From positions 31,148,769 through 31,212,768 of the forward strand of contig NC_092630.1 of the NCBI RefSeq assembly GCF_039555335.1: DNA of 64,000 nucleotides, in the 5' to 3' direction. The notes beneath the pieces were generated by a model. It was not told the DNA's origin. It did not search any database and was given only the letters and a program-made list of their open reading frames with translations. Position 1 is the first letter of the stretch, and the number at the start of each line of letters is the position of its first letter. Below, piece after piece: positions 1-64,000 of the stretch. The DNA comes from Amphiura filiformis. Lineage: Eukaryota. Made by a program: the position numbers and the translations under genes.

Positions 1-483
1 AATATTTATTAGGTAATTCCGACGTCTTATTGTTTAATAACACCAGCGTCCGAGTACGATATTTTGAATACTTCCCCGATCCTGTGCAATTACACGCATG
101 CAGGGAAGCAGTAAAAACTCTCACACCCCTAACACCACATCCTGTCCCTCGTCCCATGCATCACCGTTCCTTCAGACATAGCATTAGGCTACACAGCGGC
201 GATGCTGCAGATACATTTATCATGAAATGGCATCTGCTGCATTTATTTTGCAGAGTTTACACACAAATTTTACCTTTAACGAAACAAAATGCAATTTATG
301 GAGTGTTAAAAGAAAATTAGATTAATATAAATCTATATTGATTGAACAGAAATCAGGCAAACAAAAAAAAAGCTTATTTACCATGCCGATCGGTACCGAT
401 GTGTTTTGACTTTTGTTTACGTTTTTACCTTAATGAAAATATTTATGAGGTATAGTAAAACAAAATACACCCTGTTACATTTC

Positions 484-609
484 GGGGAAGTAGTCAAAAG
501 TACTGGTCCCTCAGTGTTGGATGATTTGACTACTTCCCTCCGCTGACGTGTTGGGAAGTAGTCAAATCATCCAGCACCTCCGGACCAGTAGTTTTGACTA
601 CTTCCCCTC
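484..609. mobile_element. Small foldback/MITE-like palindrome (gggaagtagtcaaaagtactggtcc .. ggaccagtagttttgactacttccc).
   Basis: Near-perfect inverted repeat with a nested inner inverted pair. Confidence 0.6.
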
Positions 610-1872
610 AAAAGATGTTGTATTTGTATACCGTCTCATTCCCACCCTAAGGCCTAAAAAAATTGTTTGATTTGCGTAACCATACAGACCCTAAACTTTT
701 TTTCTTATTTTTCTGCAAAAAATGGATAAAAAAATATAAAAAGATTAAAATTTAAAAAATGAAGAAAAATTTGCAATTTTCAGCTTGAAATGTGTGTAAA
801 AAAAAAAAAAAATTGCCGACCGATCTACCCTAATTTTAAAACAATTTTTTTTTAGGCCTAATGCATCTATGCATGGTATGGGCAAATGATTGTGGCATGC
901 AATGGATTGTACAATCAAAAATGCACTCGCAAGATTGCTATCAGTCATTGACAAGTGTTGTACACTATTTCTGCATTATATGGGCACATATTTCTTGATT
1001 TTTATTTTGCAATATCTGAAAGGTACTTTTTTGGTCAATTTATTGAATTAAAAGTCATCTCAGGTGCAATTGTATTTATTATTATTTAAGAATACCACCT
1101 TGCTGCTCTTTTCAGTATTGTACATTACTTTATGTGCTAATTGTTCATGCAATAAAACATTTGGAACATAATGCTGTCATTTCTTTGTGTGATTCACCTT
1201 GGTCTGGGGCGAACATTAAATTAATTTAGAAGAGCAACAATGACACCACTTGCATTACATTCCATATGTTAAATCTACATCATAATGCAAAATTTGAAGA
1301 AAAATGAACGAGTCAGTTTTATTTTAGGTCCATTTGACTATAACTGATCTTTACATGTAGATGTAGCCCTATGGAGAGAGTGCCGTTGAGGGTGCTATAA
1401 CCCCATTTAGGAACAAAATGTGATTTAAAAAAAACTGACCGTGCAAATTTTCTAAAAATTTTAGAGTATGTAGTATGAACATTTAAAAATATAATTAAGT
1501 AGTTGCCCTACCTGTTCTTAAAAAAAAAAAAAAAAAAAAGTCCTATACCTCAATGATAATGAAACCTAGGTGATATGATGTTTGCATTGCTTGAGGTTAA
1601 TTTTCAGTATGGCATGGAGCTTAGTTCAGTTTTAGTTGGTGAATCCGAAATTTCTGGATCCTAAAATTTGTCATACAAAAAATGTGGTACATTGATATTA
1701 TACTTCCAAGTTTTAGAATTGATGGATATTTAGAGTATATTTGAAAACTCACAATTCAATGGAAATTAAGGGTTTTTAATTTCAGTTCATGAGATGAATA
1801 TGATAAAGAAAGTATGAACTGGAAATTGAAGTTTGTTATAGTTTAGATTGTAACACACAGATGCTCCAGTAG

Positions 1873-3990
1873 TTGTGTTTTTGCAGCTCTGTCGATTGGC
1901 AAAATCTTAAATATGTGGTCTACATGTGTAACTCCCATCAAAAACGGTACACCATTTCCATTGATATTTGCTCAAATTCACTGTTCAAAATGTTGGACAG
2001 AATTCAAGTGGTCACTCCAAGATGGCTTCTATCCACAACATATTGGGATCAAACCAGTGGCGGATCCAGGATTTTTGAAAAGGGGGGCACAAACTTAGAA
2101 ATTTCGGCGCGACAGCGGCGTTCGTCACGTTTGCGCGACGCGGGGGGATGTGCCCCCCTCAGAAGTGAGAAACTTTTACAAAATAAAGACCTAATTGAAG
2201 CCATTTGGTGGACCATTTTGTCACTACTATTGCGTAAAAATTTTAATTTGAAAAAGGTGAAAATTTGTGAAATGATGGTCCAATTGAAGTCATTTGTCGA
2301 CAAGTTTTCACTATTATTGTGTGAATTATTGCTCTTGGTTTGGGTGTCCAAAGCAGAAGCGAAAAGGGTAACTTCCTTATGCATACTCGGGGGGGGCGTC
2401 TGAGGGGCGCTTGCGCGACGCATTTTGCACAAGTGAGAAACTTGTGCAAAATGAAAACCTAATTGAAGCCATTTGGTGGACCATTTTGGCACTATTATTG
2501 TCTGAATTTTAATTTGAAAAAACCGAAAATTTGTGAAATGACGGTCCAATTGAAGTCATTTGTTGACAAGTTTTCACTATTATTGTGTAAATTAACTATT
2601 TTAAACTGTTGCGATTTGGTAGTTCACAGCATCTTGCAGGTAGTGAGATTTGGCCAAAATTGCATTGATCATTTCATAGCAAGCGTGTAGAATTCAAATA
2701 TTACAGATATACTTTTGTAGGTCCTGTGGATCTTGAGTTATGTTGTAAAGAGGGCTGAAACAACAACACTTTTGTAAAACGTATACATAATTCAACAACA
2801 AATCAAGCACGTTTTCAAATTATATAATTTGTAGAATGAACTTTTGCAAAACATCAAAGTGTTATTTTTCAATAATATAGGGGCCTACCGTATTGATTTA
2901 AATAATGAAAATCGAAGCAAGCAGAAGCGAAAAGGGTAACATCTTTATGCATATATGCAGGGGGTGTCTGAGGGGGAATGTGCCCCCCCCTCAGAAGTAA
3001 GAATTGTGTATTTTGTAAAGTTTCAATTATTTTGAAAAAGCCGAATATTTGTGAAATGACTGCCCAATTGAAGTCATTCATCGACACATTTTCACTACTA
3101 ATGTGTAAATTATTGCTTTAAACATAAAGGGTCTGGTGTCCAAAGAAGAAGTGAAAATGGCAACTTCTTTATGCATACGCAGAGGGTGTCTGAGAAGTTA
3201 GAAAATGTGTGAAAATGAAGGCCCAATTGAAGCTACTCGTAGACCATTATTCACTACTATTACCATGATTACTGTAGGCCTAATTATTAGGTTATATTAT
3301 TTCTTAAACATGTTAAAACATAAAGTGTACGGATGTCCAAAACAGAAGCGAAAACGGCTACTAGTTTATTTCCCCTCAGAAGTTTTGCAAAATGAAGGTC
3401 CCATTTAAGTCATTTGGTGCATATTTTTACACTATTATCATTGCTTTAACTCAATTTGCAAAATTTTAAATATTACACTTTATTGGACTTAGGCCTACAA
3501 AAGCATGCACGGATTGATGTTGAAGTCAGCATTGAGTCGTCTTAATAATACAGACGTTAGTCACAAAATGTGACGGGCCCTGCGTATCGGCGGGCCCGCA
3601 GTAATTTCACAGGCTTTTGGGCAGAGGACCCGCCTTCAAGCAATGCCTAAAATAATCACAGATATTAAACATGGATACGTTATACTCAATTACATGCAAA
3701 TGTTGTTTTTCTCTTCTTCTCCATTTCTCTTCTTTTCTTTCTCTCATTTTCGCAGCTTTTCGCCCCTTCTCTTTTCCTCATTTTTTTTTATCTTTTTTTT
3801 GGGCGGGGGCACACGGGCCAGTGTGCCCTTCCACCTGCCCCGCGACTGGTCCAAACAGAAGCCTAAGTGGGCACTTCTTTATCCATATGCAGAGGGAGGG
3901 TGTCTGAGGGAAGATGCACCCCCTCAGTATTTGGAAAAAATTAAAAATAAAGGCTGAATTAAAGCCATTTCATGGACCATGAAAGGGACA
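1873..3990. repeat. Cluster of at least 6 degenerate copies of a ~150-250 bp unit (..aagcagaagcgaaaagggtaacttccttatgcata..ggggtgtctgagg.. / ..gaagccatttggtggaccattttg.cactattattg..). Related copies lie at 13600-14060 in the opposite orientation.
   Basis: Copies at about 2190-2400, 2457-2600, 2900-3110, 3110-3230, 3340-3430 and 3850-3990 were aligned by eye. The ORFs here are spurious. Confidence 0.6.
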
Positions 3991-4209
3991 CGGTCCGGGT
4001 GTGCCCTGCATGGATCCGCGCCACGGCATGGGAGGCCGTTTATCATGATCAAATTGCGATTTATATCTTCCATAAAACATGTAAAAATGAAAAGCCAAAC
4101 AAAGGGTTTTTATTTTTTTTCCCAACAAAATAATATTGAAAAAAAAAAATAAAAAAATTAGGACCCTCGAAAAGGGGGGGCCGGGCCCGGTGTGCCCATG
4201 CCTGGATCC

Positions 4210-4880
4210 GCGCCTGGATCAAACTATACTGTGCCAAGAAAGTATCCTTACACTTGGAAAAATAATCACAATTTCAAAACTGAACCAAATTGGAATAAAT
4301 TTGTTTTTGTAATAGATGCACGATCTAATCCTGCACATTATATGACACCACATTCAATCCAATGTGACCTCAAGAAGTAAAGTTACAAGCAATTGAATAG
4401 ATAAATGTCCAGTTTCAAAAGTGACAAACTGGCCTATACAAGGCGCAAAAAGATTCCAACAAGCGCAACAAAGAGACAACACAGTTTCTTCAATGAAGCT
4501 TTATTCAAAGCATTTTTTAAAAAGTTTTTACTTCTCTGTACTTTTCATAACTTTCATTTCATTTGTTAGTTCTTTTGTTTCAGTTTTCTTTTGTTCCTTT
4601 TGTTTTAAATTAAAGGCACGCATAAATTAGCCATTCAACACTCTCAAACCAGATGTCTAGTCCGTAGAGTTTTGAATAGGTCAGTTTGTCACTTTTAAAA
4701 CTGGACCTTCGTCTAATCAAATGCTTGTAACTTTGCTTCTTGAAGTCAAATTGGATTCAATGGGGTGTCATAATGTGCCGGATTAGATAGTGCATGTAAT
4801 GAAAAAACAAATTTATTCCAATATGGTTCAGTTTTGAAATTGTGATTATTTTTTCAAGTATAAGGATACTTTTTTGGCGG
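4210..4880. mobile_element. Foldback/MITE with ~200-bp inverted arms (4225-4440 and 4680-4880) around a ~240-bp core.
   Basis: atactgtgccaagaaagtatccttacacttggaaaaataatcacaatttcaaaactgaacc.. is the reverse complement of ..ggttcagttttgaaattgtgattattttttcaagtataaggatac. Confidence 0.7.
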
Positions 4881-5689
4881 AGTATATCAGTTTGTGAACA
4901 CACCTGCAACCCAGCTCAATAATTCTGTTATTATATTGCTTAATGTATTTGTCATCCTGATTTAATTTCGACATCTTGCCAGATTTTGTCCTGACCTTAT
5001 TGTTCTTGTATTCTTGTATTGCTGGTATTTTTGTATTTAGCATTTGCTGAATAAAGGTTGATATTATAGCCACTGACTACTACAGACCAATCGCAACCAA
5101 TCAAAGTCCCCGTGTTTTGTATGCTGTAAATTCTCACATATTCATGCGGGGCGATTGTTCCATCGTGCCATGTCTCGCAATCATGCCATCGTTGCGTGCC
5201 TTCACGTATATTACTTTCCGTGTCTTTGCGAAGACCGTAAAAATATGCGGTACGTGCATATCAATTTCGCCTGTCGCATTTAATGGAACAATCTGCCCTC
5301 ATTATCGGGTGATGCTGAGACTTTGACTGGTTGCATCTCCAAGAAAGATCTTAAAAGACTCCAGAAACTGCAAAACAAGTCAGCAACCACGATCTGCTCA
5401 CATTACTCCACTTCTTGATCAACTGCACTGGCTCCCTGTCTCAGAAAGAATTACATTCAAAACTCTTCTCTATGTTTTTAAATCACTTAACGGGCTCTGT
5501 CCTCAGTACATTGATGCGTTCCTAAAAATAAGATAGCGGCCGGACTCTATGCGTACTCGTTCATCATCCTGTATCACATTGGAAATTCCATCATCCAGAA
5601 AACAAGCTGGAGACAGAACTTTTTCCATTGCTGCTGCTCAATCTTGGAATAGGCTTCATGTCACAATCATAAATGAACAATTTTTGGGA

Positions 5690-8600
5690 CGCGGAATTGT
5701 GCAGTACCGCGTGCGGTACTGCACACTTCCGTTCATGCGGAACTGCACATCCCGACCTGCATTCCCACATGCGGGAATGCATGTCGGGATGTGCAAGTAC
5801 CATATCTTGTACTGCAACATTTTGGTGCATTTCCGCTGGGGATGTGCAATATTTTTGGTGTTTTTCCGCATGGGGATGTGCAATATTTTCGGTGTATTTC
5901 AGCGTGGGGAACTGCAATATTTTGGTGCATTTCCGCTGGGGATGTGCAATATTTTTGGTGTTTTTCCGCATGGGGATGTGCAATATTTTTGGTGTATTTC
6001 CGGGATGTGCAATATTTTTGGTGTTTTTCCGCATGGGGATGTGCAATATTTTTGGTGTATTTCCGCCGGGAGGTGCAATATTTTTGGTGCATTTCCGTTA
6101 GGGGAACTGCAACATTTTTGGTGTTTTTCCGCATGGGGATGTGCAATATTTTTGGTGTATTTCCGCCAGGGATGTGCAATATTTTGGTGTTTTTCCGCCA
6201 GGATGTGCAATATTTTGGTGCATTTCCGTTGGGGATGTGCAATATTTTTGGTGCATTTCCGTTAGGGGATGTGCAATATTTTTGGTGCATTTCCGTTAGG
6301 GGAACTGCAACATTTTTGGTGTTTTTCCCGCATGGGGATGTGCAATTTTTTTGGTGTATTTCCGCCAGGGGATGTGCAATATTTTTGGTGTTTTTCCACG
6401 TGGGGACTGCAATATTTTTGGTGCATTTCCGCCAGGGGATGTGCAATATTTTTGGTGTTTTTTCCGCATGGGGATGTGCAATATTTTTGGTGTATTTCGG
6501 CGTGGGGAACTGCAATATTTTTGGTGCATTTCCGCTAGGGGATTTGCAATATTTAAATTATATTAAATTACTATCCTCCGTAAATTGATTGATAATCGAT
6601 CCACTTGAGAAATTCTCCGTTGGAACTTTAATAGAAAGTGGTCACAATGTCAAGTTGAATATATAATAGTCATCATTAAAGAGGCGTGTGAAATTGATTT
6701 TAATAAAATTAATTTTATACAATAAAGTTTGAGAATATTTGCAGTAAGTTATCAAAAATGTTTTTGAATATTCACCTCGTAAAGTATTAAAGCGCGCCGC
6801 GGCGCCGCCATAGCTTAATTCCATGATCTTGATCCTATTTTTATCGATATACATCGATTACTTATCGGATTAAGTATTGGACACAATAGATGAAGTATTT
6901 GATTGACAAGGTTACCCCTGCGTCCCCTAGCCGCTTGTCTATTAATGTGTGCATATTATAATTGATACCATTAGGCCTATATAATTATGAGAGCTTTAAT
7001 GAGGGGTTATAGTTTTTAGTCTGGTATGTCTGCCTATGCATGTTATGTTTCCATTTGTAAATTCATGTTTAAATGTGCTAGTGTGCGATGCATAATTCTT
7101 CTTTGCCCTGTATATTATATAAAGAATAACGATTAAGCATCATTTAATAATTTGAAATGTTTGTAATGTTTCCATGTTCCGGTGTATGATTTGTTTAATA
7201 TAGCTTTTACTATATCATGATATCGCATGTAAAGCTGCACCAAATATATTGCAGTTCCCCATGCGGACATGCGAACAAAAAACAGCTTTTGCCGTAAGCG
7301 TAGATCCAGGGGGATGAGGGGCTAAGGCTAAACCCCCTAATATTTTGCCAGAGTTCCATACAATCCCCCCCCCAATTTTGACGCCTGTACGACCCCTGTT
7401 AGGTTTATCTTAATTTAGCTATTTTAGATCCGAGACGAAAATACCTATTTCGTCTCAGTTTTAGATAGGTTTAGATGTCCTTTTCATGAATAAAATGCAC
7501 ACAATGTCAAGTTTATTACAATGGTCACTAAATAGATTCATCACAATAGCCACTTATCATTAAGCGACGTGCGATAATATTTTTAATATAATAAAATACT
7601 ATAGACTTTAAAGTTTATAACACTTTCTTTTAATTACAGCAAATGAAGCAAAACTCACAATAGGCTAATAGTCAAAGTAAAACGATAGTAATATTAAAGA
7701 AATTTATATAATTTTATGCATGTGATAATATTTTCTATGCCGCAGGGCCTACAAATAAAAAACAAAACAAATAAAACCAAAAACAAACAACAACAACTAC
7801 AACAACAAAAACCTTTTCGCCGCCGCTTTGACACGCTGAACTGTAGGGCATACAACTGCGTCTTGCATTCTCTCCCGGATTCTCTCATGAGGACATGCGA
7901 AAAAACATGTTCACCCCACATGCAGGGCTGCACGAAATTTCCGCACGCGGACATTCGAACAAAAACCATTCATTATGCAGAACTACACCAAAAATGTTGC
8001 AGTACCCCATGCGGAAATACACCAAAAATATTGCAGTTCCCCATGCGGAAAATACACCAAAAATATTGCACATCCCCTAACGGAAATGCACCAAAAATAT
8101 TGCAGTTCCCCATGCGGAAAAACACCAAAAATATTGCACATCCCCATGCGGATAAACACCAAAAATATTGCACATCCCCTAACGGAAATGCACCAAAAAT
8201 ATTGCAGTTCCCCATGCGGAAAAAACCCAAAATATTGCACATACCCTAACGGAAATGCACCAAAATAATGCACCAAAAATATTGCACATCCCCATGCGGA
8301 TAAACACCAAAAATATTGCACATCCCCTAAAGGAAATGCACCAAAAATATTGCAGTTCCCCATGCGGAAAAAAACCCAAAAATATTGCACATCCCCATGC
8401 GGATAAACAACAAAAATATTGTAGATCCCCTAACGGATAAACACCAAAAATATTGCACATCCCCTAACAGAAATGCACCAAAAATATTGCAGTTCCCCAT
8501 GCGGAAAAAAAACCCAAAAATATTGCACATACCCTAACGGAAATGCACCAAAAAATGCACCAAAAATATTGCACATCCCCATTGCACATCCCCTAACGGA

Positions 8601-9010
8601 AATGCACCAAAAATATTGCAGTTCCCCATGCGGAAAAAAACCAAAAATATTGCACATGCCCTAACGGAAATGCACCAAAAATATTGCACATCCCCATGCG
8701 GATAAACAACAAAAATATTGTAGATCCCCTAACGGAAATGCACCAAAAATATTGCACATCCCCATGCGGATAAACACCAAAAATATTGCACATCCCGCAT
8801 GCGGAAATGCACCAAAAATATTGCAGTTCCCATGCGGGACTGCACATCCCGACCGCCATCACCCCCATGCGGTACTGCACATCCCGACCTGCATCACCGC
8901 ATGCGGGGAATGCACGTCGGGATGTGCAGTCCCGCATGCGGAAGTGCGTGACGGAAGGTGCAGTTCCGCATGCGGGACTGTGAGCGGAAGTGTGCAGTAC
9001 CGCACGCGGT
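5690..9010. mobile_element. Large foldback (TU-like) element. The left arm (about 5790-6560) and right arm (about 7900-8870) are inverted tandem arrays of a ~31-bp unit (ggggatgtgcaatatttttggtgtatttccgc..). The outer inverted flanks are GC-richer (5690-5800 and 8810-9010). The central spacer is about 1.3 kb.
   Basis: About 24 tandem units per arm in opposite orientation. The outer flanks gcagtaccgcgtgcggtactgcaca.. and ..tgtgcagtaccgcacgcggtactac are reverse complements. The long ORFs here are repeat artefacts. Confidence 0.8.
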
Positions 9011-9440
9011 ACTACACAGATAGCAGTTGCTTTTAATACCTGCAGAAATGCTCAAAACATAAACAGTTTCAAAACAGCTCTCAAATCTCTTTGTACTTCT
9101 CATGATACAAAGAGTCATGTCACCATTGTTATATTTAATTATTGCTTAATGTTTATATATTTGATCTTTTGTGTTTTGCTTACCAGCACTTTGAAACTTT
9201 ATTGAAAAGGCGCTTTATAAATGTTGTAGTATATGTATGTATGTATATGTTGCGATTGGTCTGTTATCTTTTTTGTCCATGATTACAACATAGATGAAGC
9301 ATACACAATAACAAACCATTATTTCACATAATGTTCTGGAGTTTATTAAAATATAAATCACCTGTTCTGCACATATAAACAATATAATGAATATATTTCA
9401 ATATAATAAACTATTTTTAACAGTTTCATATCTAATGTCA

Positions 9441-9530
9441 AGTAGTAGTCAAGTTAGCTCAATCGATAAGGCGTTTGACTATGATGCGAGAGGTTGCGGG
9501 TTTGAACCCCAATCTGCTGCTTCAACATAA
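9441..9530 (+). ncRNA. tRNA-derived SINE head. It is not a canonical tRNA. A second copy is at 31085-31160.
   Basis: gtcaagttagctcaatcgataaggcgtttgactatgatgcgagaggttgcgggtttgaacccc has D-arm and T-arm-like boxes but no proper anticodon stem or acceptor pairing. It is nearly identical to 31085-31150. Confidence 0.55.
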
Positions 9531-10380
9531 TTTACTCATACTATCTTTGCGTCCTTACTAAACCTCTGAATTCATATAGCATCTCATAAATATCTATATA
9601 TACATGGATAGAGTAAAATAATAAGTACACATATTCTGTTCTTTTGACAGAGCTCTATTTATGTTCACAAATTAAATAATAAACAGCACTAACAAGAGCT
9701 ATTTATTGGTAAAATTATTGTCACACACCAAATGGAACATTTTAGTATAAGTTGGTAAAATACTTCACACCTGTATATTGATTATTCAATTCATTTATAT
9801 TCACATCATTTATTTAATTCTAACCTTAACCCAGTGTCTTAGCTTGCCACCCGTCTGACCGTCATTTTAGACGGGGAGTTTGCTCCTGGGACGGGCAAAA
9901 TTAATGCCTTTGACAGATGCTACATTATAATTGTAGGTGTTTAGAAAGTCTTTTTTTTTCTTCCTTTTTAGTAGACCAGGTTTGCAAAACAAGGCTATAA
10001 CAGGACATATTTGAACTCTTTGAACCCCCAATGGGCTGTAGAAGTCTGGTAAATGTTTTAAAGGTCAAATTGGGACAGGCAAATTTATTCAAATGATGGG
10101 CAAATCTTAATTTCTAGCTAAGACCCTGCCTTAATCCCTGCCATAATCTAACCCTAAATTTTATATGTATTCTACCAGTAACCTTTATCCTAACCCTATA
10201 AAATATAATCGTAAGGTAAGATATAAGGATAGTCCCAGGTTAATCCGTATTTCATACTTTCAAATACTATTTGAAAAATGATTGTATAAACATGTCCATT
10301 ACAACTTGAATCCATTTCTTATATACACCTCATATACAAAGAATAATATCAATGGCAAATATTTGTGCAGAGTTATATAA

Positions 10381-10756
10381 TACCCCGTTTACATTGGGCA
10401 AAAGTCGTAATCGACTTAAGCTGTATTTTGAATTACGACAGCAGATTAAATCGTTTGGTGGGTGTTTACACTACATCGGCTGAATTCGATTCCAAATTCG
10501 CATTCACAAATATCGAATTCGTTTGTTACATGTGGTTACAGCAGGTGTTTGTTTACATTAGCGAAAAGTCGTAATTAATGACGACTTATTCGAATTCACA
10601 TAAAATGAATGATGATGCAAGTCATCATTGGAATTACGACTTTTGAATTACGATTAATTACGACTGTACCTGTTTACACGTATGATACGAATTAAGTCGA
10701 TTACGACTTTAGTGAATTCGATTACGACTTTCGCCCAATGTAAATGGGGTATACAG
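10381..10756. mobile_element. MITE with ~35-bp TIRs (ataccccgtttacattgggcaaaagtcgtaatcgac .. gattacgactttcgcccaatgtaaatggggtat). It is flanked by TA dinucleotides, so probably Tc1/mariner-like (Stowaway-type).
   Basis: The TIRs are reverse complements. Internal sub-repeats contain ttacgact. Flanks are ..tatA|ataccc and ggggtat|Acag. Confidence 0.7.
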
Positions 10757-11519
10757 CTCACGGCTTTAATCAAATCTTCAATTTGGACAGTGTATCCCTG
10801 ACTACATTCTTACTCTTTGAAACATTTGAATTACTTTTTTATACAATGTTTTTGAATCACCAGTCAAAACAGGCATCCGCCAATAAAACACCATCCTTCT
10901 AAAAATATGGATACAAAGTGCTTAGTCCAGCTATCACTATTATTACAATTTGAGTGGGCAATCATATAAAATGTCTGTAAATATTGCATAATCACTTCAC
11001 CTATTTTATTACGGTACATAGACAATAATAGTGAAAATAAATAATATTTTTAAATATATTTTTAACTTCTGACGAAACTACTTGGTTCCATATTAAGAGA
11101 ATTTATTATCCATAATATATTAAACTTTAATGATTTTCAAAATATATTTTTTATCCCTGAAAATTAGTACGAATATTCAGAGTTTACAATATATTTAGGA
11201 TAGGTTGGGTTACACCAATTGAACAGTTGGTTTTCTTAGGCCTTTAACACCAGACTTATAATCTTTATAATAATTTAGCCATGATTAAAACTATCATAAT
11301 CAAGTGAAAATATACATTATATAAGGCAAACTTTCCCTACAAGATGTTTAAATATATCTACTAGAAATAGTTTCTCTCATGATCTGAAATTGACACTACC
11401 AGTACCATCACTATCCTTATAACAGGAACTGCAACAACACCCACAGACCTATAGTTACAAACTATACAAATTAATAATTGGAAAACTAGTAACCTCACCT
11501 GAAAAAAACAAATCCACCA

Positions 11520-11825
11520 ATCAGTGGCGTAACTAGGGTTGGTAGCGCCCGGGGCATGAAACAAAATTGGCCCCCCCGAGAATTTTTAATTCTTGGACAA
11601 ATAAGGCCTACCACTAATTAATTTTGGTTACTAGAAGTTGAATATCGGTCTTAAAATGTTCTTTCAATTGATTTTGTGCTGAAATGCGCTTGACGCGTGC
11701 GAAAATTTTGACTTTCATCACTTGGAGGGGCGCAGAATCGATGCTGAATTGGTCAATTTGGCGCCCCCCTAACGGTAGCGCCCAGGGCATGTTGCCCCCC
11801 CTAGTTACCCCACTGCCACCAATTA
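11520..11825. mobile_element. MITE with TIRs cagtggcgtaactagggttggtagcgcccggggcatg .. catgccctgggcgctaccgttagggggg..ctagttaccccactgccacc.
   Basis: Clear inverted termini. Related CAGTGGCG/CAGCAGGGGCG-type termini occur at 37443-37775 and in fragments at 2057 and 14020. Confidence 0.65.
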
Positions 11826-12540
11826 ATTCCACATGCTCTATGATTTGTTAGTGGTCATATTGGTAGTGTTACGTCATGTGAACAACAAAATGCTGCCCAT
11901 GTTAAATATTTCTCTTCCTAAATCTATCTACTATGATTCCAGACAAATACAGCAGAATATTATCCTATTTTGCCACATGAAACCTAGCTTTAGCCTAATC
12001 CTTAAAGACCTATTCTGTGATCCCAGCCAAAGTGTTCAAAAATTATAATTTGGCAAAAAACGAAGAAAACAGCAGTATTGACAAAGTTGAAGTCCCATTC
12101 AAATACATGTAGCTAATTTAGATACTGTCAGTATATAAATTACAGATTCATGTAAATTCCTGATTTTGTCTTAAATACACGGCTTTCAGCTGAACCACTA
12201 GCAGGCTATGTTAACACATTTATGACAATGACAAAGGTACCAAAATCTGAATTTTGATGATTTTTACGATTGTCCGGATGAGCAAATCACTTATTTCAGG
12301 TTATGCATTGTGGAAAAAACATTTTCTATTCCCTTTTATAACAATTATCAAACTTAATATAAAATATTAACATTATGAGCAAACTCTTAGCCCATACTCA
12401 AGATTTTGAATGCTAATAGACTTGTGTCAACAAGGATAATATTTTTTAAATAAAAAAAAACAACTGTTTAATATATCTGGTATCAGGAGCAGACCCTTTC
12501 ATTTTACCTAGTAGCACACCCCAGTCTCCCAGCCGTATTC

Positions 12541-12990
12541 CAGCCTTCTTATGCTAGTACTTGCCAGTGTTGCCAAAACTTTTCAGCGTCAAGGCGCGGC
12601 GCATTTTTAAGCTTCCAAAAAAAGCACCCAATACCGGATATTTGGGCTGATTTATCAGAATTTAGAATGCAAATCACCCAATTGGGCGGAAAAGCACTTG
12701 ACTTTAAAACTTCCGGTACTTACTGGGAAGTTACCGACCGATCAATAAATGGTCACAAAACCCATTGTAATTGCAATTTGGAGCTTTTGAGACTCAAAAC
12801 CTTTATAAATCGGCTAAATTGAAAGGAAAATACATCAAATTACTGCCGCGCCCTGACACAGGCAAAAGTAGCCCAATTTTAGGCAAGTAGCGGCACGCTT
12901 TTTTGAGTAGCGGCAAGTGATCGCCAAGTAGCCCAATTGTGCGCCTAAGGCGCGGCATTGGCATCACTGGTACTTGCATACATTACTTAG
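12541..12990. mobile_element. MITE-like element with TIRs cttatgctagtacttgccagtgttgcc .. ggcatcactggtacttgcatacattacttagcataag.
   Basis: Terminal inverted repeats, plus internal inverted caaggcgcggcg / ctaaggcgcggc motifs. Confidence 0.55.
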
Positions 12991-14486
12991 CATAAGCAGA
13001 TATATCACCCACCAAACCACCTGCTGTCTGTATTAAGTTGAAAGGATTATTGCCATCCATGATTATAGTTGTCTCAATGCCAAGACTTTCAAGTAGCTCA
13101 ACCTATCAAAAGAAAAGAAAACAGTTTTGTGTCAATTGAAAACCTGTTCACTGATATACAAAGTGGTCCAAATACCTTGTTACACATTTTCAAAGGTTAG
13201 TTTCTCATAGTTTTTTATACATGTATAGTTTGAAAGTCTATTTCAAAATATTTTTACATATTATCAATTAACATCTTTTGTACCGTTTGACTTAAAATGG
13301 ACGCCAATTCAATAATTCACGAGCAGGGTTTTCTTTAACGCACAAAACACACGTATTTACGCTTTCAGGCACTTTTCTGACTCCTTCAAATCCCTAGTTC
13401 CAAAGTCCAATGCGTACAAAATCTTGAAAACGTACGCGTTCAGATATTGCAAGAGAAATAGAAAAAAATTGAATAGAGAAACACCTGATATTGTGTATTT
13501 ATTCTCGGCTTTTGGCATAGGACCTATACTCCCGATATGTAGGACAACGAAAGGCTTTATGGACCGGCATTTCACAATTTTCGGCTTTTCAACTGTTCAA
13601 ATTTAAATTTTACACAGTAATAGTGCCAAAATGGTCCACCAAATCGCTTCAATTAGGTATACATTTCGCAAAATTTTCCAAGTTCTAAGGGGGTACATCA
13701 CCCTGCGTAGTTGATAAACAAATGGCCACTTTCACTTCTGCTTTCGACATTTGCCAATTTATGTTTAACACAATTTATAGGCCTACCATAATAGGGAAAA
13801 CTTGCCGTCCACGAAAGACTCCATGGACTGCTCATTTCACAAATGTTCGGCTTTTTAAAACTAATTGTACACATTAATATTGCCAAAATGATCCACCAAA
13901 TTGCTTCAATTGGGTCTTCATTTTGCAAAAGTTTCTTACTTCTCAGGGGGCATCTTTAAATATTATTATTTTCTTCTAAAATTGCCCCCACCCCCTTCTG
14001 ACTGCTCTAGATCCGCCACTGCTCCAAACAGTGGCGTAGATTTCTTTTTGACTCGGGGTGGGGGGGTGTGTCTTGAAGTATAGTGAATCCAGCACCTTTT
14101 GGAGAAAGAATAAGTTTATGGTACAACAAATTTTGCCATTTTGAAGCTTAACTGTTGAAATATGTTGCAAAAGTGGAATAAATTCGCGAGAAGCGCGCAA
14201 AAATGTGCAGAAACAAACATACAGGCGTCAACATTGGGATCCCCCTGGCAAAATATTGGGGGAGATCCCCCCACCACCCCAATCCGGATATGGCTCCAAA
14301 AACACACATATTGTTAAAAATGTTTTCAAAAATAATATTATAAAAATACCCCTTGGGCAATGTTTTTGACTCCTTCAGAGGAAAAATTCACAATTGAAAG
14401 GGTCAAAAAAATTTGAAAATACCCCTTCAGTAAAATGCTTAAAGAAAACCCTGTTCATGAGTGCCTATTCCCAATTATTAACATAA

Positions 14487-14822
14487 TCTTAAAGGAGGAT
14501 TTCGTGATCCTAGCATCCTCTTTTTATGACATTTTTAGTAGATATCCACAAAAAAAGCTTATTCCCAAAATTTCAGTTGATTTCGATTTTGCGTTTACGA
14601 GTTATGCATGATTATGTGTATTGCACTGCTCCATAGGCCACTGTTGTAATTTTGCTCTGGTATACCAGAACGAAATTCAAATTTGACTATATTTTTGCTA
14701 AACGAATTAATCTGCAAGAAATTTTTGGTACATAAACATTATATAGCCAGAGGTTTCCAGTGGTATAAAATTCTCAACTTTTTTTGAAAAAGTGGGGGGA
14801 TGAGGCTGTGGATCACAAAATG
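14487..14822. mobile_element. MITE (~335 bp) with TIR TTAAAGG(A/G)GGATTTCGTGATCC. A second, inverted and slightly longer copy lies at 34636-35040.
   Basis: The two copies share more than 85% identity over about 330 bp. Each begins and ends in TTAA, which fits a piggyBac-like TTAA target duplication. Confidence 0.7.
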
Positions 14823-15883
14823 CCCTTTTAAAAAGCATTTTAACAGATCCTTCTTTCTATCTAACTATGAAAAATTACTCTTTGAAAGTGTGTAACTACA
14901 CTTTTGGACCACCCTATTTTATTCACAATTTGGGTTTTAACCCTAGTAAATGTTTGAATTTAAATTGGCTGGCATTTTTCTACAATAGTTCCATCAGGGT
15001 GCAAGCGTGTTTCTGCAAAGACTTGAAGCAAAGACAATCAATTGAAGTTGACTATACTGTTGTTCACCTTGAGATTTGTATACTAGTGACTGCACATTTT
15101 AGGTTGTATAACTTTCAAACTTGCACACCGTTTTAGGAATCACAGCATAATATGTTGTGTGTAGAGACAGCAAAATCGGAAAGATTTTTTACATATGTGA
15201 CTGAACACTACGAATCAGCCGTAAAGTCGGCCCACGGTCAATTTTGTTTTATTTTGTGTTTAGAAAATATATATCATAAGCTTTAAACTAGTATATCATT
15301 TGACTTCAAACGATATCCAGAAGCAGGGTTATGTTTTGTTGAACTCTGCTCCTTCAATAAAATGCTCTCCTTTCAGTTCTATGTGTGTCTCTTTTTCCAC
15401 CTTGCTGGTAATCAAGTCATAAATGGTGGTCATTTCAAATCATCCCCAAGTCAACGAGGTTCAGGAATGTCCTCTCATTATTATTGTTGGTTATACATAC
15501 CTAGACAAAATACAATACAATTGTAACCCACCACTTGAACAGGATTTAGCCAAAGCAAACACAGACTAGAGCTATTTACTGATTCTATATGTAGAAGATT
15601 TAATATTATCCTCTTCAGCAATAGGATTATTGATTGGTTTAAACGCTATCAAATGAGAAACATGTCGCGCCTAATTGAGACACCTACATTTTGTATGAAT
15701 ACGACCTTCACACATATTTTGCACTGTATCTCAGAATACAATTTGCCGAGTTTACGGCTCATCTTGAGGTGACAAGTAGTATAGTTATATTAGATGACCT
15801 AAGATATTTACGACACATATGATATTACAAGTGATACTGTCATCTATCTGCATGCTTTCATATGTGTACTGACAGAAGCATAC

Positions 15884-15964
15884 CTGCATTTTAGGTCCAG
15901 ATACAGCAATAGCATTGAGTGTGTCAGTACCAAGAGTTTTCACTATCTCGTTAAACTTAGTGCC
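15884..15964 (-). CDS. MVP: MVP exon 24. Translates GTKFNEIVKTLGTDTLNAIAVSGPKMQ. This is the last exon placed with confidence.
   Basis: Equal-length alignment to [27 protein letters not shown]; acceptor tttacacag|, donor CAG|gtatgc. Downstream exon(s) for the ..LITDGS.PINLF.. segment and the 3' UTR were not found with confidence. Confidence 0.8.
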
Positions 15965-16139
15965 CTGTGTAAAGATAAAATAAGCAAAGATATATAGTCA
16001 AGGATTGGAACAACACAAGAAATGAATTTCAAGTGGTGGTATACTTCTCTACTAAATTGTTGCATGAATTAGGCACATATGGAACTTTCCTACTATTCAT
16101 GAAGTTGCATTCCTTTGTGTAAAAGAGTTAGAGAATAAA

Positions 16140-16298
16140 AGATAGGATTTTGTCTTTTGCCTATCCAATATCGTGTCATAATGGATGGGCTGGCCAATAT
16201 TAGTGGATGCCAGCGCAGCCGGTATCCACTACGATAAAAATATTGGCCACCCCATCCATTATGACACGATATTGATAGGCAAAAGACAAAATCTATCT
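16140..16298. repeat. Near-perfect 160-bp palindrome (hairpin/foldback).
   Basis: gataggattttgtcttttgcctatccaatatcgtgtcataatggatgggctggccaatatt .. aatattggccaccccatccattatgacacgatattgataggcaaaagacaaaatctatc. Confidence 0.75.
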
Positions 16299-17048
16299 TT
16301 TATTCTCATTCTTATTCAGTTTTAATGTAATTTTTGCCAGAAAAACTGCCTTTTTTCAGAAAAAAATAAAGTTACGTTTGTGAGGACATCCCTGTTGTTT
16401 TAAATGAACGAAACCATCACGAACATCTAAGCCGCCGAATCACGTTCTTAGTTCTTGCACGGTATTACGTGAACGCATTATCGCGCGATCATTGAGGAGC
16501 AACAAGCGTGCCGCCGTTGCGTGGCGGCGACGCCTGACTAATATCACTATCAACTATTGTGAGATATTATACACCGAAAACCAATCAAATTACGTGAATT
16601 CTTAACAAGACGCACCCATTGAATAAGAAGGCTCAATGCTATGATGGAGAGCAGATATACATAAAATTAGAAGACAATTCTTTACCTCTTTGTTTTACCA
16701 ATACCTTCTCTAGATTTTGATTTTGATTTGATTTGTTCTGGTTCGGACAACCCTGGATAACCCAAGAAAGCCTCTATTGAAGCTTATTTCCATTGGGGTC
16801 CATTTGAACACCGGGACAGGTTGGGAACAGTCGGAGGTTAACACCCTACTCTTTTCGAAACTGGCTGCGAAATACATGTACAGGTATGGCACTCTGCACA
16901 CAGGACCGACGGCTTAACGTCCCCTCCGAAAGACGGAGTACTTTCATGATTCATTTACCCAATTCTAAATGAACCATGGGGAGAGCGGAAGTCTGAATTT
17001 AATCTACAGAAGTTGCCAATTAATTTCAGACTTTTTTTTCCAAGTCAA

Positions 17049-17115
17049 TATCCCAGCAAATTGCCACCGTCGGGAATTGAACCCGGGACCTCATGCACTA
17101 ACCATTAGACCACGC
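17049..17115 (-). pseudogene. tRNA-like fragment (D-arm plus T-arm/acceptor, no anticodon arm). tRNA pseudogene or SINE remnant.
   Basis: Minus strand reads agcgtggtctaatggttagtgcatgaggtcccgggttcaattcccgacggtggca. Boxes A and B are present but the anticodon stem-loop is missing. Confidence 0.5.
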
Positions 17116-17677
17116 TCTCCCTCTAGTTTCCCTCTGTTACTGCTTTGCTTTCCCCTTCTTATAATATAATACCGGTACTTTCCAGTGTCCATCTGTCTTT
17201 CTCAAGAGACCTTTTCAGGAGAACTTTAACTAAAAACACCAATCATGTACAAATCAAAACAATTTCAGCCAACCAATTTCTGGCAATTTGAATGTGTTTG
17301 TTTATTTGTTTGTTTTATTTCTTCTTTAACCTGGGACACTCAATCCGTTAAAAACACAATTAATCATCTGTTTTTCCTTGAGGCCTAGGTATGTGACCAT
17401 GCAGTGGACACCGCTTTCAATATGCTGCATCAAGAGCAACACTGTACATAATTGGTGTGTGCACTCATCAAACACCCTGTTACCATGATGTGATTGGTTG
17501 TGTGTTTTTGCTTCCTGCACATGGAATCTTTATGAACTAATTGTTTAAAGATTTCCGATAAGCTGTTGAAAGGTATCAGGACAGAACCTGAATAAAGTAC
17601 ATGTCTGAGAAATACACACAATATTATACTACATAGTCATACTATTGCTGTTTACTCTTTAGGCCAAAAAAAAAAGG

Positions 17678-17935
17678 TTTGTCTCAAAGATCGCGCGCGC
17701 ATTTGTAAAATCGTGAGATTTGGAAAAAAAGAAATGCAGAATTTTTTTTTATTTCAATTTTTTTTTTTTTTTTTAGTTTTTCCAGAAAAATTCGGCAAAA
17801 ATCAGATTTTTTTCTCCAAATACCATGAAAAAATTCGGGAATAAAAAAATAAAATAAAAAAATCGTATTTCGCATTTGTTTTCAAACCACTCGTGAGCTT
17901 TGAGACAAACCATTATTTTTTTTGCCTTATCAGGA
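17678..17935. mobile_element. A/T-flanked MITE with TIR AGGTTTGTCTCAAAG(A/C)TC. A second copy lies at 62788-63005.
   Basis: aggtttgtctcaaagatcgcg .. cgtgagctttgagacaaacc. The 62788 copy shares its termini and internal T-rich stretches. Confidence 0.65.
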
Positions 17936-18378
17936 GTTCTCAATTGCATTTGCACACGGGCCATGAACGGCCAAATTCATCAGAAAGATCTGTGTTTGAG
18001 GGCGAAATACCTTGTTTTGCTATTCAAGGTTCAACCACAATTGATCAACAGGCCAAATCTTGCCTGCAGGCTGCCTATTGAGAATTAGGGGTTCATTAAT
18101 ATATGTTCATTACTAAACGGTTGTTTATACCCGAGGGGCCGCTACCCCGTTCATACATACCAGAACATTTTGTGATTCTTATTTCATCAAAATAATAACA
18201 AAAAATTACAAGTAACATTATTAAAAATCATGATTTTCCTTCATTTTTCCTATCCGGCGATCGCACATCCGGGACACCGGGCATAAACGCTGTTTATGCC
18301 CGGCTCTCGACCAATCATGTGCGCCGTTACATAGCGTGTATGTATGAACTCCTGCTCTATATCAACAAATACAATTAC

Positions 18379-18570
18379 CTCAATATCAGAAAGCTGTTGT
18401 GCCCTAGATATCTCCAGGTGGTTTGACTCTTTGACGTAAGCCAACTCATTGTGTCTCATATCAGACTGAATCTCAAGCTCGCTTGTATGCATGATTTCCT
18501 CTGCTTGTGCTTTCAAACGGGCATTCTCTATAGCACTCTGACCCTCTATCAGCAACCTTTCTGCAGTAGC
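18379..18570 (-). CDS. MVP: MVP exon 23. Translates ATAERLLIEGQSAIENARLKAQAEEIMHTSELEIQSDMRHNELAYVKESNHLEISRAQQLSDIE.
   Basis: Aligns to [64 protein letters not shown] (C-terminal coiled coil); acceptor ttatatatag|, donor GAG|gtaatt. Confidence 0.9.
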
Positions 18571-19019
18571 CTATATATAATAAGAACAATATCTATGTTT
18601 GAATATATGATATACAGCACAAGGCATTTTTTATGAGCCCTCGCACTATGAGGGATCATGTGCAAATGTGCTTACTATCATAGAATTGATGATTTTAGAT
18701 GTGGACATGCAAAGCATCTCAACTATTCACATGGGCATTATCACTAAGGTACTAGTAAGAAATGGTAATATACCAATGTTGTGATTTTGATGATGATAAA
18801 GAAATATTCAACTAAACATTTCATTTTCTCTTGCCATGTATTTACAAAAAACCATGCTGTTAAGCACTGATATTGTGATGAATTGATTCATCGCTTTTTG
18901 CTCATCATTCCATTGGACTACAACTACAGTCCATTTGGCTTCCTCAAGTGTAACATCAGTGCGTGCTTCATTGCGCGTAGTATTAAATAGCACATGTTGA
19001 CTCCGGGGGGGGGGAGGGC

Positions 19020-19460
19020 ACTTCAATATGAAATGGATATAGGTGTAGGGCTGGCACTTTCGCAGTAAGGGGCATTCGTTGAGAGCAAAATGTAAAAAAT
19101 ATGGGGTCATTGGGTGAGAGCATGATTTTTGGCATTCGGTGAGAGCAAAATGTAAAAAATATGGGGTCATTGGGTGAGAACATGACCCTTTTTTTTATGG
19201 AATCTTTGGGTGAGAGCCAAAACAGCGCCACAGAAACCTCGAAAATCAAATTTCTAGTTCTAAATGGCCTCAAATTTCTTTGTTTTTCAAAATAAGTAAC
19301 AAAATCAGTGATAAATGAAAGTTGCTGTTCAAATTGAACTTGTAAGGGTCTTTGGGTGAGAGATCAAATGGAAAAATAGGGGGTCTTCGGGTGACAGAGC
19401 ATGTGTTCGTAAAAAACTATGGGGTCTTTGGGTGACAGCGACGCTGAAAAAGAGGGTCTT
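19020..19460. repeat. Cluster of at least 7 copies of a motif (ggggtc[at]ttgggtga[gc]ag), including a 60-bp tandem duplication at 19070-19190. It lies in the MVP intron between exons 22 and 23.
   Basis: Repeated ggcattcggtgagagcaaaatgtaaaaaatatggggtcattgggtgagagcatga units and dispersed gggtctttgggtgagag motifs. Confidence 0.6.
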
Positions 19461-19663
19461 AACAGCCCTACATACGCGTCACCTCCAAAGTGGGAGTGCC
19501 CCCCCGGGGTTGATTCAAAACTGGTGTGTTTGTTCACACATGCGATCCAAGGTGGTACATCAGTACCTACAAAGTAACTCCGACAAAGTACTGATGTCAC
19601 TCGCTCGTGGAAACCAAATGGACTATATAGTATTAGAAATTGCCTTCATGGAATATATAATAC

Positions 19664-19844
19664 CTGTGCCTCAGCCTTGGCTTGACCTGACGACTCCACC
19701 GCTGCCGCTTCAGCTTGTAACTCAAACAATTTGGTCCTTGCTTTTTCATTTTCTTTCTCATTCACTAGTTTCTGCCTCTCCAAGAGGCCAAATGCTTGCT
19801 GTTCCTTTCTCTTGGCATCATGAACTGCTGCTCTCTCAACAGAA
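19664..19844 (-). CDS. MVP: MVP exon 22. Translates (N)SVERAAVHDAKRKEQQAFGLLERQKLVNEKENEKARTKLFELQAEAAAVESSGQAKAEAQ.
   Basis: Aligns to [60 protein letters not shown]; acceptor tctttaatag|, donor CAG|gtatta. Confidence 0.9.
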
Positions 19845-20218
19845 CTATTAAAGAAAAGGTTGGCATGATAGTATAAGGGGGTTTCAAAGTAAAACTTTGA
19901 TAGAGTTATCATTTAATGAAAACAAATTTCATGGGTTTTACTAATGTGAAATAGGAATGTGTGTCCATATGTGTATGAGAGAAAGAGAGATAGAGAGAGA
20001 AAACATGCAGTTACAATTAACTCATTGTGGTTGTAGTCTTTTATTTTACACACATCCATGCCTCATACAGGCCAAATGCCCTTAAAAATATGGGATGTCC
20101 CCTGGATTTCTTGCAGGGCCATCAACATTTTGTACAAAACATACCCTTGAAAGACCATGATATTTTTGAGGTCTGTATAAGTAATTACAATGATTTTGTT
20201 AGCTGGCGTGTTACCTAC

Positions 20219-20319
20219 TTTGTGGCAATTTCAATAGCCATTTGTACTGACTTGAGTAAGCTATCCTTCATGGTTAGGTCAACTGGCTCTATGCCTTGCA
20301 CATCAACATTTGTGATAAC
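20219..20319 (-). CDS. MVP: MVP exon 21. Translates [33 protein letters not shown](K/N).
   Basis: Aligns to [34 protein letters not shown]; acceptor cattttgtag|, donor AA|gtaggt. Confidence 0.9.
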
Positions 20320-21137
20320 CTACAAAATGATAATACAAAAGATTTATTTGACATTTGTTTGCTATGAATGAAATCTAGCTCCACTGAAACTAGAGCCCTG
20401 AGGGACAACCTGAAAATTCAAAATACCCGATTCAGCCCAACAGCAGATCGGATTAAAACAATTTCATAATTTATGCGTCATCATGGATCAGGGATATATC
20501 AAAGGTTGGAATGTATTCTCTTGACCATGTATACCACTCACTGATTAAGCACACATCACATCGTAGGAACGAGACTACCAGTTCCCGCAGGAGATGCAGT
20601 GAGCCTGTATAAAGCACCTGTGATCAAGATGGCATATCCTGCAATCGAAAGCTAAGAAACATGAGTTTTAAATCTTTGGATTTGTCTACCAAAAATTGAA
20701 TAATAAGTTGTCAATTCTTGTTTGCAATATACATTAATTATAGGTTAATGAACGTGTATTACTTGTTGGGAGAGAAATTAGACAAAATAATGCACGCGTG
20801 CTGATGTTGATGCATCTAATGCACGAGCCCGAACCTATTTCATACACGAGAAGAAAGAAAAATGTGTGATTTTTCTGTTTTTATAACGAATTATCACTAA
20901 ATATGTTGGAAAATAGAAAGAAATATAAATGCATCAACCTGCCCGAAAAATGAATCAATCCGACGCGACGTGAACGCGCGCGAAACACTGCGCGTAGTAC
21001 GCGGAGTGCACAATATACACAATCAATGCATATTTCGCATTTTTCTAACGTTTGCTCTGATTGGATCTCGCTATCAAAGAGTGTATGAAACCTTGACAGA
21101 CTAATACATGTAATTAATCAAACAAAATGATACTTGC

Positions 21138-21277
21138 CAGTTGGTTAGAAAATTTCAATCTGTCTTTGACTTTGCCATCGTCTGTTGCGCCAAATACAGC
21201 TACTTTGAGAAGCTCCATGGAGTGCTTATGAAACTCATCAAACTTGACTCGAGACACAGCTCCGCGTATTCGACTAC
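21138..21277 (-). CDS. MVP: MVP exon 20. Translates (G)SRIRGAVSRVKFDEFHKHSMELLKVAVFGATDDGKVKDRLKFSNQL. Probable GC donor.
   Basis: Aligns to [46 protein letters not shown]; acceptor tttctaacag|. Only CTG|gcaagt (GC donor) keeps the frame with exon 21. There is no in-phase GT. Confidence 0.75.
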
Positions 21278-21599
21278 CTGTTAGAAAAGATAGAAAATAA
21301 TGGACATTTTCAAGTATAGGTGATCAAACCCCATCCATCTTATATCTACCAGATTCACTGAGTATAGCCACCACTTGTACATGGTTCAAATTCTTAAACA
21401 CTTGAGAAAGTTCCTGCAATCTTTTTGGTTCTTACCTGTGTGATATTACATGATATAACACAGTTCAGTGCATGTGAGTCGAAGTGAAACATGTACGGAC
21501 TATTTGAACCAATCAGAGGCATAGCAACAACGGGACTGATCAATTCTAAACCCTAGGTAATTCCTTGTAAAATGTAGGATTTAATTTATTAAAATTCTG

Positions 21600-21840
21600 T
21601 ACACTTTTGCTTATTATTTTTATTTGAATTGAAGTATTTAATAATGAGAATAAAGGTATTGTTTTTAGTCACTGTCATGCATCTATCATCTCATATAACA
21701 CAGGCAACATCATTATTTTTGGCGTGAAACAACTCGGCTTAAAATAATGATGTCGCCTGTGTTATATGAGACGATAGATGCACGACAGCTGCTAAAAACA
21801 ATACCCTTATTCTCTAAATATAAGAATAAATATGATAAGG
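21600..21840. repeat. 240-bp palindrome / MITE-like hairpin.
   Basis: taataatgagaataaaggtattgtttttagtc..catctatcatctcatataacacaggc.. is the reverse complement of ..gcctgtgttatatgagacgatagatg..gctaaaaacaatacccttattctc. Confidence 0.65.
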
Positions 21841-22375
21841 TGTCTTAGCTGTATACAGGGGCAGCATATTCAGTCTTTTAGGTTTAGTTATGTGTAACAA
21901 ATTTCAGAAATTTATTTAATACAAAAGGAGTACTGTTTCAAAATTTTCTCCAAAATATGTGGAAAGTGCTCATTTTCATTGTTTCTTAGCAAAATTTTTT
22001 CACAATACTTCCAGAAGTTATCATGAAAGTTCATCTTTTTTGGTGATCAAATAAATGGAAGAATTGGACTTTTGTTCACAACACATAAAGTTGCTCACCT
22101 TACATTTTCGGTTATTTACACTACAACCTACAACTTAGCAAGAGTCTACGATCCAGTTCTGACGTCACAAGTCAAAGAGTCCGGCGTCAAATCGATCAAC
22201 GAAGGTTGTAGTGTAAACAACCGAAAATGTAAGGTGAACAACTTTATGTGTTGTAAACAAAAGTTCAATTCTTCATTTACTTCAAGTTGTCAAATGAATT
22301 CAAATCACTCCTTCAATGAACAATCAGTGGGTGCGCAAGGGGGGGGCAGGGGGCAACAGCCCCCACTTTGTTGGT

Positions 22376-22455
22376 CATTCGGGGAAATCAGTCATTTTCG
22401 GGGAAATCAGTCATTTTCGGGAAATCAGTCATTTTCGGGGAAATCAGTCATTTCT
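22376..22455. repeat. Minisatellite of 4 copies of the ~19-bp unit gggaaatcagtcattttcg.
   Basis: Direct tandem copies are visible. Confidence 0.8.
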
Positions 22456-22631
22456 TACATCTTACACTTCTAATCAGACTCCATTCAGGGGAACTGAACA
22501 ACCTGCCCCCCCCCCACTTTCAATGTGCTGCGCACGCCACTGTGAACAATGTTAGATCAGTGTTAATAATCCAAAACCATGACCAATAACTTTTGTGTAA
22601 TGTTTTTAATGGTACTGAGATAGCCACTTAC

Positions 22632-22710
22632 CAACTTCCCTGCATGCATGCCCTATGAAATCAGGCACAGAGAATATAGCCTCCTCCCCTGCTTTGTCTC
22701 CTGGCTCAAC
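22632..22710 (-). CDS. MVP: MVP exon 19. Translates VEPGDKAGEEAIFSVPDFIGHACREV.
   Basis: Aligns to [28 protein letters not shown]; acceptor ccaatag|, donor G|gtaagt. Confidence 0.85.
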
Positions 22711-23288
22711 CTATTGGTAGAAACATAAATAGATACAAACAAATATTTATAATAAGAGTCTAGGGATGGTGGCAGCAGAATTTTGGATAAATCCATATAA
22801 GTGATTTTTATCAAAACTAAAATTTTGTGCTAGAAATTTGTTTATATTAGCTTATTTCGCGGAGACATGATGGAGTCCTGATCAGGGCTGTCAACTCGCA
22901 CACTATTTTAGCATGAGACTCATGCATACAGACACTCTCTCACGCTCTCAGGGCAAGGTAGTAAAATCTCACATATCGTCAAAATATATTGTTGTCCTCA
23001 TCCCCTCCCACTTTTTTTAGATCCTCAAGCGCCCTGGGCCAAAAATGAACACTTGTTGTCAGCAAACAATAATACAGTCCCAGTACGCCACTATTCTACA
23101 GTATCTCACGCCAAACAATTCCAAAAAGTTGATATGAATATAAAGATAAGGTAACTAATTGCAAGTGAACAATTTCACTGTCAGCCTTTGAGTCAAAAAC
23201 AAAATCTTACTCCAATCTCAAATGGCCACTGTTCTGAAACTGACTTAAAACTTATATCCCTAATTCAAGCATAACAGAAATCACTCAC

Positions 23289-23348
23289 CTCAAAGTGATT
23301 GTTGAAAGCCATTCTTATTTTCAGTCTGGCATGGTCTGATGTTTCCAC
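23289..23348 (-). CDS. MVP: MVP exon 18. Translates VETSDHARLKIRMAFNNHFE.
   Basis: Aligns to [20 protein letters not shown]; acceptor atttcag|, donor GAG|gtgagt. Confidence 0.9.
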
Positions 23349-23959
23349 CTGAAATGTCAACAACACTATAAGTAATTTCACATTCATTTAGAGTGACCTT
23401 TTTTTAAGACAGGACGCTATTAGCCCCTGAAGGGCCCATTAAAGGCCCTTTCAGTGATTTCACAGGAACATTAAAAAAAATGGAAATTTGTCAGAGTTGC
23501 TTAGAAATAAAGAATAAGTCTACAGAATTTCAATAAACCACTTTTCCCTGAATACATCGACAAATTAGTCAAAAACAGAAGTTTTAGAAAGGTTTTCTAC
23601 TTCAACTCTGAGAAAATCGAGATTTTCGTACAGTGCGCCACCAATCGACTGGAAAAACTTCCTAGTCCAGTGTTTCTAACACGGGGAAGTAGAGTCTAAA
23701 TTGATTTAAAACAGACGCTTTTAAGCTACAATTTTGTAGTAGAAAACAAAATAAGCAATTAAAGGTCACCGAGGCAAACTAACGGTCAATTCAAATATGA
23801 AAAAAAGTTAAAATTGTGTATTTTGTTTAAAATAGTAGCTACTGATGTAATAAGTAGTAGAAACAATACGCAACGCGTGTTGGTACGTGGAGAGTGAGCT
23901 TCTTTCGATCTCGAGTCGGACTTTTTGTACTGTCAGTATCAAAAGTCCAGAATCATGCA

Positions 23960-24110
23960 AATGCTTTATTTTGTCTAAAATACACGGCTTTCGACCGAAC
24001 CACTAGCAGGCTATGTTAGCACATCTATGCCAATTACAAAGGTACCAAAATCTGAATTTTGATGATTTTTACGATCGTCCGGATGAGCAAATCACTGAAT
24101 GGGCCTTTAA
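23960..24110. repeat. Dispersed repeat (~150 bp). A second copy lies at 12150-12300.
   Basis: tacacggctttc..aaccactagcaggctatgtta.cacat.tatg.caat.acaaaggtaccaaaatctgaattttgatgatttttacgat.gtccggatgagcaaatcact is shared at about 90% identity. Confidence 0.7.
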
Positions 24111-25519
24111 GTGATCTATTGCTCAGTTAGGAAGAAATTAATAATATTAATGTTATTTCACACAATGGTTGAGGTCCAATGCTTTTTAACCATTTTCAAA
24201 ACCTCAAAAATAACTTATTTATTATAACAGGATAATTTCTACAATAATGGAATTGCTACATAAAAGCCAGCTTTGTAATGATTTGCATAGTCCTTTTTGG
24301 CTCTTAGCGGAGCTAGTGAGCCTTAGTCATTGTAGTCAGTGAGGACTGTATTTTTGCTACAAATTTTGGCCACTTGCGTTCTTGCTTTTTATGCTAAGGT
24401 TTCTTTTGTTAATGATATTTGGCTTTGAAATTACATTCCAAGGTTTGCTTAGTTATTTAGCAATCGATTGCACTCCTTTAGAAGTGAATTTGGGGTGGGG
24501 AAAGTACTTATTTTGAAGTGAGAAAAGTCAAAAGTCGTCATGAGAAACAAGTCATTTCTATCGTTTTGCTTGGTTCCCTGTATGCGCTAGAGATTATTTT
24601 GGTCTGAGTAATTTAAGTTGTGAGATCATGGCGGGAATTGACGGATTGCACTATTTTTCTTTGGGAAAGTGACCTTTTATCATGAATTTTTGCGGTGATC
24701 TCACATGGATAGAAACGTGATTGGATGATTCCTTTGTCCAGATTGTTTATTGAGTTCTCGGGAGTTTTGTTACCATGGGACAACACTTCAAAATATTTAG
24801 AGACCAGCGGCGTAGTAATTTAATTAAATGAACGCTAAATAACCAGGGTTGCCAAAAAATTCAGCCCGAATCGCAGGTCAAATAATCGAAAAAGTCGCCC
24901 AATTTTTTCTTTTACCCTTTGTATTCTATGGGGCAGGAAATTGTCCCGGGAAAATCTTCAAAAGTCGCCTAATTGGGTTACCAAATCGCTGGTTTGACAA
25001 CCCTGAAAACAACGTCTCGACAGCGAAGGTCACATCTGGCTATTCATTATCATTGTTTGTCTGGCACGCTTTCTACAGCGTGGGTTGGGAATTCTGAAAA
25101 TCTGTAAAAATTACAATTTTGCGGAATATAGGGTGGGTTTCTAAAAAGCGTGTGAGCAATATATAATTATAAAGCGTAGGGGTAACGCTACCAATTGAAA
25201 AAAAAATATAATAAAGTAATTTGATGATCTGTTGAAAAACATTCATATTTTCTTCATAAATCTGGAAAGAAAATGTCAAAAATTAATTTGCTGATGTTTT
25301 CAATTCATACGACGTCACCTGTAGTAGAATCGACGCCGTGAGTTTTATGAATGAATATAATTTTCAGTCTCTACATCAGCCGCTTTGGCCGCTTTCGCTC
25401 ACACTAGAAGTGGAGCGATCCGAACCACAGCGGCCGTGTAGAGAGTATAGACTGACGTATTCATGTATTCAGGATCTCACAGGTATCTCAGCCTTTTGCC
25501 CATTTGCCCATGTGTTACT

Positions 25520-26010
25520 TTATGATAAACAATCTAAAGTCGTATCTTTTCGATGCAGTTGCAGTGATGCAGTTTTGCCAACATTTAATATGTCGCAAAT
25601 GTTTCAGATGAATAAGAAAATCATGAGTGTTTGATAGATGAGGATAAATTCTGCATCAATTCGGATTCTGAAATGGATTGATGGCGCAGATAATGATAAA
25701 ATGGACCCGGAAGTGACTGTATGAAACGCCGATGTTCAGTCTTCCGAATTTGATAAAGTAATGCTGTAAACAATCTAAAGTCGTATCTTTTCGAAAGATG
25801 ATTGCAGTTTTGCCAATATTATGTCGCAAATGTTTCAGATGAATAAGAAAATCACGAGTGTTTGATAGATGAGGATAAATTCTGCATCAATTTGGATTCT
25901 GAAATGGATTGATGGCGCAGATAGTGATAAAATGGACCCGGAAGTGACTGTATAAAGCGGCGATAGCGCCGATGTTCAGTCTTCGAATTTGATAAAGTAA
26001 TGCTGTAAGC
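25520..26010. repeat. Tandem duplication of a ~245-bp unit (2 copies).
   Basis: The units 25520-25760 and 25761-26010 are about 90% identical (acaatctaaagtcgtatcttttcga..gatgaataagaaaatca.gagtgtttgatagatgaggataaattctgcatcaat..). Confidence 0.8.
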
Positions 26011-26599
26011 TTTGGTCACAAACACTGCATAAGGGTGGGGGTTCAATTTTTGATAAAAAGTGGGGAAATATAAATGGAGGGGTTTGACCCCTGACAAGCG
26101 CTCGAAATTTGTAGCTGCTACAACTGATCATCACTATTTAATTCACTAGAATCTGTTTGTTTGTCTGTGTCTGCCTCTTCTCTAGAGACTAGTGTAGTAG
26201 TAGCTCGTTCACGTAGTGATTCCGTTGTCCCACTGGCCTACAAAACTTAGATTGCATGGCGATCGGAGTGTTATCATCAGAGCACTAGCATAGTAGGGGA
26301 AGCATGTTCCTCAAACTTGGTGGGTGGATGCATCTTTAGTACAACAAGTCACACATACAATATTTTCTCAATTCGAATTTTATCCTTTCTGGGTATGACT
26401 GATTTTGTTACCGTAAAATTTGTGTCAATTCGATATCACATAATAGTACCGTACACTATAAATGCACCACATTTTGTAGGCTCCAATTGCTGATTACATA
26501 AATGAGAACAACTGGTAACCAGCGGCACTGTGCAGTACCGGTCTGTTATTCAATTGCGTTGTGTGTGGGATATGTGTATTTTATGTGTAAAATGCCTAT

Positions 26600-27830
26600 G
26601 CGGCGCGGTGATCCACCCAAAAAAACAAAATCATCGTATAGATCCCTGGTACTAGGTGCATCTTGACCCCAGCATAAGTTTGTATTGGTTAGTGGGTCAA
26701 GGTCACCTGAGGTCATCCAGGGGTCATCTGAGGTCAAATTTGCAAAAACTGTTGTAGGGGCATGAAACCGTGGGTACAGTCAACATTTGGAGTCAAATTT
26801 CGGGAAGGTCATCCGGGGTCACCCAGGGGTCATCTGAGGTCAAATTACTAAAAACTCGTATGGGCATGAAACTTGGTGGGTACAGTCAACATTTAAAGTC
26901 AAATTTTGGGAAGATACTAAAAATTGTCGTATGGGCATGAAACTAGGTGGGTACAGTCAACATTTGGAGTCAAATTTTGGGAAGGTCATTTTGAGGTCAT
27001 CCGGGGTCACCTGAGGTCAAATTACTAAAACTGTCGTATGGACATGAAACTTGGTGGGTACAGTCAACATTTGGAATCAACATTTTGGGAAGGTCATTTT
27101 GGGGTCACCCAGGGGTCATCTGAGGTCATATTACTAAAAACTGTTGTATGAACATGAAACTGGATACAGTCAACATTTGGAGCCAAATTTTGTGGGGTCG
27201 CATGTTCCTCGAACTTGGTGGGTGCATCTTGACCCCAGGCAGAACAAGTTTGTATTGGTTAGTGGGTCAAGGTCACCTGAGGTCATCCAGGGTCATCTGA
27301 GGTCAAATTAGCAAAAACTGTCATATGGGCATGAAACTTGGTGGGTACAGTCAACATTTGGAGTCAAATTTTTGGAAGGTCATTTCAGGGTCAACCGGTG
27401 TCACCCAGGGGTCATCTGAGGTAAAATTGCTAAAAATGTTGTATGGGCATTGGTGGGCACGGCCAACATTTGGAGCCTAATTTTGTAGGGTCGCACAGAA
27501 CAAGTTTGTATTGGATAGTGGGTCACGGTCAACAGAGGTCATCCAGGGGTCATCTGAAGTCAAATTAGCAAAAACTGTCGTATGGGCATGAAACTTGGTG
27601 GGTACAGTCAACATTTAGAACCAAATTTTTGGAAGCTCATTTCGAGTCAGCCAGGGGTCACCTGAGGTCAAATTACTAAAACTGTCGTATGGGCATGAAA
27701 CTTGGTGGGTACAGTCAACATTTGAAGTCAAATTTTTAGAAGGTCATTTCGGGGTCATCTGAGGTCACCATTTAGAGCAAAATTTTTGGGAGGTCATTTC
27801 GGGTCGACTGAGGTCAATTTAGATGAATTC
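26600..27830. repeat. Satellite-like tandem array of about 9-10 copies of a ~125-bp unit (..ggtcatctgaggtcaaattactaaaaactgtcgtatgggcatgaaacttggtgggtacagtcaacatttggagtcaaattttgggaaggtcatt..).
   Basis: Repeated units with internal ggtca-rich sub-motifs. Flanking gggaagcatgttcctcaaacttggtgggtg segments at 26280 and 27190 suggest a higher-order unit. Confidence 0.8.
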
Positions 27831-28766
27831 TAATAGTTGCCAAGGCTTTCTATAGTTGTTGAAAGCTTCAAATACTAAAAAAGGGATTTTAAAATTTTGC
27901 AGAACAAATTATTCTTGCTGGTTCAGTAGTAATTTGCACAATAATGAATTATTTTCAGATTTTGCAACTAATAGTAATGCGGCAAAAAATAATAATGCGG
28001 AGGAGGAAGATTGACCACCGCATCGAGTTTCAAGGACCGTATTGAATATTTGTGGGGAATTTTTTCAAACTGAAGGTTTAAAAAATTGACCGACCTACCA
28101 ACTTGTTGCGCATTCGACTCCAAGAACAATTGCTTTCCCACAAAAAAAAGCGTAGAGCCACAGCGCCATTGGTGCTCTTGTTAAAAGTTAGTCCTTGCAC
28201 GTACGAGTGCGACGTCAAGTATGTGCATACAAACTTGTGCAAAATAATACCAGCTCGGCGGTAAGTAGTATGTTTTTAAGCATACAAATTAAAATTTTAC
28301 AAATTAAAATTTGTAAATGGAATAAGGCAAATCATTATAGTAGTGGTCATTGTTATAGGCACAGGGTGTATGTTACTTTTGCAGATGTCTTAAACTGCTT
28401 ATTTTGTGGTATGGGTGTGCAAATAATTCCTGTAACTGATCATGTACTTTATGTCTTTATATTATGTTTAAATGATCACTGACTAGAACTTCCAATCAGC
28501 AAACACAAAATATTTTACGGAAAACATTCAAATGTCAGGTTATATAAAGGGTGTGAAACATTTTAATAACATTCAAAAACAATTTGAAAACTTGTTACAA
28601 AACATGCTGACATAATTTTGTTTTGGTATGGCCTATAGCCATTTATATAACCCAAAATGTCTATGTTATAAAAACATTTCGAACAAAACTAAAACATGTT
28701 TCGAACACATTTGTTTAAAAAATATTTTTGTGTTTGCTGTACAATCACCATTTCAAAGTGACTTAC

Positions 28767-28846
28767 CTCCAGAATGTCTGTGATGTAATCAGGACCAAGC
28801 ATCAAGCAGATGGTCTGTAAGGCACGCTCTACTTTGGGCTTACCAG
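28767..28846 (-). CDS. MVP: MVP exon 17. Translates GKPKVERALQTICLMLGPDYITDILE.
   Basis: Aligns to [28 protein letters not shown]; acceptor tctcacag|, donor GAG|gtaagt; phase joins exon 16 (G+CT=Ala). Confidence 0.9.
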
Positions 28847-29407
28847 CTGTGAGATTTAACCAAATATATCATATTAGTATTAATATTAGCAGAGAAGATG
28901 AGCCTTCTCTGATATTAGCAAGTGATATATATTTTTGAATGTACATGTTTATCATGCTGATATTAGATTATTTTGACAAATTTAGCTACAGGTTGTGTAG
29001 CTTGAAAACCCCAATAATAAATAAACAAATGCCTTTTTTATTCATATTTGAATTTTCAGATATTTGGTATAAAATTTGCAAGATGTTTTGCCTGTGTGTG
29101 ATTTGTACCGCATAGCTCTGATATATTAAAAAAATGTGCCTGATAAACCTGAAAGATCATTCTTTGAGCAAGTTCATCTGGATTGTGAAAAATGATGGAG
29201 TGACAAAATGATAAATCATTGTTTACCATTGTATTTTGCATGGTAATTTTTTCAGTTTTTAATATTGCATGTGTAAAATATTTTTAAAAACATAACAAAA
29301 ATGACAGACCTACCCCGCCTTTGGATACCTTTAAAGGCAATACAATCTTTTCTTTTTTTAAGCCTCATGTATAACATGCAGGTTACATGTCAAATAATTT
29401 TTCTTAC

Positions 29408-29504
29408 CACTAAGACTTAGAATATTGAAGTCTTCATGAGGTCCTAATATAACCATGTCTGGTCCAAACACCACACGTGCTGTCTTCTCTGCATATTTGT
29501 ATAC
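29408..29504 (-). CDS. MVP: MVP exon 16. Translates [32 protein letters not shown](A).
   Basis: Aligns to [33 protein letters not shown]; donor G|gtaaga, acceptor attaag|. Confidence 0.85.
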
Positions 29505-29558
29505 CTTAATAACAAAAAGAATTGTAATGTTTTATGGCATGTTGTGAAATGGCATTAC

Positions 29559-29617
29559 ATTTTTATTTACTGGGATTTCCCTCAAATGGTTTGAAACATT
29601 ACCACATTTGAAAGGGA
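29559..29617 (-). CDS. MVP: MVP exon 15, core only. Translates ..PFKCGNVSNHLREIPVNKN. The 5' boundary is ambiguous between acceptor ttgtag| at 29617 and gatcag| at 29654.
   Basis: Aligns to PRNKTRVVSYRVPHNAAVQ; donor AAT|gtaatg then joins exon 16 VYKY. The phase to exon 14 fits only with the 29654 acceptor or with the alternative exon 14 donor. Confidence 0.5.
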
Positions 29618-31084
29618 CTACAAATAGTGTTGTTAACATAAGAACAAAGTATTCCTGATCAAATATCACAATATTCATACAGCTGTGTATTGAAAGTAAT
29701 TTCATTTTAAACTCTGAAAACGGTCAGATATTGAAAAGCAATAAATGTGCAAGCATTTTATTTTTTTTCACAAAACTTCAGAGCCAGGAAGGTTAATACA
29801 AACTGATGTGAAGCCAATGACAACATAAAGTAACCTCAATAATCATTCAATTAATAATAATAATAAACACGTTTTTAGGGCGCATATAATACCACAAGGA
29901 AACTCAATGCGCTAACAGAAAAGTTAAAAGCAGCAAAAAAATATACAAATGCTACGAAACGTTATTTCAAACACATTAAAAATCTTAAGGTACATGACAA
30001 AATATCATATACACATTATACATCTTAAGGTACAACTCAGGAAAAAGCAAAATGGCAAAACCAAAAAATGTATGCATGATGCACATAGCAAAGACCTGGC
30101 AATAATCAGACAATATTATTTTGCAAACAGAAACTTGAACTGCAGGAGAGTGTTAGCCGAACCAACGCTAGCTGGAAGAGCATTCTAAAGTTTTGGAGCT
30201 GTGGCAGAAAAGGATCTTTGACCATAAGAACTAGTCTTTACACTGCGTGGTGGATCAAGGAGGTCTAATGAAGAAGACCGTAAAATTCTGCGCGGCACAT
30301 CTTTGGTTATGAGATTCGCGAGATACACTGGAGCTGTTCCATGAAAGCACTTGTGTCAGAAGCAGCTTGAATTCAATGCGTTTGGCGACGGGCAGCCAAT
30401 GAAGCTCATTCAGGATGGCTTGTACTCACATCAAATATTACACTCTTGTTTCTTACCTGCACTGCAGTGTTATGTGGACATCTGTATCTCACTACACGGG
30501 TCTTGTCTCTGGGCTGTGCAAAGTAAGAACAATCAAATCAGGCAAACAGTCTGTCATATAGGCACAAAATGAAGTCTACAAACCCTACATTAAACAATAC
30601 ATCCCTAGGTGGTACATTGGTCAGGTGAACAACCTTGTTCCAAACAATGAAAGGCGCAAGACCAGATGAGGTCCGTGAATATGCAAATCACAAAGTGACT
30701 CCAGAGATCTTTAATAGGGTCTAAAATTCAGTTTGCGAGTCTCGGATAAGGTTTCCGCAATTGTCTTATGTATTTTTCTTTAAAAATGTTTATAAGGAAT
30801 GAGGAATAATTATTTGAAATATGTATGAAGTGATTGTAGTATTTGTTTTCCCACTTGCATATCATAGATGTCCACCGTGGGCTTGTGCCATTGGCGCATT
30901 TATGTGCTGTGACCAAGGAGTGGCATTTGTCTGTAGGTGCATTTATGCTGCACATTAATGTGCAATGAGTGAAGGAAGAGTTAAATAGCTGATTTGGCGC
31001 AATTTTCTGGAAAAAAAAAGGTCTTCAAAAAATATGATGTACACATACACTCCTGGGCATTCTTTTAGTAACTGTTGTAGCAGT

Positions 31085-31160
31085 CAAGTTAGCTCAATCG
31101 ATAAGGTGTTTGACTATGGTGCGAGAGGTTGCGGGTTCAAACCCTGGCGGTGCCTAGTAC
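31085..31160 (+). ncRNA. Second copy of the tRNA-derived SINE head. It lies in the MVP intron between exons 14 and 15.
   Basis: gcagtcaagttagctcaatcgataaggtgtttgactatggtgcgagaggttgcgggttcaaaccctggcg. Confidence 0.55.
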
Positions 31161-31512
31161 GCTCTCGTGGAAAAATTGAGTTAGCTTGAAATTCCCCTGG
31201 ACAAGGAACTAATTTGTCTCGTTGTAACCCGTACGAAACTCGGGGAGCTGATCCTGGTTGCGAAGGTTATTTGTGGATTGTCTAGGGTGTGCGCTCTTGA
31301 AGCAGCAAAGTCCCTGATTTGTTGTTTAATGGTTTATGAAATGATGTGGGGCCGTAGTGGTCAGCGACAACCTGTAAAGTGTGCTGAGGCTTGTGGATCA
31401 ACGTCAGGCATTGTGCCTGTGCGTGAGAGCACTATAAATCACTGCGCTTTTTTTTTTTTTTGTTGACCAATTGATTGGTCATGACATTACATGTAATCTC
31501 ATCTATATTTAC

Positions 31513-31597
31513 CTTTGTTCCTGAGTATTCAGGATCAATGGAGGATTCAAAATAGGCTAGCTTCCTGATGTCACCCTTGCCTATGCCACCACCATTC
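31513..31597 (-). CDS. MVP: MVP exon 14. Translates (K)NGGGIGKGDIRKLAYFESSIDPEYSGTK. An alternative downstream donor at 31491 is possible.
   Basis: Equal-length alignment to [29 protein letters not shown]; acceptor tatacag| matches exon 13 phase; donor AAG|gtaaat. A second donor ACAT|gtaatg lies 22 nt further on. Confidence 0.6.
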
Positions 31598-32039
31598 CTG
31601 TATAAAACATGCAAGCATTGGTTAACAATAATAACATACAAAATCAAGCATTGGTAGAAAAGTTAACATTAAAAAAGTTTTATTTGCTCACAATATTTGA
31701 TATTCTAGCCTACATCATCAGAGGGCTTCATATAGATCTTAATTTATTTCCATGCTAAAATAATATATCCATAAACAAACCATACAAAGCATAGATATAT
31801 TTTTAATTTAATAAGTTATTTTTAATTCAATGAGTTAATTGCATGAGATTAATTTGACATGGAGGAGCCATCCAAAAGGCCAAAGGAGGCCACAGGTGGA
31901 CTCCTTCCATCTTATATTACATTGCAAACATATAAGACAAAAGAAATCATCAGGTTTCCACTTTTGATGAAAGCTGTCAACCAGTAAAATCACTCTATTC
32001 ATCATCTATTGGATGCAGCTAGAGAAGGAACCAGTATAG

Positions 32040-33200
32040 CAGATCCCCAATCTCTCTTCCAAGTACCTTGTACCTTGTACCTTGTACCTTGTAGATATCA
32101 CTCCCGAAGAGTCCACCAGGGACTATACTGGAAGTTGACGAGAGTGGTCCGGTGGTCTAACGGGGGCTGTGAAGTTGGTGGTCTTGGTCTTGGATGGAAG
32201 TCTTGAAGGTGGCGTGAGGTGGGCATGTCAACTGAAGATTGAGGAAGGCGTTCCAAAGGGAAATGGCTTCGGGGAAAAAAGACTGGATGGAGGGTGTGGA
32301 GGTGTGGTGTTGCACTTGAATTGCTTGTCGTGGCTTCGTCTGGATCTGGAGGCTTTCTTCTTGGTGTATAAGTCGGCGCCGAGGTCGATGTCCTGGTTGA
32401 TGATTTTATGAAGGGTAGTTAGTCGGAGCGTCTGGCGTCTGGTTTCGATGAGGTCCCATTTAAGGTCGGTGAGCATTTTTGTGACACTTGATTTTTCGCC
32501 TAAAGTCGCTGCACACAAAGCGAGCTGCTCTTCGTTGGACTTTCTGAAGAATTTGTTTATTTTCTTCGTACCAGGGTTCCAAGCAGCGGAAGCATACTCC
32601 AAGTGTGGTTGAACAATGGTTTGGTACAGGTTTTCTTTAACAGTTTTGGAACAATGATGAAAGTTTCTCTGAACAAAGTTTTCTTCCAGGGTTTCACCCA
32701 TCATAGAATACTTCGCAGAACCTGGTTGTCTTTTCCTGGACACCCTCATTACTTTGCATTTGGATGCGTTAAATCTCATGCCCCAGTCTTTGGACCAATT
32801 AACAAGACGTGTGAGGTCGGACTGAAGAGAACTTTCGTCTGCTTGCGAATTTATGGCTTTATATATAATGCAGTCGTCTGCAAACAGTCTTGTAGTCGAT
32901 TCAACAGCATCGGCGATGTCATTTATAAACAAAATGAAAAGGTGCGGGCCCAACACTGTGCCTTGGGGCACACCGCTCAGGACTGGTTTCCAGGCTGAAG
33001 TACAACCGTTGACCCTTACCCTCTGGAGACGGTCGGTGAGAAAAGCTTCAATCCACCGGGAAGTTTTATTCCTAATACCATAAAACTTAAGCTTCTGCAG
33101 TAAGCGCTGGTGGGGCACGACATCAAACGCCTTACTGAAGTCTAAGATGGCGATGTCAGTCGTCTGATTATTATTATGGTTTGTAGTCAGGTCATGAAGA
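32040..33200 (-). mobile_element. CR1/L2-like non-LTR retrotransposon fragment (RT plus 3' UTR), ending in a (CCTTGTA)n microsatellite at 32055-32098. It lies in the MVP intron between exons 13 and 14.
   Basis: RT ORF plus a short tandem-repeat 3' tail typical of the CR1 clade. The 5' end is abruptly truncated near 33200. Confidence 0.75.
32228..33118 (-). CDS. Reverse-transcriptase ORF (296 aa) of a 5'-truncated CR1/L2-like non-LTR retrotransposon. RT similarity continues upstream to about 33200 (..LDFSKAFDVVPHQRLL).
   Basis: ORF contains SGVPQGTVLGPHLFILFINDI .. LFADDCIIYK .. (RT domains 4-6, FADD catalytic motif). Upstream out-of-ORF translation reads RKKLIATLHDLTTNHNNNQTTDIAILDFSKAFDVVPH. 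Confidence 0.85.
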   Translation of the reverse strand: MPHQRLLQKLKFYGIRNKTSRWIEAFLTDRLQRVRVNGCTSAWKPVLSGVPQGTVLGPHLFILFINDIADAVESTTRLFADDCIIYKAINSQADESSLQSDLTRLVNWSKDWGMRFNASKCKVMRVSRKRQPGSAKYSMMGETLEENFVQRNFHHCSKTVKENLYQTIVQPHLEYASAAWNPGTKKINKFFRKSNEEQLALCAATLGEKSSVTKMLTDLKWDLIETRRQTLRLTTLHKIINQDIDLGADLYTKKKASRSRRSHDKQFKCNTTPPHPPSSLFSPKPFPFGTPSSIFS

Positions 33201-33503
33201 GTTGCGATGAGTTTTTTACGTTAGTTAAGTCTTTACAATAAACTGATTTACACAAAATCTACATTCAAATAATACCCACAAGCTGAATAAGATTATGTAT
33301 CCCTGCACAAGTTAGCTGCAATAAGCTCTGAATTCATCAGAATCCTGTCAGTATCACGCAAACAATCTAACAACAGGTATGTCTCTGACCCGAATTGCAT
33401 GAAGCACAGGTCAGTGTGTATGGAAACTGTACTGAATTTTGTGAGTTACTTCCGAGTTCACTCATATCACCAGGTAGTGACAGAAAGTAATAATTCTACT
33501 TAC

Positions 33504-33598
33504 TTGAGTATAGCTTCAACATCTGGCGGTAATTCTTTCTTCCACAGCTGTTCATTTTCATTGAGCAGATATGATTGAGGACCCATCTCTGCACGGAT
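33504..33598 (-). CDS. MVP: MVP exon 13. Translates IRAEMGPQSYLLNENEQLWKKELPPDVEAIL(K).
   Basis: Aligns to [32 protein letters not shown]; strong acceptor ttttctttcacag|, donor CAA|gtaagt. Confidence 0.9.
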
Positions 33599-33635
33599 CT
33601 GTGAAAGAAAACAGACAAAATGCATTTAGTTACCA

Positions 33636-33878
33636 AATACCGTAAAACCTCGTCTACAAGCATATAGTGTGTTTTTGATGAAAGCTAAATTGAAATGAGA
33701 CAGCCGTAAATATGCCAATACAATAGATTGGTCTTACAATAGTACTTGTTTGTATATGTTTGTATCGGTAATTAATTTGCTCAAACTCAATAATATTATA
33801 ATTTAGTTGATGGATGGCGTGTGAATTAATTTAGCTTTCATCAAAAGCACTCTATATGCTTATAGACGAGGTTTTACG
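33636..33878. mobile_element. MITE with TIR TACCGTAAAACC(T/C)CGTCTA(C/T)AAGCATATAGTG. A second copy lies at 41338-41560. This copy starts 38 bp from the acceptor of MVP exon 13.
   Basis: taccgtaaaacctcgtctacaagcatatagtgtg .. cactctatatgcttatagacgaggttttacggta. Confidence 0.7.
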
Positions 33879-34279
33879 GTATCAGTTTGAATCAAATATC
33901 TACTATTTTGTAAACGGGTGCAGTTTGTGATCCAGAGTTTCCTTTGAATCTTTCTGTTTGATTTAACCACAATATTACAGTACAGCACAGCAACAAATAT
34001 AAATTGAACAAAATTTGCTTCTCGACTTTTCCATCCATGCTTTTCATATTCTTTGCAAATATACATCACTGATGTTTTGTAACAACAGAATGAACAGATA
34101 TCTGACCTAGTAGTAGCTACTTCTGGCTTCCACCTGCCCTAAAATCATTCTTGGAAGTCATAGGCCAAACTTGTATTTTATATGCATACAGTAAATGTAT
34201 AGGGCAACAGATAATTCGACCTGAAACAGATTCCACAGATACACATTACTGGCTAGACTCTATTCAGACAGCTACTAAC

Positions 34280-34340
34280 CTCTCCTGATTGCATATCTCT
34301 GACGTATATACCTTCATTGATCCCCAATGCAATGGCTTTC
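34280..34340 (-). CDS. MVP: MVP exon 12. Translates (R)KAIALGINEGIYVRDMQSGE.
   Basis: Aligns to [21 protein letters not shown]; acceptor cccttatag|, donor GAG|gttagt. Confidence 0.85.
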
Positions 34341-34635
34341 CTATAAGGGTCAAAACAATTGGAAATTACACAATAGTATTCATTTTTTGTTAGTATTTCA
34401 AACACAACAAGCAAGTGCAGACAGACATAAATGTTCAATCTTAAACAAAAATGGCTATAAAGAAACAATGAGTGTTAGAATCTGACAATTTCATACACTT
34501 TGGTTAAACGGTTACTTTATAATCACCAGCTTTGGTTCATCTCAAGTTGGGCAGTGACAACAATTTTTTTTGCTGTTGTGCCACAAGTTTGAGGACAAAC
34601 GCCCTTGCAATGCATGCATGTGTGCTCTGCGCTAT

Positions 34636-35040
34636 TAACTTAAAGGGGCATTTCGTGATCCACATCCTCATCCCCCCACTTTTCCCAAAAAAAAGTTGTG
34701 ATTTTTACACCACTGGATACCTCTGGCTAAATAATGTTTATGTACCAAATATTTCTTGCAGATTAATTCGTTTAGCAAAAATATCGCCAAATTTGAATTT
34801 CGTTCTGGTGCACCAGAACGAAATTACAACACATTGTCTATGGAGCAGTGTAATACACATAATCATGCATAACTCGCATAAGCATAAAATCGGAATCAAC
34901 TGAAATTTTGGAAATAAGCTTTTTTCGTGGATATCTACTGAAAATGTCATAAAAAGAGGATGCTAGGATCACGAAATCCTCCTTTAACACTTCCAAACTT
35001 GAGGTGAGATCACGAAATCCTCCTTTAACACTTCCAAACT
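34636..35040. mobile_element. Second copy of the TTAA-flanked MITE. Its 3' terminal repeat is duplicated (34960-35040). It lies in the MVP intron between exons 11 and 12.
   Basis: ttaaaggggcatttcgtgatcc .. ggatcacgaaatcctcctttaa, with cacttccaaacttgaggtg repeated twice. Confidence 0.7.
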
Positions 35041-35384
35041 TGAGGTGAAAAGTCCAGTTTTGGTTGAAAGACAAATGAAATCTTGAACAGCACATCTCAC
35101 ACTGATCAGAGTCAGGCCCACAACACTCCATACCGATTTGGAGTAACCTCAGCCACAGCCACACCCTGTAATGATTGGACACTCTCTTCCAAATGATTTT
35201 GCTGATATCACCATCGCTCGAGCTGGCTTTTTTAGACTTAGCCGAGCCATGCAGCTGTCAATCACCATGCACAACTACAAATCCAGAGTTGGAATTATTG
35301 GTTATAAATATCAGTTATAAAAATATAAAAGCAAATCTAAATCTACCACACATTTTGTTTCTAAAAGGTTATTAACCCTATACG

Positions 35385-35560
35385 CCCCAGTTGGTTTTTG
35401 GCGAGGGGGAAGGAAAGGAGGAAAGAAAGAAAGAACAGGAGAAAACTTTTTTTCTCGGGTGCGGTTTTGAACCCCAGACCCTTCGGGTGCCACGCCCATG
35501 CACTGGCCTCCCTTGCCACGGGGGAGTAGCTTGCCCGGCCAAGCTTTCCATCGCCATATG
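35385..35560 (-). mobile_element. Probable SINE: a tRNA-related head (..gggtctggggttcaaaaccgcacccg..) followed by a CTTT/GAAA-rich tail.
   Basis: Minus strand reads ggccgggcaagctactcccccgtggcaagggaggccagtgcatgggcgtggcacccgaagggtctggggttcaaaaccgcacccgag, then (aaag)n-like low complexity. It has a box-B-like GGTTCAAAACC. Confidence 0.4.
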
Positions 35561-35924
35561 ACTGTGCGCATGATGATGCAATAACATCATGTGGGATACC
35601 TGCTTGTGCTTACGCTTTCTGAATTGAGGTTTTTTGATGTTTGGTACGATTAGGGTTAAACAACCTATGAAAGAGATACATACTTTATAGAGCTTCCAGA
35701 AATTATGGGAAAAGACAGTTTTATTGCATCAGTGTCTACTTAATTCACCTTTTTTCAGCGTATCTGAGCTGTATTTGAGGTCCAGCTTATTACTTATTCA
35801 AGATCACCTGTTGTATATGAAAGACAGGCTGGTAGTCATGTGACACAGTCCACAGTATTGCAGTAGGAGTGTCGCGTGTCGTCTCTCATAATTTAGTACT
35901 ATCAGGTTGAGTCCACATTGACTT

Positions 35925-36100
35925 ACCGGCATAACTACAGAATACCCACCTCACCTCCCAACACAGCATTAGGGTTAGGGTTAGGCTTAGGATTAGGGTT
36001 AGGAGGGTTAGGATTAGGATTAGGGTTAGGGTTAGGGTTAGGGTTAGGGTTAGGGTTAGGGTTAGGCACCCTGAGCGGGGTATTCTGTAGTTACTCCGAC
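35925..36100. repeat. Interstitial telomeric repeat (TTAGGG)n (about 18 units with variants) at 35955-36065, bounded by 22-bp inverted repeats (cggcataactacagaataccc / gggtattctgtagttactccg).
   Basis: The array reads ttagggttagggttaggcttaggattagggttagg..(ttaggg)x8. The flanks are reverse complements of each other. The right flank ends 5 bp from the MVP exon 11 donor (36105). Confidence 0.85.
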
Positions 36101-36104
36101 TTAC

Positions 36105-36213
36105 CTAACAAACACACCATTGCCTTGATCAATAACTTGCACCTGTATAGGAGGAATGTAGCTGACAGGCCCTTGAATCATCCATCTGTCACCTGGCTCC
36201 CGGTCTGGTTTGT
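36105..36213 (-). CDS. MVP: MVP exon 11. Translates (Y)KPDREPGDRWMIQGPVSYIPPIQVQVIDQGNGVFV(R).
   Basis: Aligns to [24 protein letters not shown]; acceptor ttttcattcag|, donor AG|gtaagt. Only this donor gives the phase needed by exon 12. Confidence 0.8.
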
Positions 36214-36415
36214 CTGAATGAAAAATGTCAAACCAAACAAACTTGAACAAACCTTTCTGTAAGACATTACATTGCTCTAAAAATAACACCGAATTGTCAG
36301 GGCCTCGGATTTTAGTTTTTGTTAACAGGATTTTATGTTATTCGGTCTTTATAATGTATATAATAATATGCTTGTGACTTCAAAAACATTTTGTGTTATC
36401 AGGAATTTTGTGTTA

Positions 36416-36795
36416 ACAGATTTCGTGTTAAGGGGGTACTACACCCCTGCCCAATTTTGTCCCTATTTTTGCATTTTTCTCAAAAATTATAGCGCATTGG
36501 TGACAGGTAAGATATGTATATTATAGGGGCAAGGACTACAACTACTGTACTGGAAACTTTATTTCAGCACAGACAACAGTTGTGGAGTTACAGTCAAAAA
36601 TGAGGGAAAACCAATATTTGATCAATAAATCAATAAATACTTGCCTTGAGTTGCTGAATTTTTAGTGCAGTAGTTGTAGTCCTTGCCCCTATAATATACA
36701 TATCTTACTTGTCACCAATGCGCTATAATTTTTAAGAAAAATGCAAAAATAGGCACAAAATTGGTCAGGGGTGTAGTACCCCCTTAAAGAGTGGA
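36416..36795. mobile_element. MITE with long (~145 bp) inverted arms and TIR GGGGGTACTACACCCCTG.
   Basis: gggggtactacacccctgcccaattttgtccctatttttgcattttt..tatagcgcattggtgacaggtaagatatgtatattataggggcaaggactacaactactg is the reverse complement of 36650-36795. Confidence 0.8.
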
Positions 36796-37066
36796 AAAGG
36801 GAATGTGTGCACACCAAAGCACACTATTAAATCTCCAGATATGGTTAACTTCAAACATAGTTTTACTGGGATATCTCGGACTCCTGTACACCACAGGATA
36901 TCTGTAACTTGGATTGTCATGCATCGGTGCCAAAATATTGCAAATCCAGCAGTGTTGGGGTGGAAACAAGCAAAACACAAACAATGCACTGAAACCTCCT
37001 TCTCAAATTCTGTGACAATGTTAGAATTCACTTGATGAGCATAATACCTGTATACTGATTACTCAC

Positions 37067-37174
37067 ATGTTCCTGGAATTGAATCGTCTGTGAACTTATC
37101 AAGAGCCTCGACCACCACAGCTTCATCTTCTGCCAACACATACTGCTGTTGGATACCAGCAGGTATGCTCTCTC
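37067..37174 (-). CDS. MVP: MVP exon 10. Translates ESIPAGIQQQYVLAEDEAVVVEALDKFTDDSIPGT.
   Basis: Aligns to [39 protein letters not shown]; acceptor tgtgtag|, donor T|gtgagt. Confidence 0.8.
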
Positions 37175-37299
37175 CTACACAAAGAAAATAAATATAAATT
37201 AATATTAATGGGAAATAAAAATTGTGTTTTTCCTTCTTATGTTATGATATCATTTAGGTTACTGCAATAAATTTTCTGTAAAATATTGGAAGATGTTAA

Positions 37300-37462
37300 C
37301 CATAAAGCCTCCAGCATACTTTCCTGCCGCTTGCTCACGGCAAGCGGCAGGGATGTCCAACCAATGACAAGCCTTGATTGTGTCCGTTTGTCTGCAATAC
37401 GCGTGCGCCACGCCGCTCAGCGGCAAGCGGCAGGGTAGTATGAAACCAGCATAACTTGCAGC
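37300..37462. mobile_element. Short MITE with TIR CATACTTTCCTGCCGCTTGC. It is an internally deleted relative of the 63356-63810 element.
   Basis: cagcatactttcctgccgcttgctcacggcaagcggcaggg .. ggcaagcggcagggtagtatgaaaccagc. Confidence 0.65.
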
Positions 37463-37775
37463 AGGGGCGTAGCCAGCTTTTTTGGTCAGGGGGGGGGCAA
37501 AATAAAATTTCGGGGGCACAGACGAACAAATTACAGTTGCATCATACAATATATGGACGATGTGCGCGTGTAGCGTGCAAAAATTTTGCATTTTACACTA
37601 TTTTGGCCAATGATCGGGCTGAATTTCGGTAGAAAAGGGCTCCTTGTCCCTTTTCTTTTCTTTTGTCCTTTGATTTTCTTTTTTTTTTTGTCAGAGGGGC
37701 ACTTTTCTTTCAGTTTTTGTCAGGGGGGCACTCTGCCCCCTGCCCCGCCCCCTGGCTACGCTACTGACTTGCAGC
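37443..37775. mobile_element. MITE with TIRs cagcaggggcgtagccag .. ctggctacgctactg and G/C-homopolymer-rich interior. It abuts the previous MITE.
   Basis: Terminal inverted repeats. The internal ggggggggcaaaa / gggggcactctgccccctgccccgcccc blocks are inverted. Confidence 0.6.
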
Positions 37776-38054
37776 ATGGTCTGGCGTTTAAAGTCTTTGA
37801 CTTGGTTCAATTCCTGGTGAAGGCAAATGTCTATGATTTATGATCCACTTTCTCTATTTGAATTGTGGGAAGATGCAGTGTATGACAAAAGATCTTGCAG
37901 CCAGTTCTGATCAGGGTAACACCTGGCTGTCTGTACACTCTACCCTGGGCATCATGGGAGACTGTTAACAGTGCCTGACATTGAATGATTGACCCAAGTT
38001 AAATAAAACATAATAATAATAAACCTACTTTATGACAACCTGTTTGTTACCTAC

Positions 38055-38196
38055 CTGGATGTAAAAAGAAGCTTGAGATTCCCACTCTCAGTTCTTCCTT
38101 ACCAAGCTGACATTTCCCTTTCTTGTCTACAGGATCTTTCACAACACAATAACAACCTTTTGGTAGAACAGTTTTCTTCACTGAACGCAAAACTGT
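38055..38196 (-). CDS. MVP: MVP exon 9. Translates TVLRSVKKTVLPKGCYCVVKDPVDKKGKCQLGKEELRVGISSFFLHP(G).
   Basis: Aligns to [46 protein letters not shown]; acceptor gacttacag|, donor CAG|gtaggt; phase joins exon 10. Confidence 0.85.
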
Positions 38197-38454
38197 CTGT
38201 AAGTCAAAACAGCACAGGCAGTTTGTGCTTTAATACTATCATAATATTTTGTCTAAACAGTATCACAAAGCTTGCAGAGCAGTTTAACATCACATAACCA
38301 TAATCTAGTACAATTACGGAATACTCTCTGCACTGAGAACCATAAGGTGTGATGCCTCCTTATAACTAAGATATAAATTGCACACATGGGGTATGCTGTG
38401 CAGGGTATAACATAATTATTCCTATAAACCTAAGTTAACAACAGCCTGTATGGG

Positions 38455-40390
38455 CATGGTGCTTTTAAAGGTGAACCTCATTGAAAATAAAGTTATATAT
38501 CAATGGAAAGCTTATGATGCCAGGAAGCAGAAAAGAATATTTTTTATTTGCCTAACGCACCAGGATAGACATAATCTCCATGCAAAGATTGGATATTGGC
38601 ACCCCCTAAATTACAAAAACGAAATCGTTCAAATTGGGCGCTTTCGATGATGGCGTCAACACGGGACACACAGTTACTTCGGGTTTGATTGTAAACACAA
38701 TGTCCATGCATTACTGTGGCATGCATCATCGGGCCAATGTACGAACTCAGTCATTGCCAACTTACTTTACATGAAAAATATCTTCAATAAAATAAGAATA
38801 ACATGAAGGAAACATCATGATCAAATCAAGAATGAAGTTCCTGAATAAAGTGTGTGGATTAAAAATGGGAAAAGTGCTGGCCGGGGTGATTTGGGATAGG
38901 CCAAGCCATCCACGATATGCATAGGGAATATTACAGTAAGCACGAAGAGCGAAGATTCAGCCGAAGAACCGGAATGAAAACAGATTGCAAAAAATAACTG
39001 CTAGTGCTACCAGTTCAGATCGTCACACCAAGTTGAGATGAACTTATCACAATGAGAAAATGAAGGAATAGAATAAAGTACATGTACGGGATTTTTTAAT
39101 TATTTCTTAACTTTACAACTGGTCATGTATGATAGGCGAACTCGTAGATACATACGGGGCGGGGTGAACTCACTCAGTCGCCGAGTGTTCCGTATCCGCG
39201 ACTGTACGTACTGTATACTTGCAGACAAAATGACTGATTTGATATTCACATTCTAATATTTCCAACTTATTGCTACTTCATCAGCAAAATTTATTCCTGT
39301 AGATGTTCCAAATATAAGGGAACGATTGATCAAATCTGCTGAAACACGGCGCAACTTGAACTTGTGCTACCGGAGAGACAAGCGAGTCGCTGTGTTTGCC
39401 CACCTTGATCGGCGCGGCTGCCTGTAATTTCTTCAGCATAAAAACAGCAATTTACGCATCGTGTTCGGTAATCCATGAATGTTACACTTTTTCAGTACAC
39501 TGATGGTAGTATCATTAAAAGAATCGTGACACAAGTGACAATATTTTAATTTTATTCAGATTTCAGAATTCCATCAAATAACGGTCTACTAAGCCTAAAT
39601 TGTATTTATTTTATAATAAAGTATCTGTTTCTTTCAATCGTGATTGTGTGGAAAGAATGTACCGGAGAATGTATTACCAATGCGCTATAATATGAAAACC
39701 TTTATGGGCTGGATTTGATGAAATCGGCGGTTTTTTAAATTAATTTTTTGATTACTACAAGGCGATATTTTTAAAAATCAGATATTTTAAATGAATCAAG
39801 AATAGGAATGTCACAAACAAGTTATTTAATTTGTTATTCGATCATGTTTATTCAGTCCATGACATGAACGGTATACTGGTAGCAGCAAACATTTGCGCAT
39901 GGAATTGATCCCAGCGCGAAATTCAAACTCAATTACCCAGTTATACCCAGCCAGTTATGACTGATTTTTTCAAAAATTTACGGAACATTTTCGTGTTGAC
40001 AATAATTCTATTATTTCTAATATATATAGAAGGAATCAGCAACTTGAAGATTATTCTCATTTCAAGCTTTATTGTGAAAATCAGACTTGCCGGGCAGCTT
40101 GCAAAGTACAGGAAGTAAGTCTTGTTTACCATGTTTACATGTTTCCGAGTAGGATCACGTGACTGCGAACCCTGAGCTTACGTCACGAGCATTCTCAAGG
40201 TCAAAGAGCGATTGATTTGGGTGCTTTTTGGCGCCTTAAAAAGACCAAAAATTCATTCATTTTTTAATTTTTCAGCTTTATTGGCTATCAAAAAATTCGG
40301 AAAAAATTATTTTTAATATCCTGATATCATAAGCTTTCCATTGATATATAACTTTATTTTCAATGAGGTTCACCTTTAACATGTTGACTA
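38455..40390. mobile_element. Putative non-autonomous DNA transposon (~1.9 kb) delimited by ~90-bp TIRs (aggtgaacctcattgaaaataaagttatatatcaatggaaagcttatgat..). It lies in the MVP intron between exons 8 and 9.
   Basis: 38455-38560 is the reverse complement of 40290-40390 at about 90% identity. No long ORF lies inside. Confidence 0.55.
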
Positions 40391-40816
40391 ATGTCAATAT
40401 GTACCAACGTACCAAATTTCTCACTCAGTTGGTGTAGAATAGCGATGTCTCTACAATACCCTTTCTCACTACTCTTTTCATCCAACCAATTACACATGAG
40501 GAGCAGTCAATCAATATGTAAATACATGTATATACTGCATTTTTAATTTAATTGTTGTATACGTTATGTGATATAAACATCTAGAAGAAAAGTTAATGCT
40601 TGTGATTTTTGTTCTATAACACTTTGGTCAAAGGCATGCTTTCAAGTTTCATTATAAAGATATCAACATATAGCCATCATCATCATGTTGGTATCATCAC
40701 TAAGTACTGTCACTAAGTACTACATAATACATAATTGATATCTTATTGTCTGATCATATACACCTACTTTGCAACAACTGTATTGTGTAATTGGTAAATC
40801 AAATTTAAGACAGTAC

Positions 40817-40978
40817 CTCTCCTATCTCTTGAATATAAGCTTCTACATCATCTCCTGTGACTAGCCATTGTTCTCCAGCAGTCCTCTTCTTTCCCTGTGC
40901 ATCTACACATGCATATTTCGCTTCCAGATGTAGACCTTCCCATTGTGTTAAAATATAGGCTGATTCTATGGTCAACAC
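40817..40978 (-). CDS. MVP: MVP exon 8. Translates VLTIESAYILTQWEGLHLEAKYACVDAQGKKRTAGEQWLVTGDDVEAYIQEIGE.
   Basis: Aligns to [55 protein letters not shown]; acceptor ttttaacag|, donor GAG|gtactg. Confidence 0.85.
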
Positions 40979-41337
40979 CTGTTAAAAACAAAATTTCATT
41001 TGTATGGTCAAATTTACAGACAGGAAAAGAAATGTGGACTCAGTCTGCTCCAGTTTAAGGGCTGGGGTATGAACGTTTGGACAGTATTTATTTTGGGACA
41101 TTAGAGCACATCAGACAAAACGAATTGCATTCTGAATACGAAGAATGTCATTCTGATATCAAATAATTTTGTTTGAAATTTGCAATTTAATACACTGCAC
41201 CAGGGAGAGAAATGGATTCAGCAAATTTAAAATTACTCCTTGCGAATGTTACATCTTGGTATAGCAAAAATCCATATAACCAATCTAGTATCATGCTACT
41301 TCAATATAGAGTCAAGTCAGTCAACATACATTTACAC

Positions 41338-41560
41338 ATACCGTAAAACCCCGTCTACAAGCATATAATGTGCTTCTGATGAAAGCTACATTAATCCAGT
41401 CGCCATTATGGAGTTTGAGCAAATAAATTACGGATCCAAGAATATACAAACAAGTATTATTTTAAGACCGATCTATTGTATTGGTATATTAATGCTTGCT
41501 TCGAATTAATTAAGCTTTTATAAAAAACACTATATATGCTTGTAGACGGGGTTTTACGGT
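41338..41560. mobile_element. Second copy of the TACCGTAAAAC-TIR MITE, in the MVP intron between exons 7 and 8.
   Basis: accgtaaaaccccgtctacaagcatataatgtgc .. cactatatatgcttgtagacggggttttacggt. Confidence 0.7.
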
Positions 41561-41831
41561 ACTCTATTTCACTACCTCCAGTCAGCAGCACTTGCTTTGA
41601 AGTTCAGCATGTTCTACATTAGCTTAGCGTTACTTGGTGTGTGTACATACTTTTTACATGCGCGATCAAAGTGGCGCAAGAAATAACGCTAAGCTAATGC
41701 AGCACACGCAGACCTTCAAAGCTTGTGCAAAAAAGAGGTAGTGAAATAGGTATACTAGTTTCAGGAAATGGGAGTATATAAACCAGAGTCATGCAGATCT
41801 TAACAAACCTAATATGGACTGGGCTTCTTAC

Positions 41832-41901
41832 CTGTTCATAAACACCAGGCAAATAAGCCCCTGCTTCTCTTACAAGCCATTCTTCTTCTGCCACCCTTTT
41901 A
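41832..41901 (-). CDS. MVP: MVP exon 7. Translates KRVAEEEWLVREAGAYLPGVYEQ.
   Basis: Aligns to [24 protein letters not shown]; acceptor tgcatgcag|, donor CAG|gtaaga. Confidence 0.85.
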
Positions 41902-42556
41902 CTGCATGCAAATTAATATAAAATCAATCATAGAATGAAAATTTAATACATGGTGCCATAAATATAGGTGAAGAACAGAGTAATTGAATCAAATTTGATG
42001 TATAAAATTACTTACAGGATACTGTAATCTGAATATAATGGGAATCGAGTGAAATCCTTGCTGTCCTTTTAATGTAAGTTAACTCTTTTCACACGGGTGT
42101 CGACTGCAGACGACAAGTTTCAATTTTTTTTTTTAAGTAAAAAATTTCAGAAATGTGAATTTTCATGACCATATGGCATGAAAAATGCATTAAAATGAGT
42201 ACAAACAAGCCTAGTATTGGTTCAGTGGTTCTTGAGATAGCTCTTGATATTGAAAATATCTCAAAACTTGGGACTTCTTATGTTGAAGCTAGCATGGCTA
42301 GCATGCAGAGTATTAATATAACCCAGTCATAGAATGAAAACTTTGCACAGGATGCCATACAATGCAGGTAAAGAACAAAGTAATTCAAATTTGATGTATA
42401 ATCTTGTTATACAGGATACTATTATCTGAAAATGGTATATATAATAGAATGAAATCAGGGTATAAAGAAATATCCAGAATTTCTATTGCAAGATATTCTT
42501 TCAAAAACATGGCAAGATCACCTTTAACAGAGTTTCTAGTGTACTGCTCTACTTAC

Positions 42557-42648
42557 ACTCCATCCTTGTCTGTAAACTCCTGCAATGCTTGTAATCTTAC
42601 TGCTTCATTCTTCTGGATTATCACAGGGTCTACCATACCAACTATTTC
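42557..42648 (-). CDS. MVP: MVP exon 6. Translates EIVGMVDPVIIQKNEAVRLQALQEFTDKDG(V).
   Basis: Aligns to [31 protein letters not shown]; acceptor cacttacag|, donor GT|gtaagtag; phase joins exon 7. Confidence 0.85.
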
Positions 42649-43211
42649 CTGTAAGTGTGAGGGATAGCATATATAGCAGGCTTTATATTGTTTACCCTTT
42701 CAAATAAAAATCTAAGCATTGGTATATAACTACATGTATTATCAATTTATTTATTGTAAATGTACAACAGCTTATGTATATCAGATAGCTGGATCAGAAA
42801 GAATTTGCAAATCTTGATCAGATACTGCAAAAATAAGGGATTTGGACTTGATTTTTGCAACATCTTTTGACTCCGCAATGCTTTATCTGTGACAATAGAC
42901 CAAATGGCTTTTGTCAAAAGCTTATAGACCATTCATATGTAAAGGATACCGCATGTGCTCTAATAAACACACCCTCTAATAACGGCCCCATAAATAATTC
43001 CATAACAAAGTGACCAAAATGCAGATATATTCATACCATATCTGGTTCTGGTTCTGGTCGAGTCGGCATTGCCAGACATGCTGTACTTCACCAACTTCGC
43101 GGTCAAAGGTCTATGCGCATTTAATGGCGTCGCGTCGCGAAAAGAGCTAATTAATGAAGTTTATTTTTGAACATTTCCCCGCTCGTCGCTGTCACTGTCG
43201 TCTCGTCGAGG

Positions 43212-44054
43212 TCATTCCAGTCGGTCGTCGTTCTGTGGAAGTAGCTGAATTTGTGCACATCCTTCCTGATCAGCTCCCTTCTTCCTGCTCATTCTTCTGT
43301 GAGTTCTAGTAAACCAAGGAAGATTTCTTCTGTTGGATGACATTTTGGTTGGAACGTTCTCCTCCATCACTTGTTTGATCTTTCTATCAAACATGTCCCA
43401 TTTTTCTTGGACAGTGAGGTTGGCTTCATTTCTGAAGGAGTCACCAAAGATCTTCATGTCTTGCTTTATCTTCTCCACATCAGCCTTGTGCTTCAGGTAG
43501 ATCTTGTGGGGAGGTTTCTTCTTTACTTGAGCAAATCCATTTAGCACCGATAGCACAGCCTCATGATCACTTAAGCCTGGTATGACTTCCACATTCTTGA
43601 TGAAGGAAGAGTTGTTGGTGAGAACCAAATCAAGTATGCTGTTGAGTCTGGTTGGTTTGTCAACCACCTGTTCTAAGCCATGCTCTTGTACAGTCTGAAG
43701 CAGCCTCTCTGCAGTTGTTTTGGATGCCGGATGGTTTACAATCACCGTCTTGTTTACCCAGTCTATGTTTGGTTGATTTAAGTCACCCTGTATGACTACG
43801 TCCTTGAGTTTGGAGTGGTTGTTGATGTTTTCTAACATCACCGCTAGGTCTTCGACCGTTTCTATATCATCATGCTTGGGCTTATACAATGTTCCAAACA
43901 GTATAGGTCTTCTCCCCTGGATATCAAGTTGACACCAAAGCATCTCACTGTTTGTTTCCAGTTCTTGTCTACGGTTGACTGGTAGGTCCTTCCTGTATGC
44001 AAAAAAGACACCACCATGTCTATCCGTCCCACTAGATCTATCTCTCCTGTGCAA
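43212..44054 (-). CDS. APE-type endonuclease domain ORF (280 aa) of a non-LTR retrotransposon.
   Basis: Motifs ..LWCQLDIQGRRPILFGTLYKP .. VIQGDLNQPNIDW .. TRLNSILDLVLTN .. IPGLSDHEAV, the typical EEP/APE layout of ORF2 N-termini. Confidence 0.8.
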   Translation of the reverse strand: MHRRDRSSGTDRHGGVFFAYRKDLPVNRRQELETNSEMLWCQLDIQGRRPILFGTLYKPKHDDIETVEDLAVMLENINNHSKLKDVVIQGDLNQPNIDWVNKTVIVNHPASKTTAERLLQTVQEHGLEQVVDKPTRLNSILDLVLTNNSSFIKNVEVIPGLSDHEAVLSVLNGFAQVKKKPPHKIYLKHKADVEKIKQDMKIFGDSFRNEANLTVQEKWDMFDRKIKQVMEENVPTKMSSNRRNLPWFTRTHRRMSRKKGADQEGCAQIQLLPQNDDRLE

Positions 44055-44138
44055 AGCGTATCCATCTGGCAGAAATTCAGCATTTTCTATTGAAGAGTCT
44101 AGCCATGTCTCTGTCCCATGGATGAAGTCGGTTTTAGT

Positions 44139-44744
44139 TCATGAATCATAGCCTCCCATTCCGCACGCTTGTTCATGATGCTCTGGAAATTTATGTTCAG
44201 AGTAGTAAACAACATCTCTCTCCAAGTTCTTCTTGCTTGCGGGCTTCCTTTTATTTTTGGTCCTGTCAGTTTTGTCTCTGTCGTTGTCCCCACTCTTGTT
44301 GTCCTTGTCATTGTCTTCAGTGTCGTCATCATTGTCAGTAGTCTCTCCTTCAGTTGAAGAAAAATACGAGTTGGTGAAGCAAGTTATCTCACAGTGCGGA
44401 CACAACCAGTTGAAAGATTTATTTGTGAGGGTATCATAAGTATCATTATCCATTCCAGCACAGGCACAGTGTGTCCATGCCCCGCATGCATCACACTCCA
44501 GGCCCTCCTCTCCAAATTTTACGTTGTCAACACACATGGTACAGGGAGATGTACACTCTGGACAAGACCACTGTTTTCCATTTCTGATTTGGTTGAAATC
44601 ACCTGTTGATACACCACAGCAGCTGGCATGGTAATCTTGGCTGCACTCACCACATGTAATCCATCTACGGTTATGACTTCCCTGTCTGCCACACACATTA
44701 CACTCCCTTGCTAGCTGGTTTTCCTGATTGATGGGGATTACCAT
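44139..44744 (-). CDS. Cysteine-rich ORF (201 aa) with two PHD-type zinc fingers, followed by an acidic Asp/Thr-rich tail. Putative ORF1-like protein of the same retroelement.
   Basis: C4HC3 spacing: CNVCGRQ..WITCGECSQDYHASCCGV..WSCPEC and CTMCVDN..LECDACGAWTHCACAGMD..NWLCPHC. It lies immediately upstream of the EN ORF on the same strand. Confidence 0.65.
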   Translation of the reverse strand: MVIPINQENQLARECNVCGRQGSHNRRWITCGECSQDYHASCCGVSTGDFNQIRNGKQWSCPECTSPCTMCVDNVKFGEEGLECDACGAWTHCACAGMDNDTYDTLTNKSFNWLCPHCEITCFTNSYFSSTEGETTDNDDDTEDNDKDNKSGDNDRDKTDRTKNKRKPASKKNLERDVVYYSEHKFPEHHEQACGMGGYDS

Positions 44745-45699
44745 TGTTGAAAAAGGTTGCGATGAAAAAGATTGAGCGTTGTGATGCTCCTACTCCCGCT
44801 TATGATGCACACCAAAAAAGTTCAAAACACTGCAACACAATTTATTTCACTAGTTCACAAAGTTCACGAAATTAACACCAAAAACTGCAATGTTAAAAGG
44901 ATGATGCACTGCGATTTAAATATCTCCTGGCACGACGCTTTTAAAAACAGGATACATCCACTAAACGAAAATCATTTAAAAGTTAATAAAACGATGCAGG
45001 AAACGTTCCGTCTACTTGGTGCACGCTTCAATATCATGTCAGTAATAAGCATATCATGTCAGCAATATCATGTGAGTAATAAGCTTATAACTGGCATTTA
45101 TCATGTTTGCTGCATGTCACAATCGCATAATTGCATAATTGCAAGGATAAAACGTATTGTCAACTTCAACTTAGTCCATTGCCAAATTTTTCACTTACAA
45201 ATGCATTTTGTGATGATACTATCGATAAATCACCACGTACAAATAGTGTTTACATCGGCCACCATTTTTACCTGTCAGCAAGTCACATTTAGCCCTGATG
45301 GTTAAGCTGGCATAGCAGATTGCCTTACAAAAGATTGCCTCTAATAAATACACCCTTTTGGAAAATGCAATGCCTGACCTCAGTGTGTTTAATATAGAGG
45401 AAATAAAGTATTTGAGGAAATCCTGAGGCACATCCATGAATGACAAGACTAGAAAGAATCATAAATGTACATATGCACCTTACATAAAATAATGCACACC
45501 ATTCTATATCAATAAACAATGTTCTGAGTCTCATTTTGTTCACCATTTATAAGCTGAACAAACTAAAGGTGAACGAACATTGACATAGTGTGAGAATGTG
45601 TGATGCCAATTTGGTGCCATTCAAGAGTGCTGATTGGTAACAACTACATCACAAATCATCACATATTTATGTACTGTGTTCACATTTTGTTCACCTAGT

Positions 45700-46000
45700 G
45701 CTAGGGCTGTCAACTTTTTGGAATTGCTTGGCGTGAGACAGAAGCGTACCGGGATTTGCCGACTCCAATGTTCATTTTGTACCATGATTATTTGAGCGCT
45801 CGAGAATGTGAAAAGAGGGGGGGGGTAGGAGCAACAAATTATTCATGACGATGCGTGAGATTTTACTCATTTTCCAGCTTTTTGCGTGAGATTTACTACC
45901 TAGGCGTGAGATTATACTACCTTGGCGTGAGACCGTGAGAAAGTGACCCAATGCGTGAGACTCACGGCCAATGTGTGAGAGTTGACAGCCCTGCTATTAT
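45700..46000. mobile_element. MITE with TIR (C)AGGGCTGTCAACT and internal gcgtgagat(t) tandem motifs. A related fragment lies at 22880-22960.
   Basis: tagggctgtcaactttttgg .. gtgagagttgacagccctgc, with 6 internal gcgtgaga motifs. It ends about 20 bp from the MVP exon 5 donor. Confidence 0.6.
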
Positions 46001-46020
46001 AGTGCTGTCTAATGACTTAC

Positions 46021-46178
46021 AACTTCTGCTATTGGCATGTATGTACATGGTCCCTCTATCTGCCACAGGTCACCAGTCTGGCGTTTCACATCACCATCTT
46101 CAAAATCTAGAATTGCTTTCAAACGTATGGCTTGGTTTGGTTTCACTACTGGCAGAGGTCTTATGGCACTTGCATAAT
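46021..46178 (-). CDS. MVP: MVP exon 5. Translates (D)[52 protein letters not shown].
   Basis: Aligns to [49 protein letters not shown]; acceptor gattgatag|, donor GTT|gtaagt. Confidence 0.85.
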
Positions 46179-47882
46179 CTATCAATCAAAACAATATTTA
46201 ATTTTTTTAAATTCTAGACAGTTCACCTTTTTTACCATGATCTTTCATAGTTGTTACCAACCCAATACCGTGTGATACGTAACATGTCTCTGAACCTTAA
46301 TCAGGCGACACAGTATGTGTGTCGTGTACATGCACGGAAGACACACATTACAAGCAAAAATATGCCAGTATGTTACCACATGGGCACGCCAATTAAGCTA
46401 CAGGCAAATTTGAATCAAATGAATCATTAAGCCACAACATATTTTGATTTTAAATCTGGTATTTATTTGAATTTATGTATGAATGATATATAACAAATAC
46501 TAACTGTCTTAAATTCATTTTGACACAAAGCACGTGGGGATATCCCTCAAAGCCCCAGGTAATTTTGGTGATTCCCGAATCTGTCAAGCTCTTGCAAATG
46601 CAAAATTACGTCTGTCAAATCAACGGCTATCAGCAAAAAACCTGACCTCTGACCGTTGCTAGGAGATGTTTTCAAGTAGTTTCAATATCCCCTGAAGCTG
46701 TATATGCCAACTGCGCATAAAAATTGTTTATATGTTTACTGAGCATCGGTTTCAAAATATCAATGTCAATGGCGATATTAGGCCTACACGTAAATTTTGA
46801 CTTCTTGAAAACAATTGTGAATTCTGATGGCTTTTAAGCATAAAATCCAGATAAATAAATGATGAACACATAAAACCTGTATTTTCTTGAATATATTTGA
46901 TATTTTATTAGCAACAAGGTGAGTTTGGGAAATGTGTGTGATGCACGAATACTTCTGGCGGCAGTGATAGCCGAGATTTGATGACTAGATTCGCTACGCA
47001 AATACAATATTGCATCGCCAAATGCTACACTTTTTTTTTTGCATAGCAAAATAACTGTGATGCAAAATTTGGAAACTCCTATACAAACATGTGTTTTGCA
47101 TAGACAGCTATGCAAAAAATTGACTGAATTCGAACCCTGACTGTAATAAAATCCTTGCTACTGCATGGATTTGACAGTAATTTTGTAGAAATAAAATAAA
47201 ACAACATAACAAATCAGAAACACGCACAAAAAAATCAATACATTTACCTTTAGGTGTCTTCTTCCTGAGATCACTACGCACACCTGTGAGATCAAGTATA
47301 CAACACAATAATTGTTCATTTTAGACAAATGAAGAACAGTAACAAACAATATTACTTCATATTTGACAAACTACATTATATTAGTGTATATTTACTCCAC
47401 TGGCATCGACAACTCACAATGTATCATACTGTCTATAGAAATTGTATGACTCAAATAAGGAGCTTATTCTTTAGGCCAGCAATGCATCTAAAATACCCAA
47501 CTCTAGTTTTTTAATTGATATCAGTCAGAGAAAAGTGATTTTGAATTGATTCAAATGGCGTATGAATAGAAGCCAGAGTAGAATATTAGTGTTGGCATGA
47601 AAGTCACAATCAAAATCAAAGTCCAAAACTCTGTAACATTGTATATTTTTGAAATTAATCTTAAAAAGCAGTCAGGCTTGTATAACTAAGTCTGTAATTT
47701 ACTATTATTGATCTTGACAATTAATGATTTTCTATGTATAGCTTTTTGTATTCTGTTCTTGGCAGTAGAATACCTACATTACTCTGTCTGCATTTTAGCT
47801 TAATAATGTGCTGCAGGTCTTCACTGAAACTTTTAAGTTTCTTAAAACAATCAACATCCCTAGCTGTTACTCCATCACATAC

Positions 47883-48009
47883 CTCCATATCCTCCAGTTA
47901 TTAAACTTGCCAGTGAGTAGAAATTCTCGGCTCCCTGAAGTATTTCTCCTGGGTACAATGGAAATGGTTCCTGTAATTGGCAAACAAGTTCATAAATCAG
48001 TTTTTTTTC
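47883..48009 (-). CDS. MVP: MVP exon 4. Translates EKKLIYELVCQLQEPFPLYPGEILQGAENFYSLASLITGGYG.
   Basis: Contains the conserved DPFPLYPGEVL motif of repeat domain 2. Acceptor ttcctattattgaag|, donor GGAG|gtatgt; phase joins exon 5 (G+AT=Asp). It is ~20 aa longer than the vertebrate segment, so the 3' part is less certain. Confidence 0.6.
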
Positions 48010-48680
48010 CTTCAATAATAGGAAGCAATTCAATGCTTGAAGATTATTAGCCACAAGTACACCTGATGTTAATTGTAAAAAAAAACATGAATAATTTAAA
48101 TTATAATGAGATGCAATAAATGCAAGAAATGATGTGTGAGGATGCAAAAATTGCATTTTGTTTTGTTTTTCATTAATATTTTTGTGTTAGTTTCTTTTGT
48201 CCTCCCTTATAAAAATGTATTTATTTCAGTAATAATTTTGTCCTCCCGATACTAAATGTTTATCACTCAATTGAAAAGGACCTCCGACTTTCACTTTCAC
48301 TTTCTATGCAAGCTATTTCTAAGTTCTATGATCAACTTGTCTTTTTATCCAATGTTAATGGAAGAGCAGGCAAGGAAAGTTATCAGGAAATATTATGTTT
48401 TAGAAATGAGCAGAAACAACATGTTCTAATTAATTTTAGTTGCTTCTCATATCGAGAGCAATGAATGACTTTCAAAATGCACAATGAATGACTTTCAAAA
48501 TTAGACACTTTGGTGCGTTAATACAAACCTCTGGTGTTTGTGACTGCCAGTTCCCTGTGTTCCATATTCCAGCCCCAAACCATGGTATACAGCATTTGGT
48601 GTTTATAACCTAAAATCTTGCTTTTAGCTTAGTTTTTAGGAATTTTTGTTTTTAGGTATTGACACATTAATTACATGTAC

Positions 48681-48744
48681 CTGATTAAATCTGACTTGCT
48701 GGTATCCGTGGTTCACTTCACATGGCTCCCCTGGTGTGTACTTC
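48681..48744 (-). CDS. MVP: MVP exon 3. Translates (K)KYTPGEPCEVNHGYQQVRFNQ.
   Basis: Same length as vertebrate SRDAQGLVLFDVTGQVRLRHAD and similar to it; acceptor cctacag|, donor CAG|gtacat; phase-consistent. Confidence 0.7.
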
Positions 48745-48851
48745 CTGTAGGAAAATAACAACATTAACAACAACAACAATGATGTTCAGCAATAATGCAA
48801 AATACCAGGTTCTAAAATGATTTTGTTCGTCAAAAGCTCATTTTATACATG

Positions 48852-49700
48852 TACCGTATTCGTTCCAATAAGCGCCCATGCCCCAATAAGCGCCCACCCA
48901 GCGACTTTGCAACAAACACAATATGAAATTATTAACCGCCCATCCAATGTTGTCAAAATACTTCCAGTAAGCTTACCTGTCGAATGATTTTACATGCATG
49001 CATGAGGGAAATTGAGCATCAAAAGTATCCAAAATGTTCACCAAAATTAAATTATGACGCTATTTCATAGTGTGCAGATGTATAGATATTAAAAATACTT
49101 CACAATAACCACCTGCAAATGCCTTTAAAAGGCCAAGTTTGAGCTAATTCTGTCTCAAATTCATATTTTTTGCCGGCGCGGCAGCGGCCATCTTTATAGT
49201 GCGCCCTCAAAACAATTTTGTCAATATAATATTAAATTAAGATACATATGAGGGCGCACTAACTGAGAGTAACCCCAGACAAACAAGAACCTAGACCTAT
49301 GACTTTGGTTCGCGTAGTGAAGTCAACACTGCATAGCAACAATTTTGACAAGGACGCAACGCGGACGCAAACAAGCTGACACAATCGCGTCTACGGAACA
49401 TGTTGCATTTAACGCAGGCTGTAACGGCGCAGTAAACACGCATAAGCAAGCGCGTCAGAATGTAGCGATATTTCTCCTCGCCTAGTAACCCCGTCAATCC
49501 GTCAATATCACCTTGGATACGGGGCTTCACCTCCCGCTGTGTTAAGGGATGGGCAGTTATAGGTCTAGGTTGGTATGTCTATGAGAGTAACTAAATACTT
49601 TCAGACGGTGATTGATGACTAAAAACCAGGTAAAAAATAAGCGCCCACCCAAAATGACTTTGTTAAGCGCCCTGGGCGCTTATTGGAATGAATACGGTAC
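48852..49700. mobile_element. Non-autonomous TIR element (~850 bp). TIRs read taccgtattc(g/a)ttccaataagcgccca..gcgcttaacaaagtcatttt. It has a nested inverted pair agtgcgccctca/tgagggcgcact.
   Basis: 48852-48925 is the reverse complement of 49620-49700. It lies in the MVP intron between exons 2 and 3. Confidence 0.65.
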
Positions 49701-50175
49701 ATGTAAGTGATCAACTTTTAATAACGTTGTGTTTTATTTAATCTTTGATTTTATATTGTTTCAAATTGCTGAAGCTATGAAGTGGATATATAATATATTA
49801 TGTTCTTGTGTAAGCATTTGCTGGTCAGGATCTCTGTAACTTATCAATATATATGGCACAATACATGCACTGGTCAATGTTTCCTAAAGTTTGTTTGGTT
49901 TATATAAGGCAGAAAAAAACCCTGATAACACAGTGTATTGATCAATGACCGGCGCACCCTTATGTGAATTTAGGCGAGCATAAGTTGGGACTTTCTTGAC
50001 GCGCGCAGTAACAAAAGCCGAATAATTTCCGCCTAATAAAAGCCGAACAAACTTAAAGGCAAATGAGCAGGAATGGTTTACATGTATGCCAGTGATTATC
50101 CATCAATACACAATTCAGATGAGGTTTTGAATATTATGTGAAGAAAGAAGGAATTGCTTGAACATGCATACTCAC

Positions 50176-50309
50176 TTCATTGGGTTCTTGATGACACAGT
50201 AATGGCCTGGTGGTACAATAATGCATGGTAAGGGGCCAGCCGTCACATGCTCATTGTTCATCAAAGTCAACCTCTTTGGACCAACCTCTAAACGGGTCAC
50301 GTTAGAGCT
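50176..50309 (-). CDS. MVP: MVP exon 2. Translates SSNVTRLEVGPKRLTLMNNEHVTAGPLPCIIVPPGHYCVIKNPM.
   Basis: Matches MVP [44 protein letters not shown]; acceptor cacag|, donor gtgagt; phase continuous with exon 1. Confidence 0.85.
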
Positions 50310-50639
50310 CTGTGTATGGGACAAAAAAATAGACAATATGAATATTTATATGTTTTAATAGTAATTCAATCATTATATTTTAAGAGGCATCCTTTTAGTC
50401 AATTCGATCAATTCAAATGGATGTAGCATATCTATTGAGTCATGCTGTTCATGTAGGCCCTACAAACCGTGCTGTTCATGTAGGCCCTACATACTGTTGC
50501 ATTCGAAATCTAGGCAGATTCACTGAAGCATTACACCGTGTAAAGCAATGGAAGTTCAGAAGTAAACACAGCTGATCACGATGGGTGACCGATTGCATCA
50601 AGAATGTTGCTAAAATTGCACTTCAACAAAATTTTGGAC

Positions 50640-50872
50640 TATCCCGGGGGGTCACTCCCATTGTGACCTGTACACCATCCGCGATAATCAACTTTTGAAA
50701 AGCACCCTAAACAAGGATTTAACCCTTTCATGTTTTTGACACCCTAAACGTGTTACGCGCGTCCCGACGCGCGTATCGTGCTTACCCACGAAAAACTACC
50801 CTTTTTACGCGTTTTCATTATCGCGGATGGTGTACAGTCCACAATGGGAGTGACCCCCGGGGACTATCCAAA
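50640..50872. mobile_element. MITE with ~45-bp TIRs (cccggggggtcactcccattgtgacctgtacaccatccgcgataat).
   Basis: Near-perfect inverted termini. The internal inverted pair gcgcgtcccgacgcgcg is GC-rich. Confidence 0.75.
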
Positions 50873-51102
50873 ATAGGCAATCTTTATTCAATGATAATGC
50901 AGTAATTTGCAGTTGACTCATCAAAATAACTTTCATCCAAATTTCAACATTGACATAATAAAATACTATCCGTTGCAAAAAATGTCATGGCTGACCGACC
51001 GCAAAATGAAGCAATATACTCTAGCATCTTATGCATAACTATCGTGTGGAAATTCAAAGCTAGAGAGTTCTTGAGTAAACTGGGTGCTCAAGGAAGTGGG
51101 CG

Positions 51103-51180
51103 AGATGGCTGAGCGGTTAAGGCGTTGCGCTGCCAGCCGGGAGATACGATAGACGAGGGTTCGAGCCTTGGGCTTGCCTT
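51103..51180 (+). ncRNA. tRNA-related sequence with a type II (Ser/Leu-like) 5' half. It is not a foldable canonical tRNA and is probably a SINE or pseudogene.
   Basis: ggcgagatggctgagcggttaaggcgttgcgctg..gagggttcgagcc has a D-arm identical to the tRNA-Ser/Leu consensus (GGC.GAGTGGTTAAGGCG) and a box B. The anticodon and acceptor stems do not pair. Confidence 0.4.
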
Positions 51181-52014
51181 AGGTGAAAATTCTCTTCCCT
51201 CCCAAAAAGTTCCTAGTCGGGAATCCTTCAATTAAGTTCAGTATTTAATTTCAGAATTTAATTGAAGAATTTCTTCTCGCCCCCATACACTGCTTAGCAC
51301 GTGCAGATATAGGTAGTGTATGTGCGAATTCTGTGATTCAGAAGTCACATAAAGCCGTTGGTCCCATGTTCAGGAGGATTCATCCCTGTGCACGTTTTAA
51401 GTATCAGATCTATTCGAAAATAGAAGGGGGATCATCCCCGGTTCTGATATCTGCACTCAACCCTCTAGGTTCGAGAGGACAAGATGGGTGTGATACAACT
51501 GTACATAGGTTGTCTATACCCATAAAATCCTGTAGAATGTAGAAAGGTGTTGGGCATCCACACTTTCTAATTCATGACGCTGCAAAAAAATAGGCAATGA
51601 ATTGATTTGGCATATCATTGTATTTTGCAAATTAGTAATTAGATTTTGAATGCAACAGTCTCTAGGCTCAAATGTAAAGCTCATCTGTGAGCAAATTCGT
51701 GGCTAGACTTCTCGAGCAACTCGGGCTCAGCATTGAAATTTCACAAGTGAATTGCATACATTTTTAAAAGACCAAAACACTTCATTGAAGTGTCATTTTA
51801 CCAACTTTATTAGTGATATGCATGCAATCATGATTGCGAGTGATCAGCTTTGTTATAGTTCTGAATTTCCATAAATGGTGATGGTCATTTACATGCAGAT
51901 TGTAGGTATTTTAATCTCACTCAGGTCATGGTGTCACGCATCACTGACCTCATCTAGTCATGACCCATGTTTATGTTTTATTTAATATTTCTTTCCAATT
52001 ATATATTGACTTAC

Positions 52015-52068
52015 CACATCCAGGACAAACACAAATTCATTGGGACCAATGTTCACTAGCCCACTCAT
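52015..52068 (-). CDS. MVP: MVP coding exon 1 (ATG at 52068). Translates MSGLVNIGPNEFVFVLDV. Donor GTG|gtaagtc.
   Basis: Minus-strand translation aligns to the vertebrate MVP N-terminus (..[14 protein letters not shown]); GTAAGT donor; phase 0 into next exon. The 5' UTR may sit in an upstream exon (AG at tttgcaaagtgtttag|). Confidence 0.7.
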
Positions 52069-52496
52069 GGCTAATTCTTCCTCCTCGAAGCTCTCAAAGG
52101 ACTAAACACTTTGCAAAACCAGATAAGCTTAAGTTACAGCTCTTGACAGCACCGTGGTGCGTGCACAGCGCTGACTGCAGAATTCGCCAAATATCAGCTT
52201 GCAAATCCTGATGTCTTCGACTCTTGTCAATTCACCAAAATGTTCAAATCTTGCCTGAAGAATATCTAGACTTTAATTATCAAATAATGGGTCAAAATTA
52301 AAGGTGCGACTTTGACACATTCCATTAATTGCCAATTACATTATTATGTAAACAAGGAAGTGGATAGCGGAACCAAGGCCTGTACGATAACCTCATACAC
52401 TGGGTGCTAATGTCGTCAAATGGTCACATTATACAAATAGCAAGCATATCAGGAAAACAACGACTCTGACTACGGGGAACTGATCAGAGCAGGGGG

Positions 52497-53085
52497 AAAC
52501 CCCAGGGGGGCCACTCATATATAAAAGTTGTAAGCATGCGTGTGAATGCACTTCAGAAAAACACCCTTAACAAGGACAACCATTGTGTCTTCAAAATGAC
52601 CCTTAACAAGGATAATGGTTTGTTAACCATACCCTTAACAAGGACAAAGTTACAAGTGGATTAAATCCAACCCTTATAGCAAGGATGCATGATCAATTTT
52701 GAAGAAAAAAGTAAAAGACATCAACTTTCAAGGTTTCTTATTTCCTTTATTATTAGACCTATACTCTTATTGGATAGGCCTACTTCCTAACTGGATTTGG
52801 TAGGCTTAGGCCTACTCAGTTAACATTATTCAACATAATTATCGCCTGCATTATTAGGGCAGTATATTTTATTATGACAATTGTAGGGGTAGGAATGTGA
52901 TTAAACTCAGCACGGACACAGGGTGTCAAAAATGACACCCTTATTTGCTATAATCAATGATTTTGAGACCCTTAACACGGGCACGTGCGGGCCCGTGTTG
53001 CAGTAGGAAAAAACACCCATATTCCGCGTTTATGTTCACACGCATGCTTACAACATTTTATATGAGTGGCCCCCCTGGGGGGGAA
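52497..53085. mobile_element. TIR element (~590 bp) with TIRs gggggccactcatatataaaagttgtaagcatgcgtgtgaa and internal cccttaacaagga tandem motifs. It lies about 430 bp upstream of the MVP start codon.
   Basis: 52497-52545 is the reverse complement of 53035-53085. Internal units read (acccttaacaaggataa) x4. Confidence 0.65.
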
Positions 53086-53809
53086 ACAGAGAGATGAGAG
53101 GCCCCACAGCACAGGGGAAATTGCCCAAGTTGTCAACCCGTTGTCAACAATTGTCAAAATAGTCAAAGGGGGCTATCATTTTCTGGAAGAGGGTCCCAAA
53201 TCTTCTAAAAGTCAGCATCAATTGCGACCCCCTATTTCAGCAACAAAAATTTTATGACCCCCCACCAGTGACATGCTCAAAGGGGGCGGGGGTGGGCAGG
53301 GGGCATGTAGTTTTTTCAAAAGTCACGGAAATGCACCGAATCAGGGGAAAATTAAGTGGAATTCCAGCGTACGAAACTAGGGGTCTATCGGTGTAGAAAT
53401 TTTCATCAAAAGGGGGTCATAGGCCTATACGGTGTTGGCAATGTCAAAAATGGGGTGATTTTGCAATATGGGACGCCCAAAATGTCACATCACACACAAT
53501 TAAAAATACCTTTTTACCTAATTTTACAGTACAAAATAGACAAAACTCATTTATTTTGCTCAAAATGCACGCGAAGCAAGCCGAAATTTCAATTTTGAGG
53601 ACCAATTGTTCAAGGAGGTCATTCAGTGTAGGCTATATAGGCCTAGGCCTACTGGAAAAAACCGGGGTCATTGGGTGTAGGATTTGCCAAAAATAAGGGG
53701 TCTTTTCATGGGCACATGACTATGTCAATATATGGGAGTGCCTCCCCTGGGACCCCCTATTTTTCTTTCCAAAATTAATGACCCCCCCCCATATGATCCC
53801 TATGATAGC

Positions 53810-54700
53810 AATGGTAGGGTCAGATGCTATCTACTGATGATAGCAATGGTAGGGTCAGATGCTATCTACTGATGATAGCAATGCTAGGGTCAGATGCTAT
53901 CTACTGATTATATCAATTGTAGAGTCAGATGCTATCTACTGATGATAGCAATGGTAGGGTCAGATGCTATCTACTGATTATATCAATTGTAGAGTCAGAT
54001 GCTATCTACTGATGCTATCTACTGATGATAGCAATGGTAGAGTCCGATGCTATCTACTGATGATAGCAATGGTAGAGTCAGATGCTATCTACTGATGATA
54101 GCAATGTTAGGGTCAGATGCTATCTACTGATGATAGCAATGGTAGGGTCAGATGCTATCTACTGATTATATCAATTGTAGAGTCAGATGCTATCTACTGA
54201 TGATAGCAATGGTAGGGTCAGATGCTATCTACTGATTATATCAATTGTAGAGTCAGATGCTATCTACTGATGCTATCTACTGATGATAGCAATGGTAGGC
54301 AGATGCTATCTACTGATGATAGCAATGGTAGGGTCAGATGCTATCTACTGATTATATCAATTGTAGAGTCAGATGCTATCTACTGATTATATCAATTGTA
54401 GAGTCAGATGCTATCTACTGATGCTATCTACTGATGATAGCAATGGTAGGCAGATGCTATCTACTGATGATAGCAATGGTAGGGTCAGATGCTATCTACT
54501 GATTATATCAATTGTAGAGTCAGATGCTATCTACTGATGATAGCAATGGTAGGGTCAGATGCTATCTACTGATTATATCATTTGTAGAGTCAGATGCTAT
54601 CTACTGATGATAGCAATGGTAGGGTCAGATGCTATCTACTGATGATAGCAATGGTAGGGTCAGATGCTATCTACTGATGATAGCAATGCTAGGGTTAGAT
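53810..54700. repeat. Minisatellite of about 24 copies of a ~35-bp unit (gatgctatctactgatgatagcaatggtagggtca, alternating with the variant gattatatcaattgtagagtca). A short 4-copy array of the same unit lies at 57520-57670.
   Basis: The tandem periodicity is directly visible. Both arrays are followed by the same ~270-bp block (54690-54960 matches 57665-57915). Confidence 0.9.
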
Positions 54701-54947
54701 ATTATATCACTCATACATAAATTCTAGACAGTTCATTGGTTGATTACCATTTATCATTTTTACCATCACCCACTCCGTGTGATAGTCTTTACCATCATAG
54801 TGCTCTGTCAGAGTGCGCCTGCGCCTAAGTCATGCGCTGACTCTTGGACTCGCCGATTTAGTTATGGGGTGGACCCCAAAATGTGAAGTATATCACGGCA
54901 AAACATGGTGTTATGTTAATGAAAAAATGTATTTCTTACCTTAAATA

Positions 54948-57310
54948 CCGTAAACGTTCGCCTAATGGCGCTTTTGGATTCTTAGAAATGTGAGAGCGCC
55001 ATCCTTGTAAAATCTCAACAGCATTAAGGATACGTGTATGTGGAATTGAGCAACCTGGACATAATGCCTCAGAAAAAATATCGTGACATGACCCAATACT
55101 TTAGGTCACTAGGTTAGTTGCTAGAGCAGCAGATGTTTTGGGGTTTCTTCAGGTATTCTTTCTCAAAGTGCCATTTGACTTAATTTGTAAATCGATTCAT
55201 ACGTTATACCTAACTCATTTTGGTAAATCTTTTTATAACATTGTAATTTCTTCATATTTTTTAATATTCTTCAGTTGAAAATTACACCCTTCTATTGTCT
55301 GACCCGTTAGCTCAGTCGGTAGAGGGTGCGCCTTTGAATGGTGAATGGTACTTGTTCGAATCTTGACTTCTGCTCCCACTTTTATGTGAAGAAGGGTCAA
55401 GAAATGTTTTTGGATTTTGTCCCCATTTTACGAATGAATATTGTGATTTTTTTTTAATTTAATTTTAATTTTCTTATTTTTTTTATAGATAAATAGGCAC
55501 TGCGAACAAACGGCAACAAAAACCGCTGACAAAATTTGCTCCACCTGCTACCTATCAATGCGTGATATATTCCACTACATTTAACAGTTAAATGACCTTT
55601 GAAAAATAGAACGGCCTCAATGTTTCAAATTGTGTAACTACATTACTTTATTCATTTATGCATTATAAATGATCAGCTATTTTTTCTTTTATTAAAAGGA
55701 TCGAACCCAAGTAGATCACACCATTGATCATATAACTATCAGACCACGAAGTAGTTACGTAACTCTGTGATGGTATCGGAACCAAGCACTGTTTGAATGG
55801 CGATCATTACGATCACGCTATTTTGATATGCCTTTTTTGTGTACTGATTGTTTCGATCGTGGCTCATTACTTAAGCGCGTGATCCCGTTGACATAGTAAC
55901 ATTACGTAACTTCGATGACCGGGCTTCGATACTGAATAGTTGTTGAGTGCACATAATATGGAAAGCCATTGGGGTATTGTGTGCCTTCCAAAGCGCCTTA
56001 TAACATGTTCTCATTGTGTTGTGGAATCCTAGCCAGTATTCAATGATAGCTAGAGGGCTTGCGTTTATCGATTGGCTCCAAACAAAGGATTTGAACCGAT
56101 TTCTTCCCCGTAATCATGGCGCAGTGCAGTCCATTCAATCAAATGTTGTCATCAACCTATTTGATCGTAGTGCATTTTGTTATGTGTGTGAGACAAACTG
56201 TCGCGGTAGATGCAATCATGCTTTTGTTGAATGCATTTGAGTAGTCCGCCATATTTACGGGATGATACGCCATATGCACAGCCTCTATTCAGTTGGTCGT
56301 TGTATGATTTTGTTCGTTCACTCATTCAAATTTTATTTATATCATTTGAAGACTGAGCCTATTATGATACATCCTCTGTGGAACAGTTTCAAACAAATAT
56401 AGCTAGGCATTATTGGGGCAGAGGTTATCTTCTGAATCCTCTTAGAGGGCTATCATTTTTTCGGAAGGGGGTCCCAAATTTACAAAAAGTCTGCGTCAAT
56501 AAAATGCGCACCCCTATTTCGCAACAAAAATTTTATGATACCAAACCCCAAAATTGTATTGAAATTCGTCTTTTTGAATAAAATAACACACTTTCTGTGG
56601 TCGTCGTGTGACTCCCTACATTTTGGTCATAAAACATTTTATAAAATCAGAAAATAAAACATTTTATGACCCCCCTCCTATTATTCTTTCCAAGACTTTA
56701 TGACCCCCGTATATTTGGGACCCCACTCCTTTCGAATAAAATGATATACCTCTTATGACCACTGATGCATAGGCAAGGACACTCGCTGAATTGAAAGACT
56801 TGTCGTCAGTACATGACAGTTCGTCTCACACACATAACAAATGCTTATACAATCAAATAGGTTCATTACAACATTTGATTAAAATGAAACGATAAAAACA
56901 AAGCATGAAAAAAGACACATACAAGATAAAATAATAAAATTATATAAACAATGTTAAAGATAAAATAGAGAATAAAATTTCCTCAAATCAGAAAAAAAAC
57001 ATTGACAGACATCATAATCTGTCAGAAATTACTGCATGAGATTCGAACCATCAATCTTCTCCACAAGTTCTCTTTATCCTCGCACTATAGTCTAATGCTC
57101 TGCTCACTGGGCCACAACGTATCAGGTGAATGATTACCGCATTATCATGAACAAGTTTGTTCGATCTTGTTCATAATTGTATGTGTTGATAGGTTTCACT
57201 CATTTAACTACACGCACCCTTAATGATCAGTGATAATAGTCGGCTTTTACAGGGATGGCGCTCTCTCATTTCCATGCACTCCATAGCGCCATTAGGCGAA
57301 CGTTTACGGT
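54948..57310. repeat. Segment bounded by ~65-bp inverted repeats (ccgtaaacgttcgcctaatggcgct..gagagcgccatcc.tgtaaaa), containing tRNA-Lys-like SINE-type sequences at 55305-55380 (+) and 57030-57110 (-). It is part of a larger rearranged duplication spanning 53810-57915.
   Basis: 54948-55010 is the reverse complement of 57249-57310. The tRNA-like piece reads gacccgttagctcagtcggtagagggtgcgcctttgaatgg... A perfect 90-bp hairpin sits at 57380-57470. Confidence 0.6.
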
Positions 57311-59035
57311 AGTATTTTAGTAATAGAATTTATGCATGAGTGATATAAAACAAATATTAACTGTCTTAAATTAGGTGTGTAATGGTGAAATATAATCACT
57401 CGGTGAAAGATGTATTGTTCCATTCCACTCGCCGTTCGGGTCGTGGAATGGAACAATCCATCTTTCACCTCGTGATTATATTTAAACCATCACACTCATA
57501 GACAGTTAATATTTGTATACTATCTACTGATGATAGCAATGTTAGGGTCAGATGTTATCTACTGATGATAGCAATGCTAGGGTCAGATGCTATCTACTGA
57601 TTATATCAATTGTAGAGTCAGATGCTATCTACTGATGATAGCAATGGTAGGGTCAGATGTTATCTACTTTTATATCACTCATACATAAATTCTAGACAGT
57701 TCATTGGTTGATTACCATTTATCATTTTTACTATCACCCTCTCCGTGTGATAGTCTTTACCATCATAGTGCTCTGCCGTAGTGTGCCTGCGCCAAGCCGT
57801 GCGCTAACTCTTGGACTCGCCGATTTAGTTATGGGGTGGACCCCAAAATGTGAAGTATATCACGGCAAAACATGGTGTTATGTTGATGAAAAAATGTATT
57901 TCCTACCTTAAATAGTATTTTAGTAAAAGAATTTATGCACGAGTGATATAAAACAAATATTAACTGTCTTAAATTTGTGTAATGGTTGAATATAATCACT
58001 CGGTGAAAGATTAATATTTGTATAATGATAGCAATATTATTTCTTACAACCTTTGTTACAGCGGTATGTATGTAAATTCATTTTTAGTCTACTCTGGAGT
58101 TCACTGATCAAGTGCTGGCTAAACACATTGTGCATGTGTATTATTGAATCATTGACGTATAAATTGTGTGGATATCGCTATTCATCGTACATCTTGACGT
58201 ATAAACTGTGTGCATCACTATTCATCTTAACGTCTTGTTTCTTCGTCCCAGCTGCATGAAGCTACGCCAATATTCATGGTAATAACACAATCGGCAAGCT
58301 AATACATGCATTGTATGCGCTGAAATGAAATAGCAAATTTGCTTTGTTTTAATCATTTGTTTAACTCGAAATTAAAACGGGGCATTGTGGTCTGTGAAAA
58401 CTAGCATTTTAATAGGAATCTATTCTCTATGCAAATCACACATTATTACTTTAAGGCTGCATTTTTCAACAAGTAATAAATCTCAGCATAATACATCATG
58501 AGGCAACATATGTTCAGAGAAACACATGTATATGTTTTATTACTTCACACACAATATTAAAATATACAAGTGTTCCAATTCATGAATAATATATTACAGT
58601 GCAGAACATTTTAAGAACTGATTCCAAGAGGTGTGTACAAGTTGAAATAAAAGACTAGTGATCATACATGCACCTGAATGACACAAATGGCGCTTGAATA
58701 ACAAAATAATGAATTTGCTCTTATGTTGGCAAAGTCCAACCTGAACCGTTTTATCATGTGTTTGCATTACAAGTATAGCATAGTGTGGATGAAGCATTGA
58801 TTATTAAAATCAAAGATTTATCAATTTTTATAACTTGGGTTAACGAATCACCTATACAGAGAATCAATATTTTCATAATTGTAGTAGACTTGCTTATCTT
58901 CAACTTGCCATTTCTTGTTTCTGTTAAAATTAACATAATTCTGAATAGCACCTATGACTAATTTTGATGACAAGAGTGTGAATAATTATCACATGGATTA
59001 ATATGAATACAATCTTAGGCAGATTAATGGCCCCA

Positions 59036-59280
59036 TTAGGAAACGAATTTGGAGAAAACCTTCTGTTAATAAAATACTATGCTGAGCCACCAGCCTGGGT
59101 GGTTCACGCCCAGTAATTTCAGATGATTGAGCTCAGTAATACATCAAAGAATGTCTTCCAATTCATGAAAACAAATAGATAATCAGCTTATCGGATTAAA
59201 AGCTTAGAGGGAAGGTGTTGCTGCTCAGGGAGTGTTTGTAATTATCAGAAGGTTTTCTCCAAATTCATTCTCTAATGCAG
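59036..59280. mobile_element. MITE with TIR CATTAG(G/A)AAA(C/T)GAATTTGGAGAAAACCTTCTG.
   Basis: cattaggaaacgaatttggagaaaaccttctg .. cagaaggttttctccaaattcattctctaatg. Confidence 0.7.
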
Positions 59281-61848
59281 TAAGACCCAAATGGAATCTA
59301 TGTATTACATTACCATTCATCCGTTTCCTGTTGCAACAAAAGGATCTTTAACTACTGGGACAGCCTTTTCTCATGTTATCTTCAATTAGCTGAAGGCACT
59401 AGTTGGCATTTATTTAAGATAACTTCAAGGATTTGTTAAGCCTTCCGTTAAACTAGCTAATGTGAAACAGACCAATTTTTTTAAACTCCTTTTACATCAT
59501 AGAATTTGTCCTTTCATGTAATACTGATTTCATTACTTTCATCATTTAGAGCCAAATTAGAGCCCAAAGCAGTAGATCGCTAGGAGTTGAATTCAAGTCA
59601 ACTCGGGAGCAGAGGCTTACATGAAGGTGATACCTATACTCTGATCAGCTCGTAATTGACGGGACTCATAACATTGTGGATTGATATAGAATAGCATACA
59701 CACAGCTGGGCGTAGCACTTGCGCGAACTGCGCTTTGCGTATTGCATGACTGATGCGCTTTTTTTGTGTGATTTTACGCAGGCATAAATGGGGTCTTTAA
59801 TGACTCGTGCAGCAACAAAAAAACCAAATAAATCTTGGCTATTACAAGCTGATCATAGTATAGAATTCCAACCTCGGCATATACATCAAGACCTTGTTCA
59901 TATAATTAGATAAATAGACTTTCATAATATTCTGTCACATGTCTGGTCTCCTTTATAATTATATAGCGGCAAATCAAATCTGCATGAGCATATAGACTGC
60001 TCAACCAATCACTGTATCACTAGATAAGTGACAAATCATTCACCCTGTGCATTGTTTAATCTGTCACTAGGATCCACAACATGTTCATCTGTCAAGGCAC
60101 GGTTCTTTAACCCCAATACATTAGTACATTCATAGAATGACCTTTGAAAATTTGGGTACAAAAACTCATACTCTGCAACTTTATGTCAAATTTTGCCCTA
60201 TGATTGTTTAATTGAGGTTATTGAACTATGCCTTTGGGATGAGGCAATTGTGGTCCATAGTGTGTACAGAAGTATTTACTGCATTAATAAATATTCTCAT
60301 TTTTCAACTTTTTTGTCTCAAATATTATCAAAATAATAGCCAATTAATTTGTTGTCGGCAGCCGCAAAATTGATCAAGCAAAATCAGTCTGAAGTTGGGC
60401 ATATTTAATTTTCAGTTTCTATATGATTGCATCAATAATTTGTAAAGTTACATTTTGCAGAAAACCCCATTGAAATTGAACATTTAGTTCCAAAGATATG
60501 AACAGTTAAAATGTTTCCAAAACAATAGGCTAGAAAAGATATTATTTCTTTTGTTTGGCTATATCTCAAAATCAATATTTCTAACTTCTAACTGATTTTG
60601 CTTGATCACATCACAAATTAGTTACATGTATGAAGAAGTTATTTTATCAATTGCAGTTACTAAAACAATGTCAAAATTTCATCCCAATTTGAAAAGCACA
60701 TTTTGTGGTCATGTAAATGTTGTATACAAGGAGAAGTTTAGGCCCTTGAAACTTGATTCCTTGTTTCCCGTCACCCGTGCTCATTATGAAATGAAATTTT
60801 GCCCGCATTCGTGAATCCGAAAAAAATTCATTATTTGGCACACAAGCCCTTGCAACATATATATACATGTATGGGTGGTGCTAAAAGGGTTAAAAATTTA
60901 GCTTCTACAACCCTTACATGCAAGTACACATTCTACTAAAATATTAAAAAGGTGTACTGCAGGGCAGTACCTGTAATGAAACTTGGGTGGGTTAAAACTG
61001 ATCCCAAGGTCTCGTCAAGACGCCGTATAAGTTGTTGCTCACATACTGTACCGAAACTGCCACCTATTACAAATTGTCAATACATCATAGCACCACACAC
61101 TGAAGGACATACGCAGAAAAGTAAATGGGTTACAAATCAAACACTATTATCTGGGATTGAGAAAACATTTCAATCACCAGATGTAACCTGGGTTTTATTG
61201 TCATGATAGCCACAATTTTGCAAGTCAAATCTGTTTCATCACACATTTTGTCAGTTGCAACATGTGTTTAATTTCTAAGCATTACTGATTTATTGTTATT
61301 ATCATTTCCCCCACCAATTTATAATATATGACATGCCATATCACAAGGAGACACTTTTGGGTAGGTTATCAATTTTGAGTGTTTTACATATCTTAAATAT
61401 AGAAATATTTTGCTCCACAATGCTGTTTTCCCCAATGAAATCGTACATTCCTAAGCACATTCCTAATATTGAGTTCGTTAGTTATGGTATTATAAAATTG
61501 GAAATTGAGATATCAGCCTTTAAAAATATTATTGACAATGTTGAGAGTAGGAATGACCGTTAAAAACATCTGAAAAAATACAAGATGCCAATTATATTCC
61601 GGTCTGAAACTATCAGACAATATTTTGAACATTATTAACATCACAAATTTGCAACAACCCAGAATTGTGAATATATCACCCCCGGACAGATTTTCGGCTA
61701 TTTCTCCATTTACAATCCTGCCCAAAAGTGTCTCCTTTTGATATACCACGTCACATATATATTAGTATTCTGAATACAAAGAAAATCAAAGCGGTAATTA
61801 ACATGTTCCAAGTATTCACATTCTATTATTGTACAGCTAGCTATTTTA

Positions 61849-62108
61849 GGGACCGTTCACAAACACTTGTTAGGGGGGGCCTGATGCAAAAAAAATTTCG
61901 GGCCCCCCTTTACAGACCTCGAAAATTTCAGGGCAACCCCTTTTTGACATGTAAAGTATGGGTCAACCCCATAGAAAAGCATATAAACTCAATTTTCCCA
62001 GGAAAATTTGTGGTCATTTTTTTCAGGCCCCCCTTAGGAGGGTCAAAATTTTCAGGGCCCCCTTTTTGCATCAGGCCCCCCCTAACAAGTGTTTGTGAAC
62101 GGTCCCTT
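61849..62108. mobile_element. MITE with ~45-bp TIRs (gggaccgttcacaaacacttgttagggggggcctgatgcaaaaa).
   Basis: Near-perfect terminal inverted repeats, with internal inverted gggcccccctt motifs. Confidence 0.75.
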
Positions 62109-62162
62109 ATGTCCAATTGTGTAAATTGATGTCTTTGTCCAAGAGGCCGGTCGACTGCATAT

Positions 62163-62273
62163 CCGTCAGTACACGCTTTTCAATACGGAATAAATGCTAA
62201 CCTCATCGTGACATCATCCAAGCAGCAAAGTTCATTTCCCATTGAAAAAGCGTGTATTGACGGATATGCAGTT
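62163..62273. repeat. 110-bp hairpin (ctgcatatccgtcagtacacgcttttcaat .. attgaaaaagcgtgtattgacggatatgcag).
   Basis: Inverted repeat around a ~45-bp loop. Confidence 0.7.
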
Positions 62274-62787
62274 TACCGTTCTGCCAACCTGCAAGTATAT
62301 TTCCAATAAGTTAACTTTTCATACCATTCTACCAACTAAACTACCTATCACTCTTTCTGCACTCTCTTGTAATGATTGCAAATGTTACATAACTTGCATC
62401 CATTCCCTGTAATACCAATTTAAATTCTGTAAAGTCCATACAGTACAGTGACTATTTACCTTTAAAAAAAATTAGAAACCTCAGAAACTGAAAATAGTTC
62501 TCACAGGTACACACATCTACTAAAAACATTTACGTTGGTTAAGTTTAAAATATTAATAAAATCACAGTTAACCTTATTACTTTAAATAGTTTAATGATAA
62601 AATATAGAGATATTTATAAATCTTAGCATATATACTTTAAATAAAATGATTTCTACTTTCAGTTCATTTGAAAATCATTTCTTTGCGTTACACAGTTATT
62701 TCAATGCTGCAAAGTGTGTTACATACCCATTTCAATGATACAGTGTTACATACCCATTTCAGTGATGCAATGTGTACATACATAAAA

Positions 62788-63005
62788 AAAAAAAAAAAGG
62801 TTTGTCTCAAAGCTCACAAGTGGTTTGAAAACAAACACAATTTTTTTTTTATATTCCCAACTTGGTATTTTTATGGTATTTTGAGAAAAAAAGTGATTTT
62901 CGCTGAATTTTTCTGGAAAAAATCTATAATTTTTTTTTTAAATAAAAAAAATTTCATCGCACGATTTTACAAATGCGCACGCAAGCTTTAAGACAAACCC
63001 CTTTT
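62788..63005. mobile_element. Second copy of the GGTTTGTCTCAAAG-TIR MITE.
   Basis: aaaaaaaggtttgtctcaaagctcacaag .. gcaagctttaagacaaaccc. Confidence 0.6.
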
Positions 63006-63355
63006 TTTGGCCTAATTGTCATATCACTGATTAGAGTACCATGCATGAGATGTGAAAAATAGGACCAAATCGTCCATTTTTACTACTGATATGGTTTCTA
63101 TATTACTGCTTGATACTCTAATATCAAGGGTCTGTGTATGAGGACAACAGGGTAAAATCTGGCATTGTATGTCCAATTACAACATTGGGCTTTTAATGGT
63201 AAACTGAAAACACTATACCATACTCATTTGGACTTTTCACATTGTAAATGTTAACACTATTATTACGACTGTTCCGCAATCCACATACAGAGTGATGCGT
63301 GTCAGTGTTTCATCTCAACATTTTATGTCATCCCATTTTGTGCTCAGATAATAAT

Positions 63356-63810
63356 GCTGGTTTCATACTTTCTGCCGCTTGCTGCATGATGCTTGATCAT
63401 GCCACTTACAGGCATTAAAACTGGTCTTGGAAAAAAACACTGAAAACCATGTTTTATACCCAGGTTTTATACCATTTTCTGTGAATTTGATTTAGAAATA
63501 GGCTGAAAAATACTGAAAACAGTAACAAAAAACACTGAAATCAGCTAAAATGCTGAAAATTTTCATGCCTGCACTTACACTTGTCTGCAAGTGGAGCAGC
63601 ACACCATATTTTATTCTCATACGTGCAGAGCGGCTCCGCTCCGAGTTGACTTGAATTCAACTCCCAGCGATGCTGCCGCTTGGGCAAAGCAGTGGGGTGA
63701 TCGATATATCGGCTTGCAGCTGGTTACCGCAATGCGTTTCTGGTGCGACTGCGCAGTGAAGCATAATCATCTTCAGAGCGGCAAAGTGGCAGGAAAGTAT
63801 GAAACCTGCA
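63356..63810. mobile_element. MITE (~455 bp) with TIR GGTTTCATACTTTC(C)TGCCGCTTGC, the full-length relative of the 37300-37462 element.
   Basis: tggtttcatactttctgccgcttgctgc .. gagcggcaaagtggcaggaaagtatgaaacc. Confidence 0.6.
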
Positions 63811-64000
63811 TAATTTATAATATTGAATATTGAATATATCTGTTAAATGACTGTATAGCGGCAAATTTCCACAAGGTTTTGATTTTCGCACTTTTCACAG
63901 TCAATTTCAAAACATCTATATTTAGAAGCCCGCAAAAATATTTTTACCCATGCATTAATGTGTAACTGTTCCACAAAAATGCTCCGAACAGTTCAAATTG

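What the first reader, a model, noticed from the sequence alone, without database searches (positions are those of the whole stretch)
5690..9010. 3.3-kb foldback element with tandem-repeat arms (TU-like architecture)
The two arms are inverted arrays of about 24 copies of a 31-bp unit, capped by GC-rich inverted outer domains around a 1.3-kb middle segment. This is the hallmark of foldback transposons. Arms like these make cruciform-prone, hard-to-assemble DNA, and elements of this architecture are classically associated with echinoderms.
Basis: partly seen in the sequence, partly recalled or inferred. Interest (0 to 1): 0.5.

Follow-up and report, generated by a model that had tools for sequence, protein, structure and literature searches.

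The report
Foldback-type repeat element in a brittle star
This is a real 3.3-kb non-coding element with two long inverted arms of 34-bp tandem repeats, most likely an old, immobile foldback-type DNA transposon copy in the brittle star Amphiura filiformis, so it is an ordinary new example of a known kind.

Summary
The structure is real. Window 5698-9018 (3321 bp; 12 more element-like bases at 5686-5697) has two arms in opposite orientation. The left arm has 22 tandem units (5812-6554) and the right about 25 (7975-8837). The unit is 34 bp, not 31. GC-rich outer domains (54-63% GC against 37% for the window) cap the arms and end in a 34-nt terminal inverted repeat matching 33/34. The 1.42-kb middle is AT-rich and non-coding. 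A 99%-identical LINE protein places the window in Amphiura filiformis, an echinoderm.

My best reading (about 0.6) is a non-autonomous foldback-type class II element. It interrupts an L2-like repeat tail. About 50 copies of one core motif (CCGCATG[C/G]GG..TGCA) fill both the outer domains and the arrays. They look like reiterated transposase-binding sites, as shown for Galileo.

Mobility is not demonstrated. I found no target-site duplication, no second copy in any searchable data and no transposase, and the right terminus looks truncated. Each arm has been homogenised on its own, and the outer domains differ by about 9%, so the copy is old and not an assembly palindrome. TU membership is not supported. 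This is a new member of a known kind, of low to moderate interest.

The parts
5402..5685 (+). Left flank: 3' coding tail of an L2-like retroposon family (...LHWLPV...RTRSSS...GDRTFSIAAAQSWNRLHVTIINEQFLG), cut off just before the conserved SFK motif
   Evidence: Translation and tblastn. It is 67% identical to family member P0007, which runs uninterrupted through ...WNKLPNSIRAARDFNSFKTVLKTHL.
5686..5697 (+). Twelve GC-rich, element-like bases (GGGACGCGGAAT) outside the symmetric inverted repeat. Bases 5692-5697 complete a 40-nt palindrome (5692-5731). There is no partner at the right end.
   Evidence: Sequence. Hairpin -19.2 kcal/mol, z = -5.6. Similar to the internal GCACGCGGTACT.
5698..5811 (+). 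Left outer (flanking) domain, 114 bp, 54% GC, CpG o/e 0.95. It is a chain of three local palindromes: 5698-5725 (12-bp stem), a 6-bp stem, and 5744-5795 (22-bp stem). It starts with the terminal inverted repeat TGTGCAGTACCGCGTGCGGTACTGCACACTTCCG.
   Evidence: (MFE -43.8, z = -10.6).
5812..6554 (+). Left arm array: 22 units of about 34 bp (consensus GTGCAATATTTTTGGTG[C/T][A/T]TTTCCGC[A/C/T][T/A/G]GGGGAT), with a 3-unit (100-102 bp) higher-order pattern
   Evidence: TRF score 932-998; unit list; core hits all on +.
6555..7880 (.). Middle segment, 34% GC, non-coding. It contains a diverged internal direct duplication (6624-6760 and 7509-7645, 65% identity).
   Evidence: No ORF above 91 aa and no Pfam match; self-BLAST; repeats.
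7226..7284 (-). Stray arm unit plus a degenerate unit inside the middle, in right-arm orientation. It duplicates the inner boundary of the right arm (7919-7968, 71% over 59 nt).
7881..7974 (-). Degenerate inner units of the right arm (GGACATGCGAA(C)AAAAACA type). The left arm has no counterpart.
   Evidence: Direct-repeat families D1/D2; alignment.
7975..8837 (-). Right arm array: about 25 units of 34 bp in the opposite orientation, with a 2-unit (68 bp) and about 197-bp higher-order pattern. The variant GTTTATCCGCATGGGGAT is private to this arm.
   Evidence: TRF; unit list; core hits all on -; variant counts.
8838..9018 (-). Right outer (flanking) domain, 181 bp (63% GC over 8861-9018), a chain of palindromes. 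It carries a 39-nt segment (8946-8984) absent from the left. It ends in the terminal inverted repeat ...CGGAAGTGTGCAGTACCGCACGCGGTACTACACA, and its terminal palindrome stops 6 nt short, so this end is probably truncated.
   Evidence: (MFE -52.5, z = -8.1; the terminal hairpin alone gives only z = -1.1).
9019..9262 (+). Right flank: 3' end of the same L2-like family (IAVAFNTCRNAQNINSFKTALKSL... down to a TATG-type microsatellite tail). Its start overlaps in family coordinates with the end of the left flank.

Best explanation
Window 5686/5698-9018 is one copy of a non-autonomous foldback-type class II (DNA) transposable element of the brittle star Amphiura filiformis. It sits inside an L2-like retroposon tail.

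Each arm has a GC-rich terminal domain made of nested palindromes, followed by a 34-bp tandem array. Both parts are built on one core motif, CCGCATG(C/G)GG..(A/G)(C/T)TGCA. The arrays therefore probably arose by reiteration of a terminal-domain module.

Inferred mechanism, by analogy with Galileo, Tm1 and FB:
- A transposase supplied in trans recognises the terminal sequence and the roughly 50 reiterated core sites.
- It synapses the two arms and moves the element by cut-and-paste.
- The arms then evolve quickly by slippage and unequal exchange.

This particular copy is old and probably dead. The outer domains differ by about 9%, which is roughly 25 Myr if the arms were identical at insertion. 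Each arm has been homogenised on its own. The right terminus appears truncated, and no target-site duplication survives.

Shown here: the anatomy, the inverted orientation, the shared core, the lack of coding capacity, the foreignness to the host repeat and the independent evolution of the arms. Inferred only: mobility, the role of the core as a binding site, the superfamily and the age.
For: - Inverted arrays with all core hits + in the left arm and - in the right; 319 inverted pairs; period 34.
- Sharp boundaries at 5698 and 9018. The terminal 34 nt match 33/34, which is better conserved than the arrays at about 83%.
- The core motif GCATG[CG]GG occurs 10 (+) and 18 (-) times in the element and 0/1 times in the other 60 kb. 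The broader core pattern occurs 17/22 against 0/1.
- The outer domains fold into chains of hairpins, z = -8 to -10.6.
- The middle has no ORF above 91 aa and no Pfam match. The long array ORFs have no homologues among 5.8 billion proteins.
- Both flanks belong to one L2-like tail family. Its intact members (P0007-P0012) run straight through the interrupted site with a conserved 14-residue WN...FK spacing. The 3.3-kb block is therefore an insertion relative to that family.
- The middle is not host-family sequence.
- Unequal repeat numbers between arms, asymmetric termini and about 93% arm identity are typical of foldback-like families (Tm1, PMC3169594; Tetris, PMC4079207).
- Tandem repeats in long terminal inverted repeats carry extra transposase-binding sites in Galileo (PMC3688188).
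- The A. filiformis genome is 59% repeats with much DNA-transposon activity (PMC11310086).
Against: - No target-site duplication of 4-13 bp appears at any boundary within 5640-5712 / 9000-9075 beyond what 54,000 trials give by chance.
- Only one copy could be seen. There is none elsewhere in the window and none in the metagenome, prokaryote-genome or viral collections. The source genome itself could not be searched.
- No transposase or autonomous relative was identified, so the superfamily is unknown.
- The two flanks overlap in family coordinates by about 45-63 nt, at only about 56% identity (my hand count, not a tool result). This is not the signature of a simple cut-and-paste insertion into one host copy.
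Confidence: 0.6

Rival explanations
1. This is a local structure, not a mobile element. A 34-bp minisatellite with its GC-rich edge was duplicated in inverted orientation on the spot, for example by replication template switching or hairpin-primed repair. Both halves then drifted apart.
For: - Only a single copy is seen, with no target-site duplication.
- The arms are not mirror images unit by unit. In-register identity of 0.83 equals out-of-register identity of 0.81-0.85.
- The middle contains a stray unit and an internal duplication, signs of local rearrangement.
- The flanks are oddly overlapping pieces of one repeat family.
Against: - The block, including the whole array and the palindromic caps, is foreign to the L2-like tail in which it lies. 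Intact family members have nothing there.
- Both outer edges fall at the same sequence position, with a 33/34 terminal match. That is expected of transposon ends and not of a random duplication breakpoint.
- The core motif is absent from the surrounding 60 kb, so no local source array is visible.
Confidence: 0.15
2. Two separate insertions lie head to head. Each arm would be its own copy of a one-armed element carrying a terminal GC-rich domain and a 34-bp array, and the 'middle' would be whatever lay between them.
For: - The arms differ in length, outer-domain content and unit variants. Each unit's nearest relative lies in its own arm in 34 cases, in the other arm in 3, with 6 ties.
- Only the right arm has an inner degenerate domain.
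Against: - The sequence between the arms is not the continuation of the interrupted L2-like tail. That continuation appears only beyond 9018.
- By eye, I saw no direct repeat bracketing either arm separately (sequence); I ran no scan for this.
- Two independent hits of a rare element 1.4 kb apart in exactly opposed orientation are unlikely when no third copy occurs in 64 kb.
Confidence: 0.1
3. Assembly artefact: a palindromic chimera from nanopore reads, or a collapsed or misjoined satellite.
For: - The published A. filiformis assembly is built from R9.4.1 nanopore reads with Flye and Racon (PMC11310086).
- Some unit-length differences are T-run length differences, which could be basecalling errors.
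Against: - A read-through palindrome would give near-identical mirror arms around a point. Here the arms have 22 and about 25 units, private variants and a 39-nt indel in the cap. They show no in-register excess identity, and a unique 1.4-kb asymmetric middle lies between them.
- The flanks are ordinary unique sequence.
Confidence: 0.05
4. The element is a bona fide member of the sea-urchin TU family, or of the Drosophila FB/Mutator-Phantom lineage, rather than merely similar in architecture.
For: - The host is an echinoderm.
- It has the modular arm / middle / arm layout with a heterogeneous non-coding middle.
Against: - The unit is 34 bp, not about 15 bp (TU, from memory) or 10/20/31 bp (FB).
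- The tandem array lies inside a palindromic cap rather than forming the outermost domain.
- No 8-bp or 9-bp target-site duplication is present.
- Foldback architecture is known to be polyphyletic (PMC3169594; PMC4079207).
- Sequence comparison with TU could not be done.
Confidence: 0.05

Closest known systems
Tetris (Drosophila virilis foldback transposon; Dias et al. 2014, PMC4079207)
   Same: The domain order is the same: a terminal flanking domain, then a tandem-repeat domain of variable copy number, then an inner domain, around a non-coding middle. The tandem repeat shares a motif with the terminal domain, which suggests the array arose by duplicating part of the terminus. Only non-autonomous copies are known.
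   Different: Tetris repeats are about 220 bp and its complete copies have 8-10-bp target-site duplications. Its host is an insect, and several copies plus satellite-like arrays are documented. Here the unit is 34 bp, no target-site duplication is present and only one copy was seen.
Drosophila FB (Foldback) elements (Potter 1980/1982; cited in PMC4079207 and PMC3169594)
   Same: The long inverted arms consist almost entirely of short tandem repeats. Arm length varies, there is strong snap-back potential, and the middle is often non-coding.
   Different: From memory, FB units are 10/20/31 bp, the target-site duplication is 9 bp, and FB is linked to a Mutator-like transposase (NOF/Phantom).
TU elements of the sea urchin Strongylocentrotus purpuratus (Liebermann et al. 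1983; Hoffman-Liebermann et al. 1985; from memory, papers not retrievable)
   Same: Echinoderm host; a modular foldback design of long inverted repeats with outer and inner domains plus heterogeneous middle segments.
   Different: As I recall, the TU outer domains are about 15-bp tandem repeats, the inner domains are non-repetitive, and insertions make 8-bp duplications. Here the order is a palindromic cap followed by a 34-bp array, with no target-site duplication. The host belongs to a different echinoderm class (Ophiuroidea). Sequence relatedness was not tested.
Tm1 (Meloidogyne Mutator/Foldback family; Gross & Williamson 2011, PMC3169594)
   Same: It has composite terminal inverted repeats with a short asymmetric terminal motif followed by a variable, arm-specific number of short tandem repeats. 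The arms of one element average about 93% identity. Most copies are non-coding.
   Different: Tm1 has 14-bp units, 9-bp target-site duplications in 45 of 53 copies, and an identified Phantom/MULE transposase. None of these was found here.
Galileo (Drosophila buzzatii, P superfamily; Marzo et al. 2013, PMC3688188)
   Same: Its long, internally repetitive terminal inverted repeats have tandem repeats that carry additional transposase-binding sites. This is the only experimentally supported mechanism for such arms. Galileo is also known to cause rearrangements by ectopic recombination, leaving chimeric flanks.
   Different: Galileo encodes a THAP-domain P-like transposase and, from memory, makes 7-bp duplications. 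No protein or binding data exist for the element here.

Membership tests
Foldback-type (FB-like) transposons, structural class | Very long terminal inverted repeats relative to element length | tested here: met
   The arms are 857 bp (5698-6554) and 1044 bp (7975-9018) of a 3321-bp element. The snap-back construct forms 739 inter-arm pairs.
Foldback-type (FB-like) transposons, structural class | Arms built of short tandem repeats, with repeat number differing between arms | tested here: met
   22 against about 25 units of 34 bp.
Foldback-type (FB-like) transposons, structural class | Middle domain variable and usually non-coding in non-autonomous copies | tested here: met
   No ORF above 91 aa in 6555-7974 and no Pfam match.
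Foldback-type (FB-like) transposons, structural class | Target-site duplication flanking the termini (7-10 bp in described families) | tested here: not met
   No direct repeat beyond chance at any boundary combination. The right terminus is probably truncated, which could explain the loss.
Foldback-type (FB-like) transposons, structural class | Dispersed multi-copy family sharing the same termini | not testable with these tools
   There is no second copy in the 64-kb window. Public collection scans gave only chance hits. A. filiformis genomic DNA could not be fetched.
Foldback-type (FB-like) transposons, structural class | Autonomous relative encoding a transposase between the same arms | not testable with these tools
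   None is present in the window; its ORFs of 110 aa or more include only LINE-related proteins.
TU elements (S. purpuratus) | Outer domain of the inverted repeat made of about 15-bp tandem repeats, inner domain non-repetitive (from memory) | tested here: not met
   The outermost 114-181 bp are nested palindromes. The tandem array has a 34-bp period and lies internal to them.
TU elements (S. purpuratus) | 8-bp target-site duplication (from memory) | tested here: not met
TU elements (S. purpuratus) | Sequence homology to the TU inverted repeats | not testable with these tools
   No TU sequences are available, and the papers are not held.
Drosophila FB / Mutator-Phantom superfamily | 9-bp target-site duplication and a MULE/Phantom transposase in autonomous copies; 10/20/31-bp repeat series in FB | tested here: not met
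   Period 34; no 9-bp target-site duplication; no transposase.
Galileo / P superfamily | 7-bp target-site duplication; THAP-transposase binding sites in the arms | tested here: inconclusive
   No 7-bp target-site duplication. A reiterated core motif exists, but no protein is known that could be tested against it.

The most novel reading that the evidence does not exclude
This copy may be the first sighting of an undescribed ophiuroid foldback family. Its arms would be arrays of a palindromic core (CCGCATGCGG), and its ends would be hairpin-forming palindromes. The oddly overlapping, non-duplicated flanks would then be a scar of break-and-repair or ectopic recombination at such elements. If so, the family could have contributed to the exceptional chromosomal reshuffling reported for A. 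filiformis.
Probability: 0.15. Interest if true: 0.55.

Novelty: new member of a known kind. Interest (0 to 1): 0.3.

Why it matters
Long, internally repetitive inverted repeats form hairpins and cruciforms, stall replication and promote ectopic recombination. Foldback-like elements such as Galileo have generated natural inversions in Drosophila.

A. filiformis is reported as the most rearranged echinoderm genome, with a DNA-transposon burst (PMC11310086). A census of this family against synteny breakpoints would be a concrete, cheap test of whether such elements took part.

The arm divergence here (about 9%) is older than that burst (about 2% divergence), so this copy is not part of it. On its own, the locus is an ordinary, decayed repeat. 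It is a useful curated seed for repeat libraries, which tend to fragment such elements into 'satellite' plus 'unknown'.

Tried and rejected
- **Coding capacity.** The arrays give ORFs up to 265 aa on both strands only because the unit lacks stop codons. Two searches of 5.8 billion proteins found nothing. The middle ORFs have no Pfam match.
- **RNA genes.** There are no tRNAs in the window. The only Rfam hit is a sub-threshold mir-504 match (25.8 bits against a gathering score of 57, E = 0.05) on the 5744-5795 palindrome. I take it as a generic hairpin.
- **Other copies.** The 16-mer scan of metagenome contigs gave only single chance hits, and none carries the longer 24-nt unit pattern. The prokaryote-genome and viral scans for the unit were empty. 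The 22-nt terminal palindrome hit two bacterial MAGs once each; I read these as chance GC-rich palindromes and did not inspect those loci.
- **More A. filiformis DNA.** The attempt through the look-up of encoding contigs failed because the protein is not on record.
- **TU papers.** They could not be retrieved by DOI or by a guessed PMC id.
- **Target-site duplication.** Two scans were run, the second over 54,000 boundary and length combinations. The best p-values, near 2e-4, are what chance gives. A tempting degenerate repeat (ACAATCATAAATGAACAA / ACCTGCAGAAATGCTCAA, 12/18) lies 20-30 nt outside the inverted repeat and is not significant.
- **Flank-to-flank DNA alignment.** Not significant, z about 1.6.
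- **MAFFT alignment of the outer domains.** It was misled by the internal periodicity, so I used the piecewise alignment.
- **Full-length fold.** It timed out and was replaced by an arms-plus-loop construct.
- **Shared 10-mer.** GGTACTACAC occurs in both the right terminus and the TTAA-flanked MITE at 36434. I judged it chance, since about one such match is expected in 64 kb and the orientation relative to the ends is opposite.
Full report
**Observation**

- Tandem Repeats Finder reports an array at 5813-6554 (period 34, 22.3 copies, score 932; also periods 66 and 100). It reports a second set at 7975-8837 (periods 34, 68, 102, 197).
- The 16-mer core TGCAATATTTTTGGTG (up to 2 mismatches) occurs 44 times in the window against 0.29 expected. 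All 18 hits at 5845-6526 are on the + strand and all 24 hits at 7986-8825 on the - strand. There is one stray - copy at 7238 and one unrelated 2-mismatch hit at 21415.
- The repeat finder lists 319 inverted pairs, up to 176 nt at 84% complementarity.
- The arms are therefore inverted arrays. Cutting them into units gives 22 on the left and about 25 on the right, each 29-36 bp with a mode of 34.
- The unit is 34 bp, not 31. The value 31 is that of the Drosophila FB repeat.

**Ends and caps**

- The symmetric inverted repeat begins at 5698 and ends at 9018. The terminal 34 nt, TGTG(C/T)AGTACCGCGTGCGGTACTGCACACTTCCG, match 33/34.
- The caps are GC-rich: 54% for 5698-5811 and 63% for 8861-9018, against 37% for the window. 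Their CpG o/e is about 1.0, against 0.63 for the window.
- The caps are unequal, 114 bp against 181 bp. The right one has a 39-nt segment (8946-8984) that the left lacks.
- Each cap is a chain of local palindromes. The left cap folds at -43.8 kcal/mol (z = -10.6) and the right at -52.5 (z = -8.1).
- The left terminus is itself a 40-nt palindrome (5692-5731) and needs six of the 12 element-like bases outside the symmetric repeat (5686-5697, GGGACGCGGAAT). The right terminal palindrome stops 6 nt short at 9018. I infer that the right end is truncated by at least 6-12 nt.

**One core motif throughout**

- The caps and the arrays share a core, CCGCATG(C/G)GG followed by ..TGCA.
- GCATG[CG]GG occurs 10 (+) and 18 (-) times inside the element, and 0 and 1 times in the remaining 60 kb. 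A broader pattern gives 17/22 against 0/1.
- In the caps the core is the perfect palindrome CCGCATGCGG (4 copies). In the arrays it is CCGCATGGGGA.
- The arrays thus look like an inward reiteration of a terminal module, as proposed for Tetris, where the 220-bp repeat shares 37 bp with the flanking domain (PMC4079207).

**Arms compared**

- A global alignment of the left arm against the reverse complement of the right arm is collinear overall.
- At unit level there is no in-register signal. Mean identity on the diagonal is 0.833, and off-diagonals give 0.813-0.851.
- Each unit's nearest relative lies in its own arm in 34 cases, in the other arm in 3, with 6 ties.
- The variants are arm-specific. 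GTTTATCCGCA occurs only on the right and GTATTTCCGCC only on the left. The higher-order periods also differ, about 100 bp on the left and 68/197 bp on the right.
- The arms have therefore been reshaped independently by slippage or unequal exchange. This argues against a recent inverted duplication and against a read-through palindrome artefact.
- The non-array cap sequence differs by 8.9% (10 mismatches in 112 aligned sites). With the published A. filiformis rate of 1.885e-9 per site per year (PMC11310086), that is about 25 Myr if the arms were identical at insertion. This is a rough figure from few, CpG-rich sites.
- As a single strand, the arms joined by a 30-nt loop fold at -829.5 kcal/mol with 739 inter-arm pairs. 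The control with the right arm reversed but not complemented gives -337.2. The snap-back and cruciform potential is real.

**Middle**

- The middle (6555-7974) is 34% GC. It has no ORF above 91 aa and no Pfam match.
- It is not a clean unique segment. A stray unit plus a degenerate unit at 7226-7284 duplicates the inner edge of the right arm (7919-7968). Degenerate units occupy 7881-7974. Segments 6624-6760 and 7509-7645 are a diverged direct duplication (65% over 144 nt).
- The left arm has no inner degenerate domain.
- The long ORFs in the arrays (up to 265 aa) have no homologues and are a by-product of a stop-poor repeat.

**Organism and context**

- A LINE endonuclease ORF at 43212-44054 is 99% identical to a protein of Amphiura filiformis on a 64-Mb scaffold. 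The next hits are other A. filiformis proteins and one from S. purpuratus.
- The window GC of 37.4% fits the published 36.67%.
- The host is thus a brittle star, an echinoderm. Its 1.57-Gb genome is 59% repeats, carries a DNA-transposon burst at about 2% divergence, and is the most rearranged echinoderm karyotype known. It was assembled from R9.4.1 nanopore reads (PMC11310086).

**Flanks**

- The left flank (5402-5685) is the coding tail of an L2-like retroposon family...LHWLPV...RTRSSS..LEIPSSRKQAGDRTFSIAAAQSWNRLHVTIINEQFLG. It is 67% identical to P0007.
- Intact family members run on as WN + 14 residues + FK..LKTHL.
- The right flank (9019-9262) supplies ...RNAQNINSFKTALKSL and the 3' end with a TATG-type microsatellite. 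The 3.3-kb block is therefore an insertion relative to the family, and the middle segment is not host-family sequence.
- The join is not clean. The right flank begins earlier in family coordinates (IAVAFNTCRNAQ...) than the point where the left flank stops. About 45-63 nt are thus represented on both sides, at only about 56% identity by my hand count of the codon alignment. The DNA alignment is not significant (z about 1.6).
- No direct repeat of 4-13 bp stands out at any boundary among 54,000 combinations.
- There are three possibilities. The flanks may be two different partial copies of the family. There may have been an old internal duplication. Or the right terminus and its neighbourhood may have been remodelled by deletion, repair or ectopic exchange. 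I cannot decide among these and record the point as unexplained (note 3).

**Search for relatives**

- The unit and the termini occur nowhere else in the window.
- The metagenome scan returned only single chance 16-mer hits, none with the 24-nt unit pattern.
- The prokaryote-genome and viral scans were empty for the unit. For the terminal palindrome they gave two isolated hits in bacterial MAGs, which I read as chance and did not inspect.
- A. filiformis DNA beyond the window could not be obtained. Copy number, consensus ends and an autonomous partner therefore remain untested.

**Interpretation**

The anatomy matches the structural class of foldback-type transposons.
- The arms are long inverted repeats made of tandem repeats, with arm-specific repeat numbers.
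- There is a distinct terminal domain and a non-coding middle.
- Arm identity is around 90% (Tetris PMC4079207, Tm1 PMC3169594).

For Galileo, the tandem repeats in such arms were shown to hold extra transposase-binding sites (PMC3688188). The roughly 50 reiterated core motifs here are the obvious candidates for the same role. That is inference, not evidence.

Foldback architecture is polyphyletic: Mutator/Phantom for FB and Tm1, P for Galileo. The superfamily therefore cannot be named without a target-site duplication or a transposase.

Membership in the sea-urchin TU family is not supported. The unit size and domain order differ from what I recall of TU, no 8-bp duplication is present, and no sequence comparison was possible.

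My best reading, with confidence about 0.6, is an old, non-autonomous and probably immobilised copy of an undescribed foldback-type family.

**Rivals**

- A locally generated inverted minisatellite (about 0.15). This is disfavoured by the sharp, matching termini and by the foreignness of the block to the host repeat.
- Two head-to-head insertions (about 0.10). This is disfavoured because the sequence between the arms is not the host continuation.
- An assembly artefact (about 0.05). This is disfavoured by the asymmetric arms and the unique middle.

**Verdict**

This is a new member of a known kind, of low to moderate interest (0.3). The one lead worth following is a genome-wide census of the family against the rearrangement breakpoints of this unusually reshuffled genome.

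Noticed in passing
window 36434-36787: A roughly 354-bp MITE. Its arms (36428-36556 / 36659-36787) are 95% complementary with a 102-nt loop. It is flanked by TTAA on both sides (TTAA|GGGGGTACTACACC...GGTGTAGTACCCCC|TTAA), a piggyBac- or Kolobok-type target-site duplication, and looks young.
   Followed up: partly
window 4218-4893: Another long-inverted-repeat, non-coding element of about 675 bp. Its arms (4225-4441 / 4672-4886) are 87% complementary. It lies only 800 bp left of the foldback and shares no sequence with it.
   Followed up: partly
window 43212-44744 (- strand): A LINE fragment with a PHD-finger ORF (44139-44744) upstream of an endonuclease ORF (43212-44054, Exo_endo_phos_2). It is 99% identical to an annotated Amphiura filiformis protein (P0001) and 65% identical to an S. 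purpuratus PHD-domain protein. This hit identified the organism.
   Followed up: yes
window 32228-33118 (- strand): A 296-aa ORF with a reverse-transcriptase domain (RVT_1, E = 1.5e-19), a second non-LTR retrotransposon fragment.
   Followed up: partly
window 33638-33794 and 41405-41561: Two copies of a repeat of about 157 nt in inverted orientation, 7.6 kb apart, 83% complementary. They may be the ends of a larger element or two separate insertions.
   Followed up: no
window 5402-5685 and 9019-9262; also 30100-30430 (- strand): Tails of an L2-like retroposon family (LHWLPV...FS.AAP..WN.LP..IR......FK..LKT.L). The two pieces flanking the foldback overlap in family coordinates by about 45-63 nt at low identity. 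This is neither a target-site duplication nor a clean single interrupted copy, and it remains unexplained.
   Followed up: partly
window 5738-5802 (- strand): A sub-threshold Rfam match to mir-504 (25.8 bits against a gathering score of 57, E = 0.05) on the 52-nt palindrome of the left outer domain. It is almost certainly just a generic hairpin.
   Followed up: yes
window 9442-9509 and 31077-31144: A 68-nt stretch, 93% identical, shared between the region just right of the foldback's flank and a distant site. It is a short dispersed repeat that I did not identify.
   Followed up: no

Follow-up and report, generated by a model that had tools for sequence, protein, structure and literature searches.

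Does the minus strand of this stretch of Amphiura filiformis DNA (64,000 nucleotides of contig NC_092630.1, positions 31,148,769 to 31,212,768; hereafter the window) carry a complete and working gene for the major vault protein (MVP), and is the fine division of its coding sequence peculiar to this brittle star? A preliminary description, made from the letters alone, had proposed a complete MVP gene spread over at least 24 small exons among repeat-filled introns. We followed the locus from its coding match and exon structure to its introns, its ancestry and the protein it would produce.

Identity of the locus

The nearest database relative of the protein encoded in the window is a RefSeq prediction of 881 aa, "major vault protein-like [Amphiura filiformis]" (XP_072026388.1; P0001 in our set). 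All 881 residues of the spliced window translation are identical to it, and the two are the same gene with no protein difference. The joined coding sequence of 2646 nt translates into this protein plus a stop codon, and is free of internal stops and frameshifts across its 26 exons. An in-frame TAG lies 12 codons 5' of the ATG, which has a purine at -3. The protein-to-genome check proposed beforehand found the MVP exons at this locus with no frame-breaking stops, and a tblastn search with human MVP (an approximate sequence) gave collinear minus-strand matches running from ~50312 to 13007. The top database matches to the window protein are all named MVP, one Amphiura protein appears among those listed, and residues invariant in ten animal MVPs are kept.

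Domain content agrees with this identification. The Pfam matches, all far above the curated cut-offs, comprise Vault over four stretches (E=3.6e-58), Vault_2 over two, Vault_3, Vault_4 and MVP_shoulder (PF11978, residues 555-671, E=9.6e-41, profile covered in full), and include the N-terminal array of ~50-residue vault repeats. A phmmer comparison with solved MVP chains aligned residues 4-874 collinearly with residues 7-850 of 9z4w_A (E=1.3e-234), and rat and human chains gave E-values of about 1e-229 to 1e-230. We are therefore highly confident that the locus is the intact, functional MVP gene of this brittle star, single-copy in appearance, on the minus strand, with 26 coding exons specifying 881 aa. 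It is a known gene, already annotated in RefSeq, and its structure is ordinary and ancestral since the introns between its small exons occupy positions that go back to early animals. Its expression, its untranslated exons and the splicing of each junction are predictions that draw on the RefSeq model and on the logic of the sequence.

Exon structure and splice sites

The coding span covers 12983..52068 on the minus strand (39,086 bp). It opens with the ATG at 52068, closes with a TAA whose last base is 12983, and consists of 26 coding exons and 25 introns; its translation matches XP_072026388.1 exactly. For each of the 25 introns just one canonical placement of the splice sites gives back the protein, GT-AG in 24 cases and GC-AG in one. 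Coding exons measure 36-192 nt, and the introns total 36.4 kb. Exon 1 (52015..52068, 54 nt) encodes aa 1-18 (MSGLVNIGPNEFVFVLDV), followed by exon 2 (50176..50309, 134 nt, aa 19-63), exon 3 (48681..48744, 64 nt, aa 63-84), exon 4 (47883..47970, 88 nt, aa 85-114), which exceeds its Patiria counterpart by 18 nt, and a micro-exon, exon 5 (47248..47283, 36 nt, phase 1 at both ends), for aa 114-126 (VRSDLRKKTPK). The next seven are exon 6 (46021..46178, 158 nt, aa 126-178), exon 7 (42557..42648, 92 nt, aa 179-209), exon 8 (41832..41901, 70 nt, aa 209-232), exon 9 (40817..40978, 162 nt, aa 233-286), exon 10 (38055..38196, 142 nt, aa 287-334), exon 11 (37067..37174, 108 nt, aa 334-370) and exon 12 (36105..36213, 109 nt, aa 370-406). 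They are succeeded by exon 13 (34280..34340, 61 nt, aa 406-426), exon 14 (33504..33598, 95 nt, aa 427-458), exon 15 (31513..31597, 85 nt, aa 458-486), exon 16 (30457..30513, 57 nt, aa 487-505), exon 17 (29408..29504, 97 nt, aa 506-538) and exon 18 (28767..28846, 80 nt, aa 538-564), after which comes the longest intron (5418 nt). Beyond it lie exon 19 (23289..23348, 60 nt, aa 565-584), exon 20 (22632..22710, 79 nt, aa 585-611) and exon 21 (21138..21277, 140 nt, aa 611-657), the last preceding the sole GC-AG intron. Exon 22 (20219..20319, 101 nt, aa 658-691) leads into the two cap-helix exons, 23 (19664..19844, 181 nt, aa 691-751) and 24 (18379..18570, 192 nt, aa 752-815). Exons 25 (15884..15964, 81 nt, aa 816-842) and 26 (12983..13102, 117 coding nt followed by TAA, aa 843-881, VELLESLGIETTIIMDGNNPFNLIQTAGGLVGDISAYAK) encode the cap-ring end.

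The strand, exon order and consistent phases claimed in the preliminary description are borne out by the intact frame, canonical splicing and full domain set. Both of its end coordinates are right to the base, since the ATG starts at 52068 and exon 25 ends at 15884, but as a complete gene the span 15884-52068 holds only exons 1-25 and leaves out exon 26 (13102-12983) with the cap-ring end. The reported terminal letters ..LAVAGPEMQ correspond to the end of exon 25, ...AVSGPKMQ, the counterpart of vertebrate ..AVAGPEMQ. Its count of at least 24 exons holds, as that span contains 25 of the 26 coding exons. Its size range of 54-192 nt has the right maximum but the wrong minimum, 36 nt (exon 5, 47283-47248), which suggests that the micro-exon was also overlooked. 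The assertion that all exon ORFs fall below 100 aa is incorrect, as the stop-to-stop ORFs at exons 4 and 24 reach 103 and 106 aa. Thus a 26-exon gene that ORF lists miss could be recovered by eye with base-exact ends, a result of little importance beyond quality control.

Intron repeats and the exon 12 donor

Every repeat class named beforehand for the introns (MITEs, non-LTR fragments, satellites and an ITS) is present at least once. For the description of the introns as "packed" with repeats only a minimum is shown: 13.8% of their bases recur within the window. Repeated DNA overlaps none of the MVP exons. Intron 6 contains the 5' part of a non-LTR retrotransposon on the minus strand (43215..44789), with an endonuclease ORF (Exo_endo_phos_2, 43215-44138) preceded by a PHD-finger ORF (44142-44789), and intron 14 a piece of a retrotransposon reverse-transcriptase ORF, also on the minus strand (32231..33220; RVT_1, E=1.3e-26). 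A MITE-like element with 55-nt terminal inverted repeats (TIRs) and flanking TA lies in intron 13 (33637..33882), and a second copy of its family in intron 8 (41339-41561). Tandem repeats occupy 25526..27823 of intron 18, with a 231-bp unit at 25526-26008 and 286/107-bp units at 26655-27823. A Pfam scan of seven other long ORFs of the introns and flanks returned no significant family.

In intron 12, a 170-bp TIR element on the minus strand (36097-35928), with telomeric repeat in its interior (35969-36066), has landed precisely within the donor of exon 12, bracketed by the two direct copies of an 8-bp duplication, GGTAAGTC, at 36105-36098 and 35927-35920 on the same strand. The donor itself, G|GTAAGTC, is one copy of this duplication. 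Target-site duplication may have regenerated the donor intact, and an identical copy 178 nt downstream would be a decoy donor. If true, this would be an instance in nature of a splice site that withstood a transposon landing directly in it.

Intron positions and ancestry

We compared the gene structure with those of the sea star Patiria miniata (L001), the sea urchin Lytechinus pictus (L002), the feather star Antedon mediterranea (L003) and the brachiopod Lingula. Intron position and phase are held in common at 24 of the 25 Amphiura introns in both Patiria and Lytechinus, 22 in Antedon and 21 in Lingula, and protein identity to the other echinoderms is 62-65%. The Patiria, Lytechinus and Antedon genes have 23-25 coding exons of ~54-232 nt, nearly all of whose intron positions and phases recur in Amphiura, which differs from them by one additional intron and micro-exon and an 18-aa loop insertion. 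This common gene structure supports orthology with other animal MVP genes. Exon size ranges are nearly equal in all five species, whereas total intron length varies (Amphiura 36.4 kb, Lytechinus 28.6, Patiria 12.9, Lingula 12.6, Antedon 8.3). Judged from these gene models, the fine exon structure is ancestral to metazoans and not peculiar to the Amphiura locus; the many exons of ~90 nt are an inheritance from the bilaterian ancestor. What appears specific to the A. filiformis genome is the enlargement of introns, presumably by transposon and satellite insertions. Such growth is expected in a 1.57-Gb genome with 59.3% repeat coverage (PMC11310086). From brachiopod to echinoderms, MVP intron positions are thus strongly conserved and intron length tracks genome repeat load.

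The genes adjoining MVP in Amphiura differ from those in Patiria, Lytechinus and Antedon. In Antedon and Lingula a WD40 gene adjoins MVP head to head, but none was found in the 12 kb upstream of Amphiura MVP. A tblastn comparison of 816 six-frame ORF pieces from the window flanks with the flanks of the Antedon, Patiria, Lingula and Lytechinus loci gave a single weak match (E=9e-5), which is probably due to chance, so no conserved MVP neighbour was detected. Neither Rfam scanning at gathering thresholds, vault RNA and snoRNA included, nor tRNA scanning gave a match anywhere in the window.

Alternative readings of the locus

Transposon insertions in the long introns, including the one that falls precisely on the exon 12 donor, might be expected of an unprocessed pseudogene or decaying duplicate that retains exon-like similarity. 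We regard this as highly improbable because 26 exons are read without stop or frameshift through canonical splice sites, the residues invariant in ten animal MVPs are retained, a single Amphiura protein stands among the top matches listed, and the donor that was struck has been remade intact by the target-site duplication. Nothing was found in favour of chance or low-complexity similarity, or of another protein with vault-repeat domains, and these readings are given no credence; a full-length collinear match at E=1.3e-234 argues against chance, every MVP-specific domain is present, the shoulder included, and intron positions are orthologous to those of other MVP genes. Both readings, pseudogene and chance, are rejected on the uninterrupted frame, the canonical splice sites and the conservation of intron positions.

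A narrower doubt concerns the micro-exon. The gene might be real and the 26-exon model slightly over-predicted, exon 5 being skipped or an alternative cassette, with a main product of 25 exons and 869 aa. Exon 5 and the intron separating it from exon 4 are absent in Patiria, Lytechinus, Antedon and Lingula. The exon supplies 12 of the 18 residues of the insertion, in a loop whose length varies among MVPs, and skipping it would be frame-neutral (36 nt, phase 1 at both ends), with the exon 4-6 junction still reading GAT (D126). A protein search using exons 3-6 for ophiuroid transcripts containing exon 5 found none and returned two short environmental fragments only, one a single-exon genomic piece (P0121) and the other distant with a short loop (P0122). 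Against over-prediction, both splice sites are good (acceptor ...TGATCTCACAG|G, donor AAG|GTAAAT), the exon is in the RefSeq model, and its open frame fits the flanking exons exactly. On balance we find over-prediction rather unlikely, and the 26-exon gene, with exon 5 predicted to be included in the mature mRNA, remains our preferred model. The chances seem about even that the two lineage-specific events, the brittle-star-specific exon 5 cassette with its 18-nt exon extension and the TIR insertion at the exon 12 donor, are both real and functionally visible. The 18 extra residues, in a loop at ~rat residue 107, could be an alternatively spliced change of the vault barrel surface. For the gene as a whole, exon 5 and the donor-site transposon are minor curiosities.

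Predicted protein and comparison with known vault proteins

The 881-aa protein has the complete MVP layout, beginning with beta-sandwich vault repeats at its N-terminus, continuing through a shoulder and a long cap-helix, and ending in a cap-ring. An AlphaFold model built from a 10-sequence alignment is of low confidence (mean pLDDT 57.5, and below 50 over residues 33-134, inserted loop included); it has continuous helices at 695-739 and 745-835. In solved MVP chains, residues ~647-850 are the counterpart of residues ~672-874 here, the cap-helix and cap-ring, and the alignment contains no large gaps. Homology predicts that the barrel-shaped shell of the vault ribonucleoprotein would be assembled from 78 copies of the protein, in a particle that would also include vault RNA, TEP1 and vPARP; vaults built by sea urchin MVP are nearly identical to rat vaults (PMC550661). 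Rat and human MVP (4V60, 7PKZ, 9Z4W) have the same domain order, from repeats through shoulder and cap-helix to cap-ring, and identity to the human protein is ~45% (a value from an approximate human sequence). A 33-residue segment in Amphiura (aa 97-129) stands against about one residue in mammalian MVP. Absent from Amphiura are an insert that the mammalian protein has within its first 100 residues and its long C-terminal tail past residue 850.

Gene model and protein identity

A tblastn search of the window with a human MVP sequence returned collinear minus-strand matches from approximately 50312 down to 13007. The closest database protein to a draft joined from these matches was XP_072026388.1 (P0001), an 881 aa RefSeq prediction named "major vault protein-like [Amphiura filiformis]", whose every residue was located in the window by exact-word mapping, as a series of 26 collinear blocks. 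Between consecutive blocks, all switch points reproducing P0001 were enumerated, and each of the 25 gaps had a single canonical-intron solution (24 GT-AG and one GC-AG, intron 21). The spliced coding sequence of 2646 nt translates into P0001 followed by TAA and spans 39,086 bp, from an ATG at 52068 to a stop codon ending at 12983, with exons of 36 to 192 nt (median 93.5) and introns of 374 to 5418 nt (median 999, total 36,440). The start codon is preceded by a purine at -3 and, 12 codons upstream, by a TAG in the same frame; past the stop, polyadenylation-like hexamers first occur at +511 (ATTAAA) and +1876 (AATAAA). The GC donor of intron 21 (CTG/GCAAGT, at 21136-21137) is the sole non-GT donor of the gene; MVP of Lytechinus pictus and Antedon mediterranea has one GC-AG intron apiece, at other introns (19 and 21, respectively, in their own numbering).

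The product contains the Pfam domains Vault (four stretches), Vault_2, Vault_3, Vault_4 and MVP_shoulder, each scoring well above its cut-off, and a search of solved structures aligned it collinearly to MVP chains (E=1.3e-234), residues 4-96 corresponding to chain residues 7-106 and 130-874 to 108-850. It shares 62-65% identity with the MVPs of sea star, sea urchin and feather star, 57% with that of Lingula and 45% with the human query sequence, and keeps the residues that are invariant in ten animal MVPs. The window thus holds an intact Amphiura filiformis MVP gene. The vault shell is composed of 78 MVP chains. MVP of a sea urchin was found to build vaults nearly identical to those of rat (PMC550661). 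For Amphiura, expression of MVP and its assembly into vaults are inferred.

The preliminary description had placed this gene at 15884-52068 with at least 24 exons of 54-192 nt. Both ends are exact: the start codon is at 52068, and exon 25, with ..AVSGPKMQ at its end, finishes at 15884. That span therefore holds 25 exons and leaves out exon 26 (13102-12983), the source of the C-terminal 39 residues, which correspond to the cap-ring end in the alignment with mammalian MVP. The minimum exon size is 36 nt rather than 54 nt (exon 5, 47283-47248), suggesting that this exon went unseen. Exon ORFs had been put at under 100 aa, which calls for a trivial correction since two exon-bearing stop-to-stop ORFs are 103 and 106 aa. 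Protein-to-genome mapping located the MVP exons here free of frame-breaking stops, and the original finding was correct and well located.

A micro-exon in a variable loop

A variable loop of Amphiura MVP carries 18 additional residues; aa 97-129 in this loop stand opposite roughly one residue of mammalian MVP, and none of the sea star, sea urchin, feather star or brachiopod MVPs has the insertion. Six of these residues derive from a longer exon 4 (47883-47970, +18 nt) and 12 from exon 5, a 36-nt micro-exon (47248-47283) that is symmetric (phase 1 on either side). Between the two exons lies the only intron of Amphiura MVP without a counterpart in the compared species. Because skipping of exon 5 preserves the reading frame, this exon may be a cassette; no ophiuroid transcript bearing on the matter turned up in a targeted protein search. 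We regard the micro-exon as a minor curiosity.

Intron contents

Each of the repeat classes named in the preliminary description (MITEs, non-LTR fragments, satellites and an interstitial telomeric repeat) was found in the introns. Non-LTR pieces are present in intron 14 (RVT_1 ORF, 32231-33220) and intron 6 (endonuclease ORF, 43215-44138, adjoined by a PHD-finger ORF at 44142-44789), all sense to MVP on the minus strand, and two stretches of intron 18 (25526-26008 and 26655-27823) are tandem arrays. Long terminal inverted repeats (TIRs) bound short elements at 36428-36787 (arms of 129 nt, 95% complementary), 22058-22274, 21646-21814, 50631-50874 and 16166-16274. A MITE family has two copies (33637-33882 and 41339-41561) with TIRs of ~55 nt starting (TA)CCGTAAAACCyCGTCTACAAGCATATA and interiors that have diverged; the flanking TA is as in Tc1/mariner or Stowaway-type elements. 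At least 13.8% of intron bases are repetitive, a lower bound counting recurrence within the window only, and by the same within-window comparison no MVP exon overlaps repeated DNA.

The telomeric repeat (TTAGGG, ~17 units, 35969-36066) is located in intron 12, with 12 telomeric 18-mer matches observed versus 0.01 expected by chance. It takes up the middle of a TIR element of 170 bp (36097-35928) whose 20-nt TIRs match at 18/20 positions. An 8-bp direct duplication without mismatch, GGTAAGTC, borders the element on its two sides (36105-36098 and 35927-35920). The telomeric repeat is therefore part of a mobile element, and we rejected its interpretation as a relic of chromosome fusion. As the upstream duplication copy is itself the exon 12 donor (final exon base G, then GTAAGTC), the element appears to have inserted in the 5' splice site, with the target-site duplication rebuilding the donor. 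An identical decoy donor is present 178 nt downstream, and read-through of the true donor leads to an immediate stop codon. This insertion is likewise a minor curiosity.

Flanking regions

The flanks (1-12982 and 52069-64000) show no exons conserved with MVP neighbours of other species, and no Rfam or tRNA matches were obtained in the whole window. MVP neighbours vary among the other species examined. A WD40-repeat gene of ~326 aa is head-to-head with MVP in Antedon (locus sequence L005, 5371-9226) and Lingula (L004, 1-103), and its pairing with MVP in both a crinoid and a brachiopod points to an old microsynteny. This gene did not turn up in the Patiria flanks, where MVP lies between isocitrate dehydrogenase and sideroflexin, nor up to 12 kb upstream of MVP in the window. 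Downstream of MVP, a 34-bp satellite occurs as two arrays (5813-6554 and 7975-8837) in opposite orientation, ~1.4 kb apart, which jointly make a large inverted structure. A 35-bp satellite, ATGATAGCAATGGTAGGGTCAGATGCTATCTACTG, begins 1.7 kb upstream of the start codon (~26 copies, 53802-54700), with a second short array 3 kb beyond the first (57520-57668).

Conservation of exon-intron structure

MVP loci of four further species were compared, their proteins mapped by the same procedure as P0001. Amphiura MVP has 26 coding exons (36-192 nt; introns 36.4 kb in total, median 999 nt), Patiria miniata 25 (54-192 nt; 12.9 kb, median 335 nt), Lytechinus pictus 25 (54-192 nt; 28.6 kb, median 1123 nt), Antedon mediterranea 23 (57-232 nt; 8.3 kb, median 344 nt) and Lingula anatina 25 (57-231 nt; 12.6 kb, median 264.5 nt). 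When the proteins are aligned, Patiria and Lytechinus agree with Amphiura in column and phase at 24 of its 25 introns, a count that permits alignment slack in two variable loops; 22/25 are common to Antedon and 21/25 to the brachiopod Lingula. Because most positions and phases are common to the compared species, the many-small-exon layout is ancestral and not unusual. The gene is an already annotated, ordinary orthologue with ancestral exon-intron structure, and what differs between species is intron length. The Amphiura genome (1.57-Gb) has a repeat coverage of 59.3%, the highest among four echinoderms compared (PMC11310086), and the length of the Amphiura MVP introns is consistent with this published genome size and repeat coverage.

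What the first reader, a model, noticed from the sequence alone, without database searches (positions are those of the whole stretch)
35925..36110. Telomeric (TTAGGG)n array bounded by 22-bp inverted repeats, 5 bp from an exon donor
The interstitial telomeric array of about 110 bp is bracketed by cggcataactacagaataccc and its reverse complement. That looks like TIRs of a small element or a hairpin-mediated insertion rather than a simple end-fusion relic. The right arm ends 5 bp before the GTAAGT donor of MVP exon 11, so the structure sits within the splice-regulatory window.
Basis: seen in the sequence. Interest (0 to 1): 0.55.

Follow-up and report, generated by a model that had tools for sequence, protein, structure and literature searches.

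The report
Telomere-repeat-carrying mini-transposon in a splice donor
The telomere-like repeat block is the cargo of a 170-bp non-coding DNA transposon that landed exactly on the 5' splice site of a major-vault-protein intron, and its 8-bp target duplication rebuilt that splice site; this is a tidy but fairly ordinary transposon insertion with unusual cargo.

Summary
A (TTAGGG)~16 array (35969-36066) lies between imperfect inverted repeats (35928-35953 / 36072-36097; 16-nt perfect core). On the gene strand this reads GGTAAGTC, which is the last exon base plus intron +1 to +7 of an MVP exon. The arms are not chance palindromy. The same terminus (GGNNTAACTACAGAATACCC) occurs in 98 metagenome contigs (92 distinct). 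Most of these are a ~121-bp MITE, and 20 of 46 complete copies have 8-bp target-site duplications. The window's right end matches that family over 23-24 nt. Longer members carry internal 63-67-bp tandem repeats. The structure is therefore a non-autonomous TIR transposon with GG termini and an 8-bp TSD. That fits Merlin, but no transposase was found. Its interior is almost entirely telomeric repeat. How the array got in is inferred only: most likely telomerase-type filling of a break inside an element, later reshaped by slippage. No second telomere-bearing copy, empty site or host genome could be examined. Interest is modest: a new variant of tandem-repeat-hitchhiking MITEs.

The parts
35920..35927 (.). 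Left copy of the 8-bp target-site duplication GACTTACC. On the minus strand it reads GGTAAGTC, a duplicated donor-like site 178 nt inside the intron.
   Evidence: Direct repeat D4, 100% identical, 178 nt spacing, abutting both arms. The family TSD length is 8 bp.
35928..35953 (+). Left terminal inverted repeat, GGCATAACTACAGAATACCCACCTCA ('GGCA/GGCT-type' end).
   Evidence: Inverted repeat I1. The first 20 nt are identical to the end of L019, and nt 5-20 match all 98 loci.
35954..35968 (+). 15-nt non-repeat spacer CCTCCCAACACAGCA between the left TIR and the array.
   Evidence: Read from the sequence. No match in the window or in the loci.
35969..36066 (+). (TTAGGG)n array of about 16 units with the G-strand on the + strand. 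It reads (CCCUAA)n in the MVP pre-mRNA. Variant units lie at the left and 7 perfect units at the right.
   Evidence: TRF, pattern search, sequence.
36067..36071 (+). 5-nt spacer CACCC between the array and the right TIR.
   Evidence: Sequence.
36072..36097 (-). Right terminal inverted repeat. Its reverse complement is GGAGTAACTACAGAATACCCCGCTCA ('GGAG-type' end).
   Evidence: Inverted repeat I1. It is 23-24 nt identical to the 5' end of the metagenome MITE consensus.
36098..36105 (.). Right copy of the TSD, GACTTACC. On the minus strand this is the last exon base G (36105) plus intron +1 to +7, GTAAGTC (36104-36098): the working 5' splice site.
   Evidence: The reading frame joins to the next exon only through this donor.
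36105..36213 (-). Predicted MVP exon (109 nt, ...PGDRWMIQGPVSYIPPIQVQVIDQGNGVFV-R) whose donor was the insertion target.
   Evidence: Translation, tblastn with a recalled human MVP sequence, database hits carrying Vault/MVP Pfam domains, alignment.
34280..34340 (-). Next MVP exon (KAIALGINEGIYVRDMQSGE). The intron between the two exons is 34341-36104 (1764 nt).
   Evidence: Acceptor ...cccttatag|G and frame continuity.

Best explanation
Window 35928-36097 is a 170-bp non-autonomous (MITE-like) cut-and-paste DNA transposon. It integrated into the 8-bp target GGTAAGTC at the exon/intron boundary of an MVP exon on the minus strand. Staggered cleavage and fill-in duplicated those 8 bp. The exon-proximal copy keeps positions -1 to +7 of the 5' splice site unchanged. 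The element and the second copy lie inside the intron, so the insertion could be tolerated. The element belongs to a TIR family (GG[AG/CT]TAACTACAGAATACCCCGC...) that is multi-copy in animal-derived metagenome contigs. Its GG termini, roughly 26-nt TIRs and 8-bp TSDs fit the Merlin superfamily definition. Apart from the TIRs, only 20 nt of non-repeat sequence remain, and the interior is a telomeric (TTAGGG)~16 tract. The most likely origin of that cargo is inferred: a break inside a family member (for example interrupted gap repair after excision, the classic route to internally deleted elements) was extended by telomerase on the 3' end that carries the left TIR. This is how short interstitial telomeric sequences arise at double-strand breaks. 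The extended end was then joined to the right TIR, and replication slippage later spread the TTAGGA variant and homogenised the right half. Shown: the array, TIRs, TSD, family membership and the exon/donor relationship. Inferred: the superfamily, the telomerase origin, whether the array was acquired before or after arrival at MVP, and any effect on splicing. I put about 0.85 on the transposon identity and about 0.45 on the telomerase-filler origin.
For: The 8-bp perfect direct repeat directly abuts the 27-nt, 85% inverted arms. The terminus pattern GGNNTAACTACAGAATACCC was found in 98 metagenome contigs, 92 of them non-duplicate. Of these, 46 have a second inverted terminus, the modal length is 121 bp, and 20 have a >=7/8 match in the flanking 8 bp, against a chance probability of about 4e-4 each. 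The window's right end is identical to the family consensus over 23-24 nt, and the GGAG versus GGCT/GGCA asymmetry of the two ends is the same as in L027 and L038. Negative controls: the same pattern hits only one place in 596 Gb of bacterial genomes, and the 16-mer hits in viral contigs share no flanks. Family members L027, L031, L038 and L050 carry internal tandem repeats between the same TIRs with intact 8-bp TSDs, so repeat cargo is usual for this family. The Merlin definition (TIR 24-462 bp, terminal 5'-GG, 8-9-bp TSD) comes from PMC8101967. The reading frame exon(…GTT AG)|G AAA GCC works only with the exon-proximal GTAAGT. Telomerase insertion of short TTAGGG tracts at breaks is documented in PMC7215372 and PMC2246262. 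The G-strand orientation fits extension of the top-strand 3' end that carries the left TIR.
Against: There is no other copy of the element or its TIR in the 64-kb window, and the host genome could not be searched. Multi-copy status therefore rests on other organisms' DNA. No transposase with these TIRs was found, so the superfamily is unproven. In the abundant 121-bp MITE one end starts AG rather than GG. No empty orthologous or allelic site could be obtained. None of the other 92 family loci carries a clean (TTAGGG)n tract. The bases left of the array (…GCA) are not in register with the repeat, so there is no microhomology signature of telomerase priming. The degenerate-left / perfect-right pattern is not what a single one-step addition predicts without later slippage.
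Confidence: 0.8

Rival explanations
1. There is no transposon. A double-strand break next to the donor was healed by telomerase, and the repair itself produced a short direct duplication and an inverted duplication of local sequence. This is the 'hairpin/complex rearrangement' type of ITS insertion.
For: In the horse, some telomerase-mediated ITS insertions are accompanied by direct duplications of the target (4.5%) or by inverted duplications of 38-53 bp (PMC7215372).
Against: The arms are not copies of local sequence. They are the termini of an independent multi-copy element family with the same 8-bp TSD length, with 23-24 nt of exact identity.
Confidence: 0.03
2. The element is a MITE, but the array is an ordinary hexanucleotide microsatellite that grew by replication slippage from a chance TTAGGG-like seed in the interior. 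Telomerase was never involved.
For: Microsatellites hitchhiking in MITEs are known, for example (GTCY)n MITEs and Xenopus Xstir, as listed in PMC6947457. The four TTAGGA variants and the homogeneous right half show that slippage has acted on this array.
Against: The unit is exactly the metazoan telomere hexamer. A 16-unit hexamer array is long for seed-and-slip. The canonical family interior contains no TTAGGG seed. The element has lost virtually all normal interior sequence, which slippage does not explain.
Confidence: 0.15
3. The telomeric tract is native cargo of a sub-family of this transposon. It may have been captured once from a (sub)telomere between two termini. That sub-family spreads interstitial telomeric sequences by transposition, and the MVP copy is one of many.
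For: L019, from a different assembly, has the same GGCATAAC... 20-mer end as the window. Its interior matches (CCCTAA)5 at 24/30. Only 3 such telomere-like spots exist in 369 kb of loci. [quoted passage not shown]
Against: In L019 the repeat orientation relative to the GGCA end is opposite to the window's. The chance of one of 3 spots falling inside an element is about 0.09, so the support is weak. No clean telomere-bearing copy was found among 92 loci or in viral contigs. The host genome is unavailable.
Confidence: 0.15
4. The array is a relic of a chromosome end-fusion or of subtelomeric sequence.
For: Only the presence of telomeric repeats with degenerate units on one side.
Against: A 98-bp single-orientation tract lies inside an intron of an intact, collinear 37-kb MVP gene and is bounded by TIRs and a TSD. 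There is no head-to-head arrangement and there are no subtelomeric repeats.
Confidence: 0.01

Closest known systems
MITEs with hitchhiking microsatellites or tandem repeats, for example the (GTCY)n MITEs of insects, Xstir in Xenopus and BIV160/HindIII-satellite MITE-like elements of bivalves (listed in PMC6947457)
   Same: A short non-coding element with TIRs and a TSD whose interior is a tandem repeat. In this same TIR family, L027, L031, L038 and L050 carry 63-67-bp internal repeats.
   Different: The cargo is the telomere hexamer itself, and it fills almost the whole interior. Only one such copy is known, so a 'family with this cargo' is not established.
Merlin superfamily DNA transposons and their MITEs (Feschotte 2004, as summarised in PMC8101967)
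   Same: Terminal 5'-GG, TIRs of about 26 nt, 8-bp (occasionally 9-bp) TSDs with an AT-rich centre.
   Different: No DDE_Tnp_IS1595 transposase has been linked to these termini. One end of the commonest metagenome MITE begins AG.
Short interstitial telomeric sequences inserted by telomerase at double-strand breaks (PMC2246262, PMC7215372, PMC8537989)
   Same: A short (about 16-unit), single-orientation TTAGGG tract in an intron, and the likely biochemical source of the repeats.
   Different: Those ITSs sit in ordinary DNA without TIRs. Here the tract is enclosed in a transposon with its own TSD. There is no in-register microhomology at the 5' junction, and a TERC-derived flank could not be tested.
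Telomere-bearing transposons of ciliates (Oxytricha TBE1, Tetrahymena Tel-1); recalled from memory, not checked here
   Same: DNA transposons physically associated with telomeric repeats.
   Different: In ciliates the repeats are at the outer ends of the element and relate to macronuclear processing. Here they are internal cargo between the TIRs.
Introner elements (MITE-like transposons that create introns using TSD-derived splice sites; Huff et al. 2016, Gozashti et al. 2022); recalled from memory
   Same: A target-site duplication supplies or duplicates a splice-site sequence, so that a DNA-transposon insertion is compatible with splicing.
   Different: No new intron was created. The element landed in the donor of an existing 1.76-kb intron and merely lengthened it by 178 nt.

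Membership tests
Non-autonomous TIR (class II) transposon / MITE | Terminal inverted repeats at both ends | tested here: met
   27-nt arms, 85% complementary, with a 16-nt perfect core.
Non-autonomous TIR (class II) transposon / MITE | Target-site duplication of the family's fixed length directly outside the TIRs | tested here: met
   GACTTACC, 8/8, abutting both arms. 20 of 46 complete family copies have a >=7/8 match at 8 bp.
Non-autonomous TIR (class II) transposon / MITE | The termini are shared by many dispersed copies | tested here: met
   98 metagenome contigs (92 distinct) share the terminus and mostly a 121-bp body. These are from other organisms. There is no second copy in the 64-kb window, and the host genome is not available.
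Non-autonomous TIR (class II) transposon / MITE | Small size and no coding capacity | tested here: met
   170 bp. The only ORFs across it are repeat-derived artefacts.
Non-autonomous TIR (class II) transposon / MITE | Demonstrated mobility (empty site in an allele or orthologue) | not testable with these tools
   Exact-ORF look-ups for neighbouring ORFs found no other contig of this locus.
Merlin superfamily | 8- or 9-bp TSD | tested here: met
   The definition is from PMC8101967.
Merlin superfamily | Conserved terminal 5'-GG and TIR >= 24 bp | tested here: met
   The window ends are GGCA... and GGAG..., with arms of 26-27 nt. In the 121-bp metagenome MITE one end is AGCT.
Merlin superfamily | An autonomous partner encoding a DDE_Tnp_IS1595 transposase bounded by the same TIRs | tested here: inconclusive
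   No transposase-like ORF lies inside or next to any of the 98 loci. These ORFs were inspected by eye only, not scanned against Pfam. The contigs are short, so absence is not informative.
hAT superfamily | 8-bp TSD with nTnnnnAn target preference and YARNG termini (definition recalled from memory) | tested here: not met
   The TSD length fits. The termini are GG..., and the 20 intact TSDs give nAnWWWTn: A at position 2 in 13/20 and T at position 7 in 13/20.
Short ITS inserted by telomerase at a break | Short single-orientation (TTAGGG)n tract | tested here: met
   16.8 units, one orientation.
Short ITS inserted by telomerase at a break | Nucleotides in register with the repeat at the 5' junction, or a TERC-derived flank | tested here: not met
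   The junction is ...CACAGCA|TTAGGG, with 0 nt in register. The host TERC is unknown, so the TERC flank is not testable.
Short ITS inserted by telomerase at a break | An ITS-less orthologous locus differing only by the tract | not testable with these tools
   No orthologous sequence is available.
Introner elements | The insertion creates a new spliceosomal intron whose ends come from the element and its TSD | tested here: not met
   The element occupies the first 178 nt of a 1764-nt intron that also contains unrelated sequence. The acceptor is 1.76 kb away at 34341/34340.

The most novel reading that the evidence does not exclude
The MVP copy is one member of a telomere-repeat-bearing MITE lineage: a cut-and-paste transposon that carries a binding-competent-length (TTAGGG)n tract and seeds interstitial telomeric sequences around the genome. 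This route to ITSs has been proposed in reviews, but I found no sequence-level example with TIRs and a TSD. L019 would be a decayed second example in another species.
Probability: 0.15. Interest if true: 0.6.

Novelty: new variant of a known kind. Interest (0 to 1): 0.4.

Why it matters
Interstitial telomeric sequences are usually explained by chromosome fusions or by telomerase healing of breaks. Movement by transposons is mentioned as a possibility but is rarely shown base by base. This locus is a clean example: a telomeric tract enclosed by intact transposon ends and a target-site duplication. If more copies exist in the host genome, transposition would be a demonstrated route for spreading telomere-protein binding sites and fragile G-rich tracts into genes. 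The locus also illustrates how a target-site duplication can make an insertion into a 5' splice site harmless. It leaves two identical GGTAAGTC donors 178 nt apart, and that arrangement is directly testable with RNA-seq.

Tried and rejected
1. I looked for further copies in the window using a 15-mer with up to 2 mismatches, blastn-short of both flanks, and blastn of the 121-bp MITE consensus. None was found.
2. I tried to obtain allelic or orthologous loci through exact-ORF look-ups: the exon ORF 36101-36289(-), the element-spanning ORF 35918-36217(+) and the RT ORF 32228-33118(-). None is on record.
3. I scanned viral contigs for TIR plus telomere repeat and got 0 hits. Scans for the 16-mer in viral contigs and the 20-mer pattern in bacterial genomes gave only chance hits with no shared flanks. 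These serve as negative controls.
4. I searched the 98 loci for a transposase. The long ORFs are host genes or unrelated, and none lies inside an element. These ORFs were judged by eye, not by a Pfam scan.
5. I tested whether the window and the metagenome hosts are the same species. There is no similarity beyond the TIR at E<=1e-5, and the SINE-like insert of L074 is absent from the window. P0046 and P0047, the closest MVP fragments, come from other assemblies (PRJEB16362).
6. An alternative GC donor 18 nt upstream, which would remove the 6-residue extension, was rejected because the frame does not join the acceptor.
7. Literature searches for a described telomere-bearing MITE or for the TIR sequence found nothing specific.
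8. The end-fusion relic and the transposon-free hairpin-repair readings were rejected (see the rival explanations).

Full report
WHAT IS IN THE SEQUENCE

Tandem Repeats Finder reports a period-6 array at 35969-36066: 16.8 copies, 88% matches, consensus TTAGGG. It is the only telomere-like tract in the window.

The units, read, are 2x TTAGGG, TTAGGC, TTAGGA, TTAGGG, TTAGGA, a 3-nt GGG insertion, 2x TTAGGA, then 7 perfect TTAGGG and a final TTAGG.

The repeat finder gives inverted arms at 35927-35953 and 36072-36098 (27 nt, 85% complementary). The perfect core of the arms is the 16-mer TAACTACAGAATACCC.

The layout is TSD - TIR (26 nt) - 15-nt spacer - array (98 nt) - 5-nt spacer - TIR (26 nt) - TSD. 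The element proper is 35928-36097 (170 bp).

GENE CONTEXT

tblastn with a human MVP sequence recalled from memory maps about 25 collinear exon matches on the minus strand, from about 50.3 kb to about 13.0 kb. A database search with the concatenated local exons returns proteins carrying the Vault/MVP Pfam domains, some named 'major vault protein'.

The only database hit that carries a species name is a Crassostrea gigas MVP fragment. Two near-oyster fragments are about 83% identical in one exon. The host is therefore probably a mollusc or other lophotrochozoan, but this is an inference.

The exon next to the array is 36213-36105 on the minus strand (...PGDRWMIQGPVSYIPPIQVQVIDQGNGVFV). It ends ...GTT AG|GTAAGTC. 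The next exon starts at 34340 after ...cccttatag, and AG+G AAA GCC gives R-K-A in frame.

On the gene strand the TSD reads GGTAAGTC. The right copy (36105-36098) is the last exon base plus intron positions +1 to +7. The element begins at intron position +8. The second GGTAAGTC lies 178 nt further into the 1764-nt intron. Reading through the first donor gives AGG TAA, an in-frame stop.

ARE THE ARMS CHANCE PALINDROMY?

They are not. A scan of metagenome contigs for GGNNTAACTACAGAATACCC returned 98 loci. After removing duplicate assemblies there are 92 distinct loci.

- Most are a ~121-bp element: GGAGTAACTACAGAATACCCCGCAACT...AGTTGCGGGGTATTCTGTAGTTAAGCT.
- 46 have a recognisable second inverted terminus.
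- 20 of those have >=7/8 identity between the 8 bp on either side (for example GACACATG, AATATTTC, AAATAATT, CACTTGCG), against a chance probability of about 4e-4 per element.
- A few are off by one, compatible with 9-bp TSDs.

The window's right end is identical to the family's 5' consensus for 23-24 nt. The pairing of a GGAG-type end with a GGCT/GGCA-type end recurs in L027 and L038.

As negative controls, the same pattern hits one place in 596 Gb of bacterial and archaeal genomes, and 16-mer hits in viral contigs share nothing beyond the 16-mer.

WHAT KIND OF ELEMENT

No transposase was found in or beside any locus, so the family is known only as non-autonomous elements. These ORFs were judged by eye, not scanned against Pfam.

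Its properties are GG termini, roughly 26-nt TIRs, 8-bp (sometimes 9-bp) TSDs and a target with an AT-rich centre (nAnWWWTn). They match the published definition of Merlin: TIRs of 24-462 bp, conserved terminal 5'-GG, 8- or 9-bp TSDs (PMC8101967). They do not match the usual hAT termini and target, which I recalled from memory. I therefore call it Merlin-like, but unproven.

Four longer members (L027 835 bp, L031 464 bp, L038 428 bp, L050 535 bp) carry 2-7 copies of 63-67-bp internal tandem repeats between the same TIRs, with intact 8-bp TSDs in L027 and L038. Tandem-repeat cargo is thus normal for this family. This is the known class of repeat-hitchhiking MITEs (examples listed in PMC6947457).

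WHAT IS UNUSUAL

In the window copy nothing of a normal interior remains. Outside the TIRs there are only 15 + 5 nt, and the cargo is the telomere hexamer. None of the other loci has a clean (TTAGGG)n.

One locus, L019, comes from a different assembly and has exactly the window's GGCATAACTACAGAATACCC end. Its interior matches (CCCTAA)5 at 24/30. However, the orientation relative to that end is opposite to the window's. With only three telomere-like spots in 369 kb of loci, the chance of one falling inside an element is roughly 0.09. This is a hint, not evidence.

MECHANISM

Shown:
- A TIR element integrated at GGTAAGTC.
- The TSD regenerated the donor, so positions -1 to +7 of the 5' splice site are unchanged.

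Inferred:
- The telomeric tract most likely arose when a break inside a family member was extended by telomerase and rejoined. Interrupted gap repair after excision is the standard source of internally deleted elements with filler DNA. Short ITSs arise in this way at breaks in mammals (PMC2246262, PMC7215372).
- The G-strand lies on the strand whose 3' end carries the left TIR, which is the polarity this model needs.
- The four TTAGGA units and the homogeneous right half indicate later slippage.

Against this model, there are no in-register bases at the left junction. I also cannot tell whether the tract was acquired before or after the element reached MVP.

The pre-mRNA would carry (CCCUAA)n, and the arms can pair. 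The minimum free energy is -63.9 kcal/mol and the z-score is -2.2, with the long stem in both the MFE and centroid structures. That stem would bring the two GGUAAGUC sites together. Whether this affects splicing is untested.

RIVALS

- Transposon-free repair with direct and inverted duplications, as at some horse ITSs, is excluded because the arms are transposon termini.
- An end-fusion relic is excluded by the intact collinear gene.
- A slippage-born microsatellite (about 0.15) remains open.
- A genuinely telomere-bearing sub-family that spreads ITSs (about 0.15) also remains open. The second is the most novel reading; reviews list transposon-mediated spread of telomeric repeats only as a possibility (PMC6410037).

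VERDICT

The feature is a new variant of a known kind: a MITE with hitchhiking tandem repeat, here the telomere repeat, sitting in a splice donor that its own TSD repaired.

Interest is moderate (0.4). It would rise if the host genome shows more TIR-bounded telomeric tracts.

Noticed in passing
window 36105-36125 (minus strand, end of the MVP exon): The exon ends with six residues (GNGVFV, 18 nt) that are absent from all aligned MVP homologues, which read ...VEVVTK|RKAIPLDENEG.... The extra peptide resembles the NEGIYV motif that starts the next exon. It may be a lineage-specific donor shift or a micro-duplication.
   Followed up: partly
window 36428-36787: A ~360-bp region aligns to its own reverse complement at 82% identity. 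This is a foldback or long-inverted-repeat element in the intron just upstream (in the gene's sense) of the same exon.
   Followed up: no
window 32228-33118 (-) and 43212-44054 (-): Long ORFs inside MVP introns hit reverse transcriptase (RVT_1, E=1.5e-19) and the endonuclease-reverse transcriptase domain (Exo_endo_phos_2, E=3e-12). They are LINE fragments in the same orientation as the gene.
   Followed up: partly
window 5700-8900, 26650-27770, 53800-54730: Three blocks of internally repetitive (satellite-like) sequence were seen in the window self-comparison. The 5.7-6.6 kb and 8.0-8.9 kb blocks are inverted relative to each other at about 80% identity.
   Followed up: no
window 14489-14831 and 34640-34987; 34967-35048: A ~345-bp dispersed repeat is present in inverted orientation (91% identity) in two different MVP introns. 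A perfect 41-bp tandem duplication sits at the edge of the second copy.
   Followed up: no
L019 1816-1939 (ERZ1738537 contig): A family member with the same GGCATAAC... end as the window element. Its interior is a decayed telomere-like hexamer run (24/30 to (CCCTAA)5) plus a partial duplication of the TIR core (CAGAATACC twice).
   Followed up: partly
L074 (Ga0126337_10030598), element of 486 bp: A family member contains a nested ~300-bp insertion that I judged to be tRNA-derived/SINE-like from its sequence alone; no tRNA or repeat tool was run on it. It shows the family is old enough to be a target of other repeats. This insert is absent from the window.
   Followed up: partly
L027 52-572 and L038 236-377 (element coordinates): The internal 63-bp tandem repeats of these two elements are reverse complements of one another (GGCTACGCGGTACGCGG motif), and the GGAG and GGCT ends are swapped accordingly. 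They are the same sub-family seen in two coral-type JGI metagenomes; the coral origin is recalled from memory and not verified.
   Followed up: no

Follow-up and report, generated by a model that had tools for sequence, protein, structure and literature searches.

The window is a stretch of 64,000 nucleotides of the Amphiura filiformis genome, and all coordinates given here refer to it. Two open reading frames (ORFs) were identified close together on its minus strand, one at 44744-44139 (201 aa, starting with ATG) and the other at 44054-43212 (280 aa, listed with a TTG start). They share one frame, and a single TGA (44141-44139) stands between them. An earlier note had assigned tandem PHD fingers to the first and an endonuclease (EN) to the second, and Pfam searches confirmed that both ORFs are real: PHD (PF00628, E 3.9e-12) matched the 201-aa ORF in two stretches, and Exo_endo_phos_2 (PF14529, E 3.3e-12) was also recovered. 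The two fingers span residues 15-64 and 67-117, and both fit the C4HC3 pattern proposed for them when inspected by eye, the first reading C-x2-C-x12-C-x2-C-x4-H-x2-C-x19-C-x2-C. The start codon (ATG, 44744-44742) and the first finger together occupy 44744-44553 (-) and are homologous to 'MGASKETKVCNVSD...YYHIKC' of L001 and 'MNMLPKSPQQDRQCGICHRKGSSNRRWISC' of the sea urchin copy L003; the start codon of the family is homologous across three species. The second finger (44546-44394, -) aligned with the PHD of P0003, P0004, P0006, P0007, P0009, P0010 and P0072. It is followed at 44393-44223 (-) by a linker that is first Asp-rich and then Lys-rich, which is in frame in the A. filiformis paralog P0001 ('...ETTDNDDDTEDYDNDNKSGDDDITDSTKNKRKPASKKSLRKEMLFTT...') and reads as a native portion of a single ORF. 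Of the acidic tail previously ascribed to the PHD ORF, the last ~27 residues (ERDVVYYSEHKFPEHHEQACGMGGYDS) are the N-terminus of the EN read out of frame.

No ORF was found upstream of the PHD start in the window copy. Upstream of the ATG every frame contains stops, and 44960-44745 (-) is probably the 5′ UTR, its extent being tentative. Positions 44960-44894 showed weak similarity (72%, E 0.013) to L003 4119-4180, in the repeat-containing 5′ part of that sea urchin copy, and a motif of 17-19 nt at 44864-44846 recurs in the L003 5′ repeat.

The main part of the APE-type endonuclease domain, from DFIHGTETWL to GLSDHEAV, lies at 44129-43557 (-) and is the region matched by PF14529. The invariant motifs TETW, Y, GDxN, PT(R), D and DH are all kept, and the conserved motifs N, E, Y, D-N, D and D-H predict an endonuclease of the APE type, as in LINEs. 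Together with the Pfam matches, these motifs uphold the identification of a non-LTR retroelement copy with two PHD fingers and an APE-type EN. The 280-aa ORF begins some 50 residues into the EN domain. Recovery of the EN by domain search, which the earlier note had anticipated, succeeded with PF14529 and fell short with PF03372, which spanned the whole profile (positions 2-225) only on the frame-corrected protein and scored 20.4 bits there, under the Pfam cut-off of 24.5 bits; the RT-bearing relative P0007 also scored below this cut-off.

Three-frame translation located an N-terminal segment of the EN, 'REMLFTTLNINFQSIMNKRAEWEAMIHELKP', at 44221-44130 (-), out of frame with both flanking parts. 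The peptide is identical or near-identical in P0001 and P0003 and contains the nearly invariant Asn of LNINFQS; read in the PHD frame, the same segment gives the TGA at 44141-44139. Codon-by-codon comparison with P0001 ('KKSLRKEMLFTT') placed a first frameshift, net -2 nt, at 44222-44219 (-), where GAGA stands in place of Arg-Lys codons. A second frameshift, of -1 nt, was placed at 44129 (-) by reading at the nucleotide level: CCG-GAC is read as CCGAC, and the original frame is restored, while P0001, P0002 and P0003 read 'L(K/Q)PDFIHGTETWL' without a break. The two deletions put 31 N-terminal codons of the EN out of frame, and the in-frame TGA results. Because P0001 and P0003 read continuously from PHD through the linker to EN, and L001, L003, P0072 and P0087 join PHD, EN and RT in one frame, both window ORFs are pieces of one ancestral PHD-EN-RT ORF, split by two frameshifts. 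The proposal of two separate ORFs, an ORF1-like PHD protein plus an EN, does not agree with the single PHD-EN-RT ORF of the relatives, and the layout in the window is a frameshift artefact of such an element. The description 'stop-free' is true of each ORF but misleading as to coding integrity, given the two frameshifts and the TGA. Since the frameshifts fall in a GA-rich run and a 2-nt homopolymer, they could be assembly errors.

The EN frame continues to a TGA at 43214-43212. Out of frame with it, a remnant of an ORF C-terminus, 'LIRKDVHKFSYFHRTTTDWNDLDETTVTATSGEMFKNKLH', followed by TAA (43153-43151), was found at 43273-43151 (-). This remnant matches the last residues of the RT protein P0069 (56% identity over 43 aa, E 2e-17), residues 969-1002 of P0072, residues 1010-1039 of the L001 conceptual ORF and L003 11647-11751, and is 78% identical to L002 at the nucleotide level (E 1e-9). 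These matches indicate that 43273-43151 encodes the C-terminal ~40 residues of the family. As a consequence of the frameshifts and of a deletion described below, the catalytic motifs of the EN are not all contained in any one ORF, and the tail stands in a different frame.

Beyond the stop codon lies a 3′ UTR (43150-43041, -) with nucleotide identities of 79% to L002 and 73% to L001. It contains a predicted hairpin, in which a stem at 43096-43089 pairs with 43068-43061 and is extended by a 3-bp upper stem, and it ends in the tandem repeat (ACCAGA)x3 at 43058-43041 (period 6 x3.0 by Tandem Repeats Finder). There is no poly(A) at the element end; a hairpin and short tandem repeats are found instead, as in the CR1/L2 lineage. 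A 3′ UTR block followed by short repeats is also present in L003, L004 and L005, and block, hairpin and terminal repeats are common to six elements. RNAalifold analysis of the six sequences gave 11 pairs, three of which persist despite changes on both sides. Since the window 3′ UTR folded alone was no more stable than shuffled sequence (z = 0.44), support for the hairpin is comparative only; a search of Rfam gave no match. Similarity to relatives stops at 43041, close to the ~43030 estimated earlier, and beyond the repeats the sequence is not conserved between loci. Position 43041 is the true 3′ end of the element. A search for target-site duplications (TSDs) found no direct repeat of at least 9 nt adjoining the 3′ end.

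In agreement with the earlier claim that the reverse transcriptase (RT) is missing, no RT signature was found between 44744 and 43041. The region after the EN (43556-43275, -), up to '...NLPWFTRTHRRMSRKKG', is 99% identical to P0002, which runs on past 'RKKG' as '...RKKGRMYSKAKRTGDQKDW...'. Alignments of this left arm end at residue 422 of the L001 conceptual ORF, at nt 9900 of L003 and at about residue 387 of P0072. The junction lies at 43280-43274 (-), where homology from the left stops at 43275 and homology from the right starts at 43273 (L002) or 43279 (L003). The arms adjoin without intervening sequence, and the homologies may overlap by ~5 nt. A microhomology of 5-6 nt (AGGGA/G) is possible at the junction as judged from sea urchin sequence only, and both it and the right breakpoint were placed by cross-species comparison, not by an A. 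filiformis parent. What is missing amounts to ~580 codons (~1.75 kb), from the linker after 'RKKG' through the whole RT. The order of similarity, L003 > L002 > L001, is identical for both arms, which fits a single element of origin. These alignments argue that the RT is gone through an internal deletion of ~1.75 kb and that the true 3′ end was kept. The deletion could have arisen either in place, through microhomology-mediated repair or slippage, or during insertion, through a template jump of the RT.

The earlier note had itself raised the possibility of an RT contiguous downstream, and none was found. An RT-like ORF on the same strand at 33214-32228 was considered as the missing RT and rejected: it lies 10 kb downstream, shares only ~38% identity with the RT of the family, carries a frame-shifted tail of its own and belongs to another family.

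We consider it likely, with a probability of roughly 0.85, that the region from ~44960/44744 to 43041 (-) represents a LINE (non-LTR retrotransposon) copy that is dead and has suffered an internal deletion. Under this reading the source family would fall within the Jockey superfamily, in its CR1/L2 lineage, as either a CR1- or an L2-type element. Its intact form would be one ORF of ~1000-1090 aa encoding two PHD fingers, an acidic/basic linker, an APE-type EN, the RT and a conserved C-terminal tail ('...KDVHKYSFFxRTxxxWNxL...FKxxL'), followed by a hairpin-bearing 3′ UTR that ends in a short tandem repeat. The RT lies downstream of the EN in the same ORF in L001/P0007, L003, P0072 and P0087; P0001, P0003, P0072 and P0087 are continuous, with the PHD N-terminal in the EN-bearing ORF and no ORF1. 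Because the RT is missing here and present in these RT-bearing relatives, the window copy would be a defective derivative of the family and not an autonomous member, and it is probably non-functional as a protein-coding unit. The best protein matches were from A. filiformis itself (P0001, 92% identity; P0002, 99%), and near-identical paralogs sit on other chromosome-scale contigs. The 99% amino acid identity to P0002 suggests that the copy is young, in keeping with the earlier suggestion of a recently altered copy. Judging from the families concerned, the EN of intact members would nick the target and reverse transcription would be primed at the nick. The RT would bind its own RNA by way of the hairpin and repeats at the 3′ end, and a probable role of the PHD fingers would be to read chromatin.

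The architecture of the family, a CR1/L2-type LINE with a single ORF and an N-terminal PHD, has already been described, and occurs in 'L2 subgroup 4 and CR1 subgroup 6' (Metcalfe & Casane, 2014; PMC4120745). As in those subgroups, the PHD precedes an APE-type EN and RT in one ORF without a separate ORF1, and a repetitive region lies 5′ of the PHD, here seen in the sea urchin copy. Unlike them, the present family has two tandem C4HC3 fingers in place of the single PHD reported, and the window copy is without RT. The Type III ORF1 of CR1-like elements also holds a PHD (Kapitonov & Jurka, 2003; Khazina & Weichenrieder, 2009; both as cited in PMC4120745). In that cited account the PHD likewise precedes the EN in LINEs of CR1/L2 type, but is encoded in a separate ORF1, whereas here it is fused to EN-RT and the separate 'PHD ORF' of the window results from frameshifting.

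Both parental termini of the element (ORF start and 3′ terminus) are present and the internal ~580 codons are absent, which is the structure of SIDEs, short internally deleted derivatives of non-LTR elements such as Persaeus from CR1-Zenon (PMC6740152); Ag-Sponge, R2 SIDEs and TbRIME are cited there as further examples. The likeness extends to the retention of LINE 5′ and 3′ ends, the deletion of the internal RT-coding part and the proposed origins by microhomology or template jump. However, known SIDEs are short, multi-copy and demonstrably mobilised, whereas here there is one 1.7-kb copy with PHD and EN coding sequence and no evidence of amplification. For an L2-clade LINE no cis element other than the 3′ tail is required, and this tail permits mobilisation in trans (PMC1636434). 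UnaL2 and ZfL2-2 resemble the window copy in ending with short tandem repeats directly preceded by a conserved stem with an internal loop, but their sequence is unrelated, and the hairpin here is a prediction from six sequences only. Since it retains the 3′ cis-signal, the window copy could in principle be copied in trans if it were transcribed.

The deletion, and perhaps the frameshifts, may predate insertion in a mobilised SIDE-like family, whose RNA, transcribed from the 5′ end that was kept, would have been copied in trans by an autonomous relative able to recognise the hairpin and repeats still present at the 3′ end. We regard this as unlikely. Both ends are kept, including the ORF start and a complete 3′ cis-signal, the tail of UnaL2 (L2 clade) suffices for mobilisation in trans (PMC1636434), CR1-derived SIDEs exist (PMC6740152), and the copy is young by its identity to P0002. 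Against this, the junction was seen in no second copy in the 64-kb window, annotated proteins or JGI metagenomes, which are poor samples of the host genome: blastn and tblastn within the window found no other copies, and a junction scan of the JGI metagenomes (metagenomes, not host genome) gave 0 matches. Furthermore, no TSD was found, the closest paralogs P0001 and P0002 are without the junction and keep the reading frame over the second frameshift site at least, and SIDEs are reported to be rare and mostly of low copy number (PMC6740152). That the copy belongs to an actively trans-mobilised, internally deleted brittle-star LINE family, keeping the 5′ end, PHDx2-EN coding and the 3′ recognition hairpin with no RT, is a shade less likely again. 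If true, it would be an echinoderm case of a long SIDE, which may still provide PHD-EN protein or compete for it; if many copies carry the junction, it would exemplify a kind of internally deleted LINE derivative that is seldom reported.

LINE copies are normally severely 5′-truncated, and the 3′ 235 nt (43273-43041) may be what is left of another related element after such truncation, lying directly against a 5′ fragment unrelated to it, as a chimera or as two adjacent insertions. A tail-only protein search gave no candidates for an Amphiura parent of the 3′ arm, as such an origin would allow; a search for RT plus tail with sea urchin sequence gave 4643 matches at E <= 1e-60, and among the 120 of these that were listed the only A. 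filiformis protein was 43% identical, so that these matches point to no autonomous partner in the same genome. Genomic loci for the Amphiura paralogs P0001, P0002 and P0004 are not on record. However, this explanation needs the 5′ fragment to be 3′-truncated exactly at the 5′ end of the other copy, and the arms are on the same strand, collinear, directly abutting (with homologies that may overlap by ~5 nt) and alike in ranking L003 > L002 > L001, so that we consider it very improbable.

To the suggestion that the copy is a domesticated host gene for a PHD or PHD-EN protein we give slightly less credence still. The 201-aa ATG-initiated ORF keeps both fingers, all EN motifs are still recognisable, and the PHD-EN ORF would be open for ~510 codons if both frameshifts were assembly errors; but the reading frame is disrupted as assembled, the transposon tail and 3′ UTR are kept, near-identical paralogs lie on other chromosome-scale contigs, and exact-product look-ups found neither window ORF on record as a gene. 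The 478-aa 'RT-less homolog' of sea urchin, in turn, is an incomplete gene model that covers part of a contiguous PHD-EN-RT element (L003). A genuine 3′ truncation, as the earlier note had read the locus, is negligible: the element has no RT further downstream and its similarity to relatives stops around 43030-43041, but the last ~40 codons, stop codon, 3′ UTR hairpin and terminal hexamer repeats are all present at 43273-43041.

The internally deleted LINE copy is ordinary genomic debris, neither 3′-truncated nor a domesticated gene. Because the RT was lost by internal deletion, the apparent anomaly of a 3′-truncated LINE at this locus is removed, which is of little importance beyond annotation. 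Gene models without RT that are annotated as 'uncharacterized protein' in A. filiformis and S. purpuratus (for example LOC115921297) are fragments of this PHD-EN-RT transposon family, and the family, with its tandem PHD fused to EN-RT and conserved 3′ hairpin with hexamer repeats, could join echinoderm repeat libraries. In the relative L004, a 2A-like peptide, absent from the window copy, lies upstream of the PHD.

ORFs are sparse in this eukaryotic DNA of ~37% GC. Two on the minus strand belong to the element, one of 201 aa with an ATG start (44744-44139), carrying PHD fingers, and one of 280 aa (44054-43212), carrying an endonuclease (EN) domain. Pfam matched PHD (PF00628) to two stretches of the former (E 3.9e-12) and Exo_endo_phos_2 (PF14529, 'Endonuclease-reverse transcriptase') to the latter (E 3.3e-12). 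Both fingers (residues 15-64 and 67-117) fit the C4HC3 pattern, and no reverse transcriptase (RT) was found in this copy, confirming, as far as it went, the earlier note on two PHD fingers, an APE-type endonuclease and an absent RT.

The proposal of two separate ORFs did not hold. Three-frame translation placed both in one frame with a single TGA between them (44141-44139), and the endonuclease N-terminus, REMLFTTLNINFQSIMNKRAEWEAMIHELKP, was read in a different frame, overlapping the end of the supposed acidic tail. The frame-corrected conceptual protein was compared with a large protein database, and the nearest A. filiformis proteins, P0001 (92% identity) and P0002 (99%), were encoded on separate chromosome-scale contigs. 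P0001 continued uninterrupted through '...KNKRKPASKKSLRKEMLFTTLNINFQSIMNKRAEWEAMIHELQPDFIHGTETWLDSS...', as did the sea urchin protein P0003. Codon-by-codon comparison located two frameshifts, a net loss of 2 nt at 44222-44219, where Arg-Lys codons have become 'GAGA', and a loss of 1 nt at 44129, where CCG-GAC has become CCGAC; the out-of-frame stretch between them spans 31 codons. Only once the frame was corrected did the protein align along the full PF03372 profile (positions 2-225), and in an 11-sequence alignment all of the conserved endonuclease motifs were kept (Asn of LNINFQS, TETW, Y, GDxN, PT(R), D and DH). As assembled, the shifted segment contains the Asn of LNINFQS, and the Glu of TETW falls after the TGA but before the first in-frame ATG, so no single ORF could give an active nuclease. 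The frameshifts, which fall in a GA-rich run and a 2-nt homopolymer, could be assembly errors, but even then the copy would lack RT and carry a transposon 3' end.

The missing RT had been attributed to 3' truncation. After '...THRRMSRKKG', P0002 goes on 'RMYSKAKRTGDQKDW...'; the window departs exactly there, at 43275, and directly downstream another frame reads 'LIRKDVHKFSYFHRTTTDWNDLDETTVTATSGEMFKNKLH*'. We compared this tail with five loci of RT-bearing relatives: L001 and L002 (ENA assembly ERZ25070167; L001 encodes P0007, with PHD, EN and RT, and a finger upstream of the called gene makes two), L003 (the Strongylocentrotus purpuratus locus of P0003), L004 (the locus of P0072, an intact 1003-aa PHD-EN-RT protein) and L005 (the locus of P0069). 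All share an ORF-terminal motif, for example '...KKDVHKYSFFPRTIADWNQ' in L002 and '...FVKKDVHKYSFFHRTAADWNKLDEDTATASTSETFKQRLQM' in P0069. The window tail matched the last 43 residues of P0069 (56% identity, E 2e-17) and the nucleotide sequence of L002 (78% identity, E 1e-9), so that the loss is an internal deletion and not a truncation. The left arm and tail covered residues 4 to ~387 and 969-1002 of P0072, codons 5-422 and 1010-1039 of the L001 conceptual ORF (1048 codons), and 8578-9900 and 11647-11751 of L003, and therefore the copy has lost ~580 codons (~1.75 kb), the entire RT among them. At the junction (43280-43274) the two homologies may overlap by ~5 nt ('AGGGA'), a possible microhomology judging only from the sea urchin sequence. 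The deletion puts the tail out of frame, and the endonuclease frame runs past the junction for 20 unrelated codons to a TGA (43214-43212). Locus look-ups and protein searches retrieved no full-length A. filiformis copy.

Downstream of the tail stop codon (TAA, 43153-43151), block 43101-43041 was 79% identical to L002 and 73% to L001, and recurred in L003, L004 and L005. A short tandem repeat closes the block in every element and marks the limit of similarity: (ACCAGA)x3 in the window (43058-43041), (AACAGA)n in L002, L003 and L005, (AACTGA)n in L004 and (GAA)n in L001. RNAalifold predicted a hairpin from six sequences, with an 8-bp lower stem (43096-43089 with 43068-43061) topped by a 3-bp upper one; three pairs were kept despite changes on both sides, two of these being broken in one sequence each. 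Folded alone, the window 3' sequence was no more stable than shuffled sequence, so the hairpin is supported modestly and by comparison alone. CR1/L2-type LINEs have this kind of 3' end, in which a hairpin and terminal repeats stand in place of poly(A). [quoted passage not shown] The conserved block, hairpin and repeats therefore identify the limit of similarity noticed earlier near 43030 as a real one, but as the 3' terminus of the element rather than a truncation point.

At the 5' end, the ORFs of L001 ('MGASKETKVCNVSD...') and L003 ('MNMLPKSPQQDRQCGIC...') have starts homologous to the ATG at 44744. No ORF1 lies upstream of this ATG, stops occurring in all frames; the sequence there only weakly resembles the repetitive 5' region of the sea urchin element, where a 356-bp x2.2 tandem repeat lies (L003 3591-4372), and no target-site duplication was found around the window copy. 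An intact relative, L004 (ctg337089), encodes a 2A-like ribosome-skipping motif, 'LLVLAGDISTNPGPG', in another frame just upstream of the first finger (~2790-2830). Such motifs are reported in APE-type LINEs (PMC3708506); the window copy has none.

The window copy derives from a single-ORF PHDx2-APE-RT LINE of CR1/L2 type, and its internal deletion and frameshifts have left it dead. The family fits the single-ORF LINEs with an N-terminal PHD described in PMC4120745, with two fingers here against one there; the authors of that paper note that the function of PHD in LINEs has yet to be tested. The copy shares its layout with SIDEs, internally deleted LINE derivatives that are known but called rare, for which microhomology or template-jump origins have been proposed (PMC6740152); here the layout is known from one copy. 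Nothing supports the domestication suggested earlier. A 478-aa sea urchin 'PHD-type domain-containing protein' (61% identity) looked like a conserved RT-less homolog, and was rejected as such because its locus holds a contiguous PHD-EN-RT-tail frame (L003 8599-11739; 52% identity to the L001 conceptual ORF over 1055 aa), making it a transposon copy. This frame is interrupted by a single stop, and a nested inverted non-LTR element (7788-4924) parts the first finger (4691-4816) from the rest (8578-11751); the NCBI model, LOC115921297, is a partial model of the LINE copy at 3591-11751 (AAGJ06000001.1). The Amphiura models P0001, P0002, P0004, P0006 and P0008 are likewise partial, P0004 ending, by eye, in frame-shifted sequence, and no gene called elsewhere is recorded for either window ORF product.

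P0001 and P0003, respectively brittle star and sea urchin transposon copies, share ~60% amino acid and 68% nucleotide identity, including 35 consecutive identical residues at the endonuclease N-terminus (LNINFQSIMNKRAEWEAMIHELQPDFIHGTETWLD). This is high for such distant classes, and may be due either to strong constraint or to horizontal transfer. Family members L001, L002 and L004 (ERZ25070167) and L005 (Tara Oceans, ERZ28654925) come from metagenome assemblies, on animal contigs of low (~4x) coverage, presumably because the samples contained DNA of echinoderms or other marine invertebrates.

An RT fragment at 33214-32228 on the minus strand (PF00078, E 1.6e-26) was rejected as the missing RT, since it lies 10 kb away, shares only ~38% amino acid identity with the RTs of L001 and L002, and carries a frame-shifted C-terminal motif of its own ('FFPR..W..LP', near 32290). 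This is the usual kind of 5'-truncated copy, from a different CR1/L2-like family. Long tandem-repeat arrays occupy 5700-6555, 7975-8980, 26655-27770 and 53800-54730; the first two are mutually inverted (~80% identity) and produce spurious long ORFs on both strands, such as 5733-6515 and 5791-6588. A small element at 41338-41561, with internal inverted repeats (41339-41395 and 41561-41505) and a second copy at 33638-33882 (77% identity), looks MITE- or SINE-like.
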